NCBI GenBank assembly: GCA_963848295.1
Contig: CAWKDB010000010.1
Location: forward strand, 2,080,001-2,144,000
Reading direction: 5' to 3'
Source: an uncultured delta proteobacterium
GTDB taxonomy: Bacteria; Myxococcota_A; Polyangia; Haliangiales; Haliangiaceae
DNA: 64,000 nucleotides
A program made the position numbers and the translations under genes. The stretch's first letter is position 1, and every line of letters begins with the position of its first letter. Under the pieces are notes generated by a model, which saw only the letters and a program-made list of their open reading frames with translations, was not told the DNA's origin and made no database searches. Of this stretch, positions 1-64,000 are shown one piece after another.

Positions 1-736
1 GCGCGCCGCCGAGTGCGAGCTCCATCGCCGCGCGGCTCGGGTCGTCGAGCACGGCGATCGCGAGCGCGGTCGCGCGCGCATCGCGCACGAGCTGTTCGGC
101 GAGCGTGGCGCGTTCGTGCGCGGCGATCGACAGCCGCGAGTAGATCTCGGTACCTGTCATCCGTTCGAGCAGCTCGCTGCGGTCTCTGCCGTCGGCGCGC
201 AAGAATGCCGCGAACTCGCCTTGCGCGAGCAGCGCGCTGCGCCGGAACTGATCGAACGACAATCCCAGGCGCTCGTGGATCGCCTTGAGCGTCTCGGTCT
301 TCGTGCCGCCGAGCCGCTCGCCGTCGGCGATCGCGGTGAGCGTGACCTGCTGGTCTTGCAGCGTGCCGTCGCTCGCGTTGCGCGCGCGCCGCACCGACCA
401 CCGCGCGCGATAGCGACGCGCATCGCCGCTCTCGAAGTCGACCTCGGCCCAGCCGGAGGTCGCACCGCGCCGCAGGATCGTCCGCACGTCTTGGGCACCG
501 AGCGCGCTCGGATCGTCCGGATCGCGGCCGACCACGACCGTGCTGCGATTCGTCAGCCGCGGCGTGCGATCGAACAGCGCGACGCACATCGCATCGAGCA
601 GCGTGCTCTTGCCCGCGCCGGTCGGCCCGACGATCGCGAACACGCCCGCGCCGCCGAGCGCGCCGGTCGCGAGGTCGATCTCGAACTCGCCGGCGAGGCT
701 CGCCAGGTTGCAGCCGCGGATCGCGAGGATCTTCAC
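1..736 (-). CDS. sbcC: SbcC/Rad50-type SMC ATPase, N-terminal part (runs off window start)
   Basis: Manual translation from GTG at 736: MKILAIRGCNLASLAGEFEIDL...FAIVGPTGAGKSTLLDAMCVALFDRTPRL (Walker A). GTGA overlap with the sbcD stop. Absent from the ORF track because it is truncated. Confidence 0.93.
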   Translation of the reverse strand, partial: MKILAIRGCNLASLAGEFEIDLATGALGGAGVFAIVGPTGAGKSTLLDAMCVALFDRTPRLTNRSTVVVGRDPDDPSALGAQDVRTILRRGATSGWAEVDFESGDARRYRARWSVRRARNASDGTLQDQQVTLTAIADGERLGGTKTETLKAIHERLGLSFDQFRRSALLAQGEFAAFLRADGRDRSELLERMTGTEIYSRLSIAAHERATLAEQLVRDARATALAIAVLDDPSRAAMELALGGA

Positions 737-2007
737 GACATCTCCGCGAGGTCGACGACATCGCCGCGGACGTAGCCGAGCAAGCGATCGAACGCGCCGA
801 GCATGCTCGCGCTCGGTGGCTCGACGTGACTGCGCGTCCAGATCCGGGTGAATACTTCGCGCGGATCGAGCTCGGCGAGCTTCTGGACCGCGATCCGGTC
901 AGCGAGCGCGGCGCCATCGCCGGTGACCTCGACGCCGAGCCTGACGAGGCGCGCGTGCTTGCGGTCGAGCGCCGCTTCGATCGCGGTACGCAGGCGCGGC
1001 TCCGGCCGATCGAGCGCGACCACGATCTCCAGGTACGGTCGCGGCCCCTCGCTCGCAGCCGGCAGCGCTGCGATCTCGGCGAGCACCTCGGCGAGCGGCG
1101 CGGCGCCGCGCTTCGGGATCCGCGCGATCCCGACCGTCTGCGGGACCGCGACCGAGCGCAGCTCCGCGACCTTGCCGTCGCCGTCGAAGTCGACCACGAC
1201 GACCTGATGTTTGTAGCTCGCCTCGTCGAGCGCGAGCGCGATCGGAGCCCCCGCGTAGCGCACGGTGTCGCGACCTACTCGCTGCGCGCGATGCATGTGG
1301 CCGAGCGCGACGTAGTCGATGTCCTTCGGGAACAACCGCACCGACGCGGCTTCGACCCCGCCGATCGACACCCGCCGTTCACTCGCCGAGATCTCCGCGC
1401 CCGCGACATAGAGATGGCCGAGCCCGATCACCGCCTGGCCCGGCCGGCGCCTCGCGCGTGCGGCCTCGAACACCTCGCCGTAGATCGCCGCGAGTGGATC
1501 GGGGCAATCCGCGGGCACATCGCTGGCCGGGGCCTGTGCCCGGCCAGCAGCACTGCCGAATGGCAGTGCGGGTAGATCGACGGGCCGTAAGAACGGCACC
1601 GCCGCGACCAAGCCGCGACCGGCCGCGACCGGCACGAGGATGCGGTCGAGATCGAGCGCGCCGCCCGCCCCGCGCGGCAGCCCGCCGATGACGTGAACGC
1701 CGAGCTCGCGCAGCACCGCCGAGGCCGCGCCGAGCCGCGCCGGCGAATCGTGATTGCCCGCGATCGCAACGATGTCGACCGCCGGCAACGTGCGGCGCGC
1801 CGACGCGAGAAAATCGAACCACATCCGCTCCGCACTCGCCGGCGGCGTGCCGCTATCGAACACGTCGCCGGTGATCACGACGACATCGGGCAGCTCGCGC
1901 GCGCAGGTCTCGAGCAACCACGCGAGAAACGCGGCGTGCTCGTGCTCGCGAGTGACGTCCTTGAGCGTGTGCCCGAGGTGCCAATCCGATGTGTGAAGGA
2001 GCCGCAT
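733..2007 (-). CDS. sbcD: SbcD/Mre11-type nuclease, with an in-frame 57-bp insertion
   Basis: MRLLHTSDWHLG, TGDVFD, AGNHDS, YVALGHMH metallophosphoesterase motifs; coupled to sbcC. Start moved to the ATG at 2007. Confidence 0.95.
   Translation of the reverse strand: MRLLHTSDWHLGHTLKDVTREHEHAAFLAWLLETCARELPDVVVITGDVFDSGTPPASAERMWFDFLASARRTLPAVDIVAIAGNHDSPARLGAASAVLRELGVHVIGGLPRGAGGALDLDRILVPVAAGRGLVAAVPFLRPVDLPALPFGSAAGRAQAPASDVPADCPDPLAAIYGEVFEAARARRRPGQAVIGLGHLYVAGAEISASERRVSIGGVEAASVRLFPKDIDYVALGHMHRAQRVGRDTVRYAGAPIALALDEASYKHQVVVVDFDGDGKVAELRSVAVPQTVGIARIPKRGAAPLAEVLAEIAALPAASEGPRPYLEIVVALDRPEPRLRTAIEAALDRKHARLVRLGVEVTGDGAALADRIAVQKLAELDPREVFTRIWTRSHVEPPSASMLGAFDRLLGYVRGDVVDLAEMS
1525..1581. 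repeat. 57-bp two-hairpin element, copy inside sbcD
   Basis: Ungapped match of 41/57 nt (manual count) to the unit at 18795-18851, with compensatory stem changes. Encodes VDLPALPFGSAAGRAQAPA. Confidence 0.85.
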
Positions 2008-2068
2008 CCGTGCGAAGACGTTCGCATCGCGGTCTGACACTGAACAGACGTAGCGGTAAGCTCGCCGG

Positions 2069-2767
2069 ATGACGACGGATCGTCGAGTCATCGTGTTCCG
2101 CACCCGGCTGCGCCCCGGCGCCGATCCCGACTACGGGCCACACGCCGAGCGAATGTGGCGGCTCGCCTCGAGCCTGCCCGGCTATGTGTCGGCGACCGAC
2201 TTCGTCGCCGGCGATGGCGAGCGCCTCGCGCTGATCGAATGGGACTCGCCGGGAAATCTCGCGATCTGGCGCGACCACGTCGATCACCTCGCCGCACAGA
2301 GCGACGGTCGCGCGAAGTACTACGCGCGCTACTCGCTACAAGTGTGCAGCGAGCTCAAGGTCTCGCGGTTCGACGCCGCTACCGGCGAGCACACCCAGAG
2401 CAATCGCGATCCCTCCGTGCTGCGCGGGATCGCCGAGCGCTGGCTGCGCGCGTTCGAACAGCGCGAGCTCGATGCGCTACTCGCGCTCTATGCCGACACC
2501 GCCACGCACACGTCGCCAAAGATCCGCGCGCGCCATCCCGAGACCGGCGGCCTCTTACGCGGCAAAGCCGCGATGCGCGCGTGGTGGCAAGACGCCTTCG
2601 ATCGTCTGCCGTCGATGCGCTACGAGCAACCGGTCATCACCGCGGACGACCGCCGCGCGTACATGGAATACGTCCGCAAGGTCGCGGGCGAGCCCGACCT
2701 GCCGGTCGCCGAGGTCCTCGACATCGAGGGCGGCAAGATCGTCGCGAGTCGCGTGTTCCATGGCTAG
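2069..2767 (+). CDS. ABM-like (antibiotic biosynthesis monooxygenase) domain fused to a SnoaL/NTF2-like domain
   Basis: N-half IVFRTRLRPG..Y...PGY...IEWDS...WRDHVDHLAAQ..GRAKYY..YSLQVC; C-half WLRAF..RELDALLALYADTATHTSP...GKAAMRAWW...KIVASRVFHG. Confidence 0.75.
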   Translation: MTTDRRVIVFRTRLRPGADPDYGPHAERMWRLASSLPGYVSATDFVAGDGERLALIEWDSPGNLAIWRDHVDHLAAQSDGRAKYYARYSLQVCSELKVSRFDAATGEHTQSNRDPSVLRGIAERWLRAFEQRELDALLALYADTATHTSPKIRARHPETGGLLRGKAAMRAWWQDAFDRLPSMRYEQPVITADDRRAYMEYVRKVAGEPDLPVAEVLDIEGGKIVASRVFHG

Positions 2768-2769
2768 CG

Positions 2770-3612
2770 CTACGGCAACAGCTCGACGACGTGCTCGGCG
2801 ACGCGCGCGGGGTCGGTGATGATCTCGACGTCGGCGATCCGGCCGCCGTCGAGGGCGATCCGCAGCAGCCGTTTCACGACGCCATGCGGCGCGAGCGCCA
2901 AGCCGGGCTCGCCATCGATCAGCACCGCGCACACCGCGCCGGCCATGCGCGAGAACTCGATCGCGCCCTTCGCCCACTGGATGGCACCGCGGATCTCGGG
3001 CGCGCCGGTGTCGATGCGCACGGTGACGTCCGGATCGAGCACGGCGACGAGGGCCTCGAAGTCGCGGCCGCGCATGGCGGCGAGAAACGCGTCGACGACA
3101 CCGCGCTGACGCGCGAGCTCGGCTTCAGGCACTGGCGGCCCACCTTGGACTCGGCGACGCGCGCGACTCGCGAGCTGGCGCGCCGCGACCGGACTGCGGC
3201 CGACGACCGCGGCGATCTCGTCGAACGCCATCCCGAACATGTCGTGCAGCACGAACGCGAGCCGCTCCGCCGGTTCGAGCTTCTCGAGCACGACGAGGAC
3301 GGCGAGGCTGACCGACTCGCCGAGTACGGCGGCCTGATCGGCGCCGGCTGCGATCGGCTCCGGCGCGCGATGATCGAGGCCCTCTTCTCGCCGGGCCTTG
3401 CGCGACCGCAGCATGTCGAGGCAAACGCGGGCCACGATCGTCGTCAGCCAGCCGCGCAGGTTCTCGACCTCGCTCGTCTCGGCGCGACTGGCGCGCAACC
3501 ACGCCTCCTGCGTCGCGTCGTCGGCGTCGGCGAGCGAGCCGAGCATGCGATACGCGACCGCACGCAGGTGGGCGCGGTGGAGCTCGAACGAATCGGTCAG
3601 CGTTTCGGTCAC
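2770..3612 (-). CDS. ECF sigma factor, ECF41/SigJ-like, with C-terminal SnoaL-like extension
   Basis: LRAVAYRMLGSLADADDATQEAWLR, WLTTIVARVCLDMLRSR, ERLAFVLHDMFG, RQLASRARRRV, VVDAFLAA...LVAVLDPDV. GTG start at 3612 with AAGGA upstream. Confidence 0.9.
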   Translation of the reverse strand: MTETLTDSFELHRAHLRAVAYRMLGSLADADDATQEAWLRASRAETSEVENLRGWLTTIVARVCLDMLRSRKARREEGLDHRAPEPIAAGADQAAVLGESVSLAVLVVLEKLEPAERLAFVLHDMFGMAFDEIAAVVGRSPVAARQLASRARRRVQGGPPVPEAELARQRGVVDAFLAAMRGRDFEALVAVLDPDVTVRIDTGAPEIRGAIQWAKGAIEFSRMAGAVCAVLIDGEPGLALAPHGVVKRLLRIALDGGRIADVEIITDPARVAEHVVELLP

Positions 3613-3647
3613 GGTGGCATCCTTTGCCCGGTAATCGTCAAAGCACT

Positions 3648-3674
3648 GACGAGCCAACCCCGGCACATGTGACC
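3648..3674 (-). promoter_or_regulatory. Putative ECF41-type promoter GGTCACA-N16-CGTC upstream of the sigma gene
   Basis: Minus strand reads GGTCACA-TGTGCCGGGGTTGGCT-CGTC; one mismatch to the ECF41 consensus TGTCACA-N16-CGTC. Confidence 0.65.
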
Positions 3675-3804
3675 GGGAAACGACTATTTCCACCCCGCCG
3701 CGGCGGGGTCGTAGAAGAAGTGGTTGCCGGTGACGACGGCGGTGATCAAGTCCTCGACGCGGGCTCGGGTCGGCATGACGGGAGCATACGTGTAGGATTC
3801 GCGC

Positions 3805-4605
3805 GTGGTCGACCTCGATCGTTACTTCCGCCGGATTGGCTATCACGGCGCGCACGAGCCGACGCTCGCGACGTTGCACGCGATCTGCGCCGCGCACGTC
3901 CTCACCATTCCGTTCGAGAACCTCGACGTCCTGCTCGACCGCGGCATCAGCCTCGATCCGGACGCGGTCGACGCGAAACTGATCGCGGGCGGGCGCGGGG
4001 GTTATTGTTTCGAGCACAATACGCTGCTGCTGCGCGTGCTCGAGACGCTCGGCTACGACGTCCAACCGATCAGCGCGCGCGTTCGCATCGGCCGGCCGCG
4101 CGACTACACGCCGGCGCGCACGCACGTGTTCCTGCGCGTCGAGCTCGCGGGCGAGAGCTGGCTCGCCGACGTCGGGGTCGGTGCGTTATCGCCGACGTGC
4201 GCGTTGCGGCTCGAGACTAGCGAGGAGCAGGCGACGCCGCACGAGCCGCGCCGGATCGTGCGCGAAGGCGCGTTGCTGTTCCATCAAGTGCGCTTCGCCG
4301 ACACCTGGAACGACATTTGCGAGTTCACGCTCGAGCACATGCCGCCGATCGATCGCGAGGTCGGCAACTGGTACACGAGCCAACATCCACAATCGCATTT
4401 TCGTAGCCGGCTCGTCGTCGCGCGCGGGCTGCCGGATGGCGGGCGCGCCTCGATCCTCAACCGCGAGCTCACGCTGCGCGGGCGCGATGGCATCGCCGAC
4501 ACGCGCGTGCTCGCGTCGCCGGCGGAGCTCCTCGACGTGCTCGCGGCGCGCTTCGATCTGCATTTTCCAGTCGGCACCGGGTTCAACTGCCCGGCGCTCT
4601 GGTAG
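3805..4605 (+). CDS. nat: Arylamine N-acetyltransferase
   Basis: IPFENLD, RGGYCFEHN (catalytic Cys), RTH, WLADVGVG (Cys-His-Asp triad). Confidence 0.93.
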   Translation: MVDLDRYFRRIGYHGAHEPTLATLHAICAAHVLTIPFENLDVLLDRGISLDPDAVDAKLIAGGRGGYCFEHNTLLLRVLETLGYDVQPISARVRIGRPRDYTPARTHVFLRVELAGESWLADVGVGALSPTCALRLETSEEQATPHEPRRIVREGALLFHQVRFADTWNDICEFTLEHMPPIDREVGNWYTSQHPQSHFRSRLVVARGLPDGGRASILNRELTLRGRDGIADTRVLASPAELLDVLAARFDLHFPVGTGFNCPALW

Positions 4606-4608
4606 CCG

Positions 4609-5385
4609 TCACGAGCTCGGCTCCTTCATCTGCACTTCGCGCAAGAACTGCTCCTCGGTCGCGCTCAGCGGTCGGCCCTTGAGCCGCTCGAGCTCGTCGC
4701 GCGACATGCCGCCGAGCTTTTGGCGATGCCGCGCCATCGCGACGTGCGCGCGGCCGATCGACGCGAGCACCTCGTCGAAGCTGGTGAAGCACACCGGCGT
4801 GCGCTCCGGATGCGCGCGCAGGTACTCGGTGATCCGCTTCTCGTGGCGCGCCATCACCTCGGCGATCGGCGCGTTGAGCGCGAGGCGCTCGATCTTCGCT
4901 TCGGGCGGCGGCTCGAGCCGATCGACGCCGTGGGTGTTGCTCGTGACCAGGAACTGGCCCTGGACCTCGGTCACGAGCTCGAGCACGCGCAGGTGACGCG
5001 GGAACAATTGCACGAGCTGGAGCAGCGACACGACGACGCCGCGCGGATGCAGATGATAGACGCTCGCCCGGATCATGCCGCCACCATCGATGAACATCCG
5101 CAGGAACGTGCGGTTGTGCGGATAGATCCGGCTGAGCGTGAGGTCTTCGACGTCGGCGAGCCAGCTGTACTTGCGGTCCTCGAGCTCGCGCCGCGCGCGA
5201 TCGTAGAACTCCAGATCGGCTTCGGGAAACGCCGCCGGGGTCACGCGCACGAGCTCGTGCGGCTCGCCGTAGACTGCATCGAGCCGCGCCCGCAACGCAC
5301 CGCCGCCGAGCCCGCGCGGTCGCCGTACGCCGAGAGCGACGGCGACGACGAGCCACAGGCCCATCATGAGGAAGAACACCTCCAC
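4609..5385 (-). CDS. Hypothetical protein with N-terminal membrane anchor
   Basis: GTG start VEVFFLMMGLWLVVAVALG; protein-like composition; no recognisable motif. Confidence 0.7.
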   Translation of the reverse strand: MEVFFLMMGLWLVVAVALGVRRPRGLGGGALRARLDAVYGEPHELVRVTPAAFPEADLEFYDRARRELEDRKYSWLADVEDLTLSRIYPHNRTFLRMFIDGGGMIRASVYHLHPRGVVVSLLQLVQLFPRHLRVLELVTEVQGQFLVTSNTHGVDRLEPPPEAKIERLALNAPIAEVMARHEKRITEYLRAHPERTPVCFTSFDEVLASIGRAHVAMARHRQKLGGMSRDELERLKGRPLSATEEQFLREVQMKEPSS

Positions 5386-5430
5386 GCAGCCATTGTGGCA
5401 CGGTCGCCGCGGCGCGGTACTGTCCCCGCC

Positions 5431-6396
5431 GTGATCACCTGGGATGACATCGTCGCCGCCCGCCAGCGGATCGCGCCGCACCTCCCTGTCACGGCGCTGC
5501 GCCACTACGCCCCGCTCGACGCCGAGGTCGGCGCCGGCATCCGCGTGCTCGTCAAGCACGAGAACCACCAGCCGACGAACGCGTTCAAGGCGCGCAACGC
5601 GGTGTCGTTCATGACCGCGCTCGATCCCGCGCAGCGCACGCGCGGCGTGGTCGCGGCGACGCGCGGCAATCACGGCGCCGGGCTCGCCTGGGCCGGCGCG
5701 GAGCTCGGCGTGCCGGTCGTGATCTGCGTGCCGCACGGCAACAATCCGGAGAAGAACACCGCGATGCGCGGCTACGGCGCCGAGTTGATCGAGGCCGGTC
5801 GCGATTACGACGAGGCGCTCGAGGTCGCAAAGCGCACCGCGATCGATCGCGGCATGGTGATGGGCCACTCGACGAACGACGCGCACGTGATCGCGGGCGC
5901 CGGCACGCTGTCGGCCGAGCTGTGCGAGCAGGCGCCGCAGCTCGATGCGATCGTCGTCGCGATCGGCGGCGGCTCGCAAGCGGTCGGCGCGATCGTCGCG
6001 ACTCGCGCGTTACGCCCGAACGTCAAGATCTACGGCGTGCAGTCGACCTCCGCGGCAGCCGCGCACGACTCCTGGCACGCCGGCGAGCGGCTCACGACCG
6101 CGACCGCCGACACGTTCGCCGATGGTCTCGCGACGCGCTCGACCTACGACATGACCTGGCAGCCGTTGCGCGAAGGGCTCGCCGGCTTCGTCGCGGTGTC
6201 CGAAGCGGCGATCGCCGAGGCGATCCGGATCTATCTGCGCACGACCCACAACCTCGCCGAGGGCGCGGGCGCCGCCGGCCTCGCGGGCCTCTGCGCCTTG
6301 CGCGACGAGCTCGCGGGCAAGACCGTCGCGGTCATCCTTTCGGGCTCGAACATCGACGCCGTGACGCTGCGCCGCGTGGTCACCGGCGAGCTGTAG
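5431..6396 (+). CDS. PLP-dependent threonine/serine dehydratase family protein
   Basis: KHENHQPTNAFKARNA (PLP Lys), TRGNHG, IGGGS, EGAGAA, LSGSN. Confidence 0.9.
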   Translation: MITWDDIVAARQRIAPHLPVTALRHYAPLDAEVGAGIRVLVKHENHQPTNAFKARNAVSFMTALDPAQRTRGVVAATRGNHGAGLAWAGAELGVPVVICVPHGNNPEKNTAMRGYGAELIEAGRDYDEALEVAKRTAIDRGMVMGHSTNDAHVIAGAGTLSAELCEQAPQLDAIVVAIGGGSQAVGAIVATRALRPNVKIYGVQSTSAAAAHDSWHAGERLTTATADTFADGLATRSTYDMTWQPLREGLAGFVAVSEAAIAEAIRIYLRTTHNLAEGAGAAGLAGLCALRDELAGKTVAVILSGSNIDAVTLRRVVTGEL

Positions 6397-6456
6397 CCTC
6401 ATTAGTACGTAGCTCCACCGAGTCATGGCGCACGGGATCTAGGGCACTATCCGGCG

Positions 6457-7344
6457 ATGTTGCGGATCGCCCTCATCGCCCTCCTGCTCGGCTCGACCAT
6501 CGCCGCAGCCGCTCCGAATCTCGCGAAGCCGGAGGTCAAGTTGCTCGATGCCGGCCACGGCCCGAAGCAAAAGCTCCGCGTGCGCGCGACTCGCGGCGCG
6601 GCTCAGACGCTCGTGATGGCGATGAAGATGTCGATGGCGATCGACGGCGTGATGTCGATCCCGGCGATGCAGCTGCCAGTCATCACGATGTCGATGCCGG
6701 CGAAGGTCACCGAGGTCACCAAGTCAGGCGACATCAAGTACGACATTTCGTTCTCGAAGGTCGATGTCGATGGCGCCGGCGCGGCTCCGGCGGTGGTCGC
6801 AGCCGTCAAGAAGTCGACCCAGGCGCTGGTCGGCACGAACGGTCACATCGGGGTGGATGCTCGCAACTTCACGACCGCCGCAGAGATCAACTTCTCGCCG
6901 AACATCGATCCGACGATGCGCCAGATGATGGACAGCATGATGCAGTCGTTCAGTCAGCTGTCGGCGCCGTTCCCCGACGAGGCGGTAGGGGTCGGGGCGA
7001 AGTGGCAGGTGATGTCGACCCTGCCCGCCGGGGGCGTGCTCTTGAAGCAAACCGCGACCTATACGATCACCGCGCTCGATGCCAACCGGATGATCGCGTC
7101 GGTCACGCTCGCGCAGAAGGCGGATCCACAAGCCTTCAGCAGCCCGACCATCCCCGCCGGTGTGAAGATGCGAGTCGTGACGTGGACCGGTACGGGTGGC
7201 GGCGACCTGACGTTCGAGTTCGCGAAGGTGCTCGCCACCCACGCGGCCCTCGACTTGTCATCGGTTGCGAAGATGACGATCGACGCGGGTGCCGGGCCTC
7301 AAGACATCAAGTACACGATCAAGGCGAAGATCGACCTCCGCTAA
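6457..7344 (+). CDS. Secreted hypothetical protein
   Basis: Signal peptide MLRIALIALLLGSTIAAAA; beta-rich body with FPDEAVGVGAKW. Confidence 0.75.
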   Translation: MLRIALIALLLGSTIAAAAPNLAKPEVKLLDAGHGPKQKLRVRATRGAAQTLVMAMKMSMAIDGVMSIPAMQLPVITMSMPAKVTEVTKSGDIKYDISFSKVDVDGAGAAPAVVAAVKKSTQALVGTNGHIGVDARNFTTAAEINFSPNIDPTMRQMMDSMMQSFSQLSAPFPDEAVGVGAKWQVMSTLPAGGVLLKQTATYTITALDANRMIASVTLAQKADPQAFSSPTIPAGVKMRVVTWTGTGGGDLTFEFAKVLATHAALDLSSVAKMTIDAGAGPQDIKYTIKAKIDLR

Positions 7345-7997
7345 CGCGGCGCGACGTCGGCGATGACCTTGTCGCGCAACAGCTGCGCGAGCTTCGGGCG
7401 CATCGCGGCGATCTCTTCGTCGGCGAACGTCCGCTGCTCGATCGGCGGATCGCTGCGATCGGCCTTGTTCATGATCGAGATCGCGTAGGTCGAGTGCGGC
7501 AGGCCGAAGAAATGGCCGAGCTCGTGCGCGAGAGTGCGCTTGAGCGCGGCGGCGGAGACGATGACGTACTTGCGCTCGTCGTTGCGGCGATGCCAGGTCA
7601 CGCCGTACGCGATCGCGCCGTCTTCGTCGACATCGTCGAGCTGGCCGACGACGAACACGTGGATGACCTTGCCGCCGAGCTTCTGCGCGGCGAGCGCGTC
7701 GCGCTGGCTGCGGCTCTCGACGTGGTCGAACGACGCCGGCAACGTATCGACGCCTGCGAGCTGGAACCCGACATCGAGCGCGGCAAAGTGCCGGTTCGCA
7801 CCGGCGATCTGGGCTGCGAGCCACTCGGGAGCCGCGACAAAGCCATGATCATCGACGATGTGGAGCTGGATCTCGAAGCAGTGCGCGCGCGCCTTGTCGC
7901 AGGTCGGCGTGGCGCGCATGACCGCATCGGCGTCGCCCCCGGCGTATGCCACGCTGGCGAGCGCGATCACACCTAACGCCACGCCGAGCCTCACCAC
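7341..7997 (-). CDS. Secreted metzincin-type zinc metalloprotease
   Basis: HELGHFFGLPH (HExxHxxGxxH) followed by a Met-turn-like SIM; signal peptide; start approximate. Confidence 0.8.
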   Translation of the reverse strand: MVRLGVALGVIALASVAYAGGDADAVMRATPTCDKARAHCFEIQLHIVDDHGFVAAPEWLAAQIAGANRHFAALDVGFQLAGVDTLPASFDHVESRSQRDALAAQKLGGKVIHVFVVGQLDDVDEDGAIAYGVTWHRRNDERKYVIVSAAALKRTLAHELGHFFGLPHSTYAISIMNKADRSDPPIEQRTFADEEIAAMRPKLAQLLRDKVIADVAPR

Positions 7998-8099
7998 GCC
8001 ATTGTACGAGCCCACCGGCGAGGCGCCACGCAAATCGGCCCTTGCACAAACCTTACACGGCGGCGGCAACTTCGGAGGCGGTCGCACGTCATGGTCGAG

Positions 8100-8939
8100 A
8101 TGAGGAACATCGCGCTCACCGTCCTGGCTGCGTCCCTTCTCACCCCCGTGCTCGCGCTCGCCGAGCCCACCGCCGACGAGCTCGAGGCCCGCGCAACCGA
8201 GCTGCGGGACAAGCTAACCGGTCAAGGTTACACCGTGCTCGTCGAGGCGCCGTTCGTGGTCGTCGGCGACGGTTCGGCTGCGCAGGTCCGTCACATCGCG
8301 AGGGGCTTCTTGCACGACAAGGTATCGATGCTCGAGAAAGACTTCTTCGACAAGCGGCCCGAGCGCCTGCTGGAAGTTTGGCTGTTCCAAAACGAGCGCG
8401 CGTTCCGCAAGGGCGCGAAGAAATTCTTCGGCGACGCTCCGGACACGCCGTTCGGCTACTACTCCCCGGATCACAACGCGCTGATCATGAACGCGTCGGG
8501 GCTCGGGACGCTGTCGCACGAGCTCGTCCATCCGTACATGGAGGTCAACTTTCCCGACGTGCCGTCGTGGTTCAACGAGGGCTTCGCGTCGCTATTCGAA
8601 TATCCGAGCGAGCGCAAAGGTCACATCATCGGCCTCGTCAACTGGCGGCTGCCGGAGCTCAAGAAAGAGATCCGCGCGAAGACGCTGCCGGCGATGACGA
8701 AGCTGATGGGGACGACGACTGAAGAGTTCTACGGCGCCGACTACGACGCGTATGCGTTCGCGCGCTACATCATGTACTACCTGCAAGAACACGATCAGCT
8801 GCACGCGTTCTACACGGCGTTTCGCGCGGACAAGAAGGACCCGACCGGGCAAGCGGCGCTCGAGTCGGTGCTCGGCGAGGACCTCGCGACGTTCGAGCCG
8901 AAGTGGCGCGCGTGGGTGCTGCAGCTCAAGGGCGGCTGA
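8100..8939 (+). CDS. Secreted gluzincin-type (peptidase MA-like) metallopeptidase
   Basis: Signal peptide; LSHELVH...PSWFNEGFA (HExxH plus downstream E). Confidence 0.8.
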   Translation: MRNIALTVLAASLLTPVLALAEPTADELEARATELRDKLTGQGYTVLVEAPFVVVGDGSAAQVRHIARGFLHDKVSMLEKDFFDKRPERLLEVWLFQNERAFRKGAKKFFGDAPDTPFGYYSPDHNALIMNASGLGTLSHELVHPYMEVNFPDVPSWFNEGFASLFEYPSERKGHIIGLVNWRLPELKKEIRAKTLPAMTKLMGTTTEEFYGADYDAYAFARYIMYYLQEHDQLHAFYTAFRADKKDPTGQAALESVLGEDLATFEPKWRAWVLQLKGG

Positions 8940-8992
8940 ACGCGAAGACGGCGCCGGCTTTCACCGACGCCGCGGCTCCGCGATGACCGTGC

Positions 8993-10696
8993 TCAGGTGC
9001 CGGTCTGGCGGAACGTGAACGGGTACTTCACGCTGACCCCGCCGCTACCCGCCTCGGGCGCGGGGAACGCGATGGTCTTGATGACGCCAGCGACGCAGCT
9101 GCTCACCGTCGCGTCGAACCCGTGCGCGGTCGAGCTCGCCACCGAGCCGTTCGGCGAGATGAAGAAGTCCGAGGTGATCTCGCCGCCGAGCTGCGGGCGC
9201 GACAGCAGCTCCTTCTCGTAGCAGTAGCTGATCTCCGCGCGGTGGCGCTTGATGTAGCGCTCGATGATCGCCTTGTCGAGGCCGTCGGTCGTGGTCGGCT
9301 TCGAGATGAACGGGTTCGGCAGGTGCTGGACGTGGCCGGGGCCGTTGAAGCCGCCGCCCGGGCCGAACCCATAGCCGTGGCCGTGCAGCGAGCCCATGCC
9401 GATCGTGTTGTAGCGACCGCTGCCGATCGTGCCGCACGGCTCCTCGAAACAGCCGCCGCCGATGCTGTAGCCGGCGCGACCCATGCCCCACGTGCCGGCG
9501 CCGGGACCGTCGGCGCCGAACATCGCGCCGTTGTAGCTGTCGACGTCATTGCCGCTGCTGATATCGCCGGTCTTGACCAGCGAGGTGAATTGATCGGCGG
9601 CTTGGATCTGGCCGAGCCAGCCTTCGGTGGTCGCTCTCGCCATGACCTCGTCGCGTGTCAGCGACGGCGCGACGTGCTGGTCCTTGAGGTGGTACTTGCC
9701 CGCGGTGGTGAGGTCCGGGTTGCCCATCGCACCCGAGGCCATCGCGGCCTGCGTGCCGGCTTGCTTGTCCTTGCTGTCGGCGCCGCCGCCATCGGTGTCT
9801 TCGACCACCGGATCGGGCGCGACCTCGTTCTCGGCCGAACGCAGGCTCGTCGTGGTGTCTTCGACCGAGCCGAGATCGATCGAGCCGCCGCTGTCTTCGA
9901 CCGGAATCTGTTGCAGCAGCCCCCAGATCGCGAGGTGCGCGGCGAGCGAGCCGCCGAAGTAGGCGAGCGCGCGGTTCTCGAACACCGCGAACCCGCCGGC
10001 GGCGCTGCGCCGTGGCTTGTCGACCGCGCTGACCATGAACGTCGTCTTGCCGGTGCGCGCGCGGATCTTCGCCTGATCTGGAATCGGTAGCGCGAACGCG
10101 CCCGCGACGGTCAGCGACGGCCGAGCGCGGCCCGCGGCGGCGAGCGCGGCGAGCGGTGTGGTCGCGCCGCCGAGGATCAGCTCGCCTTCGATGCCCGGGC
10201 CGAAGTTGAACACGAAGTCATCGCCGGACGGCGCGACGAGCGGGAACGCCGCGGCCGGTGCACCCTCGACCGCGAGCTCGACCCCGGCGGCGGTGCCGAT
10301 CCGATAGTAGGGACTGCGCCGCTCGCTCCGCGCGCGAGACAGCGCGTAGGTCAGCGCGCCGAGGCCAAGCGCGAGACCGCCGAACGCGAACACGTCGTAT
10401 CCCGAACCCAGCCGGTGCGGACGAAACGCGTGAGCCGGGCGATGCTGGACGCGCGTCCAGTCCTCGAGCGCGCCTTTGTTCGTCGCGGCGTTCGACACCG
10501 AAAGGCCGAACGCGATCGTCGAGGCGATCAGCGCGCTCGCGCCGAGCGCGATGAAGCCCCACGTCGCGCGCGTGACCTTGCCGGAGCGCGGATCGCTGCA
10601 GTGCTTGATGTCGACGACCGAATCACCGAGCAGCGCGGCGACTTCGATCGCGCGAGCTCCGGTGCCAAGGGTTGCGGTGGAATCGAATGTGGACAT
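8993..10696 (-). CDS. Membrane protein with AgmX/PglI (TonB-C-like) C-terminal domain, GltG-like
   Basis: TM segments, Gly-rich linker, C-terminal LDKAIIERYIKRHRAEISYCYEKELLSRPQLGG...FFISPNGSV...CV....IAFPAP...VKYPFTF. Confidence 0.8.
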   Translation of the reverse strand: MSTFDSTATLGTGARAIEVAALLGDSVVDIKHCSDPRSGKVTRATWGFIALGASALIASTIAFGLSVSNAATNKGALEDWTRVQHRPAHAFRPHRLGSGYDVFAFGGLALGLGALTYALSRARSERRSPYYRIGTAAGVELAVEGAPAAAFPLVAPSGDDFVFNFGPGIEGELILGGATTPLAALAAAGRARPSLTVAGAFALPIPDQAKIRARTGKTTFMVSAVDKPRRSAAGGFAVFENRALAYFGGSLAAHLAIWGLLQQIPVEDSGGSIDLGSVEDTTTSLRSAENEVAPDPVVEDTDGGGADSKDKQAGTQAAMASGAMGNPDLTTAGKYHLKDQHVAPSLTRDEVMARATTEGWLGQIQAADQFTSLVKTGDISSGNDVDSYNGAMFGADGPGAGTWGMGRAGYSIGGGCFEEPCGTIGSGRYNTIGMGSLHGHGYGFGPGGGFNGPGHVQHLPNPFISKPTTTDGLDKAIIERYIKRHRAEISYCYEKELLSRPQLGGEITSDFFISPNGSVASSTAHGFDATVSSCVAGVIKTIAFPAPEAGSGGVSVKYPFTFRQTGT

Positions 10697-10914
10697 AGTC
10701 GGACCTCGCGTCGGATGGCGCATGCGCCTGGCTCCGGCCGGCCCGCGTTCGCGTCGCGCTCACTCGAGCGCGTTGCGTCGCGGCATCTCGCCGTCGCGAC
10801 CGCCTGGCGACGTGCCTTGCGATCGAACGTTCCGACACCGGCAGTTGGACTCGGTTCCGCATTTCGATTGACCGTCGACGATCGGCGGAGATCGCCGGGT
10901 TTGGGTGTTCGAAG

Positions 10915-10970
10915 ATCGTGTACGTGGACGTGCACGTGTCACGTGGCACGTGCACGTCCACGTACACGAT
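10915..10970. repeat. 56-bp near-perfect palindrome built from ACGT-containing units
   Basis: ATCGTGTACGTGGACGTGCACGTGTCACGTGGCACGTGCACGTCCACGTACACGAT is its own reverse complement except for one mismatched pair. Confidence 0.9.
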
Positions 10971-10993
10971 TGCCGGGTGATAACGTTGCCCCG

Positions 10994-12571
10994 GTGACCG
11001 CTCCTCTCGCCGTTCGCGGCCTGCGCGTCGTGTTACCCGACGGGCGCGTCGTGATCGATGGCGCCGACCTCACGATCGGCGCTGGCGAGGTCGTCGTGCT
11101 GCTCGGCGGCTCGGGAGCCGGCAAGTCGACGTTCGCGCGCGTGCTGTTCGAGCGCGACGAGCTCGCGGCGGCCGGGTTTGACGTCGTGGCGACCGAGCTC
11201 TCGCTCGACCGCGAGCGCCTCGGGCTCGTGCCGCAACGCGGCGCGCTGTTCGATCACCTCGATGTCCGCGGCAACCTCCAGATCGCGATCGATCATGCCG
11301 CCGCGCGCGACACCGCGAACGACGATGTCGCGACCTGGCTACGGCGCGTCGGTCTCGATCCGAAGCTCGCCGAGCCCGGCACGCCGGTGACGTCGCTGTC
11401 GGGCGGTCAAGCCCAGCGCGTCGCGGTCGCGCGCGTGCTCGCGAGCCGGCGCGAGCTGGTGTTCCTCGACGAGCCGTCGGTCGGCCTCGACCCGCATCGC
11501 GTGCGCATGCTCGCTCGGCTCGTGCGCGAGCAAGTCAAGGCGCTCGGCATCTCGGCGATCATCGTCACTCACGACGTCGCGCTCGCGGTCGGGGTCGCCG
11601 ATCGCCTGTTCCTGCTATCGCTCGAGCACCGCCGACTCGAGCCGCTGTTCGCGGATCGCTGGCCCGGTGCTCTCGACGAGCCTGGACACGACGCTGCCGA
11701 GCGCGGCCGGTGGGTGCTCGAGCTCGAGCAGACGTTGCTCGATCACCTCGATGCCCACGGCGATCGCCCGGCGCCGCAAGGGCCGGCGCCCGCGAACCGA
11801 TCCGCGCTGCGCTTCGCCGAGCCGGTGATCGCGCCGTTTCGCACCGCGGTGATCGCCGCCGTGCGCGCGCCGGTGCAGCTCGTGCGCCATCCGCGCGACT
11901 TTGCGGTCGTCGCGAGCCGCGTGCTGCTCCAGACGCTCGTTCGCCCGCTCGTGTTCTACGCGATCGTGTCGACGCTGATCGGCTACACCGTGCTGTTCGT
12001 GATCAGCAAGGTCGGCGGCGCCGGCGTCCGCCCGGACGCGCTGCTGCGCCAGATCGGCGGCAGTTACGTCGTCGCGCTCGCCCCGGCGCTGTCGGCGCTG
12101 CTGTTCGTCGCGGCGTCGGGCAGCGCGACGAACGCGTGGCTCGGGTCGATGGGGCTGACGAAGCAAACGCTCGCGCTCGACGCGCTCGGCGTCGATCGTC
12201 GGTCGTACTTGTGGGCGCCGGCATGGCTCGCGATCGGGTTGTCGTACGTGCTCGTCGCGGCGCTGTTCGCACTCGGCATGATCGTCGGCGGGCTGCTCGT
12301 GTGTCGGTCGTATGGCGTACACGACGCGTGGCAGCTGTTGACCGCCGACTTCGTCGACCCGCGGCCCGAGCGGGCGCGCTATGCGCTGCGCGCGGCGTTC
12401 CTCGTGTGGATCTACGCGTGGGGGATCGCGAGCGACGTCGTCGCGAAAGGCGGCGCGCCGAAGCCCGAGGCCGATGCGGTCACGCGCTCGATGACGGCGA
12501 GCGTCGTCGCGTGCACGTTGTGGGTCGTCGCGTGGGAGCTCGTCACCGTCGTCGTGGTGTTCCGATCGTGA
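10994..12571 (+). CDS. ABC ATPase (MlaF-like) fused to a MlaE-like permease domain
   Basis: GGSGAGKST, LSGGQAQR, FLDEPSVGLDP, IVTHD; C-half TM helices with LAPALSALLFVAASGSA...LGSM...Q..ALDALG and AVTRSMTASVV (MlaE-like). Confidence 0.8.
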   Translation: MTAPLAVRGLRVVLPDGRVVIDGADLTIGAGEVVVLLGGSGAGKSTFARVLFERDELAAAGFDVVATELSLDRERLGLVPQRGALFDHLDVRGNLQIAIDHAAARDTANDDVATWLRRVGLDPKLAEPGTPVTSLSGGQAQRVAVARVLASRRELVFLDEPSVGLDPHRVRMLARLVREQVKALGISAIIVTHDVALAVGVADRLFLLSLEHRRLEPLFADRWPGALDEPGHDAAERGRWVLELEQTLLDHLDAHGDRPAPQGPAPANRSALRFAEPVIAPFRTAVIAAVRAPVQLVRHPRDFAVVASRVLLQTLVRPLVFYAIVSTLIGYTVLFVISKVGGAGVRPDALLRQIGGSYVVALAPALSALLFVAASGSATNAWLGSMGLTKQTLALDALGVDRRSYLWAPAWLAIGLSYVLVAALFALGMIVGGLLVCRSYGVHDAWQLLTADFVDPRPERARYALRAAFLVWIYAWGIASDVVAKGGAPKPEADAVTRSMTASVVACTLWVVAWELVTVVVVFRS

Positions 12572-14068
12572 GAGGCGCGGCGGCGTTCGGCGCGCTCGTG
12601 GTCGCCGCGCACGTGGCCGGGTTTGCGGCGCTCGCGGCGCGCACCGGTCGCGACGAGCTCGTCGTCGACCACGGCCGGGTGCCCGCTACGCTCGCGGCGC
12701 GCACCGACGATCAGCCACGACGGCAGCGGGCTCGTGCGCACGCGGTGGACGGTGCGTTATCGCGGCGGGTTCGTGCGCGAGGTCGGCGCGACCGAGCTCG
12801 CCGGTCCGCTTCAGGATCCGGCGCAGCATGCGTGCAGCGGGCGCGTGATCGTCGGCCAGCGCTTGCTCGATCAGCTCGCCGGCACGATGGCGCACGAGAT
12901 CGACGCCGAGCTGCACGGCGAGAGCATCTTCGCGGTCGGCGACTACGAGCGGCTCGAAGGGCTCCGCGTGCGCTGGGCGCGACTCGAGGCGCACCCCGGC
13001 GATCGCAAGCTCGTCGGCGAGGCACCGCACGGCTACGTTCGAGCGTTCGCCACCGTCGTGTTCGAGCGCGTCTCGGTTCCACTCGTCGTGACGCTCGTGC
13101 CCGAGGTCAAAGCAGGCGCGATGCACTTTCGCATCGCCGCGCGCGCCGAGCTGGCGTTCGACAACCGCGTCGAACAATGGCTGAGCGACAAGCTCGGCGG
13201 CGACAAGCTCGCGACTCGGCTCGCGCGCCGTCAGATCGACGACGTCTTGGTCACGACGCTCGCCCCGCCGCCACCGTTCGAGCTCGGCGACGGCCAGACG
13301 CTGCGGTTCACGTATTGCGACGAACCGCCGGAGTTCGCCGAAGGGGCGTGGGCCGCGTTGCCGTTTGCGGTCGCGTTCGAGCGACTCGGTCGCGCACCGG
13401 ACATCCTGCCGCCGAAGCTCGGGTCCGGTCCGCGCGTCGCGCCACGCGCCGACACCGCGCTCGCGATCGATCTCGACGTCGACGCGCTCGATGCGGTCTT
13501 GTTCGAGCTGTGGCGCACCGGCTACCTCGATCGTCGACTCGCCGAGGTCGGACTCGATCGCCGGTTCAACAGCGACCCGATCGTCACCCAGTACCTCTCG
13601 GTCCGGATCTCGCCGCTTCGCCTCGCGCTGCCGCCGGTCGTGACCGCGACCGCCTCGGGCCTGCGGCTCGCGGCCGAAGCGCGCGTCGCGATCGCCGATG
13701 GTGCCGAGACCACGATCGGCGACCTCTACGGCACCGTCGCGTTCGGCTTTGCAGCGAGCGCTGCGGCGCCGCGAGTCGTCGACGTCGACCTCGGTGCGCT
13801 CGAGCTCACCTGCGAGCGGAGCCCGAGCGTGCTCGTGCCCTGCTACAGCGATCTCGTCGCGGCGTTGCGCGATCGCGGCGACGAGTTTCACGGTGCACTC
13901 ACCTCCGCGTTCGCCGACCTCCTCGGCGACATCTTCGTCGGCCGGCTCGCGAACGACCAAGTCCCCGCCGAGCTCGATGTCCGCGCGGTGATGCCGACGC
14001 TGGTCACCGCGGCGCCGAACGCTACGCTGCGGCTCGAGCTCGATGCGCGGATCGCGCCGGCGCCGTGA
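12568..14068 (+). CDS. Hypothetical protein with N-terminal anchor, possibly BPI/LBP(TULIP)-like; apparent frameshift near 12700-12712
   Basis: GTG at 12568 overlaps the upstream stop and gives VRGAAAFGALVVAAHVAGF; the body continues in the frame of ORF 12623..14068. Confidence 0.6.
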
Positions 14069-14070
14069 CG

Positions 14071-14979
14071 TCACAGCCGCGAGCGCGTCACCAGGTAGAG
14101 GTCGTACGAGCCCATTCCGCCGGCGGCGTCGCTGTCGTAGATCATGGTGAGATCGTCGGCCGAGATCTCGGGGTCGGCCTCGTCCGCGGCCACCGTGTCG
14201 ACCGAGATCTCGGACACCGGACCAAACGGGTCGGCGCGAGTCGGCCGGGTCGCGGTGAAGATGTCGATCTTGCCGTTGTCGCGGGTCGACTCGAAGTAGA
14301 TCGTCAGCTCGTCGGGGCCGAGCGTCCCGTAGCCGTCCTCCTGGTTCACGTCGAGCTCGGTCAACGGACCGATGATCGCAAAGCCGGTACCGGCCGCGTA
14401 CGACGCGTGCGCGAGTGCGGTCGGCGCCAGCGTGGTGTAGATCAGCTCGGTGCCGTCGCGCGACAGCGACGGACCACCGATCTGGTCGCTCGCCACCTGC
14501 ATCACCTGAGTCGCAGGGCCGAACGCGGAGCTGGGGTCCGGCCGGGTCGTGACGAACAGAGTCGCCGAGCCCCGCACGAAGTACAACGTCAGGTCGTCGG
14601 GCGCCCACGTCGGTTCGGCCTCGGCGGCCGCGGTGTTGACCGCAGCGATCGCGGTCGCGGCGCCGAACGGGTCGGCCGTGGTCGGGCGCGAGGCCTGATA
14701 GAGGTCGGAATTGCCGGCGCCACCCGGGCGGGTCGACTGGAACACCAGCGTGAGCCCGTCCGGGCTCAGCGCGGGCGACTCGTCGTCCGAGGAGCTGTTC
14801 ACCGCGCTCAGCGCGATCGGCGCGCCCCACGGCCCGAGCTGTGGCGCGGCGTCGTCCGCGAGGCCGTCGGCGCGGACGTCCGCCGGCCCGCCGTCCATCG
14901 ACCGAAGGCCGGCGCCGAAGTCGACCCGTCCACAGCCTGCCGCGGCCACCGTGACGAACGCTACGACTAGCGGGCCCAT
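14071..14979 (-). CDS. Lipoprotein with PD40/TolB-like beta-propeller repeats
   Basis: Lipobox AAGC followed by GRVDF; repeats such as PALSPDGLTLVFQSTR, PTWAPDDLTLYF, LGPDELTIYFESTR. Confidence 0.8.
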   Translation of the reverse strand: MGPLVVAFVTVAAAGCGRVDFGAGLRSMDGGPADVRADGLADDAAPQLGPWGAPIALSAVNSSSDDESPALSPDGLTLVFQSTRPGGAGNSDLYQASRPTTADPFGAATAIAAVNTAAAEAEPTWAPDDLTLYFVRGSATLFVTTRPDPSSAFGPATQVMQVASDQIGGPSLSRDGTELIYTTLAPTALAHASYAAGTGFAIIGPLTELDVNQEDGYGTLGPDELTIYFESTRDNGKIDIFTATRPTRADPFGPVSEISVDTVAADEADPEISADDLTMIYDSDAAGGMGSYDLYLVTRSRL

Positions 14980-15050
14980 CGCTCCATTGTCGCATGGCGC
15001 CGCGGCCGCCGGCATTCGCGACGGGGCGTGTTGCCGGCTACACTTCGGCG

Positions 15051-15771
15051 GTGGACCGCGATTCGTTCCGCGAGGCGCTGCTCGGCGTGATGGAGCGCAA
15101 GCAGCACTGGGCTTGGAAGTCGTTCACCGACGGCACGGTCGCCAAGCCGCGGATGCACGTGCACTTCGAGCAGGAGTACGCGACGTACGTGCGCGACTTT
15201 CCGGTGCTGGTCGGCTGGGCGTACGTGCAGTGCCCGATCGCCGAGGTCCGGCGCGACCTCGCCGAGAATCTCTACGAAGAGGAGACCGGCGGCTTGATCG
15301 CCGGCCGGCCGCATCCCGAGCTGTTCCTCGAGTATCCACGCGGGCTCGGCATGGATCTGACCCGGTTCGCGCGCGTAGAGCTGTTGCCGGCGGCTCGCGC
15401 CTATCGCGCCGCGCTCGACGAGCACACGCAGCGCCGCGGCTGGGCTCAGGCATGCGCCGTCACGACGATCTTTCTCGAGGGCACCGCCCACGAGCGCGGC
15501 GAGCTCGATCCGAATGCCCCGAAGCGCGCCGACGCCGCCGCTCGAGCAGCATCCGCTCGTCGTGCATTACGGTTTGCCGCTCGAAGCGCTCGCGCTGACG
15601 AAGGCGCATCGCCGCGTCGAAGGCAGCCATCGCGCCGCCGCATGGCGGATCGTGCTCGATCATGTCCCGGCCGGAGATCGCGCCGGCGTCGTCGCCGCGA
15701 TGGAGTCCGTGCTCGCGGCGTGGCTCGCGTATCGCGACGAGGTCGCCGTCGCGTGCGGGCTCGCTCGCTAG
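15051..15771 (+). CDS. Heme-oxygenase-like (PqqC/TenA/CADD) iron-binding protein; apparent frameshift near 15525-15535
   Basis: QEYATYVRDFP, LAENLYEEETG...HPELF; C-terminus in a second frame with AHRRVEGSH. Confidence 0.7.
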
Positions 15772-15777
15772 TTCGCC

Positions 15778-16541
15778 TCAGTTGCCGAAGCCGCCGAGCT
15801 GCGCGCCCGCCGCCGCCCGCACCGCCGATTGCGAGAACACCGCGAACGCGCGGCGGATCTCGGTCGCGCTGTTACCGGGCGTCAGGATCCAGCGATCCGG
15901 AATACCCATCTCGGTGAACACCGCGCGGAAGTCGGTGCGCCCATCGCTGATGCCCATCGCCGCCACGACGTGATGCTCCTGCGCGAGCATGTCATCGACG
16001 ATCGCCTTGACGTCGGCGGGGCGGCAACGATGCGATCCGTAGTCGCCACCATCGGTGATGATCAGCGTGACCGTTCGAACCGCGATGCCCGCGCGCGAGA
16101 GCTCCTGCGCTTTCGCGATCACCGTACCGAGCATCACGACGGTCTGATCGTAGAGCGGCGTGCCGAGCAGCGGGTGGTAGTTCGCGCCGGTCAGCTCGAC
16201 CGCATGATCGAGCGTCGTATACGCGCACAACACCTCGCCGTTGAGCAGCCGGGTATGCGCGAGCACCTCACCGGCTTGCTTCGACGCGCGCAACGCGGCG
16301 AGCACGAGGTTGTGGCCATCGCGCACGGCATCGACGTTGCCCGCCGCCGTGATCGACTGCGAGTCGTCGGGCATGACCGAGACCAGCACGACCTCGCTCG
16401 CGGCGATGTCATCGATCGTCACGCCGAGTCCGGCTTGGATCTGCGCGCCGACGTCGACGACATCGAGCGTCGCGAGGGCGCGCGCCGATAGGGCGCCTGC
16501 TCCGTGGGCATCCTCGAGGAGCTGTTTAGCTTTGCGATCAC

Positions 16542-16545
<4 letters not shown>
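15778..16545 (-). CDS. vWA (TerY-like) domain protein
   Basis: MIDAS-like DDSQSI, GTPLYD, IITDGGD; the ATG overlaps the nicotinamidase stop. Confidence 0.8.
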
Positions 16546-17603
<1,058 letters not shown>

Positions 17604-17617
17604 GAGATCTCCTTGGG

Positions 17618-19439
17618 TTAGTTGAGAGACAGGTGAAGGGCGTCGTGCTCGCGAATCACGTCGAGGCCGCCCGGCGCGAGCACGAGCCGATCGGCGGCGG
17701 ACACGAGCTGCGGCGGTCTCGGTGAACACGCGCGTGCAGGCGATCGCGCCGGCGACGAGCTCGATGCGAACGATGCCCGCGTCGGTCGGTACGAACAATT
17801 GGCTGCCACTCGCGCACGCGCCGGCGATGCCGGCGAGCCACGGCGTATCGGTCAGCAGCTCGGTCGCGAGCACGCGCGCGTCGCTGCCGATCACGACCGC
17901 GATCGTCGCGAGCTGGCCGTTGACCACGCGAGTCAACCACAGCCATGCGCGATCGCCGGCGATGGTCGCGTGCGCGGCGACGAGCTCGCCGTGAATCGCC
18001 GGCAGCGCGACGCGATCGTCGAGCCCGCCTCGCTCGGGGCGGAACACGAAGCCGACCGCGTAGCCCCCGGCGCGATAGAACCCGACGCCGAGCGCGGCGC
18101 CGACCCAGATCCGCGTTTGACCGGCGAGCACCGACCCGATCCGCTCTTCGCCGAGCCGCGTCTTGCGGAGCAACGCACCGCCGGACAACCGGATGCGCGA
18201 GTCCGCGGCCGGCGACGTCGTCGGGATGACGTGCCAGCGCAAGCCACCCGAGACCGAGACCGGTGGCGCCGGCGCGCGATGGCGGCAGGTCGGACACGTC
18301 TCGCGAGCGTGCTCGTCGCCGCACTCGCTGCATCGACGCATGCGTAGGCTCGCGAGCAATGCGCGCGGGAATTCTCCGCGGACGTCGCGCTCGAAGACGT
18401 CGCGGAACACGGCGAGGAGCGCATCGGGCAGGATCGCGAGCGGACGCGCGGCGCGCGGGTACACGACCTCGGCGTGCAACACGCTGATCCGTCGCAGGGC
18501 TCGCGCGGTCGCCGCGCAGCGCGGGTAGACACCGCCCCACGGACCGAGCCAGAGCAACGTGCGAAATGCCATCGCGGCGAACGCGAACCAGTCACTGTCG
18601 CGATCGTGCGGGCGCGATGGCACGAGCTGGCCGTCGCACAATCGCGGGTCGAGCAGGCGCTCGCTGAACATCGAGCACGGAAAGCCGGCGAGCTGATAGC
18701 TGTCGACGTCGATCAGGTGAACGCGTCGGGCGGCGAGGTTCGGGGCTCGCCCTCGAACGGCAGCGTCGCCGGATGGCGATGCGGTTAGATCGACGTTCGG
18801 GGCTCGCCCCCGAACGGCAGCGTCGCCGGATGGCGATGCGGTTAGATCGACCTTCGGGGCTCGCCCCCGAACGGCAGCGTCGCCGGATGGCGATGCGGTT
18901 AGATCGACCTTCGGGGCTCGCCCCCGAACGGCAGCGTCGCCGGATGGCGATGCGGTTAGATCGACGAGCACGTTGAGGTCGTTGCAATCGCCGATCACGA
19001 CGTCGGCGCGATGCAGGGCGGCGATCGCATCGTGGAGCGCGAGCAACGCCGCGATCAGCTCGCCGCCGTCGATCGGATGCTCGCGGCGCCAGCGCGGCTC
19101 GCCGTAGCTGAGCAGCGGAGTGCCGGTGACGCGCGGCATCGTGAAACCGACGACCTGGGTCGAGCGCTTGCCTGCGAGCGCGAGCCCATTGGGCGCGACG
19201 ATCGCGGGCGGCAGACCCGCCGGTAAGGCGCGCAGCTTGGCGGGGGCTTCGGCGAGCCGCCGCTCGGCCGCGGCTTGCGCCTCCGGTTGTCCGGCGAAGT
19301 CGGGGTGATCGGCGGGCTTCCACCACTTCACGACCCGGCCATCGCCGAGGTCGTAGACCTCTGCTTCGCCGCCTTGCCCGATCAGGGTCGCCGGCGCGAG
19401 GTCGAATCGCTCGCCGTCGATCCACACGACGCGATTCAT
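17618..19439 (-). CDS. Ser/Thr protein kinase-like protein with CxxC..CxxC zinc ribbon and beta-rich C-terminus; 4x57-bp insertion; apparent frameshift near 17712
   Basis: IGQGGEAEVY, VVK, VIGDCNDLNVL, LIDVDS, DWFAF, CSEC...CPTC; C-terminus QLVSAADRLVL...HLSLN lies in a second frame ending at 17618. Confidence 0.8.
18738..18965. repeat. Four tandem copies of the 57-bp two-hairpin element inside the kinase catalytic domain
   Basis: Units start at 18738, 18795, 18852 and 18909 and are nearly identical; they encode VDLTASPSGDAAVRGRAP(K/N). Confidence 0.95.
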
Positions 19440-20257
19440 CGCGCGCTCCAGCGCAGGGCTGCGACCGCACAGTCGTCCTGCAACACCGCCGGCGTACGCA
19501 CGATCCGGCGATCGTCCCAGCGGATCCGCTCGTCGCCGCGCGCGAGCAGCACGAGCCTGCGGCGTAGCGCGTCGGGATGGGTGAACGCCGGCTCGGCGAC
19601 GAGGTCGTCGAGCGTCGAGTCGTGCGCGCCATCGGTCGCGACGATCGCGCGGCCAGCCTCGGCGCTGTGCGTCGCGAAGTGCGGTTCGACGCGCGTGCCG
19701 AGCAGCTCGTAGCCGACGTACGGCGGCTCGTTGTCGGCGAATGGCCCGAGCGCGCGCTGGCCCTGAGCTCGGTCGATCGATCGCCCGCCCGGCGAAGCAA
19801 GAATGGCCGACTCCGTGGAGCGAAGGGCCCCCGGAACGGGGCCCCCAAGCGCGTACACCCCGTCGCCGATCGCCCACACGCCTGCGCGACCGTCGTGCAC
19901 CGCGGCGGCGACCACCGTGAACAGCAGGAAGTCGGCGACGACACGCTCGCGCTCGCCGCCGAGCGCATCGGCGAGAGCGCCGAGCGCCGCCACCGCCGTC
20001 GCGCGGACCGCGGTCCACATCGCCAGATCGCTCGGATCGCCACCCGCCGCGAGCGCCCGGCCGAGCTCGCCGATCCACAGCTTCGCGCCGAGCCGCGCGC
20101 CGACCTCGGAGCTCGGGCTCGAGCCACAACCATCGCACACGACGATCGCCGCGGTGCTGCAGTCGCCGGTCCAGCTCGCGGCGGCGTCCTGACCGTTCCG
20201 CGCGTTGCGCAGATGGCGCGCCCCGATGACGGCCGCGCAGATTGCCTTCGTGTCCAT
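19436..20257 (-). CDS. PP2C-family protein phosphatase (TerY-P-associated type)
   Basis: IGARH...NGQDA, VVCDGCGS..SEVGA, IGDG, ATDG, QDDC; ATGA overlap with the kinase. Confidence 0.88.
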   Translation of the reverse strand: MDTKAICAAVIGARHLRNARNGQDAAASWTGDCSTAAIVVCDGCGSSPSSEVGARLGAKLWIGELGRALAAGGDPSDLAMWTAVRATAVAALGALADALGGERERVVADFLLFTVVAAAVHDGRAGVWAIGDGVYALGGPVPGALRSTESAILASPGGRSIDRAQGQRALGPFADNEPPYVGYELLGTRVEPHFATHSAEAGRAIVATDGAHDSTLDDLVAEPAFTHPDALRRRLVLLARGDERIRWDDRRIVRTPAVLQDDCAVAALRWSAR

Positions 20258-20294
20258 GCAACACCATTATGGTGTCTGACATACACTATGTCAA
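20247..20294 (-). promoter_or_regulatory. Sigma70-type promoter TTGACA-N17-CATAAT overlapped by two GTGT-N7-ACAC (NrtR-type) boxes
   Basis: -35 at 20289-20294, -10 at 20266-20271; boxes ATAGTGT-ATGTCAG-ACACCAT (20269-20289) and ATGGTGT-TGCATGG-ACACGAA (20247-20267). Confidence 0.75.
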
Positions 20295-20324
20295 GCCGCG
20301 TGCGGGAAGCCCAAGACGGCAGCA

Positions 20325-20414
20325 GGTTGACAAAGTGAACACCGTCCCCAGTGAAGTCTCTGAAACTATTGGGGGTGACACCGACCCGCGGTTGACAGAG
20401 TGAACACCGTCCCC
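20325..20414 (+). repeat. 90-bp element: 25-bp direct repeat, 40-bp spacer, 25-bp direct repeat (copy 1)
   Basis: GGTTGACA(A/G)AGTGAACACCGTCCCC at 20325-20349 and 20390-20414. Confidence 0.92.
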
Positions 20415-20417
20415 CGG

Positions 20418-21053
20418 TTACGGAGCCAGGCGATCGCGCAACCAGCTGCCGTCGATACGGCGATAGCGCACGCGATCGTGCAAGCGCGACGGCTGGCCCT
20501 GCCATAGCTCGATCATGTCCGGAACGACGAGATAGCCGCCCCAATGGGCGGGGCGAGCGAGCGCGCCTTCGTGAGCCGCGGCCGTCACGAACTGCTCGAG
20601 CACCGCGCGATTCGCGATCGGCTGAGACTGCGGCGATGCGATCGCGCCGAGCTGACTGCCGCGCGGGCGCGACGCGAAGTAGGCGTCGGAGTCGGCGGCC
20701 GACACGCGCTCGACCATGCCTTCGATCCGGATCTGGCGATGCATCGGCTCCCAGTAGAGGACGAGCGCCGCACTCGGATGTGCCGCGAGATCGCGTCCCT
20801 TGCGGCTGTCGTAGTTCGTGAAGAACGTCAGGCCGCGCTCGGAGATCTCTTTGACGAGCACGATCCGCGCAGCCGCTCGACCACGCGGATCGACCGTCGC
20901 GAGCGTGGCAGCGTTCGGCGAAGCCACGCCGCCGTCGATCGCGGCCTGCATCCACCGGCGAACCTCGACGATCGGATCGGCATCGCACGCCTCGGGATCG
21001 AGCGGCGCACCTTCGTACTGCTCGCCGAGTCGCCACAGCCGATCATTGACCAT
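20418..21053 (-). CDS. pdxH: Pyridoxine/pyridoxamine 5'-phosphate oxidase
   Basis: ATLATV...RIVLVK, FFTNYDSRKG, RQIRIEG, YFASRPRGSQLGA, WGGY, ELWQG..SRLHDR, RLAP. Confidence 0.95.
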   Translation of the reverse strand: MVNDRLWRLGEQYEGAPLDPEACDADPIVEVRRWMQAAIDGGVASPNAATLATVDPRGRAAARIVLVKEISERGLTFFTNYDSRKGRDLAAHPSAALVLYWEPMHRQIRIEGMVERVSAADSDAYFASRPRGSQLGAIASPQSQPIANRAVLEQFVTAAAHEGALARPAHWGGYLVVPDMIELWQGQPSRLHDRVRYRRIDGSWLRDRLAP

Positions 21054-21058
21054 GCGCG

Positions 21059-21463
21059 CTACTTACCATGTCCCGCTTCCATCGCCGCGTGGAAGCTGTC
21101 GTGCACCCTCGCGAACGCCGCATCGAACGTCGCGAGATCGGTGCCGCCGCACGCGGTCGCGAGCCCTGCGACCGCATCGACGAGCGGCTGGTTCTTCGCC
21201 GCATCCGCTTTTGTCTTGAAGTCGCCGATCACGCCGCACGTGTCGGTCATCCGCTGCTGACCTTGCGCGGCATGCCAGTGCGGCGCGAGCACGTCGTGAA
21301 ACGACGACAGCTCCGGCGACAGCCCGGCCATCTCGCGCTCGTGCTTGTCGTGGTGCTCGCCATCCTTCATGTCCGCCGCGGGCGCGGGTGCAGGGGTGGC
21401 GTCCTGCTTCTTGCTGCAAGCCGTGGCGAGGACGCACGCGAACGCGAAGCCGAGGGTACGCAT
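21059..21463 (-). CDS. Small His-rich lipoprotein
   Basis: Lipobox ATAC; FHDVLAPHWH and HDSFH motifs. Confidence 0.7.
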   Translation of the reverse strand: MRTLGFAFACVLATACSKKQDATPAPAPAADMKDGEHHDKHEREMAGLSPELSSFHDVLAPHWHAAQGQQRMTDTCGVIGDFKTKADAAKNQPLVDAVAGLATACGGTDLATFDAAFARVHDSFHAAMEAGHGK

Positions 21464-21522
21464 CGCCGCGCTTTCGCACGCGCGCGCGGACGTGTCAACC
21501 GCGGCTCCGGTACAGTCGACGA

Positions 21523-22002
21523 ATGGAGCTGTACGTCGTCCGCCACGCGATCGCCTTCGACGCCGCACCCGCCGGTGGCGATCCTCTCCGCGCGCTCACC
21601 CCGAAAGGCGCTCGCAAGTTCCGGCGCGGCGTCCGCGGCATGCGCACCGCCGGGCTGAGATTCGATCACGTCTTGACGAGCCCGTGGCTGCGAGCCGTGC
21701 AGACCGCCGAGCTGCTCGGTCCGATCGCCGAACGCGAACCGATCGCGACCGACTTGTTGTGCCAACGGCCGGGCTCCGAGCTGCTCGCGCGGATCACCGA
21801 GCTCGCTAGCCACACCGCGGTCGTCGGCCACGAGCCGTGGTTGAGCGAGCTCGTCGCCTGGCTCGCGTTTGGCGACTCGCGCCACGGCGAAGCGCTCGAC
21901 CTCAAGAAAGGCAGCGTGACCTGGCTCTCGGGTGGCGTCGTGCCCGGCGGAATGACGATCCGCGCGATCCTGCCGCCAAAGCTGCTGCGCTCGCTGCGTT
22001 AG
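21523..22002 (+). CDS. sixA: SixA-type phosphohistidine phosphatase
   Basis: LYVVRHAIA, RALTPKG, SPWLRAVQTAE, VVGHEP, LKKGSV. Confidence 0.88.
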   Translation: MELYVVRHAIAFDAAPAGGDPLRALTPKGARKFRRGVRGMRTAGLRFDHVLTSPWLRAVQTAELLGPIAEREPIATDLLCQRPGSELLARITELASHTAVVGHEPWLSELVAWLAFGDSRHGEALDLKKGSVTWLSGGVVPGGMTIRAILPPKLLRSLR

Positions 22003-22003
22003 C

Positions 22004-22093
22004 GGGGACGGTGTTCACTCTGTCAACCGGCCTCACGGCGTAGCCACAACAGTTTCAATGCCTTAACTGGGGACGGTGTTCACTTTGTCAACC
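22004..22093 (-). repeat. 90-bp repeat-spacer-repeat element (copy 2, inverted relative to copy 1)
   Basis: GGGGACGGTGTTCACT(C/T)TGTCAACC at 22004-22028 and 22069-22093; the 40-bp spacer resembles the copy 1 spacer. Confidence 0.92.
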
Positions 22094-22095
22094 GG

Positions 22096-22626
22096 CTAAC
22101 GGAGTGGGCGCATCGCGCGTGCCCGCCGCAGGTCGTTGACGACGCGCGCGATCGCATCATCGTGCAGCAGCAGCTTCGACATCGCGCCGGTCGTGATGCC
22201 GAGCCGGCGCGCGGTCGCGCCGATCTCGAGGTCGCCTGCGACGAGCAGATCGAGCAGCTCCGCGATCGCGAGCCAGTAGTCTGCGGTCAGCCGAGTCCGC
22301 GCGCCGAGCGGTGCGGTGCCGCCGGCGACGAGCGCGGCGAGCCGCGGCGATGCCACGTAGCCGTCGAGCTCACCCGCGATCGGCGCGCGCACCTCGAGCG
22401 CGATCGCGGCGCGCAGGCGGCGCACCGCGTAGATCTTGTTCTCGGCTTGCGACCGGCTGTCTTCGCCGATCGCCGATACGCCGGTCGGGAGATGACGCAG
22501 TCGTACCGCGCTCTCGGTCTTGTTTCGGTGCTGTCCGCCCGGCCCGGACGCGCGATAGCGATCGACCTCGCTCTGCGCGATCAATGCATCATCGGTCGCG
22601 ATCAGGGCTGCGTCGCGCGGGGTCAA
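22096..22626 (-). CDS. Peptide chain release factor-like (RF-1 domain) protein
   Basis: YRASGPGGQHRNKTESAVRLRHLPTG...RSQAENK (GGQ); TTG start overlaps the upstream stop. Confidence 0.85.
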   Translation of the reverse strand: MTPRDAALIATDDALIAQSEVDRYRASGPGGQHRNKTESAVRLRHLPTGVSAIGEDSRSQAENKIYAVRRLRAAIALEVRAPIAGELDGYVASPRLAALVAGGTAPLGARTRLTADYWLAIAELLDLLVAGDLEIGATARRLGITTGAMSKLLLHDDAIARVVNDLRRARAMRPLR

Positions 22627-23621
22627 TTCGCGTCGCTCGGCGCGGTCGCGGGGGTCGTCGGCTGCGTCACCGGCGCGCTCGGATCGAGATAGACATCGAC
22701 GCCGGCGCGCTCTCCGGCTCGACCGTATTCGACGCTCGCGATCCCGCCGCCGAGCGCACCGACCAGCTTGTCGAGCTTCGGATCGACCCCGACCTTCACA
22801 TCGCCGCACAGCGTGCGCGTCGCCTCGAACGACAGCCCCGGGACCAGCGCGCCGACCCGCACGATCTTGCCGCCGCGGATCCGCAGCGATAAGCCGAGCG
22901 CCGGGGTCGAAGAAACCGCACCGCCATCCGCCGGTGCTCCCGGTCCCGGGCGAGCCGCGACCGGCGATGCGCCGAGCAGATGCGCGACGAGTGGAGCCTC
23001 TAGCGGTGCGCCGGTGAACGAGGCGAAAGCCGCCGACAGCGCGGTGACTTGGGCGTCGACGGTCGCACCCGGCATCGCGAGCTCGATCTCGGAGTATGGC
23101 GCGTCGCCGATCGATTGCGTGAACCGCTCGATCCGCGACACGCCGTGTTCCTCGACCCACTTCTTGATCTGGTACTTCGCCTCGTGCGTCCCGAACATCG
23201 CCTCGACCTTCGGCCACTCGTGCGGATCGAAGAAGTGCCAGCCGGTCGTGACCTTGCCGCCCCACACGCCGATCCACGAGCCGACGAGCTTCGGCTCGAG
23301 CTGCTCGCCGATCTGATCGAGCAGGTGCGCGTCGGTCTTCGCGATGTTGCACAGCTTGAAGTAGTCGGCCATCCGCGGCACGAAGCCGCGCGGATCGCCC
23401 CACGAGCCCCACCAGACGCGGCGCAGATCGCTGCCGAGCATGGCGAGAAAGTTCACGCCTTCGCCGTCCGGCATATCCGGCGGCGTCGGGTTGTGCTCGA
23501 GCCAGCGGTCGAGATGGATATCCATCCACTCCTCGATGATCGGCAGCTGCGACAGGCTGATCTGGAGGTTCAACCGGACCGATAGCGCGCGCTGCAGAGC
23601 AGTCTCGAGCGAGCTGGCCAT
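22623..23621 (-). CDS. Hypothetical protein carrying an in-frame 57-bp element
   Basis: Long ORF with protein-like composition; low-complexity-looking insert SPVAARPGPGAPADGGAVSSTP. Confidence 0.75.
   Translation of the reverse strand: MASSLETALQRALSVRLNLQISLSQLPIIEEWMDIHLDRWLEHNPTPPDMPDGEGVNFLAMLGSDLRRVWWGSWGDPRGFVPRMADYFKLCNIAKTDAHLLDQIGEQLEPKLVGSWIGVWGGKVTTGWHFFDPHEWPKVEAMFGTHEAKYQIKKWVEEHGVSRIERFTQSIGDAPYSEIELAMPGATVDAQVTALSAAFASFTGAPLEAPLVAHLLGASPVAARPGPGAPADGGAVSSTPALGLSLRIRGGKIVRVGALVPGLSFEATRTLCGDVKVGVDPKLDKLVGALGGGIASVEYGRAGERAGVDVYLDPSAPVTQPTTPATAPSDAN
22906..22962. repeat. 57-bp two-hairpin element, copy in the opposite orientation
   Basis: GTCGAAGAAACCGCACCGCCATCCGCCGGTGCTCCCGGTCCCGGGCGAGCCGCGACC; 44/57 nt identical (manual count) to the reverse complement of the kinase unit. 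Confidence 0.85.
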
Positions 23622-23636
23622 CTCAGATCGAACGTA

Positions 23637-24167
23637 TCATGCACGGCCGGTGGGCTCGTGCTTGATGCGCGGCAGCAGCATCACGAAGTTGCACGGCGAC
23701 GTGCGGTGATCGAGCTGCGAGATCAGGATCCGCTCGACCGCGGTCTTCACCCCGTTGGTCGAGCCCGGCAGCAAGAACACGTACGTCGTCTCGCACAGCG
23801 CGCCCTCGGCGCGACTCTGGATCGTCGCGGCGCCGATTTCGGCGAACGAGATCGATCGAAACAGCTCGCCGAAGCCAGGGATCGCCTTGGTCACGAGCGG
23901 CGCGAGCGCCTCGGGAGTGACGTCGCGCGGCGTGACGCCGGTGCCGCCGGTCGCGATCACGACGTCGATCGCGGGGTCCGCGATCCACGCCTTCAGCTGC
24001 GCGCGGATCACGAGCTCGGAGTCCACAGCGATCGCGCGAGCCGCGATGCGATGCCCGACCTCGGCGAGCCGGGTCGCGATGTAGCCGCCGGATGTGTCGG
24101 TCTCGAGCGTGCGCGTGTCCGAGACTGTCAACACCGCGACATTGATCGGGATGAACGGTCGCTCCAT
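23637..24167 (-). CDS. moaB: Molybdenum cofactor biosynthesis protein B (MoaB/MogA family)
   Basis: AVLTVSDTR...[45 protein letters not shown]. Confidence 0.93.
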
Positions 24168-24218
24168 GGCTGGGTAACTGTCGCACGGCCGTCGAAATCC
24201 TGTGTCGTGAATTGTGTT

Positions 24219-24233
24219 TAACGCATTGCGTTA
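24219..24233. promoter_or_regulatory. Palindromic operator candidate TAACGCA-T-TGCGTTA
   Basis: Perfect 7-1-7 palindrome in the AT-rich divergent intergenic region. Confidence 0.5.
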
Positions 24234-24304
24234 GACAGTGTTAGAACACAACTCATTGCGGATGACGCGGCGCGTCTTAAGGTGTTCTCGAAAGGGGAAA
24301 CACC

Positions 24305-24685
24305 ATGGCCACCGCAAAGATCGAGATTCGTACCGACCATCCCGGCGTCGTTCCCGGCGTCGCCAACCTCGCGCTCGACGTCGTCGATCGCAGCCAATCG
24401 ACCGCGATCGCAGTGCTCCAGGACGCGCGCATCGAGCTGCGCGCCGTGCTCGAGGGCGGCATCGAGCTCGTCGACAAGACCACCGCGGCCGCATTCCGGC
24501 TCGCGCGCAAGCTCGTGCAACGCGTCGACGAGGGCGTCGCCGAGACTTTGGGCAACGTCGAGCGCCTCGTCGGCGGCGCCGTGCGCTCCGCTCGCGAAAC
24601 GACGCGCGCCGCGACCGATCTCGCACACAGCGTCGGAACCGGCATCGGCGGGCAGCCGGCTAAGCCCGCAATCCCGGCGGCGTAG
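24305..24685 (+). CDS. Small all-helical hypothetical protein (phasin-like)
   Basis: AAGGGG RBS; amphipathic Ala/Leu/Val-rich helices with very few aromatics. Confidence 0.65.
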   Translation: MATAKIEIRTDHPGVVPGVANLALDVVDRSQSTAIAVLQDARIELRAVLEGGIELVDKTTAAAFRLARKLVQRVDEGVAETLGNVERLVGGAVRSARETTRAATDLAHSVGTGIGGQPAKPAIPAA

Positions 24686-25120
24686 TTACTTCTTTTTCGC
24701 CGCCGGCTTCTTCGCGGCCGGCTTTTTCGCAGCGGTCGGCTTCTTTGCCGCCGACCTCTTCGCCGCCTTTGCGGGCTTCGCCGCACCGGCGAGCTCGTCG
24801 AGCTGAGCGAGCTGGGTGAGAAACACATCGGCGATCGCGCCGAGTGACGCCGCGTCCGGCGCATCGATCTCGTCGACCACGAGGATGAACAGGTCGCCGG
24901 CGAGCCGCCGTCGCGACAGCTCGGCGATCACATCGCCATCGACGTCCCAGCTGTCGCCGGCCTCGGACGTCAAGTACTCGTAGCCGACCCGCTTGCCGGC
25001 GTCGAAGCCATCGACCTCGAACCGCACGCCGGTTTCAGCGAACGCGACGTTCTCCGCAATCTCGTAGCCTGCCTGCTCGAATCGCGCCTTCAGCAGCGCG
25101 CATGCGTCGTGCTCGGTCAT
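24686..25120 (-). CDS. Hypothetical protein with possible restriction-endonuclease-like core and histone-H1-like AAKK tail
   Basis: FEVDGFD...VGYEY; tail AAKPAKAAKRSAAKKPTAAKKPAAKKPAAKKK. Confidence 0.6.
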   Translation of the reverse strand: MTEHDACALLKARFEQAGYEIAENVAFAETGVRFEVDGFDAGKRVGYEYLTSEAGDSWDVDGDVIAELSRRRLAGDLFILVVDEIDAPDAASLGAIADVFLTQLAQLDELAGAAKPAKAAKRSAAKKPTAAKKPAAKKPAAKKK

Positions 25121-25181
25121 GACTCGGCCGGAGCTTACCCGGGTTTCGCCCGGTTCCGCATCTCGGTCGCAGCCGACTGCG

Positions 25182-25766
25182 CTATTGACGAACCTGCACG
25201 CCGCCGCCCACGCCGACGTAGCCGACGTCGCTATCGAACGAGGTCTTGAGCTCGACGTAGATGCCGACCCGATGCACGCCGAGCTTGACGATGTCGGCAC
25301 CGCCCGCGAGCTGCAGGCCGAACGACGCGTTGAAGCCGGAGTCGGTGGAGTCCATGTCGAGCGCCACGTCGTCGAGGTGGACGCCGAGGAAGATCTTCGC
25401 CCAGAACCGATCGTAGCCGGTCGCCGACGCATAGCCACCGAGGTCGATCGGCACGAGCGTCGCCTGATACGAGATGAACTCCGGGGTGTAGCTACCCGAC
25501 AACACGCCGGCATCGGCGTGAAACCCGACCGTCGTCGTGCTGTCGATGTGCACGCCGATCTCGCCGAACACCGTCGAGCCCCACGCCGTCGCGAGCGCGG
25601 TCGTGGCATGCGTGAGGTCGGCGCCGACCGCCCACGCGAGCTTGCCCGACATCGGATCCGGCGCGGTCGGCTCCGGTTCCGGCGGCGCCCCGGGCATGGC
25701 GCCGACCTCTGCGTGAGCGGTCGCGCAAGCTGCCAAGACCATCGCCGCCGCCCACCTTGCCTTCAT
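25182..25766 (-). CDS. Putative outer-membrane beta-barrel protein
   Basis: Signal peptide followed by alternating-pattern beta strands. Confidence 0.6.
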   Translation of the reverse strand: MKARWAAAMVLAACATAHAEVGAMPGAPPEPEPTAPDPMSGKLAWAVGADLTHATTALATAWGSTVFGEIGVHIDSTTTVGFHADAGVLSGSYTPEFISYQATLVPIDLGGYASATGYDRFWAKIFLGVHLDDVALDMDSTDSGFNASFGLQLAGGADIVKLGVHRVGIYVELKTSFDSDVGYVGVGGGVQVRQ

Positions 25767-25791
25767 GAGATCCGAGCATATCAGCTCGGGG

Positions 25792-28325
<2,534 letters not shown>

Positions 28326-28326
<1 letters not shown>

Positions 28327-28949
28327 TACTTGCCGAGCACTTTGCGGATGCGCGCGGAGACCTCGTCGAGCGTGCCGACGCCATCGACCCGCTTCAGGAT
28401 GCCTTGGCTGGCGTAGAACGGCAGGATCGGCTCGGTCTCGCCGTGATACTTGACGAGCCGCTCGGTGCACGCCTCGGCGGTGTCGTCTTTGCGCTGCACG
28501 ACCTCGAGCCCCGCCGGTGGCGGGTTGTACTTCGTATGATAGATCGTGCCGGTCTTCGGATCGGATCGCCGGCCGGTGACGCGCTCGAGGATGAGGTCGT
28601 CGGCAACTTCGATCAGCACGATCGCGTCGAGCGACACGTTCGCGGCCTCGAGCGCGGCGTCGAGCGCTTCGGCTTGCGGCACCGTGCGCGGAAACCCGTC
28701 GAGCATGAACCCGCCGGCGCAATCTGGCTTCGCGATCCGCTCGAGGATCATCCCGATCACGACGTTGTCGGGTACGAGCTTGCCCGCCTTCATGTAGCGA
28801 TCGGCCTCTTGCCCCATCGCGGTGCCGTCCTTGACCGCCGCGCGCAACATGTCGCCGCTCGAGATATGTGGAATCCGAAACGTGTCGACGAGGCGGGCGG
28901 CCTGTGTGCCCTTCCCTGCTCCCGGTGGCCCGACGAGGATCATGCGCAT
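28326..28949 (-). CDS. adk: Adenylate kinase
   Basis: GPPGAGKGTQA, HISSGDMLR, GKLVPD, LDGFPRT. Confidence 0.97.
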
Positions 28950-28970
28950 CCGCGTCGTTTACCACACGTT

Positions 28971-30116
28971 TCAGGCCCGCTGGAGCAGCAACCGGAACGT
29001 CGTGCCGACGCCGACGACCGACTCGACCTCGATCGCACCGCCGTGGCGCCGCACGCTGCCGTGGAGCATTGCGAGACCGAGGCCATTGCCCTTGCCGAGC
29101 TTCGTCGTGAAGAACGGCTCGAACGCGCGGGCAAGCGTCGCTTCGTCCATGCCGCAGCCGGTGTCGGCGATCGCGATCTCGACGTAGTGGCCCGCGGCCG
29201 GGAGGTTGCGCGCCATCGCGGTCTGCGCGTCGCAGTGGACCGCGCGTGCCTCGACGATGACGGTGCCCCCGTCCGGCATCGCGTCGCGTGCGTTGACGAA
29301 CAGGTTGAGCAGCGCCTGGTGCAGCTCCTCGGGCGCGCCACGCACCGCGAGCTCGACCGGCACCTTCGTCGCGATGGCGAGCTTACCGCCCGCTTGCCGC
29401 CGCATGATCGCGACGATCTTCTCGACGAGATGCGACAGCGACACGATCTCGAACTGCAGGTCGTCGGTGCGACCGAGCCGCATCAACCGCTTCGCGACCG
29501 CGATCGCGGAGGTCGTCGCTTGTCGGATCGATTCGAGAGCCTCCTGGGCGTCACGCGCGTCGAGCGCGACAGCATCTTCGACGATCTGGAGCTCGCCCAA
29601 GATCACCGCGAGCGTGTTGTTGAAGTCGTGCGCGAGCCCGCCGGCGAGGGAGCCCATCGTCTCGAGGCGCTGCAGCCGGCGCATCCGCTCTTCGAGCTCG
29701 TCATGCTGCGCGAACAGCAAGATCGAGCCGCCGATCTGGATCCGATCACCGACGCGCAGCACCACGCGGTCGATGCGCGAGCCGTTGTGGAACGTGCCGT
29801 TCGCGCTGTCGAGGTCCTCGAGCACGAAGCTGTCACCGTCGTGGACCAACCGAGCATGGCGCCGAGACACGTCGGTCGCCGCGAGCACGATGTCGACCGC
29901 GCCGCGGCCGATCACGACCGGCGCGGTGCCGATCCGGAACGTCCGGCCGAGCTGCTCGCCGATCACGCACACGAGGCCCGCCGACGGCGCTGCAGGTGGA
30001 TCGACGATGACGAGCGGCACGACGCCGGTGACGTCGAACGCCGGCGGAAGTGGCCTTTCGGTCGGGGCTCGCACTTGGCCGTGGGGCGGTGCGGACTTGT
30101 AGACAGGCTCGGCCAT
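28971..30116 (-). CDS. FHA-domain sensor histidine kinase
   Basis: FHA: IGRG...VSRRHA...DLDSANGT; H-box AHDFNN; NARDAM, DTGCGM, FEPFFTTK, GLGL. Confidence 0.92.
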   Translation of the reverse strand: MAEPVYKSAPPHGQVRAPTERPLPPAFDVTGVVPLVIVDPPAAPSAGLVCVIGEQLGRTFRIGTAPVVIGRGAVDIVLAATDVSRRHARLVHDGDSFVLEDLDSANGTFHNGSRIDRVVLRVGDRIQIGGSILLFAQHDELEERMRRLQRLETMGSLAGGLAHDFNNTLAVILGELQIVEDAVALDARDAQEALESIRQATTSAIAVAKRLMRLGRTDDLQFEIVSLSHLVEKIVAIMRRQAGGKLAIATKVPVELAVRGAPEELHQALLNLFVNARDAMPDGGTVIVEARAVHCDAQTAMARNLPAAGHYVEIAIADTGCGMDEATLARAFEPFFTTKLGKGNGLGLAMLHGSVRRHGGAIEVESVVGVGTTFRLLLQRA

Positions 30117-30178
30117 GGCATCGACGGTAGGGCGCCGGCCGCGATCCGCGGAGTAGCCACGGGGTAACGGTCGGCTCG

Positions 30179-30628
30179 TCAGGCGTTAGCGACGCGCAGC
30201 ATCTCGACGTGCGGGATCCCGTCCTCCTCATAAATTTCAGAGACCGGCCGAAACCCGAGCTCGCCGTAGAACCGTTGCAGATGCGCTTGCGCGCTGATCC
30301 GGACCGCGACCGGACCGGCGAGCGCGAGGCCACGGCGCATCAGCTCGCGCCCGATGCCGGTGCCACGCGCTTGCACCGCGGTGATCACGCGGCCGATGCT
30401 GACCTCCGCGTACTTGTCGCCGGCGGGCAACACCCTGAGATATGCGACGAGCTCGCCGTCGCGCTCCGCCCACAAGTGGTGCGCGCGCGGGTCGCGGCCG
30501 TCGGCGTCCTGATACGCGCAGGCTTGCTCGACGACGAACACCCGCTCGCGCAGCACGATGATCGCGTAGAGCTCGGCCGTCGTCAGCTCGCCGAACGTGC
30601 GAGCGTGCCAGGTGAGTGCATCGGGCAC
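30179..30628 (-). CDS. elaA: ElaA-like GNAT acetyltransferase
   Basis: LRERVFVVEQ.C.YQD.DG.D, IGRV, SAQAHLQRFY...GF, YEEDGIPHVEM. Confidence 0.88.
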   Translation of the reverse strand: MPDALTWHARTFGELTTAELYAIIVLRERVFVVEQACAYQDADGRDPRAHHLWAERDGELVAYLRVLPAGDKYAEVSIGRVITAVQARGTGIGRELMRRGLALAGPVAVRISAQAHLQRFYGELGFRPVSEIYEEDGIPHVEMLRVANA

Positions 30629-30651
30629 GCCGGCAGACTACCATCGCGCCG

Positions 30652-31191
30652 GTGACGTCGGTCTGCGTGTTCTTGTCGTCTTCGCCGGGCCAGCCCGCGT
30701 TCGTCGAGACGATCACCGAGCTCGGCGCCGAGCTCGCGCGCCGCGGCCACGCGCTGGTCTACGGCGGCGCGCAACGCGGCCTGATGGGCACGCTTGCCGA
30801 TGTCGCGCTCGCGAACGGCGTACGGGTCATCGGCGTGATTCCGCGCGCGCTCGTCGATCAGGAGGTCGCGCACGGGGCGTTGACCGAGCTCCACGTCGTC
30901 GACACGATGCACGCGCGCAAGGCGATGATGTTCGCGCTCGCCGATGCGTTCGTCGTCGCTCCCGGCGGGTTCGGTACGCTCGAGGAGGCGTTCGAGATCC
31001 TGACCGCGATCCAGATCGGCTATCACACCAAGCCGATCGTGTTTCTCGACGTCGACGGGTTCTGGGACCAGCTGGGCGGGTTCCTCGACCACGCGGTGGT
31101 CGCCGGTGTGTTGCGACCGGAGGTCCGCGCACTTTTTCGCGTGACCGCTTCACCGAGCGCCGCGCTCGACGCGATCGGCACGGCCGCGTGA
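30652..31191 (+). CDS. LOG-family nucleotide phosphoribohydrolase
   Basis: LVYGG..GLMG, MHARK, PGGFGTLEE. Confidence 0.9.
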   Translation: MTSVCVFLSSSPGQPAFVETITELGAELARRGHALVYGGAQRGLMGTLADVALANGVRVIGVIPRALVDQEVAHGALTELHVVDTMHARKAMMFALADAFVVAPGGFGTLEEAFEILTAIQIGYHTKPIVFLDVDGFWDQLGGFLDHAVVAGVLRPEVRALFRVTASPSAALDAIGTAA

Positions 31192-31205
31192 TACGCTTTT
31201 AGGGT

Positions 31206-32846
31206 ATGAATCCACGGCTTGGCGGTGCGCTGCTCGCGCTCGCAGCAGTGGCGCTGTTCGTCGTCTCGCTCGCGACGTCGGCGTGGTGGAACGGTCATCC
31301 GACCGTCGACGGCAAGGTCCGCGAGATCCAGGAGGTCCACGTCGGGCTGCACGGCGGCGAAGGCTGCAACAACCGGGGCTGCAGCTCGCTCGAGATCAGT
31401 ACGCCGGCGAAGATCCTCGGGTTCGGCGAGCTCGGCATCGTCGGGTTTGCCGCGATCATCGGCATCGCGCTCGGCCTGGCGAGCTACCGCGGCAGCGATC
31501 GCCGGCAGCCGGTCGGCAAGCTCGCGCTCGGCGTGATCGGGCTCGCGCTGCTGCTGTCGATCGCGCTCGTCGCGCTCGGGCCGGTGTCGGCGCGCAAGGT
31601 GTCTTTGCCGATCGGCTGGGGGCTGATCCTGTTCTGGGCCGGCAGCGGCGCGCTCGTCGTCGCGAGCGCGCTCGCGATGAGCACTCGCCAGCCGTTGCGG
31701 CTCAAACCATCGCGGCCGAAGCTCGCATCGCAACCCGCCGCGATCCCGCCGAGTGCGCCGTACGTCGCCCCGCTGCCGCCGATGTACCCGGCGACGTCGT
31801 TCCCGCCACCGGCGCCGATGTTCCCGCCGCCGCCCGCTCGTCCACCGCGCAGCTTTCCGCCGCCCGGACCGGTATTTCCCGCGCCGCCGCCGCCGACCGT
31901 CCCGCCGCCGTTCGGGGCGGCGATGCCGGCGCCGTTCATATCGCCGTACGAAGGGCCAGCGCCGCATAATCCGCTCGCGCCGATCCTGCCTCCGTTGCCG
32001 CCGAGCCCGGGTGGAGCGCTCGCGGGCCCGGCGGGTCTGATCATGCCGGGCGCGCCGCCGGATCTGCCGCCGTCCGAGGCGATGACCGTGCCGTTGCTCA
32101 AGCCGTCGTCGCCCTCGTTGCCAGCGCCGAATCGCGCCAGTCCGCCGCCCCGGCCTTCGTCGCCGCGTCCGACGATCGCGGGGCCCGCGGTGGCGCCCGA
32201 GCCGCCGACCGAGCGCGGCTCGACCGATGCCGATCAGCTGGCGGAGCAGTTCGCCGACGATGGCACCTCGCCGACGATCGAGCCACCGCCGCCGGTCGAC
32301 GCGACGACGCCGGCCGACGATCCGACGATCCCGCCGCCCGACGCGGTGGATCCCGGCTCGACCAGCGACGACGCGACGCTGCAAGTCGATCGCGTGTCGG
32401 CACCGCAGCTGGCACCGACCGCACCGCCGGCCGCGCCGACGACGATGCCGATGCCCTCGGTGCCGATGCCCGGCCGTACGGGCAAGCCGAGCGTGCCCCC
32501 GCCGAACATCCCCGGGTTCGCCGGCATCCCGCACATTCCAATGCCTCGCCCCGCGAACCCGGCGCTCGCTGCCGCGATGGCGGCGCCGATGGGTCCGCCA
32601 CGGCCGGCGGCGAAACCCGCCGAGCCGGCACTTCCGCCGATCGCGCCACCGCCTGCCGAGCCACCGAAGCGAGCATCGACTCCAGCGGTTCCGATCTCGA
32701 CCGCATCGCCGGACTTGCCGCCGCCGTCCGAGGACGAATTCGCGGCGACCGGCGCCGCTCCCGCATGTCCGCAATGTGAATCGCCGATGTCGTGGGTCGA
32801 CGAGCACCTGCGGTTCTACTGCAAGAGCTGCCGGATGTACTTCTGA
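31206..32846 (+). CDS. Membrane protein with long Pro-rich region and C-terminal zinc ribbon
   Basis: About four TM helices, Pro-rich linker, CPQC...YCKSC. Confidence 0.75.
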   Translation: MNPRLGGALLALAAVALFVVSLATSAWWNGHPTVDGKVREIQEVHVGLHGGEGCNNRGCSSLEISTPAKILGFGELGIVGFAAIIGIALGLASYRGSDRRQPVGKLALGVIGLALLLSIALVALGPVSARKVSLPIGWGLILFWAGSGALVVASALAMSTRQPLRLKPSRPKLASQPAAIPPSAPYVAPLPPMYPATSFPPPAPMFPPPPARPPRSFPPPGPVFPAPPPPTVPPPFGAAMPAPFISPYEGPAPHNPLAPILPPLPPSPGGALAGPAGLIMPGAPPDLPPSEAMTVPLLKPSSPSLPAPNRASPPPRPSSPRPTIAGPAVAPEPPTERGSTDADQLAEQFADDGTSPTIEPPPPVDATTPADDPTIPPPDAVDPGSTSDDATLQVDRVSAPQLAPTAPPAAPTTMPMPSVPMPGRTGKPSVPPPNIPGFAGIPHIPMPRPANPALAAAMAAPMGPPRPAAKPAEPALPPIAPPPAEPPKRASTPAVPISTASPDLPPPSEDEFAATGAAPACPQCESPMSWVDEHLRFYCKSCRMYF

Positions 32847-32865
32847 TCCCCGGTAGGATGCCGGC

Positions 32866-33564
32866 ATGGCGACGCTGCTGTTGATCCGCCACGGCCAGGC
32901 GTCGTACGGCCAAGCGGACTACGATCGGCTGTCGCCGCAGGGCGAGGACCAAGCGCGCGCGCTCGGCCGTTACCTCGCCGATGCCAAGGTCGACGCGCTC
33001 TACGCCGGGCCGCTGCGCCGGCAAGCGCAGACCGCGGCGTTCGCGCGCGAGGCGGCGGGTGGATCGCTGCCCGAGCCGATCACGTTGCCCGAGCTGAGCG
33101 AGTATCCCGCGTTCGAGATGCTGCAGCACTTCGTGCCGAGGTTGATCGCGGAGGATGCAGAGCTCGCGGCGATCACGTCGGCGCCGACGCCCCGGCTGCT
33201 CGATCGCGCGTTCCACATGATCCTCGCGAAGTGGTCGCGCGACGAGTGGGCGTTCGATGGCGTCGAGCGCGTCGACAGCTTCGTCGCCCGCGTGCGCGCC
33301 GGCCTCGATCGCGTGTTGCGCGCGGCGAGCTCGGGGGCGCGGATCGCGGCGGTCACTTCGGCCGGGCCGATCGGCGTCGCGGTCGGTCTGACGTTCGGGA
33401 TCCCGGCCGAGCGCATGGTGAGGACGAGCATCGTGATCCGCAACGCGTCGATCACCGAGCTTCGCTTCCGCAGCGAAGGGTTCGATTGGCAGCCCGATCA
33501 ACTGTCGCTCGTCACGTTCAACCAGACCTCGCACTTGCCGGCCACGCTGCAGACGGAGAGATGA
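32866..33564 (+). CDS. Histidine phosphatase (PGAM) family protein
   Basis: LIRHGQAS...YDRLS..G, LRRQAQTA, TSAGPI. Confidence 0.88.
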   Translation: MATLLLIRHGQASYGQADYDRLSPQGEDQARALGRYLADAKVDALYAGPLRRQAQTAAFAREAAGGSLPEPITLPELSEYPAFEMLQHFVPRLIAEDAELAAITSAPTPRLLDRAFHMILAKWSRDEWAFDGVERVDSFVARVRAGLDRVLRAASSGARIAAVTSAGPIGVAVGLTFGIPAERMVRTSIVIRNASITELRFRSEGFDWQPDQLSLVTFNQTSHLPATLQTER

Positions 33565-33565
33565 C

Positions 33566-34762
33566 ATGGACTTCGATCCACCCGCCGCCGTACGTCCGCT
33601 GCTCGAACGCATCGAGCGGTTCGTCGCCGATCACTTGCTGCCGGTCGAGCACGAGGTGTTCGAGCGCGGCTTCACCGCATCGGGCGTGCAGCTCGGCGAG
33701 CTGCGCGCGCGCGTCAAAGCCGAGGGGATGTGGGGCCCACAGATCCCGAGAGACATCGGCGGCCTCGGGCTCGGGCTGGTCGAGCACGGCTTGGTGTCGG
33801 AGCGACTCGGGCGATCGCCGCTCGGTCACTTCGTGTTCGGCGCGCAGGCTCCGGATGCCGGCAACCTCGAGATCCTCCACAAGTACGGCACGCCCGAGCA
33901 AAAGGCGCGCTGGCTCGTGCCGCTCGCGGCCGGCGAACTCCGCTCGTGCTTCGCGATGACCGAGCCGGAGAATCCCGGCTCGAACCCGACGCTGCTGTCG
34001 TGCAGCGCGCGACTCGACGGCGATCACTACGTGATCGACGGTCACAAGTGGTTCACGTCGAGCGCCGATGGCGCGGCGTTCGCGATCGTGATGGCGGTGA
34101 CCGAGCCGACCGCGGCGGCGCACAGTCGCGCGTCGATGATCATCGTGCCGACCGATGCGCCGGGCTACGAGCGCGTGCGCAACATCAAGATCATGGGCGA
34201 TGCCGGCGACGGCTGGGCGAGCCACTCCGAGCTGCGGCTGCGCGGCGTGCGCGTGCCGGTCGGCAATCGACTCGGCGCATCGGGCGCGGGCTTCCTGATC
34301 GCCCAAGAGCGGCTCGGCCCGGGGCGGATCCATCACTGCATGCGCTGGATCGGCATCTGCGAGCGCGTATTCGACACGATGTGCCGCCACATCTCGCGCC
34401 GCAAGATCGACGAAGACGGCAAGACGCTCGCGACCCGCCAGATCGCGCAGGAATGGGTCGCCGAAGCGCGCGCCGAGATCGATGCGGCGCGCTTGATGGT
34501 GCTCCACGCGGCGTGGACGATCGAGAACAAGGGCTTCTCGGTCGCGCGCGACCAAGTGTCGCTGATCAAGTTCTATGTCTCGGACATCATGCTGCGGCTG
34601 GTCGATCGCGCGATCCAGCTGCACGGCGCGCTCGGCGTGACGAGCGATACGATCCTCGCGCATTACTACGTGCACGAGCGCGGCGCGCGGATCTACGACG
34701 GCCCCGACGAGGTCCACAAGATGGTCGTCGCGAAGCGCATCCTCGCGAGGTATGCGCCTTGA
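33566..34762 (+). CDS. Acyl-CoA dehydrogenase (ACAD10/11-like)
   Basis: [49 protein letters not shown]. Confidence 0.93.
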
Positions 34763-35829
34763 TCGAAGACCGGCCGAAGCCGGTTCGCGCCGGCGAGGAG
34801 CTCGACGTCGCCGCGCTCACTGCGTTCGTCGACCGCGAGCTCGGCGCGCACGGCGCGGTGACGGTCGAGCAATTCCCGGGCGGCCACTCGAACCTGACGT
34901 ACCTCGTGCATCACGGCGACCGCGAGTACGTGCTGCGCCGGCCGCCGTTCGGCTCGAAGGTGAAATCGGCGCACGACATGGGCCGCGAGGTCGCGGTGCT
35001 GTCGAAGCTCGCCCCGGTCTACGCGCGCGCGCCGCACGTGCTCGCGAACGAGCCGACCGGCGACGTGCTCGGTGCACCGTTCTATCTGATGGAGCGTCGC
35101 CGCGGCGTGATCTTGCGGCGCGACTTGCCGGCCGAGCTCGTCGCCGACCCCGGGGCGTTGCGCCGGCTGTGCGAGCTGCTCGTCGATGCGCTCGTCGAGC
35201 TCCACGCGGTCGATTTCCGCGCGGCCGGGCTCGGCGACGTCGGCAAGCCCGAAGGCTATGTCGTGCGCCAGGTCCACGGTTGGAGCGAGCGCTACGTCGG
35301 CTCGCAGACCGATGACATTGCCGCGATGACCGAGGTCGCCGCGTGGCTACCGGCGCATCGACCGTACGAGGGCGCACCGTCGCTGATTCACAACGACTTC
35401 AAGTTCGACAACCTGATCTTCGATCCCGGGCTCGAACGGATCACCGGCGTGCTCGACTGGGAGATGACGACGATCGGCGACCCGTTGATGGATCTCGGCA
35501 CGTCGCTGTCGTACTGGGCGCAGCACGATGACGCGGCGCCGGTGCGCCAGTTGCCGTTCGGGCCAACCGCGACGCCGGGCATGATGGCGCGCACCGAGCT
35601 CGCGGCGCGCTACCTCGAACGATCGGGTCGGCGGACCACCGACCTCGTGTTCTACTACGCGTTCGGTCTGTTCAAGACCGCGGTGATCGCGCAGCAGATC
35701 TACTATCGATTTGCGAAGGGCCTGACGAAGGACGCGCGGTTCGCCGCGTTCATCTTCGCGGTCCGCGTGCTCGCCGAGCAGGCCCGCAGCGCGATCGAGC
35801 GCGGGTCGATCGCGCCGGCGCTTGACTAA
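34759..35829 (+). CDS. APH-family phosphotransferase (ACAD10/11 kinase-like)
   Basis: [42 protein letters not shown] start overlaps the ACAD stop. Confidence 0.9.
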
Positions 35830-36335
35830 AGCTGCTCGAGGATCCTCAGCGTTAGCGTCCCGACGTTGTCGGCGTAGTCGCCGTCGTGGAGGTTCGCCGA
35901 CAGGGTCGAGTCGAGGCCGGTGAACGCGATCTCGTAGACGTGCGAGGTGGTGTACGCGCCCCAGCGCGTGACCTTGTCGCCGACCGTCGGGTGGTCGATC
36001 GAGATCCCGTAGTCGAGCCCGTTGAGGTCGTTGTTGTCGGCGGGATTCGTGAAGTCGTGATACTCGGCGTCGCCGAGTTGATCGCCGACGCCGCCGCAGG
36101 TGATCGTCCCGGACGCGTTGACTCGGTAGACGCCAGCGCTCGACAGCACCGAGGTCGACGTCACCGATGATCCATCGCTCGGCACGGCGATCGTCTCGAT
36201 CACGATGAAGCCGAGATCCGAGTCGAAACCCGGCGGCGGCGCGTCACTCGGGCCGGCAACCATCACGGGCCGAAAGTCGAGCCGCCCGCAAGCGCCTACC
36301 GCGACCGCGATCGCCACCGACCCGATGCTCCGCAT
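35826..36335 (-). CDS. Hypothetical lipoprotein
   Basis: Lipobox VGAC followed by GRLDF; Asp/Thr-rich beta body. Confidence 0.7.
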
Positions 36336-36407
36336 CCCCCCAGTCTAACCGGCTCGCAGCGCCGAAGTGAGTCTTCGGACCTTCACGATGACAGGCGCGA
36401 GCTCCCT

Positions 36408-36687
36408 GTGCGTGAAGCCAAGAAGATCGAAGCTCTCGGTGTCCACGTCCTTCGGGGTGTCGTTGTGATGCGGCCGGACAAACCTCACCAGCCGCGTCTT
36501 CGTTGGGATGGAGCTTCAGTCCGTATTTGCCGAATCGTTTCGGCAGTACGTCCATCACCCTGCGAGCGTCATCCTCCGACGAGAATACGAGGACAGCGTC
36601 GTCCGCGTACCGGATGAGAAACGCATAGCCTTGCAGCCTAGGCTTCACGTCCGTCTCGAACCACGTGTCGAGCACCTCGTGTAAATA
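36408..36687 (-). pseudogene. Group II intron reverse transcriptase fragment (YADD region)
   Basis: RYADD motif; frameshift near 36505; no N-terminal RT or maturase region. Confidence 0.85.
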
Positions 36688-36765
36688 GGTTGAAACGCTG
36701 CAAGGTTCGATCGAGAGGTTTCAGTTATCCATCCGTTCTCCTCTCCCAGGCTTCGCCTGGCGCAC
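36408..36765 (-). mobile_element. Internally deleted group II intron remnant (5' end plus RT fragment)
   Basis: 5' end GTGCGCCAGGCGAAGCCTGG (GUGYG) at 36765; after about 78 nt it joins RT sequence YLHEVLDTWF...LIRYADDAVL...FGKYGLKLHP/KTRLV...SFDLLGFTH. Confidence 0.85.
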
Positions 36766-36836
36766 ATGCCGCTCAGATAAGTGCGTTGACCTTGACCTCG
36801 ACATTCAGGTCAAGGTCAACGTTATCTGAGCGACAT
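36766..36836. repeat. 71-nt long hairpin downstream of the PadR gene (terminator or REP-like)
   Basis: CGCTCAGATAA[GTG]CGTTGACCTTGACCT, 8-nt loop, AGGTCAAGGTCAACGTTATCTGAGCG. Confidence 0.85.
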
Positions 36837-36841
36837 TGGTG

Positions 36842-37522
36842 CTAGTCCTCGTCGAGGTCGCCGCCGTCGCTTGCGAGCAAGCCGTACAGCTTGCGGCGAA
36901 GCTCGACGAGCAGCTTGCGAGCTTCGGCGATCTGCGCCGGTGTGCCCGCGCGCATGATCTGGCCGAGCGCAGCACCGAGGTGCATGAGCTCGGCGCGCGG
37001 ATCGTCGCCGGCTTCGGGCGTTTCGGGCCACGCGGTCTCGAGCTCGTCGCGATGCTTGCCGACGTAGGTCTTGCCGCGCTCGGTCAGCTTGAACACGCGA
37101 CCGGTGGCGCCCTGCTCGGCTTTGCCGGCGTCGTCGACCAAGCCCTCGTCTTCGAGCTGCTGCAGCGTCGGATAGACCGAGCCCGAGCTCGGACGCCACG
37201 TCCCACCGGTGCGCTGCGCCAGCTCCTGCATGATCTGGTAGCCGTTGAGCGGCTTGTCGGCGAGCACGAGCAAGATCGCACCGCGGACGTCGCCGCGACG
37301 TGCGCGATGACCGCGTCCGAACCACTGCGCCCACGGAGGTGCGCCCGGCGGTCCGCTACCAGGGCCCCAGCCGCCGGGGCCACCGAAACCGGGGCCGCCG
37401 AAACCGGGTGGAGGGCCGCCGCGATGGCGACCGTGTCGCCCGCGGGCCGCGGCCCAAAAGTTGTTGTTGTCTGCGTGCTCGTCGCGAGCAGCGCGGAGGA
37501 TCTCTCTGTCGAATCGTCTCAT
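36842..37522 (-). CDS. PadR-family transcriptional regulator
   Basis: RRGDVRGAILLVL...GYQIMQEL..R.GG.WRPS.GSVYPTLQQLEDEGLV. Confidence 0.92.
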   Translation of the reverse strand: MRRFDREILRAARDEHADNNNFWAAARGRHGRHRGGPPPGFGGPGFGGPGGWGPGSGPPGAPPWAQWFGRGHRARRGDVRGAILLVLADKPLNGYQIMQELAQRTGGTWRPSSGSVYPTLQQLEDEGLVDDAGKAEQGATGRVFKLTERGKTYVGKHRDELETAWPETPEAGDDPRAELMHLGAALGQIMRAGTPAQIAEARKLLVELRRKLYGLLASDGGDLDED

Positions 37523-37573
37523 GGTGTTGTTTTGGATTTCTCCTGAGCGTCATAGTGCCATCATCTCGCGACA

Positions 37574-37591
37574 TGTCAACGATATATCGTT
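37574..37591 (-). promoter_or_regulatory. Palindrome AACGATATATCGTT overlapping a TTGACA -35 box upstream of the PadR gene
   Basis: Perfect 14-bp palindrome at 37578-37591; minus-strand TTGACA at 37574-37579. Confidence 0.65.
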
Positions 37592-37633
37592 ATCTATCGC
37601 GTAATAGCGCGTAAGGACTCGGAACCGATCCCG

Positions 37634-38881
37634 CTACTTGATCTCGACGTGCCAGGCGCCGTGCGCGACGTCTTCGCGGACTTCGACTCGCGGGTCCTGG
37701 TCGCGGAACAACAGCACCGGCTTGCCGTCCTCGTCGATCTCGTTCGGCTCGCCCCACTTGTGCTTGAACAGCTCGAGCAGCGTGTCGCGCGCCTCGGGGT
37801 GTGCCTTCCAGCCGATCGCGAACGTGAGCTCGTGGACCTTGCCGCCGGCGATGCCGAGCGTGATCTTCGTGCTGAACCGGTCCCATTCGGTCGGTGGTAG
37901 CGACAACACGAGGTCCTTGCCGACCTGCGCCACGTCATCCTTGTAGATGTGCTTGACCTCGTCGACCGTCTTGCCGAGCACCGGCTCGCGCAGACCGTCG
38001 AGCGAGTCGGGTTGGTCACCGAACAGCTGCGACGCCGGCAGGTAGTTGTCGAACGCGAGGTCATGATCGTCGCCGAGCGCAGCGCGCAGCGTCGCTCGCC
38101 AACCGGTCTCCGGGTCCGGCCACACCATCACGGCCTTGCCGACCGGCTCGGTCGCGGGCGTGCCCGGACCCCACGCCTCGGTCACGATGTCTTCGATGTG
38201 CGGCGGTAAGTTGACGTAGATCGATCGCACCGTGCCGAGCTTGTCGTCGAACTGCACGAACGACCGGATGCCAGCGACGCCGGTCGGCACTCCGGCCGGC
38301 ACCGAGACCGGACCGGGCGCGGCGACCTTCGCGTCGGCGAGCTTCATGCCGATGCGCAGCTTCGAGAGCTCGCCCGGCGGCACGACGTGCGCGCCGAAGA
38401 ACTCCTTGCTGATCGCGTGGTGCGGCGTGAACTCGAGCGAGCAATTGCGCTCGAGGCAATCGAGCCGCGCGCGCCAGCCGGTGACATCGCTGGTCCAGGT
38501 CGTTTCGGGTTGGCCGAGCGCGTCGTGCGTCATCGACGGCTCGCCCCACGCCTTGGTCAACAGCTCGCGACTGTTCGGGCCCGTGATCGTCGCGACGATG
38601 CCAGACACCGCACCGCCGTCGACGTGGACCGCGAGCCGGACGTCGCGGACGTCGGAGTCGAGGACCATCTCGTCGCGCACGCCGGCGCGGTCGGTGTCGT
38701 GGAGCTGCGGCACGAGTCGCTTCGCTTCGGCGACGGTCATCCCGGGGTGAATCTTCGCGAGACCGCGCGGCGGCTCGATCGCGGGACCGAAAAACGCCGT
38801 CGTCGCCGCGGGCGCGGATTCGCACGCTCCGCACGCCGCACCGGCGATGGCGATCACGAACGCTGCAGCTCCGAGTCTCAC
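37634..38881 (-). CDS. Hypothetical exported protein or lipoprotein with internal repeats
   Basis: Signal with GAAC; repeated PP..L.K...GM..A.AK and WG.P motifs. Confidence 0.7.
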   Translation of the reverse strand: MRLGAAAFVIAIAGAACGACESAPAATTAFFGPAIEPPRGLAKIHPGMTVAEAKRLVPQLHDTDRAGVRDEMVLDSDVRDVRLAVHVDGGAVSGIVATITGPNSRELLTKAWGEPSMTHDALGQPETTWTSDVTGWRARLDCLERNCSLEFTPHHAISKEFFGAHVVPPGELSKLRIGMKLADAKVAAPGPVSVPAGVPTGVAGIRSFVQFDDKLGTVRSIYVNLPPHIEDIVTEAWGPGTPATEPVGKAVMVWPDPETGWRATLRAALGDDHDLAFDNYLPASQLFGDQPDSLDGLREPVLGKTVDEVKHIYKDDVAQVGKDLVLSLPPTEWDRFSTKITLGIAGGKVHELTFAIGWKAHPEARDTLLELFKHKWGEPNEIDEDGKPVLLFRDQDPRVEVREDVAHGAWHVEIK

Positions 38882-38911
38882 CCTCCCATTTCTGCACTGG
38901 CTCGGTTCGTT

Positions 38912-40336
38912 TCACAAGTGCGTGCGCACGACGTCGCCGACGATCGTCAGGGCACGACGCATCACGTCCTCGGCGAGGTACGCATAGGCAACGCGAAAAC
39001 CATGCAAGTGCGGCTTGCCAAGGAATGCCGCGCTGCGGTTCGAGACGTGGATGCCGCGCCGCGCGAGGTCGGCTTCGAGCCTGGCGAGCTCGATCGACCC
39101 CGGCAGCTCGAGCCACAGCGTCGGACCGCCACCCGGCCGCGTCCACCGCACACCGTCCGGCATCAGCTCGTCGAGCGCTTGCAAGCACGCGGCGTAGCGA
39201 CCGTCGAGCGCGCGCTGCAACGTCTGGAGGTGCGTGTCGTAGTAGCCGCGCTCGAGAAACTCGGCGACGACTGCCTCGGTCAGCCAAGCGTTGCCGAGCG
39301 TCGACAACCGCTTCATCGCGACGAGCGTCGGTACGAGCTTCGGCGCCGCGGCGACGAACCCGATCCGCAGCGACGGCAGCAGCTTCTTCGTGAACGAGTT
39401 GACGTAGAGCACGTCCTTGCCGCCGAGCATCCGCAACATCGGCCGATATTCGCCGTCCGACAGCATGTCGGAGCCCCAATCGTCCTCGAGGATCGCGACG
39501 CCATGGCGGCGACACAGGTCGAGCACGCCGTGCAGCTCGGCGCTCGTGTAGGAGTAGCCGGTCGGGTTTTGGAAGCTCGGGATCAAGTAGGCGAGCGCGG
39601 GCTTCTGCGCGAGCGCGCGATCCCAGGCGGCCAGATCGACGCCGCCGCCGAACGGATCGAGCGGCAGCCCGACGAGCTCGTGGCCCAGGCTGTGAAACAG
39701 CAACGACGCGTACGCATAGACCGGCGACTCGACCGCGATGCGCTTGTGCGCGAGCGAACGCGCGACGATGTCCAGCGACTGCTGTGACCCGGTCGTGATC
39801 ACGATCTCGTCAGCGGAGACGTCGAGACCGCGCCGCTCGAGCCGCGCCGCGATCGCTTCGCGCAAAGGGCGATAGCCCTGAGCTTCGTATTGCGCGGGCA
39901 TCCGCTCGCGCAGCACGGAGCGCGCGCACTCCGCGATCCGCTCGGTCGGCAGCAGGTCCGGATCGATGAACACCGTCGACAGCGCGATCATCCCATGCGG
40001 CGCGATCTCGGGCTGGCCGAGCGGCGGGGGTACGAGGATCGGGAGCGGCGGCGCGATGACCGTCGCCGGCGCGGCGATCCCACCGCGGGCGAGCACGAAC
40101 ACACCTTCGCGCGGGCGCGCCTCGAGCACCCCGCGTGCCACGAGCTCGTCGTAGGCGGCCTGGGCGGTGTTCTTCGATAACCCGAGCTGGCGCTCGAGCG
40201 CTCGCATCGGCGGCACTCGACTACCCGCCGGCAACGCGCCGCTCGCGACCTCGCGCAGCACGCTCGCGATGATATCGGCCGCGGTCGCACGCCGGCCCGG
40301 GGTCGTGACATGGAGGCCAATGTATGGAGCGCGCAT
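38912..40336 (-). CDS. MocR/GabR-family regulator (GntR HTH plus PLP aminotransferase domain)
   Basis: LPAGSRVPPMRAL...SKNTAQAAYDELVARG; TTGSQQSL, PSFQNPTG, ILEDD, SFTKK..PSLRIG. Confidence 0.92.
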   Translation of the reverse strand: MRAPYIGLHVTTPGRRATAADIIASVLREVASGALPAGSRVPPMRALERQLGLSKNTAQAAYDELVARGVLEARPREGVFVLARGGIAAPATVIAPPLPILVPPPLGQPEIAPHGMIALSTVFIDPDLLPTERIAECARSVLRERMPAQYEAQGYRPLREAIAARLERRGLDVSADEIVITTGSQQSLDIVARSLAHKRIAVESPVYAYASLLFHSLGHELVGLPLDPFGGGVDLAAWDRALAQKPALAYLIPSFQNPTGYSYTSAELHGVLDLCRRHGVAILEDDWGSDMLSDGEYRPMLRMLGGKDVLYVNSFTKKLLPSLRIGFVAAAPKLVPTLVAMKRLSTLGNAWLTEAVVAEFLERGYYDTHLQTLQRALDGRYAACLQALDELMPDGVRWTRPGGGPTLWLELPGSIELARLEADLARRGIHVSNRSAAFLGKPHLHGFRVAYAYLAEDVMRRALTIVGDVVRTHL

Positions 40337-40405
40337 CCGCCTGCTTCATAACGCCGTTGTGGCAGCGGTGCGAAGGGACAACGCCCCGGCGGCCGTAGGG
40401 ACAGC

Positions 40406-42004
40406 ATGTTACCCTCGACGTGCGCGATGACGACCGACGCGACCGCCGACTCGGCGCCGCCCGGGGAGTTGTTCTGCCCGGTGTGTGAAAAGACGTTTGC
40501 GTCGGGCGAACGCTGTCCGGACGACGGTTCGAAGCTATTTCGGCTCGCGATCGGCATCGATCCGCTGATCGGCCGCGAGCTCGACGGCAAGTTTACGATC
40601 CTCGAGAAGCTCGGCCAGGGCGGAATGGGCGCGGTCTATCGCGGCTCGCAGCACTCGGTCGGACGCGAGGTCGCGATCAAGGTCGTCAGCGGCAACGCGA
40701 TGAACGCCACCGATGCGATCAAGCGGTTCTCCCGCGAGGCCAGGCTCGCGAGCCGACTGTCGCACCCGAACGCGGTCGGAGTTCACGAGTTCGGCCAGAC
40801 CGATGACGGGATGTTTTACCTCGTCATGGAGCTGGTCAGCGGTCGCACGCTCGACCAGGTGTTCAAGGCCGAGGGCGTGCTCAAGCCGGAGCGCGTCGTC
40901 CGGATCGGCATGCAGGTGTGCGATGCGCTCGAAGGCGCGCATGGGTTGTCGATCGTGCACCGCGATCTCAAGCCGGCGAACATCATGTTGCTCGATCGCG
41001 GGCGCGATCTCGTCAAGGTGCTCGATTTCGGGCTCGCGAAGTCACTCGTCCACGACTCGAGGCTGACCACGATGACGAACGCCGGTGCGCTGCTCGGTAC
41101 CCCGGCGTTCATGCCGCCCGAGCTCGCGCGTGGCGAGCCGTGCGACGGCCGAGCCGATCTGTATTCGCTCGGCTGTGTGCTGTATCTGATCGGGTCTGGC
41201 CAGCTCCCGTTCGAGTCGACCTCGCCACACGAGCTGATCGCGATGCACGCCACCGACCCGGCCCCGCCGATGCCCGTCGTGCCGGCCGCGCTCGCGGCGG
41301 TGATTGGCAAGCTGCTCGCGAAGGAGCCGCGCGATCGTTACCAGAACGCGGTCGAGGTGCGCGAAGCACTCGAGGTGTCCGTCGTCAGCCGGATGACGCC
41401 GCAGCCGTGGGACGCCCAGTCGAGCCTCGCGCCGTCGTCGGCGCCGAGCAAGGCCGGGCTCGACCCGAGCAAGCGCGGGATCTCGACCCGAGCCGTGGGG
41501 ATGGACGACTCCGATGTCGTCGCCGCGAAGTCGTTGCCGGAGATCGACCGTGCGGTCGCGAGACGGCGCTGGCCTGTCATCGCGGTCGGCATCGCAGTGT
41601 TCGCGGGCATCGCGGTGGTTGCGATCACGCGACGCGGAGATCGCGGCGCGAGTCCCGACCAGCCGACGGCTCCCGCGGCCGTTCCGCCCGCGCCGGCCCC
41701 GCCTCCCGCTCCGACGCCAACGCCAGCTCCGACGCCAACGCCAGCTTCGACACCCGCATCGATCCCGAGCCCGCCGACCACCACGACGCCCGCTTCGATT
41801 CCAACGCCAACGCCGACCCCGACGCGGGCGCCGACCCCGAGGCCAGCGCCGACCCCGAGGCCAGTGTCGACCCCGCAGACCGTGCGGCACTATCCGCCGC
41901 GGCACCCGCCGAAGACGCCGACACCGACGCCGACGCCGACGCCGACCCCGAGCCCAGCGCCGACGGCCGGTTCTGGCTCCGGCAAGGTGACCACGCCGTT
42001 CTGA
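40406..42004 (+). CDS. Membrane Ser/Thr protein kinase with N-terminal zinc ribbon and Pro/Thr-rich tail
   Basis: CPVC...CPDDG; LGQGGMGAVY, VAIK, HRDLKPAN, DFG, GTPAFMPPE; one TM segment; start may be 40427. Confidence 0.93.
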   Translation: MLPSTCAMTTDATADSAPPGELFCPVCEKTFASGERCPDDGSKLFRLAIGIDPLIGRELDGKFTILEKLGQGGMGAVYRGSQHSVGREVAIKVVSGNAMNATDAIKRFSREARLASRLSHPNAVGVHEFGQTDDGMFYLVMELVSGRTLDQVFKAEGVLKPERVVRIGMQVCDALEGAHGLSIVHRDLKPANIMLLDRGRDLVKVLDFGLAKSLVHDSRLTTMTNAGALLGTPAFMPPELARGEPCDGRADLYSLGCVLYLIGSGQLPFESTSPHELIAMHATDPAPPMPVVPAALAAVIGKLLAKEPRDRYQNAVEVREALEVSVVSRMTPQPWDAQSSLAPSSAPSKAGLDPSKRGISTRAVGMDDSDVVAAKSLPEIDRAVARRRWPVIAVGIAVFAGIAVVAITRRGDRGASPDQPTAPAAVPPAPAPPPAPTPTPAPTPTPASTPASIPSPPTTTTPASIPTPTPTPTRAPTPRPAPTPRPVSTPQTVRHYPPRHPPKTPTPTPTPTPTPSPAPTAGSGSGKVTTPF

Positions 42005-42008
42005 ATTG

Positions 42009-42057
42009 GACCGCGCCGCCATTCGGCGCTGCTCGCCGCCTTGGGCGAGCTTGGACC
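42009..42057. repeat. Degenerate intergenic copy of the 57-bp element
   Basis: GACC-GCGCCGCC-ATTC-GGCGCTGC-TCGC-CGCCTTGG-GCGA-GCTTGGACC aligns ungapped with the 49-nt core; second stem decayed. Confidence 0.55.
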
Positions 42058-42084
42058 GTCGGATGTAGTGGTACGGTTGCCCCC

Positions 42085-44070
<1,986 letters not shown>

Positions 44071-44081
44071 CTCGCGACACC

Positions 44082-45353
44082 ATGGCGGGGAACAAGGGCA
44101 AGGGTAAGCGCGCGCCACGACCGCGAGCGAAACGCGCCGGCGCGAAACGCGAGGCGCCGAAGGCCAGGCCGACACCGAAGCCGAAGGCGAAAAAAAAGCC
44201 GGCAACCGCCGCGACTGCCGCGCCGCCGCGCAAGAAATCACCAACGACGAAGCCGCCGATCGCCGCGACCCCCACCGGGCCCCGTGAACGCGGGCAGCGG
44301 GCGCGCACCGCGCGCGAATTCGCGATGCGCTCGTCGCCGGTGGTCGAGATCCTCGACGACGAGCATCCGATCGGCGCGCTCCGCCGGTTTCTCGACAGCG
44401 TCAAAGGCGCGGCGTCGCCACAGCAAGCCCAGATCGCGCTCGGTTCGGCGCAGCTGATGCTGTTGCCGATCGCGCGCGAGAATCGCGGCGGGCGCGAGGT
44501 CAAAGAGCTGGTCGATCTGATCCTCGAGCGCTGGCAGGACTTCGGTGATCGCCGCACCGGATTTCACGCGCAGGAGTTTCTGCGCAACGCGTTCGCAGCG
44601 GTCGGCGTCGATCGCGAGCGGATCGCGCGGCTCGAGGGCTTCATCCCGCCGACCGCGAATGGCGAGCTGCTGTTCAACGTCGCGGCGGCTCACGCGGTCG
44701 CACGTGACAAGGTCGCGATGGTGCGCGCGGTCGAACGCGCTCTCGAAGCGGGCGTCACCGCGACCGAGATGCGCCGCGATCGCGACTTCGCCCCGTACCT
44801 GCAAGATCCGGATTTCATCCGCGTGCTCGCACGCGCCGATCTGCCGGCGATCCCGGTCCACGTCGAACCGTACGTCCCGCACGTACGCGCCGCGCTCGAA
44901 TCGTTGATCGACACCCTGCGCGAGCTCGGCCAACGGACCGAGCTCCACCCGCCGGCGTCGGTCGGCACGATCATCGACGTCGAGCGTGCCCGCAAGATCG
45001 CGCTGCCGAACGACTACCGCGCGCTGCTCGCGCTGACCAACGGCATGATCGTGTGGGACCACGCGTTCTTCGGCACCTCCGACTATCGCGATCCGACCGA
45101 GCTGTCGCTCCGCGCGCAGCGGTTCGCGCAGGTGTCGGCGAATGCCGGCGCGACCGGCATCGAAGAGTGCGTGCCGCTAGCGAGCTGGGGTACGCCGAAC
45201 GACTGGCTGCTGTTCGATCGCCGGGGTCGGCTGCGCGGAGGCGAGCCCGGCTACGTGCTCGTCATCGACTCCGAAGAGCGCCCGATCGAAGACCTGCGCG
45301 CCGCGCTCGGCTACCTCGAGAACACCGCGCGCGACCTGCTCGGGACGAACTGA
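44082..45353 (+). CDS. Protein with basic N-terminal tail, TPR-like region and C-terminal SMI1/KNR4 domain
   Basis: Lys/Pro/Ala-rich start; LLFNVAAAHA...RRDRDF; LHPPAS...I.DVE....IALPNDYRALL..TNG. Confidence 0.75.
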   Translation: MAGNKGKGKRAPRPRAKRAGAKREAPKARPTPKPKAKKKPATAATAAPPRKKSPTTKPPIAATPTGPRERGQRARTAREFAMRSSPVVEILDDEHPIGALRRFLDSVKGAASPQQAQIALGSAQLMLLPIARENRGGREVKELVDLILERWQDFGDRRTGFHAQEFLRNAFAAVGVDRERIARLEGFIPPTANGELLFNVAAAHAVARDKVAMVRAVERALEAGVTATEMRRDRDFAPYLQDPDFIRVLARADLPAIPVHVEPYVPHVRAALESLIDTLRELGQRTELHPPASVGTIIDVERARKIALPNDYRALLALTNGMIVWDHAFFGTSDYRDPTELSLRAQRFAQVSANAGATGIEECVPLASWGTPNDWLLFDRRGRLRGGEPGYVLVIDSEERPIEDLRAALGYLENTARDLLGTN

Positions 45354-45472
45354 TCGACTGCGGTCGGTTCGCGGCACTGCCGGAGCGCGGGTCCGACCTC
45401 GACGCAGATGTAAGCAAACCGTCGACGGCGTTACCTCGGCGATGCTTACCGAGATCATGTTAGCGTGGTGAC

Positions 45473-46279
45473 ATGCGGGCCATTGCGATCAGCTTGATCC
45501 TCGCCGCAGGTTGCGGCCGTTTGGGGTTCGGCGATGAGGGCGGCGGCAGTCCCGGCGGCGGCGGCGGTGGAACCGGCGGGACCGGCCTGTCGAACAACCC
45601 GAACGATCCGGGCACGCTGAACGACGGTCTCGTCGCGCAGATCGGGTTCGACGGTACGCTCACCGACAACGTCAGCTCGAACGACGCGGAGTGCAGCGGG
45701 GCCGAGTGTCCGGACTTCGAGCCTGGCATCGGCGGCGAAGCCGCGGTGTTCGACGGCTCGGCGACCTGCGTGCACGTGCCATGGCTGACGAGCTGGACGC
45801 CGTCGAGCTACACGATCGCCGCGTGGATCAACCCGACGTCGATGAGCGCTCCGATCGTCGTTCGCGAGCACGACACGTCATGTCCGAGCCCGTCGATGGA
45901 GAGCTCCGACTCCGCGGTCGGCTTTGTCGGCACGACCGCCGCGACGACGCATCAAGAAGCATGGACGAACACCTCGATGCTCTCGAACAATCACTGGACC
46001 CACGTCGCGATCGCGTTCGACGGCGCGAACCAGCAGGTCTACGTCGGCGGCGCGTGCCAGTGCCAGATAACGCCCGCGATCCGGTTCGACTACACGAGCT
46101 ACGAGGTCACGATCGGCTGCTATCCCGCCGCCGGCACCTGGTACGGCGGGGCGATCAGCGACGTCCGGATCTACGATCGCACGCTCGACAAGGCAGAGCT
46201 CGTGGCGCTGGCGTCGGAGGACGGCTCGTCGCCGACCCCGGCCGACTGCACCGCGGTGTGCGGCGTGAATGCTCCGTAG
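45473..46279 (+). CDS. LamG/concanavalin-like domain lipoprotein
   Basis: Lipobox AAGC followed by GRLGF; YTIAAWINP, WTHVAIAFDG, GAISDVRIYDRTL. Confidence 0.85.
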   Translation: MRAIAISLILAAGCGRLGFGDEGGGSPGGGGGGTGGTGLSNNPNDPGTLNDGLVAQIGFDGTLTDNVSSNDAECSGAECPDFEPGIGGEAAVFDGSATCVHVPWLTSWTPSSYTIAAWINPTSMSAPIVVREHDTSCPSPSMESSDSAVGFVGTTAATTHQEAWTNTSMLSNNHWTHVAIAFDGANQQVYVGGACQCQITPAIRFDYTSYEVTIGCYPAAGTWYGGAISDVRIYDRTLDKAELVALASEDGSSPTPADCTAVCGVNAP

Positions 46280-46283
46280 TTAG

Positions 46284-46336
46284 GCCGCTAGGAGCGGCAC
46301 AAGGAGGGTCCCGAAGCGCTACGCGCTTCACCCTCC
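46284..46336. repeat. Two-hairpin structure between convergent genes
   Basis: GCCGCT-AGG-AGCGGC, then GGAGGGT-(CCC)-GAAGCGC-TAC-GCGCTTC-ACCCTCC. Confidence 0.6.
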
Positions 46337-47103
46337 TAGCCGAACTGGACCGAGCGCTTCGTCATCGGCGAGCCCATCCAGAACCCGGTGATCGGGAACG
46401 TCACGCTCGCGCCGTCCGCAGCCGCGCCGAGCGCCACGACGACCGGCACGAAGTGCTCGTGGGTCGGCAATGCCTCGCGCACGCCCGGGGCCTTCGCGCG
46501 GTAATCGAGCACCGCATCGACGTCGCGTCGCGCGAGGACCTCGGCGCACCAACCGTCGAACTCGCGCGCCCAACCGGGCAGCGGCCGGGTCTGCATCGCG
46601 CGCAGGTTGTGGGTCAAAAAGCCGCTGCCGACGATCAGCACGCCTTCGCGCCGCAGCTCGCCGAGCGCGCGCCCGACCTCGAACAACTGGCTAGGCTCGA
46701 GCGACGGCAACGAGATCTGGAGCACCGGTACATCGGCCTGGGGGTACATGCAGATCAGCGGGATGTACGAGCCGTGGTCCTGGCCGCGCTCGGGCTCGTC
46801 GTGAAACGCGATTCCGGCGCCGCCGAGCAGCTCGCGGACGCGCGCGGCGAGCTCCGGTGCGCCCGGGCTCTCGTACTGCAAGCGATAGAACCGCTCCGGG
46901 AAGCCGTAGAAGTCGTAGATCAGCGGCCGCGGCGCCGTCGCGCCGATCGCGAGCGGTCGCTGTTCCCAATGCGCCGAGATCATCAGGATCGAGCGGGGCT
47001 TGCCGAGCGCCTTGGCCCACGCGGCGAGCTCGCCGACCCATGCGGCGTCGTCGAGCAGCATCGGCGCGCCGTGCGCCATGAACACCACGGGCAGGTCGGT
47101 CAT
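46336..47103 (-). CDS. LigB-family (DODA/YgiD-type) extradiol ring-cleavage dioxygenase
   Basis: FMAHGAP, ISAHW, IYDFYGFP, RGQDHG, GSGFLTHNL, PTHEHF. Confidence 0.9.
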   Translation of the reverse strand: MTDLPVVFMAHGAPMLLDDAAWVGELAAWAKALGKPRSILMISAHWEQRPLAIGATAPRPLIYDFYGFPERFYRLQYESPGAPELAARVRELLGGAGIAFHDEPERGQDHGSYIPLICMYPQADVPVLQISLPSLEPSQLFEVGRALGELRREGVLIVGSGFLTHNLRAMQTRPLPGWAREFDGWCAEVLARRDVDAVLDYRAKAPGVREALPTHEHFVPVVVALGAAADGASVTFPITGFWMGSPMTKRSVQFG

Positions 47104-47882
47104 GACTCGGTTTGCTTGCGCACGATGTCGGATAGCACGTCGAGCAGCGCTTGCGAGTCCTGGCCCTTGCGCAGCATCGGTCGCCCGGGAGCGACCGTGC
47201 CGGCATCGTCGAGGTCGCCCTCCGAGAGAAAGACGATCCGCTCGATCAGGTGCGGCTTCTGCGTCACGATCCACCGGAAGATCTCGGCGCCCGAGCCATC
47301 GTGCATCGCCCAGTCGCTGACGATCACCTTGAAGTCGTCACGCTCGAGTGCCGCGATCGCCGCGTTGCCGCTCTCGACTTGAGTCACGGCATAGCCCGCG
47401 TCGTCGAGAAACCCGGTCATCACATCGATCAGCACGGGCTCGTCTTCGGCGAGCAGTAGCGTGGGGCGCGTATCGACGAGCACCGGCACGCTGCCCGATG
47501 ACACCCGCACGCGGCGGACGGCCGCTCGGGCGACGCGCACGATCTCTTCGGGCTCGGCGAGCGGCACCGCGAGGCACCGCCCGCCGACGATCGAGTCGAA
47601 CTCGGGCGGTACTTCTTCGGCGATGAACACGAACTGGCCGCGCAGATCGGCGCGATGGCCCAGCGCCCAGCGATAGAGCTCGCCGCCCATCGGGTGCGAG
47701 GTGTCCCACGGGACCACGATCGCGCCGATCGTGCGGCTGCCTTCGAGCAGCGTTTGCGCCCGAAACGCGGTCGCGGCGGGAATCACGTCGAAGTCGCCCG
47801 CCTCGAACCAGCGGATCAGAACATCTAGCACCTCGCCGTCGCCGTGGATCACCAACGCGCTGGGTCGGCCCGACGACGACAC
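47100..47882 (-). CDS. Protein with tandem receiver domains (N-terminal one degenerate)
   Basis: C-terminal LLLAEDE...IVSDWAM.DGSG...LRKG; the N-terminal domain lacks the acidic pocket. Confidence 0.75.
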   Translation of the reverse strand: MSSSGRPSALVIHGDGEVLDVLIRWFEAGDFDVIPAATAFRAQTLLEGSRTIGAIVVPWDTSHPMGGELYRWALGHRADLRGQFVFIAEEVPPEFDSIVGGRCLAVPLAEPEEIVRVARAAVRRVRVSSGSVPVLVDTRPTLLLAEDEPVLIDVMTGFLDDAGYAVTQVESGNAAIAALERDDFKVIVSDWAMHDGSGAEIFRWIVTQKPHLIERIVFLSEGDLDDAGTVAPGRPMLRKGQDSQALLDVLSDIVRKQTES

Positions 47883-47964
47883 AACCCCACTATAGCCAAA
47901 TCGTGCGGATTGGCGCCGGATCGCGTTTGATTTAGTGTCCTCTGCCCCCTAGGCTTCGGACCAT

Positions 47965-49764
47965 ATGCGACGTTTGTTCTTGCTCGGGCTGGCGGCCTGT
48001 TCTGGCGCCGGCATGCGACCGGTGGCGAAGGTGAAACCGGCACTCCCGGTCGGCGACGCCAAGCTCGAGCTCCCGGACATCCCGGCCAAGATCGACGTGA
48101 CGACGAGCGCGCCGACCGAGGACAACTCGCCCGACAAGCGCTCGCCGATCCTCGACATCATGCGCACGGAGAACGAGCGCGAGCTCGCGCTGCTCAAGGA
48201 ACAACCCGATCCGGCGTACTACCTCGGCTATCAGATCGTCGAGCAACGGATCGTCGCGATCGAAGCCGAGGGCGGCGCGGTGGTCGCCGATAGCGACGAC
48301 ACGACGCGCAACCTCGATGCCGAGGTCCGGGTCGGCTCGCCGAAGCTCGACAACACGCGCCAGCTGTCCGACGACACGAACGGGCTCAACGCGCCGTACA
48401 GCCGCCGCGGCATCGTGCCCTTCGGCGACGACAAGCAGGCGATCTCCGACGCGCTGTGGCTCGAGACCGATCGCCGCTATCACGAAGCGGTCCAGGCCCT
48501 TGGCTACGTTCGCCAGGACCAATCGACGCTGTCGAGCCAGACCAAGCGCACGAACGAGCCCGACTTCTCGGCGGAGCCGGTCGAGACCTACGTCGAACCG
48601 CCGGCGCGGCTCGAGTTCGACAAGGCGCAGTGGGTCGAGCGACTCAAGCGCTGCTCGGCGAAGGCGCTCAAGGGCGACGCGACGCGCGGCTCGTGCGGTG
48701 TCGTGTTCCAGCTCAACACCAGCTACTTCGTGAACAGCGAAGGCAGCGTGATCCAGCAATCGTGGACGAACGCGCAGCTGTCGGTGTCGGTCGGCGTCAA
48801 GGCCGACGACGGCATGAGCCTATCGCGCCTCGAGCAGCGGTTCGGCCGCACGCCCGGCGATCTGCCTGGCGACGCCGAGGTCGATAAGATGATCAAGACG
48901 GTCACCGAGGATCTCGACGCGCTCCACGACGCGCCGCTCGCAGAGCCGTACGTCGGACCGGCGATCCTCGAGGGCCGCGCCGCCGGTGTGTTCTTTCACG
49001 AGGTGTTCGGCCATCGCATCGAAGGCCATCGCCAGAAAGATCTGACGAGCGGCCAGACGTTCGCGAGCTACATCGGCAAGGACATCGCGCCGGAGTGGCT
49101 GTCGGTCTACGACGACCCGCAGCTCGTCACGCTCAACGGCATCCAGCTCAACGGGTTCTATCGGTTCGACGATGAGGGCGTGCGCGCACGTCACGTCAAC
49201 CTCATCGATCACGGCAAGCTCGTCGGCTTCGACATGGGGCGCAACCCGATCGCCGGCTTCCCGCATTCGAACGGCCATGGCCGGCGGTCGCCGGGCCTGC
49301 CGCCGGTCGCGCGCCAGGGCAACCTCGTCGTCGAGGCCGCGAAGAGCGTGCCGCGCGCGGAGCTCGAGAGGATGCTGATCGATCAGATCAAGAAGCAGAA
49401 CCGCCCGTACGGGATGATCTTCACCGACATCAGCGGCGGGTTCACGAACACCTCGGCGTTCGCGCCGCAGGCGTTCAAGGTCAATCCGGTGATGGCGTAT
49501 CGGCTCTACCCCGACGGTCACAAACAGCTCGTGCGCGGCATCGACATCAGCGGCACGCCGCTCGTCGCGTTGCAATCGATCCGCGCCGCGAGCCGCGAGG
49601 TCGAGACGTTCAACGGCGTGTGCGGCGCGGAGAGCGGTTGGGTGCCGGTGTCGGCGTCGGCGCCGAGCCTGTTGCTCGACAAGATCGAGGTCGAGAAGAG
49701 CTTCGTCCCGCCCGATCGACCCCCGGTGCTCAACGCGCCGGACATCAGGCAGGTGGCGCCATGA
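47965..49764 (+). CDS. tldD: TldD-type metalloprotease with lipoprotein signal
   Basis: FFHEVFGHRIEG (HExxxH), VYDDP, FDDEGV, SNGHGR, GVCG; N-terminal LGLAAC. Confidence 0.88.
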   Translation: MRRLFLLGLAACSGAGMRPVAKVKPALPVGDAKLELPDIPAKIDVTTSAPTEDNSPDKRSPILDIMRTENERELALLKEQPDPAYYLGYQIVEQRIVAIEAEGGAVVADSDDTTRNLDAEVRVGSPKLDNTRQLSDDTNGLNAPYSRRGIVPFGDDKQAISDALWLETDRRYHEAVQALGYVRQDQSTLSSQTKRTNEPDFSAEPVETYVEPPARLEFDKAQWVERLKRCSAKALKGDATRGSCGVVFQLNTSYFVNSEGSVIQQSWTNAQLSVSVGVKADDGMSLSRLEQRFGRTPGDLPGDAEVDKMIKTVTEDLDALHDAPLAEPYVGPAILEGRAAGVFFHEVFGHRIEGHRQKDLTSGQTFASYIGKDIAPEWLSVYDDPQLVTLNGIQLNGFYRFDDEGVRARHVNLIDHGKLVGFDMGRNPIAGFPHSNGHGRRSPGLPPVARQGNLVVEAAKSVPRAELERMLIDQIKKQNRPYGMIFTDISGGFTNTSAFAPQAFKVNPVMAYRLYPDGHKQLVRGIDISGTPLVALQSIRAASREVETFNGVCGAESGWVPVSASAPSLLLDKIEVEKSFVPPDRPPVLNAPDIRQVAP

Positions 49765-51599
49765 AGCTCGCCGTCATCGTCGCGTTGTGCGCGCTCGTGC
49801 CCGCCGCGCCCGCGCTCGCGAAGAAGCCACCGCCGCCAGCGCCGGCACCGGCACAGGTCGGCGGCCCATCTCGCGCGGTCACGCAGGACATCCTCGACGC
49901 GATCGCCGAGGAGATGAACCGTGCGATGACCAAGCTCCAGATCGACGGAGCGCCGCGACCGTACAGCATCTCGTACAAGATCACCGAGGTAGACGTGAAC
50001 GACGTCGCCGCGAGCTTCGGGTACACGACCTCGCGGCGCAATCGCCACTTCGTCAGCCTCGAGGCGCGCGTGCGCGTCGGCTCGGCCGATTTCGATAACG
50101 GCAACTTCGTCGTGCCGGAAGCGCCCGAGATCGACGGCATGTTCACGATCAACTTGCCGCTCGAAGCGACGCCGCGCATCGCCCGGCGGGCCGCGTGGCT
50201 CGTCACCGACACCGCGTACAAAGAGGCGCTGGTCCAGCTGCGCGCGAAGCTCGAGGCGCGCAAGGCCGGCAGCTTGCCCAGCACCGGCGTGCCGGCGTGG
50301 ACCACCGAGAAGCCGGTCGTCGGTGACGACCCGGTGCTCGTCGCTCCGCTCGAGTCCCTCGACGAGCTCGAGACGCGCGCCAAGGCGATCTCCTCGGTGT
50401 TCCGCGACCAACCGGCGCTGCGCGACGCGCGGGTCAGCATGACCAGCTATCTCGAACGACGCTGGTACCTGACGACCGAAGGCACGAGCGTGACCGATAC
50501 CCGGCGCGCGACGGGTATCGTCATCGATGCCGCCGGCCTCGCCAGCGACGGCCAGCTGCTCCATCAGTACCTGTTGCGCTACGGCCGCACCGCGAAGGAT
50601 CTGCCGAGCGACGACGAGCTCGAGGCCGAGTCGAAGAAGCTCGCCGAAGGCGTCGTCCAGCTCGCGAAGGCGCCGGTGTTCGAGGCGTACAGCGGCCCGG
50701 TGCTGTTCGAGGGCGAAGGCGCGGTCGGGCTCGTCCGGTTCTCGCTCGCGCCGAACCTCGGCGGCACCCCGGTGCCCGAGGGCCTCAACCCGCAAGACGC
50801 GAAGCAGTTCGGCGGCGCGTTCGCCGGCAAGATCGGGTTGCGTCCGTTATCGCCGCAGCTGTCGATCGTCGACGATCCGACGGTGAGCGTCGGCGCCGGC
50901 AAGTCGCTGATCGGCGGCTACAAGATCGATGATGAAGGTGTCGCCGCACAGCGCGTCCAGGTCGTCAAGGACGGCACGCTCAAGGCGCTGCTGACGAGCC
51001 GTACGCCGTCGGAGCGCGGCCAGAGCTCGAACGGTCACGCGCGATGCTCGGTCGAGGGTGGCGCGTTCCACGGTTGCGCGACGAACCTGTTCGTGTCCGC
51101 GAAGGGCAGCGTGCCCCGCGCGCAGCTCGAGCGGCAGCTGATCGCGGCCGCGCGCTCGGAGAATCTCAAGTACGGCCTGATCATCCGCCAGCTCGACGAT
51201 GCGGCGATCACCGCGGCCCCCGAGTTCTCGCGCCGCGAGCTCGTGCAGATGTACAAGACCACCGATCCGCAGCTACCCCCGCCGGCGCTCGTCGCGTACC
51301 GGCTGTATCCGAACGGCAAGCGCGAGCTCGTGCGCGGCGTCCAGCTCACCGACCTCCCGATCAGCATCTGGAAGAACGTGATCGGCACGAGCAAAGAGCT
51401 CACGGCCTATAACTTCCTCGTGGCGACCGAGCCCCAGCTCGCCTTGCGGCTGTCCGGCGGCACCGACGATGGCTACGTGCCGTCGGGCGGCTTCGAGAGC
51501 GCGATCGTGACGCCCGATCTGCTGATCAAAGACGTCGACGTCGTCGGTAGCAGCGGCGGCGCGCGATCGCAGCCGATCGTGCCGAAGCCGACGAAGTGA
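49761..51599 (+). CDS. TldE/PmbA-like partner with signal peptide
   Basis: YSGPVLFEG, IVDDPT, IDDEGV, SNGHAR; no HExxxH; ATGA coupling to tldD. Confidence 0.82.
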   Translation: MKLAVIVALCALVPAAPALAKKPPPPAPAPAQVGGPSRAVTQDILDAIAEEMNRAMTKLQIDGAPRPYSISYKITEVDVNDVAASFGYTTSRRNRHFVSLEARVRVGSADFDNGNFVVPEAPEIDGMFTINLPLEATPRIARRAAWLVTDTAYKEALVQLRAKLEARKAGSLPSTGVPAWTTEKPVVGDDPVLVAPLESLDELETRAKAISSVFRDQPALRDARVSMTSYLERRWYLTTEGTSVTDTRRATGIVIDAAGLASDGQLLHQYLLRYGRTAKDLPSDDELEAESKKLAEGVVQLAKAPVFEAYSGPVLFEGEGAVGLVRFSLAPNLGGTPVPEGLNPQDAKQFGGAFAGKIGLRPLSPQLSIVDDPTVSVGAGKSLIGGYKIDDEGVAAQRVQVVKDGTLKALLTSRTPSERGQSSNGHARCSVEGGAFHGCATNLFVSAKGSVPRAQLERQLIAAARSENLKYGLIIRQLDDAAITAAPEFSRRELVQMYKTTDPQLPPPALVAYRLYPNGKRELVRGVQLTDLPISIWKNVIGTSKELTAYNFLVATEPQLALRLSGGTDDGYVPSGGFESAIVTPDLLIKDVDVVGSSGGARSQPIVPKPTK

Positions 51600-52150
51600 C
51601 CGCGATCCGGGTCCATGCGGTCGAGCCGCGCAGCCGCGCGAACGGACCGGGCGCGCGGTTCGTCGTGTGGTTCCAAGGCTGCACGCTCGGCTGCGCCGGC
51701 TGCTTCAACCCGGCGACCCACGAGGCCGGTGGCCGCGAGCTGACCGTCGCCGAGCTCGCCGCGCAGATCCCCGCCGATGTCGAGGGCGTCTCGCTGTCCG
51801 GTGGCGAGCCGTTGCAGCAGCCGATCGCCGCCGCGGCGCTGCTCGAGGCTGCGCGCGCCCGGGGGCTGTCGACGCTCGCGTTCTCGGGCTACGCTCTCGA
51901 CGAGATCCGCGCACTGCCAGGTGGCGACGCGGTGCTCGCGAACCTCGACGTCCTGATCGACGGCCGCTACGTCGCGGGTGAACGGCTCGCGACTGGGCTG
52001 CGCGGCTCGGCGAACCAGCGCATCCAGCTGTTGACCGCGCGCTACTCGCTCGCCGACGTCGAGGCGACCCCGATCGCCGAGATCCGGATCGCGCGCGACG
52101 GCGAGCTCGTGCTCACCGGCGTCGATCCGCTCAAGCTCAAGCGGCTCTGA
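51596..52150 (+). CDS. NrdG-like small radical SAM protein
   Basis: NGPG.RFVVWFQGCTLGCAGCFN, LSGGEP, DVLIDGRY, RGSANQ. Confidence 0.88.
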   Translation: MTAIRVHAVEPRSRANGPGARFVVWFQGCTLGCAGCFNPATHEAGGRELTVAELAAQIPADVEGVSLSGGEPLQQPIAAAALLEAARARGLSTLAFSGYALDEIRALPGGDAVLANLDVLIDGRYVAGERLATGLRGSANQRIQLLTARYSLADVEATPIAEIRIARDGELVLTGVDPLKLKRL

Positions 52151-52163
52151 GAAGGCCAGCGAG

Positions 52164-52751
52164 CTAGAACTGCCCGGACAGCGACACCCCCGGCGCGAGG
52201 CTACCGTCGCGCGCGCGGATCGGCACGACCGATAGCTGCGCGGACACGCCGTGCTCGCGATTGTAGCGGTCGATCGCGCGCGGCGCGGTCGCGATCTCGT
52301 AGGTCGCTCCCGCGAGGTAGACGATGCCACCGGCGGCAAACGCGAGATACGGCAGTGGATCGGGACCGGCGTCGCCACCGCGGCGGTCGTACGCGAGAGC
52401 GAACGCGACGCCGGCGCCGGCGATGCCGAGGCCTGCGAGCCGGATCGCGGTGCCGCCGTTCCAGAACCGACCGGCATAGGCGCTGCCGAGCGACGGCCCG
52501 ACGAGCAACGCGGCGCTCCCGACCGCGATCAGCGGCGGCTGAAGCCATTGTTCGTTGGGATACGCCTGCGGCCGGATCCCGATGTCGGCGGCGACCAGCA
52601 CGAGACCGAGCCCACCCAGCGTCGTGCTGAGCGACATCCATAGCGCGGTCGAGCGATCCTTATGCGGCCCGCGCGCCGGGGTTTCACCCGGCGGCTCCGC
52701 GGCCGCGACCGTGGAACAAAGCATGGCGAGGGCGAGGATGAAGTTGCGCAT
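52164..52751 (-). CDS. Hypothetical membrane/exported protein
   Basis: Signal MRNFILALAMLCSTVAAA; Gly-rich hydrophobic helices; ends in VSLSGQF. Confidence 0.65.
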   Translation of the reverse strand: MRNFILALAMLCSTVAAAEPPGETPARGPHKDRSTALWMSLSTTLGGLGLVLVAADIGIRPQAYPNEQWLQPPLIAVGSAALLVGPSLGSAYAGRFWNGGTAIRLAGLGIAGAGVAFALAYDRRGGDAGPDPLPYLAFAAGGIVYLAGATYEIATAPRAIDRYNREHGVSAQLSVVPIRARDGSLAPGVSLSGQF

Positions 52752-52890
52752 GCCCGGCTGTTTCGCAACCGCTGCGCCAGTCGCCGATCGAGCGTAATCG
52801 AGCACTTGCCAGGCGCCCGCTCGCGCACGCTCCGGCCGCTCGCGACACATCTGTCGTGGCGACGCGAGTTGCTAGTTCGTTTGGGTCCTC

Positions 52891-53586
52891 TTACGAGACG
52901 ACGCCGTAGACGTTCTTCGCGTGGCGCTGGATCTCGATCGAGTCGCGGAGCTGCTCGAACAGCTGGCGCGAGGCCGGCATGCCGACGATCTCCATGTCGG
53001 GGTTCGTCGGGTCCTGCGCGACGACCTCGACGTGCGCGATCCCGAGGATGCGATCGACGAGGTTCTGCTTGTAGACGACGTCGCGGATTCGCCACAGCTG
53101 CAGCACGTCGATCCGCTTCGACAACAAGCCGCGCTCGAACTCGATCACCGTGGTCGTGACCCGGAACTTCATCGACTTGCGATAGAACGTGACCGCGAAG
53201 CCGAACACCGTGGCGACGGCCAGCGGGATGATGACGTTGAGGAACCGCGTCTTGACCCCAGCATCGGTGCCCGAGGCCATGTTGAGGATCGCGATGAGGA
53301 TCAGCGCGCCGACCCCGGCCATCAGATAGTGGCCGACGTAGGCCTTCCACGACGGGCTGCCCTCGTAGATCGTCTTGCGCTCGATGCCGTGCTCGTCGAC
53401 ATTAGGTCTGGCTTTCGCGAACGGCGCCTTGCCCGCTTGCTCGAGCTTCGGCGCGGGATCGGCGGGCGCGGGCTTGTCCGCCGCCGGAGCGGCCGCGGCC
53501 GGTGCGGCGCTCAGAAACGATCCGCAGAACCTGCACTTGATCGCCTCGTCCTGGATCTCCTCGGCGCAGAACGGACACTTCTTCAT
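52891..53586 (-). CDS. Zinc-ribbon plus bacterial PH-domain membrane protein
   Basis: [22 protein letters not shown]; two TM segments; ERGLLS...L.RI.DV..KQ....RILGI. Confidence 0.85.
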
Positions 53587-53588
53587 CG

Positions 53589-54680
53589 CTACATCCGATA
53601 GCCGAGGCCGAGCATCAAGTCGAAGCGCGTGATCGACGAGATGTCGCTGCTCAGGCCGGCCTTCGCCGGGCTGTACGAAAATGCGATCGGAGCCACGGTG
53701 ACGATCAGGTTCGACGTGATCTCGTAGTCCGCCGAGAGGCCGGCGCGAACCGCGAACATCGCGAGCGCACCGGTCGTGCCCGCTTCATCCATCGTGAACG
53801 GGTTACCCGCGTTGATGCCGTTGAACAGCAGCACGCCGACGCCGAGGTCGGCGCGAATGCCGATCTTCGGAGCCACGGTGTAGGTCCCGGCGACGTCGGC
53901 GAGCGCTTCGACGAACGACGCGTTGTCCTTGCCGCCGCTGACCGCGTTGTCGTAGGGCACCGGCGTGAACGTGAACGCGGCGCCGACATCGAGTCGGAGC
54001 TTGTCGTTGATCGTGATCGGGTAGCCGGCGATCACGGTCGCGGTAGCCTGCAGCGGCACGGTCGGGCCGCCGAGGCCGACCTTCGAGATGCCGCCGAGCA
54101 CGCGCGCGGACAGCAGCTTCGGTGGGCCACCGACGGTCGTGCCCTTGCGAATGCCGCCATCCTCGCCGTTGTCGTCGCCGCTGCCATCGCCGGCGGCGGC
54201 GACGCGCTTCGTGCCGTCCGGCTTCGTACCGTTGTTCGCGTTGGTGTCGTCCTTGTGATCGTCACCCTCGGGCTTCGCGGTCGTATCGGGCGGACGACTC
54301 TTCATGTCGTCCTGCTTCTTCACGCAGTCCTCGAGACCGGTGATCAGCTGCTCGATCTCGGTGCGCTTCTCCGGCTTGAGCGGCTTGATGGTGTCGGTGT
54401 CCTTGAGCGCGAGAAAGCGCTTGTAGAAGAACACCGCGTCTCGGCACTTGTTGCCCTGGCGATACGCCTGGGCGACGTTGTAGAGATACGCCGGCTTCTT
54501 CGCCTCGACGGTCTCGAGCTCGAAGCCCTTCTTGAACGCATCGGCGGCTTGGTCGAAGTCGCCGAGGTTGTACTGATTCTCGCCTTCCTTGTACCAGTCG
54601 TCGGCGGTCTTCGGCTCCGCGAGCGCGAGCATCGGCAACGCGACCAACGCCACGCACACCCAGGTCTTGATTCGTTTCAT
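53589..54680 (-). CDS. TPR-containing exported protein with probable C-terminal beta-barrel
   Basis: Signal peptide; [24 protein letters not shown]-terminal LGLGYRM. Confidence 0.8.
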
Positions 54681-54703
54681 CCAACGCTCCAGGTAACGAG
54701 TCT

Positions 54704-56525
<1,822 letters not shown>

Positions 56526-56582
56526 AGTAGCTCACAAAGGTCCGAAAAGTCGCGGTTGGCGGCCCCTGCTGTCACGATGTTC

Positions 56583-57452
56583 ATGATGCGCGAGCTCCGG
56601 CGGTTTGCCAGTGTCCGTAGCCTTGCTTCGTTCGCCCTGTTGGTAGTCATTGGTGTGCTCGCCGGCCCGACGTGGGCGGATGGCCTACCCCACGTGAAGT
56701 CGAAGTCGGCCGTCGTGATCGACGCCGAGACCGGCGAAGAGATCTTCGGCAAGAACGCCGATTCGATCCGGGCGATCGCGTCGACCACGAAGATCTTCGT
56801 GGCGATGGCGGTGCGCGAGAAGGGCCTGGATCTCGATGGTTGGACCGAGATCACCAAGGGCGACGCGTACGACGCCCGCGGCGGCTCGAGGACCCGGCTC
56901 GAGGTCGGTGCGAGGTTTCGCAATCGCGACTTGCTGCGCGCCATGCTCGTAGCATCAGACAACCGTGCCCCGACCGCGCTTGGCCGCGCCGCGGGCATGA
57001 ATCCGGACCAGCTCGTGGCGGCGATGAATCACATCGCGCGCGATCTCGAGCTCCATCACACCAAGTTCACCGATCCGACCGGGCTGCGCGGCAACGTGTC
57101 GACCGCGCGCGAGATGGCGATCGCGCTGCGCGCCGCTCTCGACGACGACGTGTTGCGCGCCATCATGGGCGACGACAGCGACACCGTGATCGGCCAAGGC
57201 GGCCGCCCTAGGATCGAGTACGCGACGACGAATCGCCCACTCGCGGAGCGGCAATGGGACGTGATCGGCGGCAAGACCGGCTACACCGAAGCGGCGGGCT
57301 ACTGCTACATCACCGCCGCGATCATCGCGCACCGCCAGGTCGTGATGGCGTTCTACGGCGCCGACGGCAAGCAGACGCGATTCGCCGACTTCGATCGCGT
57401 CGCGGCCTGGCTCGAAGGCACCGCGCCCCACGACGACGCCGCCGCGAAGTAG
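56583..57452 (+). CDS. Peptidase S11 D-alanyl-D-alanine carboxy/endopeptidase (PbpG-like)
   Basis: ASTTK (SxxK), SDN (SxN), KTG; start approximate. Confidence 0.88.
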   Translation: MMRELRRFASVRSLASFALLVVIGVLAGPTWADGLPHVKSKSAVVIDAETGEEIFGKNADSIRAIASTTKIFVAMAVREKGLDLDGWTEITKGDAYDARGGSRTRLEVGARFRNRDLLRAMLVASDNRAPTALGRAAGMNPDQLVAAMNHIARDLELHHTKFTDPTGLRGNVSTAREMAIALRAALDDDVLRAIMGDDSDTVIGQGGRPRIEYATTNRPLAERQWDVIGGKTGYTEAAGYCYITAAIIAHRQVVMAFYGADGKQTRFADFDRVAAWLEGTAPHDDAAAK

Positions 57453-57461
57453 ACTGCGAGC

Positions 57462-58946
57462 GTGACGTGGAACCGGCGCGAGGTGCTCGGCAGTCTCGGC
57501 CTCGCCTCGGCGCACGCGTTGCTGTTCGGGTTCGGCTGCGGGGCGAAGGCTAACTACGAACACCAGACCGCGCACGATCCGGTCGACGAGCTGCGCGGTT
57601 GGCTGCGGCGCGCGGTCGAGATGCTCGCGCACGAGTTTCCGAGCGCGCACGCCCTCGCGGTGATGCGGCGCCGCACGACCGCAGCGCGCGACGTGCTCGG
57701 CGGAGCGGTCGCTCGCGCCTACTGCGAAGGCGTCGTGTTGACCGTGCGCGATCGCAGCGGCCGGCGCCGCGAACAGGTGACGAGTGATCTGACGCGCGAC
57801 GGCGTCGCGACCGCAGCCGCGGTGCTCGGCGGTGGCGACGGCCGCCTCCGGCCGCCGCCGATCGACTTTGGCGTCCCCCAGCGGCTCTCGCCGCTCGTCC
57901 ACGATCCGCGCGCGCTCGGCGATGCCGAGCTGCTCGCGCGCGTCGACGCGTTGGTCGAGCTCGAGCGCGAACGCTCGAGTCGCATTGTCTACGCAGCGAC
58001 CTCGCTCGACATCGACGACGCGCACGTGTGGTCGATCATGCCGGGCCACGACCGCGAGCAGCGAATCGTCCGCATTCGCGAGGCGGCGGTGCGCGTCGCG
58101 TGGAATGGGACGCGGCCGATCGTGAGCGAAGTCTCTCGCTCGTGGGCCGGCGGTGAGCTCGATCACGCGCTCGATGCCGCCGACCTGGCGACCGCGTCTC
58201 GCGGAGCCCTCGAGCTCGCGACGCCGGCGAGCTTCGCCGACGGCGATCACGGCGTCGTGCTCGAGCCCTCGGTCGCCGCGCAATTGATCGACGCCGCCGT
58301 GCGTGCCCTGCTGACGACGACCGCGGTGCGTCGGCCCGAGGTCGCGCGCCGGCTCGCGCTCGGTGCGAGCGTCGCGTCGGAGCTCGTCACCGTCACCGAC
58401 GATCCGCTGGTACCCGGCGCGTACGGCGGGTTCGCGTTCGACGACGAAGGCACGCCTGCCGCCGCGGTGACGCTGCTCGACCGCGGTCGCGTCGTCGGCA
58501 GGCTCGCCGATGCCGCCGGCGTCGCGGCGGGCCTCGCGACCGTCGCGGGACGCGGGCAGCGACCCGGACATGTCGCGGCGGTCGAGGCCGAGCCCTCGCA
58601 TATCCGCGTCGCCGCGGGCTCGACCGATCGCGATGCGCTGCTCGACGACGGCTTCATCCTCGAAGGCGGCGTGCACGCGAGCGTCGATCCGGCGAGCGAT
58701 CACGTGCTCGTCGCCGTCCAACGCGCGCGCGAGGTGCGAGGCGGCCAGACGACCGGCCGGCTGTTCGCGGACATCGAGCTGTCGGGCGAGCTCGGCGGGC
58801 TGCTCGCCGCGATCACCGCGGTCGGCAACGACGTCACGAGCCTCGGCATTCGCGACGAACGCGGTGGTCAGCCTCGGTGGCGATCGATCGAGACCCCGTC
58901 GCTGCGTTCGCGCGCGGCCTTGCGCGCGATGCGGAGACCGACGTGA
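57462..58946 (+). CDS. TldD/PmbA-family protein with Tat-like signal, lacking HExxxH
   Basis: NRREVL N-terminus; VVLEP, VTDDP, FDDEGTPA; the expected metal-site position reads QLIDAAV. Confidence 0.78.
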   Translation: MTWNRREVLGSLGLASAHALLFGFGCGAKANYEHQTAHDPVDELRGWLRRAVEMLAHEFPSAHALAVMRRRTTAARDVLGGAVARAYCEGVVLTVRDRSGRRREQVTSDLTRDGVATAAAVLGGGDGRLRPPPIDFGVPQRLSPLVHDPRALGDAELLARVDALVELERERSSRIVYAATSLDIDDAHVWSIMPGHDREQRIVRIREAAVRVAWNGTRPIVSEVSRSWAGGELDHALDAADLATASRGALELATPASFADGDHGVVLEPSVAAQLIDAAVRALLTTTAVRRPEVARRLALGASVASELVTVTDDPLVPGAYGGFAFDDEGTPAAAVTLLDRGRVVGRLADAAGVAAGLATVAGRGQRPGHVAAVEAEPSHIRVAAGSTDRDALLDDGFILEGGVHASVDPASDHVLVAVQRAREVRGGQTTGRLFADIELSGELGGLLAAITAVGNDVTSLGIRDERGGQPRWRSIETPSLRSRAALRAMRRPT

Positions 58947-60211
58947 TCGATCGCCGCGGGTTGTTGCGCGCGCTCGGCGAACGGCCGCTCGCCGACTGGG
59001 TGTTGATCGAGCACGACGAACAGCTCGCCGCCGTCGACGAAGCGGTGCCGAGCAGCGAACGCGGCGAGCAGCGCCAGCGCTGGGACCTCACCGTCCACGT
59101 CGATGCGGCACGCGGTCGCGGCAGTGCGCGGGTCGAGCTGCAGACCGGCAGCGGGTTTCCCGACGACATCGTCGATCAAGCGATCGCGGTCGCGAACGCG
59201 TCGGTCGGCCCCGCGTGGTCGACGTCGCCGCCGGCCGCTCCGGCCAAGGTCGCGCTGCTCGATCCCGCGCTGGCCCGCGCCGAGCTCGGCGACATCGCGA
59301 GGCGGATGCTGCGCGATCTCGAGCGCCCGCCGGGCGCCGCCGTCGTCGCGGCAGCGACCGTGTCGCGCGAGCACGTGCTCGTGAACACGAAGCAGGGCGC
59401 ACGCGCGCAATGGGTCGCGAGCCTCGCGCATGCCGACGCGATGATCGCGGTCGCCGATCGCAGCCTCGAAGTCTCGCGCGACGCGCGCCGGATCGGCGAT
59501 CTCGGGTTCGGGCCAGCGCTCGCGGCAGCCGCCGCGGACCTCGCACGCTATCCAGCGGCCGGCGCGGTCACGCCGGGTCCGTGCACGCTCGTGCTCACCG
59601 CCGATGCGATGCTCCACGGTGGGCTCGGCGTCTGGCAGGTGTTCGCGGATCAAGCCGACGCGGTCGTCGCGCGCCAAGGCCTGACTCGATATCGGCTCGG
59701 CACCCCGATCACCGAGGGTGCTCGGGCGACCGTCGATCCCTTGACGGTCGTCAGCGACGGCGCGCTCGACTATGCGGTGGACTCTGCCCCGATCGGCGAC
59801 GATGGCGATGCGATCCGGCGGTTCACGCTGATCGATCGCGGCATCGCGGTCGGCTTGGGCCTGTCGCCGCGCGAGGCCGCGCTGCGCGGCGAAGATCCGA
59901 ACGGCGGCGTGCGCAACCTCGTGGTCTCCGCCGGAACCTGGCAGGACACGCCCGGTTCGCTGCCGGGCCGCGTCGTCGAGATACGCCGGCTGCGCGGCCT
60001 CGCGATCGATCCGTACACCGGCGACGCGACGCTCGAGGTCGGGCTCGGGCTCGAGCTCGCCGCCGGCGCCAGGCCGTTCACCGGTGGGTCGATTCGCCTC
60101 GATCTCGTCGCCTCGCTCGCCCGCGCCCGGCGCAGCGCACAGATCATTCGCCGTGGGGCATATCAGGGCCCTCGCACGATCGTGGTCGACGGGGCGACGC
60201 TGCTGCCGTAG
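58943..60211 (+). CDS. TldE/PmbA-like protein
   Basis: LTVVSDG, DDGDA.RRFTLIDRG, NLVVSAG; GTGA coupling. Confidence 0.72.
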   Translation: MIDRRGLLRALGERPLADWVLIEHDEQLAAVDEAVPSSERGEQRQRWDLTVHVDAARGRGSARVELQTGSGFPDDIVDQAIAVANASVGPAWSTSPPAAPAKVALLDPALARAELGDIARRMLRDLERPPGAAVVAAATVSREHVLVNTKQGARAQWVASLAHADAMIAVADRSLEVSRDARRIGDLGFGPALAAAAADLARYPAAGAVTPGPCTLVLTADAMLHGGLGVWQVFADQADAVVARQGLTRYRLGTPITEGARATVDPLTVVSDGALDYAVDSAPIGDDGDAIRRFTLIDRGIAVGLGLSPREAALRGEDPNGGVRNLVVSAGTWQDTPGSLPGRVVEIRRLRGLAIDPYTGDATLEVGLGLELAAGARPFTGGSIRLDLVASLARARRSAQIIRRGAYQGPRTIVVDGATLLP

Positions 60212-60296
60212 TGATGCGCACCGTCGGTATCGCGGTGAAATGCGAAGATAGGGGCTCGGGTTTTGCTCGGACCCCCAGGCGCGCTACAGCGTGGGG

Positions 60297-62189
60297 ATGC
60301 GTGGAGAGACGATCGCGTTCGCGCTCGCCGGGTGGGGCTCGGTCGTCGCGTGCTCGATGACCCCACCCGAGAGTGCCGCGAGCTCCGACTCGATCGCGGA
60401 CCCGGTGCCGACCGGCGAGGCGACGATCGCGCACTATCCGAATGCCGAGGTGTGCAACGGCGGCACGTACCGCTGCTTCGCGCGGGTCCGGACGTTAGCG
60501 ACCGGTGAGCGCGACGCGGCCGCGGCGCCGCAAGGCTGGGGCCCGCCGGATCTCGTCAAGGCGTACAACTACGACCCGTCGGCGACGCCGGGCGCGACGG
60601 TCGCGATCATCGGCGCGTACGGTTACCCGAACCTCGAATCCGATCTCGCGACGTATCGCAGCACCTTCGGGCTGTCGCCATGCACGATCGCGAGCGGTTG
60701 CTTGACCGTGGTCAATCAGGAAGGCCAGACGACACCGCTGCCCGGCGCGGCGCCGCAGGACGACGACTGGACGCAAGAGACCGCGCTCGACGTCGACATG
60801 ACGAGCGCCGCGTGCCCGAACTGCAAGATCCTCGTCGTCCAGGCCGACGACGATCGCGGCGACGGCCTGTTCGTCGCGAACGACACCGCGGCGACGTTCG
60901 ATCCGACCGTGATCAGCAACAGCTGGGGCGGCCCGGAACAGGGCGCACAGCAGGTCGCGAGCCTCGAGCCGTACTTCGCCCACCCCGGGATCGCGATCTT
61001 CGTGGCCTCGGGTGACGTCGGTTACGACGACGGGAACCGCGGCGCCGATTACCCGGCGTCGTCGCAGTACACGTTCGCGGTCGGCGGTACGACGCTGCAA
61101 ACCGCGCAGTCGCCGCGCGGGTTCACCGAGACGGCCTGGCGCGGCGGCGGCAGCTCGTGCAGCGACTCGGTCGCGAAGCCGGCGTGGCAGACCTCGACCG
61201 CGTGCGGCAAGCGGATGAGCGTCGACGTGTCCGCGGTCGCCGATCCCGATACCGGCGTCGCGGTCTATAACGCCGACGGTGGCGGTTGGACGGTGACCGG
61301 TGGCACGAGCGCCGCGAGCCCGCTCGTCGCGTCGCTGTTCGCGCTGACCAACCACGGCGGCGAGATCGCGAAGTTCGCGTACGACAACGCGAGCAGCTTC
61401 TTCGACTCCGTCGGCGGCACGAACGGCACCTGCGGCAACATCTTGTGCACCGCGGGCGTCGGCTGGGACGGCCCGACCGGCAACGGCTCGCCGAACGGCG
61501 CGATGCTCGCCGGTGCGCTGGCCCCGACGCTCGCGATCAGCTCGCCGTTCGACGGCCAGTCGGTGCCGCCCGGGTTCACCGTCGCGACGACGTGCACGCC
61601 GAACGACAGCGCGATGGTCGCGGAGGTCGATATCACGATCGATAGCGAGCCGCTCGGCAAGCTCACGGCCGGGCCGTACAACCTCGTCGCGCCGAGCACG
61701 TTCGCGAGCGGCAAGCACTCGATCGTCGTGACCTGTACGACGAGCACGATCGCGCAGGTCACGACGCGGCTGACCGTCACGCAGACCGAGGCCTGCGCCG
61801 CCGACACCGATTGCTCGAACACCGGCGACGTGTGCTACCTCGGCGCGTGCATCGCCGGCGGCGCGATCGGCAACGGCCTCGGCACGACCTGCTCCGCCGA
61901 CAGCGATTGCGCATCGGGCGTGTGCACCGCCGACGGCTCGGCGTCGGAGTGCTCGGTCGCATGCGATACCGCGAACGACATGTGCCCGGCCGGCTTCCAG
62001 TGCGAGGCCGAAACCTCGGGCGGCCAGTGCCTCGCCAACGGCGAGACCGGCGGCGGTGGAGGCGGCGGCTGCGATGCGGGTCGCGGCGGAGCCTCCGCGT
62101 TACTCGGGCTCGGGGTCGCGCTGCTCGCGCTGCGCCCGCGCCGGCGCTCGCGGTATATGTTCGGCCCATGCGGATCTCGCTCGCGCTGA
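60297..62189 (+). CDS. S53/S8-family serine peptidase with Ig-like domain, Cys-rich repeats and MYXO-CTERM tail
   Basis: ETALD, SNSWGG, ASGD, GGTSAASP, WDGPTGNG; tail GGGGGGCDAG...LLALRPRRR. Confidence 0.88.
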   Translation: MRGETIAFALAGWGSVVACSMTPPESAASSDSIADPVPTGEATIAHYPNAEVCNGGTYRCFARVRTLATGERDAAAAPQGWGPPDLVKAYNYDPSATPGATVAIIGAYGYPNLESDLATYRSTFGLSPCTIASGCLTVVNQEGQTTPLPGAAPQDDDWTQETALDVDMTSAACPNCKILVVQADDDRGDGLFVANDTAATFDPTVISNSWGGPEQGAQQVASLEPYFAHPGIAIFVASGDVGYDDGNRGADYPASSQYTFAVGGTTLQTAQSPRGFTETAWRGGGSSCSDSVAKPAWQTSTACGKRMSVDVSAVADPDTGVAVYNADGGGWTVTGGTSAASPLVASLFALTNHGGEIAKFAYDNASSFFDSVGGTNGTCGNILCTAGVGWDGPTGNGSPNGAMLAGALAPTLAISSPFDGQSVPPGFTVATTCTPNDSAMVAEVDITIDSEPLGKLTAGPYNLVAPSTFASGKHSIVVTCTTSTIAQVTTRLTVTQTEACAADTDCSNTGDVCYLGACIAGGAIGNGLGTTCSADSDCASGVCTADGSASECSVACDTANDMCPAGFQCEAETSGGQCLANGETGGGGGGGCDAGRGGASALLGLGVALLALRPRRRSRYMFGPCGSRSR

Positions 62190-62881
62190 TCATCGTCGCT
62201 GCGATCACGACGTCTGCCCGCGCCGACGTCGATCCGCGGTCGAAGTGGATCCAGCTCGACAACAAGGCGCTCGGCGTGCGCGCGCGTCATCCCAAGACCG
62301 CGAAGATCGCGATCCACGGCTCGGAGCTGGCGATCTCCGGCGCCGGCTTTCCGACCGTGACGATCGCGGTGACGACGACCGGCGGTCGCACCACGAGCAA
62401 GAGCGGCGGCGTCGAGGAGCTCCACGTCAACTGGACGATCACGTCGCCGAAGCACTCCGCGACCTGCACCGCGACCGCCGAGGACGACGATCAGGCGACG
62501 ATCGCCTCGCAGATCTGCGATTCGATCGAGCTCGCCGCCGCGCCGCGAGCGCCGCACGTCGACCTCACGGTGGCATCGACCGGCCTCGCCGATGCCGCGG
62601 CGTACGAGACCGCCGTGCGCGCGACGACGCGGCGGCTCGACGCCTGCTGGAAGACCGCGCTCGCGAAAGACAAGGACCTGCCGGAAGGCGAGGTCGAGGT
62701 CCGGCGCACGTACGACCACGGTCAGCCGGCGGACACCGTCGAGAACCACTACAACTTCTTCGACCACGACGTGAAGCAGCTCGGCACGTGCATGGCGACG
62801 TTGCTCAAGGCGGTGCCGGTGAAGACCGCGAGTGACGATGCAGCGACGATCAAGATCAACGTGATCTGCCAGATCTATTGA
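62168..62881 (+). CDS. Secreted hypothetical protein
   Basis: Signal [20 protein letters not shown]-terminal [15 protein letters not shown] resembles the AgmX/PglI C-terminal domain. Confidence 0.65.
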
Positions 62882-62970
62882 CACGTCGGCTCGTCGCCCT
62901 GCCCGATCTTCCAGGCGAACAACGCGCGCGCGGCTTTGCTTTGCGTGTCGCGGCATAGGACAAGTGTTCG

Positions 62971-63906
62971 GTGTCCGACGCTGCGCCGATCATCACCATC
63001 TCGGGGGTCCGCAAGACGTACGCGAGCGGGCTGACGGCGCTGTCCTCGATCGATCTGACGATCCGCCGCGGCGAGATCTTCGCGTTGCTCGGGCCGAACG
63101 GCGCCGGCAAGACGACGTTGATCAGCATCATCTGCGGCATCGTCAACGCGAGCGGCGGCACGGTGATCGCCGACGGCCACGACATCGTCCGCGACTTTCG
63201 CGCGGCGCGCTCGAAGATCGGGCTCGTGCCGCAGGAGCTGTCGACCGACGCGTTCGAGACCGTGTGGGCGACGGTCACGTTCAGCCGCGGGTTGTTCGGC
63301 AAGCCGAAGAACCCCGCGCACGTCGAGAAGGTCCTGCGCTCGCTGTCGCTGTGGGACAAGAAGGACTCGAAGATCATGACGCTGTCGGGCGGCATGAAGC
63401 GGCGGGTGTTGATCGCGAAGGCGTTGGCGCACGAGCCGACGATCCTGTTTCTCGACGAACCGACCGCCGGCGTCGACGTCGAGCTCCGCCACGACATGTG
63501 GCAACAGGTCCGCGAGCTGCGCGAGAGCGGGGTCACGATCATCCTGACGACCCACTACATCCAGGAAGCACAGGAGATGGCGGATCGGATCGGCGTCATC
63601 AACAAGGGCGAGCTGATCGTCGTCGAAGACAAAGACGTGCTGATCCGCCGACTCGGCAAGCGCCAGCTGACGTTGCAGCTCCAGCAGTCGCTCGACAAGC
63701 TGCCCGAAGCGCTCGCGACGCTGCCGCTCGAGCTGTCCGCGGACGGCACGACGCTGAGCTACACGTTCGACGTCCAGAGCAAGCACACCGGGATCGCCGC
63801 GCTGTTGAAGCAACTCGGCGAGCTCGGGATCGCGTTCGAAGACCTCCACTCCAAGGAGAGCTCGCTCGAAGACATCTTCGTCGGCCTCGTCAAGGGGACG
63901 CGATGA
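62971..63906 (+). CDS. ABC-2 transporter ATP-binding protein (YadG-like)
   Basis: [31 protein letters not shown]. Confidence 0.93.
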
Positions 63907-64000
63907 ACCTCCACGCGATCCGCGCGATCTATCGGTTCGAGATGGCACGCACGTTCCGCACGCCGGTGCAGAGCATCTTGTCGCCGGTGATCTCTACCTC
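63903..64000 (+). CDS. ABC-2 permease (YadH-like), truncated by window end
   Basis: [36 protein letters not shown] coupling. Confidence 0.85.

Follow-up and report, generated by a model that had tools for sequence, protein, structure and literature searches.

The window analysed here, 64,000 nucleotides of the 7.8-Mb genome of a Kofleriaceae soil myxobacterium, carries a 57-nt unit at four places (Table 1). It occurs once in the gene for the nuclease subunit SbcD, four times in tandem in a kinase-like gene, once in the gene for a conserved hypothetical protein and once, in decayed form, between genes. The initial annotation had located the unit at these places, and a covariance model built from 43 diverse copies recovers all of them; the next best match elsewhere in the window scores 18.6 bits. 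The identities it had counted against the unit of the kinase-like gene are exact (41/57 for the sbcD copy and 44/57 for the copy at 22906), and the compensatory stem changes it quoted are present in the sequence.

Table 1. Copies of the 57-nt unit in the window and the genes that carry them
Feature	Position	Strand	Basis
Single copy in sbcD	1519..1581	-	Covariance model 78.5 bits; unit position 1 = 1581
Host gene sbcD, nuclease subunit	733..2007	-	Pfam Metallophos 1.7e-15, SbcD_C 3e-10
Four tandem units (76 aa) in kinase-like gene	18732..18965	-	Covariance model 85.1, 80.1, 54.7, 39.1 bits; coordinates take in the flanking tetranucleotide, given as 18732-18737
Host gene, weak kinase similarity below threshold	17640..19439	-	ORF and gene call; 3' limit provisional, open frame continues to 16542
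Single copy in hypothetical gene, antisense to gene	22906..22968	+	Covariance model 66.5 bits; gene on - strand
Host gene, conserved hypothetical protein	22623..23573	-	Gene call
Decayed intergenic copy	42001..42063	+	Covariance model 38.4 bits, E 1e-7

The copy in sbcD is flanked by TCGA at 1577-1580 and by the variant GCGA at 1520-1523. It represents a net gain of 57 bp with a predicted reading of 19 residues, VDLPALPFGSAAGRAQAPA, which fall within the Metallophos match (1-240, Pfam). These residues are missing in 12/12 aligned orthologues, and also in the SbcD of the close relative G117, a protein 93% identical to the one here. One soil contig (run X4) joins position 1518 to 1576 and so skips 57 nt; beyond that single skip, the other contigs on window positions 1000-3000 are fragments only.

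The label SbcD stood up to Pfam analysis, whereas the label "kinase" did not: the protein has no Pfam kinase match at E<=0.01, and the sole match of an insert-free orthologue is Pkinase at E 0.033, with 14 bits against a cut-off of 31.7. The array in this kinase-like protein lies between the motifs GDCNDLNVLV and LIDVDS. Tandem Repeats Finder reports it at 18734-18966 with a period of 57, 4.1 copies and 97% matches, in agreement with the four tandem copies described before, and any two of its units are separated by 0-3 differences over 53 positions. All 76 residues are missing in the three aligned orthologues, where the empty site reads GTCGAC or GTCGAT. G117 has one unit at this site, and arrays expand locally from a single unit.

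The hypothetical protein belongs to no Pfam family and has orthologues in 10/10 relatives searched. Its insert, with the predicted reading PVAARPGPGAPADGGAVSS, is missing in 5/5 aligned orthologues, and the G117 gene, whose protein is 96% identical, has one TCGA there and an alignment gap of exactly 57 nt. The proposal that the unit is an in-frame insert of 19 codons, and that the inserted peptides are not ancestral, therefore holds at all three genes, as the orthologues lack exactly 57 nt or 19 codons per unit. The fourth copy is decayed and intergenic, as had been suggested, and sits in an 80-nt spacer between called genes at 40427-42004 and 42085-44070. As a whole unit it was missed by nhmmer at E 1e-3 and was recovered as a solo 5' half.

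Genome-wide nhmmer rounds at E<=1e-3 gave 105, 152, 158 and finally 159 copies, at 136 loci, and the growing counts place the family far above chance expectation. The unit measures exactly 57 nt in 120/159 copies and has the layout [TCGA] TCNAACC - hairpin A - TGC - hairpin B - [TCGA]. Hairpin A consists of an 8-bp stem with a 4-nt loop, and hairpin B of a 9-bp stem with a 5-nt loop, closed by the pair 36-58. In the column profile TCGA occupies unit positions 2-5 and 59-62. Only TCGA itself is repeated at both ends, because positions 58 and 36 vary together (odds ratio 65, p 8e-13), whereas position 1 equals position 58 in only 56/115 loci (48 expected). Subfamilies are visible among the copies, for example GGCCGGGCGCAGGTCCCGGCC versus GGCCGGGGGCAAGCCCCGGCC. 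Copies at different loci differ on average at 15.5/53 positions and no two loci are identical. Taken as a set, the copies are not young: from each copy to the closest one at a different locus, the median difference is about 7/53 positions (minimum 1).

Matches to the element are found in 47/90 genomes of the same genus. Of 47 genomes from the family's 16 other genera, 4 have one weak match each. A search of the array region against Rfam 15 revealed no family at threshold, the best being radC RNA with 18 bits (gathering score 40, E 0.23). The element has no blastn match in plasmids. The sole pattern match in viral contigs lacks TCGA, has unpaired arms and was rejected as a copy. We found no description of this 57-bp family in the literature on myxobacteria and Kofleriaceae.

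The covarying stems noted at the outset withstand two controls. In the 43 diverse copies, 89.7% of the paired cells are complementary, compared with 80.2 +/- 0.6% after shuffling (0/500), and 69 cells carry double changes, compared with 20.2 (0/500); the shuffle control overstates this significance because the copies are mutually related. When the partners are slid, a control that keeps relatedness, pairing drops to 30-66%. Both-sided changes occur in 10 of the 17 stem pairs. RNAalifold recovers the identical two stems, and DNA folding z-scores range from -5.2 to -1.0 on both strands. All 43 copies have G-C at the pair 13-32 and C-G at 14-31, and C-G and G-C predominate at 36-58 and 37-57, respectively.

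Stems could also covary in the absence of structural selection if the insertions were dead and their arms corrected by template switching, or if a few subfamilies had been inherited. The visible subfamilies fit such a history, in which one event passed on to many copies is counted repeatedly. We nevertheless regard it as quite unlikely, given double changes in ten different pairs, with several pair types each, pairing that stays high despite the mean divergence between loci, and the fall in the slid controls. Templated repair of quasi-palindromes is a process that could yield compensating changes without selection. We infer that selection, and not palindrome-templated repair, maintains the structure.

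The two strands of the element are not equivalent. The strand complementary to GTCGAT..AACC folds better at 87/108 loci (DNA parameters), regardless of the direction of the host gene. On the GTCGAT..AACC strand the mismatches comprise 103 A·C and 64 G·T, and A·C becomes G·T on the complement. This asymmetry in folding and mismatches is a hint of a single-stranded form. No replication-strand bias was detected on the two arms of contig C10 (29+/29- and 20+/21-).

Each copy amounts to +57 bp at a TCGA site, with TCGA on either side, and the three genic inserts of the window are missing from orthologues. G117 is without two of the three genic inserts of the window. In the reverse direction, copies are present in G015, G011 and G002 where the window genome is empty, and in the G002 case the empty site has one TCGA and is shorter by exactly 57 nt. 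Of 35 copies fetched from G117, 29 were mapped colinearly onto the window genome, where 15 correspond to exact 57-nt gaps, 7 are filled and the remaining 7 are of another length. Between these two genomes, about 90% identical in the flanks, more than half of the mapped loci differ. Judged from these alignments, the element has inserted recently, with insertions polymorphic between relatives and empty sites exactly 57 nt shorter.

Among the 15 empty sites, 7 read TCGA, 10 read TCGN and 3 read TGGA, the last being a synonymous CTC/GTC to CTG/GTG difference. The sites give mixed signals as to whether the original target lies to the left or the right of the insert, and they are compatible with duplication of TCGA, duplication of CG or no duplication. 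A classical MITE, inserted by a DDE transposase through a staggered cut at TCGA with duplication of 2-4 bp of target, would account for direct TCGA repeats at both ends and for a net gain of exactly 57 bp. The palindromic tetranucleotide also resembles the TA and CTAG targets used by known IS families. Against it, the left and right tetranucleotides vary independently: they are identical in 48/108 loci (42.8 expected), and of the 64 loci with a tetranucleotide other than TCGA on one or both sides, only 4 have matching ones. There are no terminal inverted repeats past TCGA(Y) and no longer element with the same ends was found, which together make a MITE very unlikely.

A tally of coding and intergenic positions places 95 of the 136 loci (70%) inside called genes, 11 over a gene end and 30 in intergenic DNA, with genes called by a home-made codon-score caller, some short calls of which may be false. 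Random positions (n=400) fall inside genes in 79% of cases, over a gene end in 11% and between genes in 9.5%, so that intergenic loci are enriched 2.3-fold (p 1e-5). An earlier coding classifier with 240-nt flanks was dropped, as it called only about 50% of random positions genic. At nine of the "inside" loci the aligned length is not a multiple of 3. The genic copies comprise 63 in the orientation of the host gene and 32 in the opposite one. This distribution bears on the proposal that the repeat serves the host as a REP-like signal, such as an mRNA stabiliser, a terminator, or a gyrase or IHF site, and is not a selfish insert. Such roles are known for REPs, as stated in the relevant passages of PMC3733652, and the intergenic excess would suit them. 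A predominantly intragenic location in both orientations, patchy presence within the genus, turnover at more than half of the mapped loci and the lack of a T-run downstream of the hairpins render a host signal highly improbable.

The TCGA of genic loci is read as xTC GAx in 74 cases, as TCG Axx in 19 and as xxT CGA in 2, and coding DNA predicts 75.9, 18.0 and 1.1 (chi-square p 0.66). By this count, the choice of reading frame mirrors the phase that TCGA takes relative to codons in coding DNA. The tandem 19-residue repeats of the kinase-like protein do resemble a peptide repeat, which would suit a module selected at the protein level for host-protein function. Yet the inserts are read in all six frames, as often as TCGA is available in each, intergenic copies exist, and it is the base pairs that are conserved and not the codons; a peptide module is thus scarcely credible.

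Pfam families were identified for 23/30 sampled host ORFs. Inserts lie within Metallophos_2, PhzF, Acyl-CoA_dh_1 and CheW matches and within the GTPase domain of Era, and an Lhr helicase contains three, one of them within the DEAD domain. Hosts of the DNA repair type include sbcD, Lhr and an SNF2 helicase.

Taken together, the data point to a non-autonomous mobile DNA element that adds 57 bp at TCGA, contains two compensated hairpins and contributes 19 predicted extra residues per unit in genes, an interpretation we consider highly probable. Its movement probably involves a folded single strand and an enzyme whose gene lies elsewhere, and the hairpins would be the feature that this enzyme recognizes. 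With a length of 3n, a consensus open in all six frames and products rich in Gly, Ala, Pro and Arg, intragenic copies may survive as surface loops.

The mobilizing enzyme may be an HUH/Y1 (RAYT-like) nuclease, a tentative possibility. The genome has nine RAYT-like matches to PF01797 (Y1), and none is flanked by the element, an arrangement the initial annotation had suggested looking for; the nearest element copies are 2.0 and 5.2 kb from any Y1 match. Scanning eight Y1 loci with the covariance model gave nothing above 19.1 bits. The Y1 family is present, with multi-copy genes, in 31/31 genus genomes searched, those with the element and those without. In the four other element-rich genomes the Y1 homologues are only 39-46% identical, and in G117 55%. 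Against NCBIfam REP_Tyr_transpos the Y1 proteins score 36.7 bits, below the cut-off of 80. No link to RAYT as the mover emerged from the Y1 distances, the model scan of Y1 loci or the comparison of genus and element-rich genomes. A search for an autonomous parent with half-element HMMs, in an assembly that is 85% complete, gave solo halves only and no pair bracketing 0.1-15 kb.

A more far-reaching version of the single-strand model, which we rate as unlikely, is a currently active "peel-and-paste" element adapted to coding DNA, on which RAYT-like Y1 nucleases would act in trans and which might be excised seamlessly. Its target TCGA would be the most frequent form of the junction between Val/Ile/Leu and Asp codons in a GC-rich genome. 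If this version were true, a mover acting in trans and seamless excision would make the element a natural engine by which hundreds of proteins gain, multiply and lose peptide loops.

To our knowledge, the mode of movement of in-frame palindromic elements such as those of Rickettsia has never been settled, and Rickettsia gives few informative comparisons. The family described here follows an insertion rule that is simple and can be tested, namely that TCGA sites gain 57 bp, and it has dozens of sequenced relatives. With more than half of the loci differing between close genomes, insertion, loss and array growth can therefore be dated and polarised. Even conserved domains, those of SbcD, Era, Lhr and CheW, can evidently accommodate such inserts in a large free-living genome, and this tolerance bears on how proteins acquire loops.

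The kind of element is already known from Rickettsia palindromic elements (RPEs) and intragenic REPs, and it shares features with several other systems. Derivatives of IS200/IS605, also named palindrome-associated transposable elements, likewise have a hairpin near each end, no inverted terminal repeats and a fixed adjoining tetranucleotide; here the hairpins are unlike each other and no parent IS was found. For IS608-type elements an orientation bias imposed by replication is described in the pertinent part of PMC6006769, whereas our element shows no replichore bias. MITEs have terminal inverted repeats of 15-30 bp, in contrast to the TCGA(Y) that is all the two ends have in common here. REPIN/RAYT systems are similar in their short structured repeats, hundreds of copies per genome and encoded RAYT-like Y1 proteins. 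They differ in that here the element flanks none of the Y1 genes, these genes occur in several copies and the hairpins do not form an inverted doublet. The repeats of such systems are palindromes of 20-40 bp with a conserved GTAG at one end.

Among GTAG- and CGTC-tagged REPs some families are intragenic, often in DNA repair genes, and CGTC REPs have no adjoining transposase gene though Y1 genes occur in the genome, according to the sections of Di Nocera et al. 2013 (PMC3733652) devoted to them. The resemblance, as far as these sections describe it, extends to stems of 8-9 bp, loops of 4-5 nt, intragenic copies that include DNA repair hosts, and the lack of an adjoining transposase despite genomic Y1 genes. 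Our element has no GTAG, and the column profile gives TCGA at both ends. CGTC, an unpaired terminal tag in the REPs named after it, does occur at positions 57-60, but C57 and G58 are paired with 37 and 36, and the first two stem pairs, A-T in the CGTC REPs described there, are G-C or C-G in hairpin A and mostly so in hairpin B. REPs are single units or head-to-head dimers, mostly intergenic, whereas here two different hairpins stand head-to-tail and most loci are genic.

RPE-1 to RPE-10 form hairpins and lie in frame in unrelated genes, their mobilisation being unknown, as set out in the parts of PMC10969869 and PMC3733652 that cover them. The likeness lies in a hairpin repeat that is in frame within unrelated genes and adds a peptide segment, here a predicted one. 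Compared by description, RPEs are about 100-150 bp long and reside in reduced intracellular genomes, whereas the present element is 57 bp long and resides in soil myxobacterial genomes of 7-12 Mb. It further differs from RPEs in being composed of two unlike hairpins, in having a defined TCGA site and in forming arrays of up to 5 units within ORFs.

The initial annotation had proposed a single 57-nt two-hairpin layout, and when the copies are oriented GTCGAT... it does align without gaps at window positions 1525-1581 (minus strand), 18738-18965 (minus strand, four units), and 22906-22962 (plus strand). The identities it gave, 41/57 and 44/57, were exact on recount, and the array at 18738-18965 has a period of 57 with 4.1 copies and 97% matches (TRF). 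Tandem repeats elsewhere in the window lie at 55085-55238 and 41711-41875; one has a 30-bp unit repeated 5.1 times (91% matches) and one an 18-bp unit repeated 9.2 times, near the 3' end of the called gene 40427-42004.

Using a starting profile of five window units, the source genome G000 (7.78 Mb, 68% GC, 11 contigs, 85% complete) was searched at a genome-wide threshold of E ≤ 1e-3, and the profile was then iterated. Further copies were found: 105 in the first round, then 152 and 158, converging at 159. Contig C10, which includes the window at 2080001-2144000, carries 99 copies, C2 37, and C11 23; this genome-wide search revealed zero copies on the eight other contigs. The copies are spread over 136 loci, of which 126 hold a single unit and 10 an array of 2-5 units; the unit length is 57 nt in 120/159 copies. 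The copy-free contigs C1, C4, C9, and five small ones may be plasmids or mis-binned; C4 (334 kb) would be expected to hold ~7 copies if it were as densely populated as C10, C2, and C11, and the GC content of C1 is lower (64%).

The layout of the unit was derived from the column profile and from A1, an alignment of 43 diverse copies.

Layout of the element by alignment position
Feature	Positions	Sequence or loop
First position	1	R-biased
First tetranucleotide	2-5	TCGA
Segment before stem A	6-12	TCNAACC
Stem A	13-20 paired with 25-32	loop [A/C]T[T/C/G]C
Segment between stems	33-35	TGC
Stem B	36-44 paired with 50-58	5-nt loop
Last tetranucleotide	59-62	second TCGA
Two ends of element		TCGATCNAACC-hairpin A end, hairpin B-TCGA end

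Position 58 tracks position 36, the pair being C-G in 74 loci and T-A in 21 (odds ratio 65, p = 8e-13). Positions 1 and 58 carry the same base in only 56/115 loci, compared with 48 by chance. The repeated piece is thus the tetranucleotide only, and position 58 is part of the element. Both ends could be aligned in 108 loci, 76 of which have TCGA as the left tetranucleotide and 58 as the right. Left and right agree in 48 loci, versus 42.8 expected under independence, and in only 4/64 loci with at least one non-TCGA side. The TCGA may have been duplicated, or CG alone, or the element may have brought in its own TCGA beside a target TCGA.

The proposed pairing was upheld by A1, in which 89.7% of the 731 cells of the two stems hold standard pairs, compared with 80.2 ± 0.6% after shuffling (0/500). 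Cells changed on both sides number 69 versus 20.2 in shuffles (0/500), and the covariation score is 0.286 versus 0.128 (0/500); this significance is overstated because the copies are related. Of the 17 pairs, 10 are altered on both sides. Templated repair within palindromes, rather than selection, might also explain the covarying stems. Pairing drops to 30-66% when the 3' partner is shifted by 1-3 columns, and RNAalifold recovered both stems independently. As single-strand DNA, the window copies are predicted to form the two hairpins on either strand (z-scores -5.2 to -1.0). The complementary strand is the better folder in 87/108 loci with DNA parameters and in 68/108 with RNA parameters, independent of host-gene direction. 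Mismatches on the GTCGAT..AACC strand comprise 103 A·C versus 64 G·T, where A·C corresponds to G·T on the complement. These asymmetries hint, but do not prove, that one DNA strand matters.

Comparison with orthologues bore out the claim that the units interrupt unrelated proteins. The 19 residues in SbcD are absent from 12/12 aligned congeneric orthologues (the unpublished genome G010 left out). At the insertion point these have CCG GTC GAC GTG or a close variant, containing one RTCGAY. All 76 residues in the kinase-like protein are absent from 3/3 aligned orthologues, which have GTCGAC or GTCGAT at the site, and the 19 residues in the hypothetical protein are absent from 5/5. Four more genomes showed the same gaps by match coordinates wherever the match was contiguous. 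Judged from these alignments, the genic inserts of the window are insertions and not ancestral sequence.

The closest genome found, G117 (SbcD 93%, hypothetical protein 96%, and kinase-like protein 90-91% identical), has exact 57-nt gaps at the SbcD and hypothetical-gene sites, and a single unit in the kinase-like gene at the place of the four in G000. In a soil contig ~88% identical to the window, position 1518 is followed directly by 1576, a skip of 57 nt. Conversely, the relatives G015, G011, and G002 carry copies at places empty in G000, the G002 case being an exact 57-nt gap over CTCGAC; one element site is common to G019 and G000. We took 35 of the 37 listed G117 matches, excluding the separately examined kinase copy and one at a contig end. 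Of these, 29/35 mapped colinearly on G000, with flanks 82-97% identical. G000 shows an exact 57-nt gap at 15/29 and is filled at 7/29 (the flanks are 63 nt apart at five of these and 66 nt apart at one, and the seventh holds a four-unit array); the remaining 7/29 show different lengths, between -3 and 48 nt. The 15 empty sites carry TCGA in 7, TCGN in 10, and TGGA in 3, the last being a synonymous third-position difference. One gene holds independent copies at different sites in two genomes, G000:C10:2877256 and locus L055 of G006, ~150-250 nt apart by BLAST coordinates.

Copies at different loci differ on average at 15.5/53 positions, and the nearest neighbour at another locus differs at a median of ~7 (minimum 1). 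Within most arrays the units differ from one another at only 0-3 positions, indicating that arrays grow locally. A covariance model built from the 43 copies detected the family in 47/90 genomes of the genus (13/24 in the first set), with single weak matches in 4/47 genomes from 16 other genera of the family and in 1/16 genomes beyond it; because scoring was limited to a maximum per genome, these tallies record presence, not copy number, and they count G010 as one negative genome.

Genes were called with an in-house codon-score caller. Of the 136 loci, 95 fall within genes, 11 overlap a gene end, and 30 are intergenic, versus 79%, 11%, and 9.5% of 400 random positions. Genic loci are mildly under-represented (p = 0.01) and intergenic loci 2.3-fold over-represented (p = 1e-5). 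The aligned length is divisible by 3 in 86/95 genic loci. The TCGA phase is xTC GAx in 74, TCG Axx in 19, and xxT CGA in 2. Across 1.14 Mb of sequence confidently called as coding, TCGA falls into these phases at 79.9%/19.0%/1.2%, which gives expected counts of 75.9/18.0/1.1 (p = 0.66). This agreement indicates that the frame is set by the target and not by the peptide. Element and gene run in the same direction in 63 loci and in opposite directions in 32 (p = 0.002), a bias that might stem from selection on the encoded peptide.

A random 40 genic loci gave 37 host ORFs, and 23 of the 30 scanned against Pfam contain families at E ≤ 1e-5. Inserts lie within Metallophos_2, PhzC-PhzF, Acyl-CoA_dh_1, and CheW matches, and the window SbcD insert lies inside a Metallophos match. 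An Era GTPase (G000:C2:109536-110540) has one copy inside its GTPase domain, and an Lhr-type helicase (G000:C2:116226-120704) has three separate copies, one within the DEAD domain. The kinase-like frame is open through window 16542-19439 (minus strand) into a second protein-like part starting MTTLPLPP..., which represents a gene fusion or else two genes that share a frame.

The initial annotation suggested looking for a Y1 or RAYT transposase gene flanked by the element, an arrangement not encountered here: no copy lies within 2 kb of any of the nine Y1_Tnp (PF01797) matches in G000. The encoded proteins (~245 aa) score 36.7 bits with the NCBIfam RAYT model (cut-off 80), above the 20.2 bits of the IS200 model. 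At these loci the covariance model gave no match above 19.1 bits. The Y1 family is multi-copy in 31/31 genus genomes searched; in four other element-rich genomes the homologues of the G000 subfamily are only 39-46% identical, and in G117 55%, with additional fragments at 78%. Distance, model, and cross-genome searches thus revealed no link to a RAYT-like mover.

The RAYT-like loci L002-L008 have a common conserved non-coding leader ~70-300 nt upstream of the Y1 start codon. A perfect 14-bp palindrome around ATCGAT lies within it, as does a long-range stem. The leaders of L005 and L008 share 93.5% identity over 154 nt, whereas the proteins are only ~45% identical. Two unrelated Y1 loci (L004 849-901 in gene orientation, L008 187-239) share a 53-nt stretch at 98% identity, which looks like another small dispersed repeat.

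No replichore orientation bias and no candidate parent element were found in the 85% complete G000 assembly; plasmids gave no match to the element and viral contigs no real match. For its mobility we lean tentatively towards an HUH-type single-strand route, a possible rather than probable one, because the element has two sub-terminal hairpins without inverted terminal repeats, a fixed tetranucleotide, and strand asymmetry.

No Rfam family matches the element, and a search of the literature available to us for a description in myxobacteria returned nothing relevant; the supplementary tables of PMC3733652 could include related families. The element is real, recently mobile, and similar to Rickettsia palindromic elements (RPEs) and REPs, with a clear insertion rule. 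Many Rickettsia genes carry in-frame RPEs, according to PMC10969869. In Di Nocera et al. 2013 (PMC3733652), GTAG- and CGTC-tagged REPs have 8-9-bp stems and 4-5-nt loops, several free-living species are reported to carry REPs inside genes, repair genes being frequent hosts, and CGTC REPs have no adjoining transposase gene. The element shares with tagged REPs its stem and loop sizes, intragenic copies including repair genes, and the lack of an adjoining transposase gene. In contrast, it has no GTAG tag and departs from the A-T-pair definition, and the CGTC that it carries at positions 57-60 has two bases, C57 and G58, in stem B. Unlike tagged REPs, it combines two dissimilar hairpins in direct order, and most of its loci are genic.
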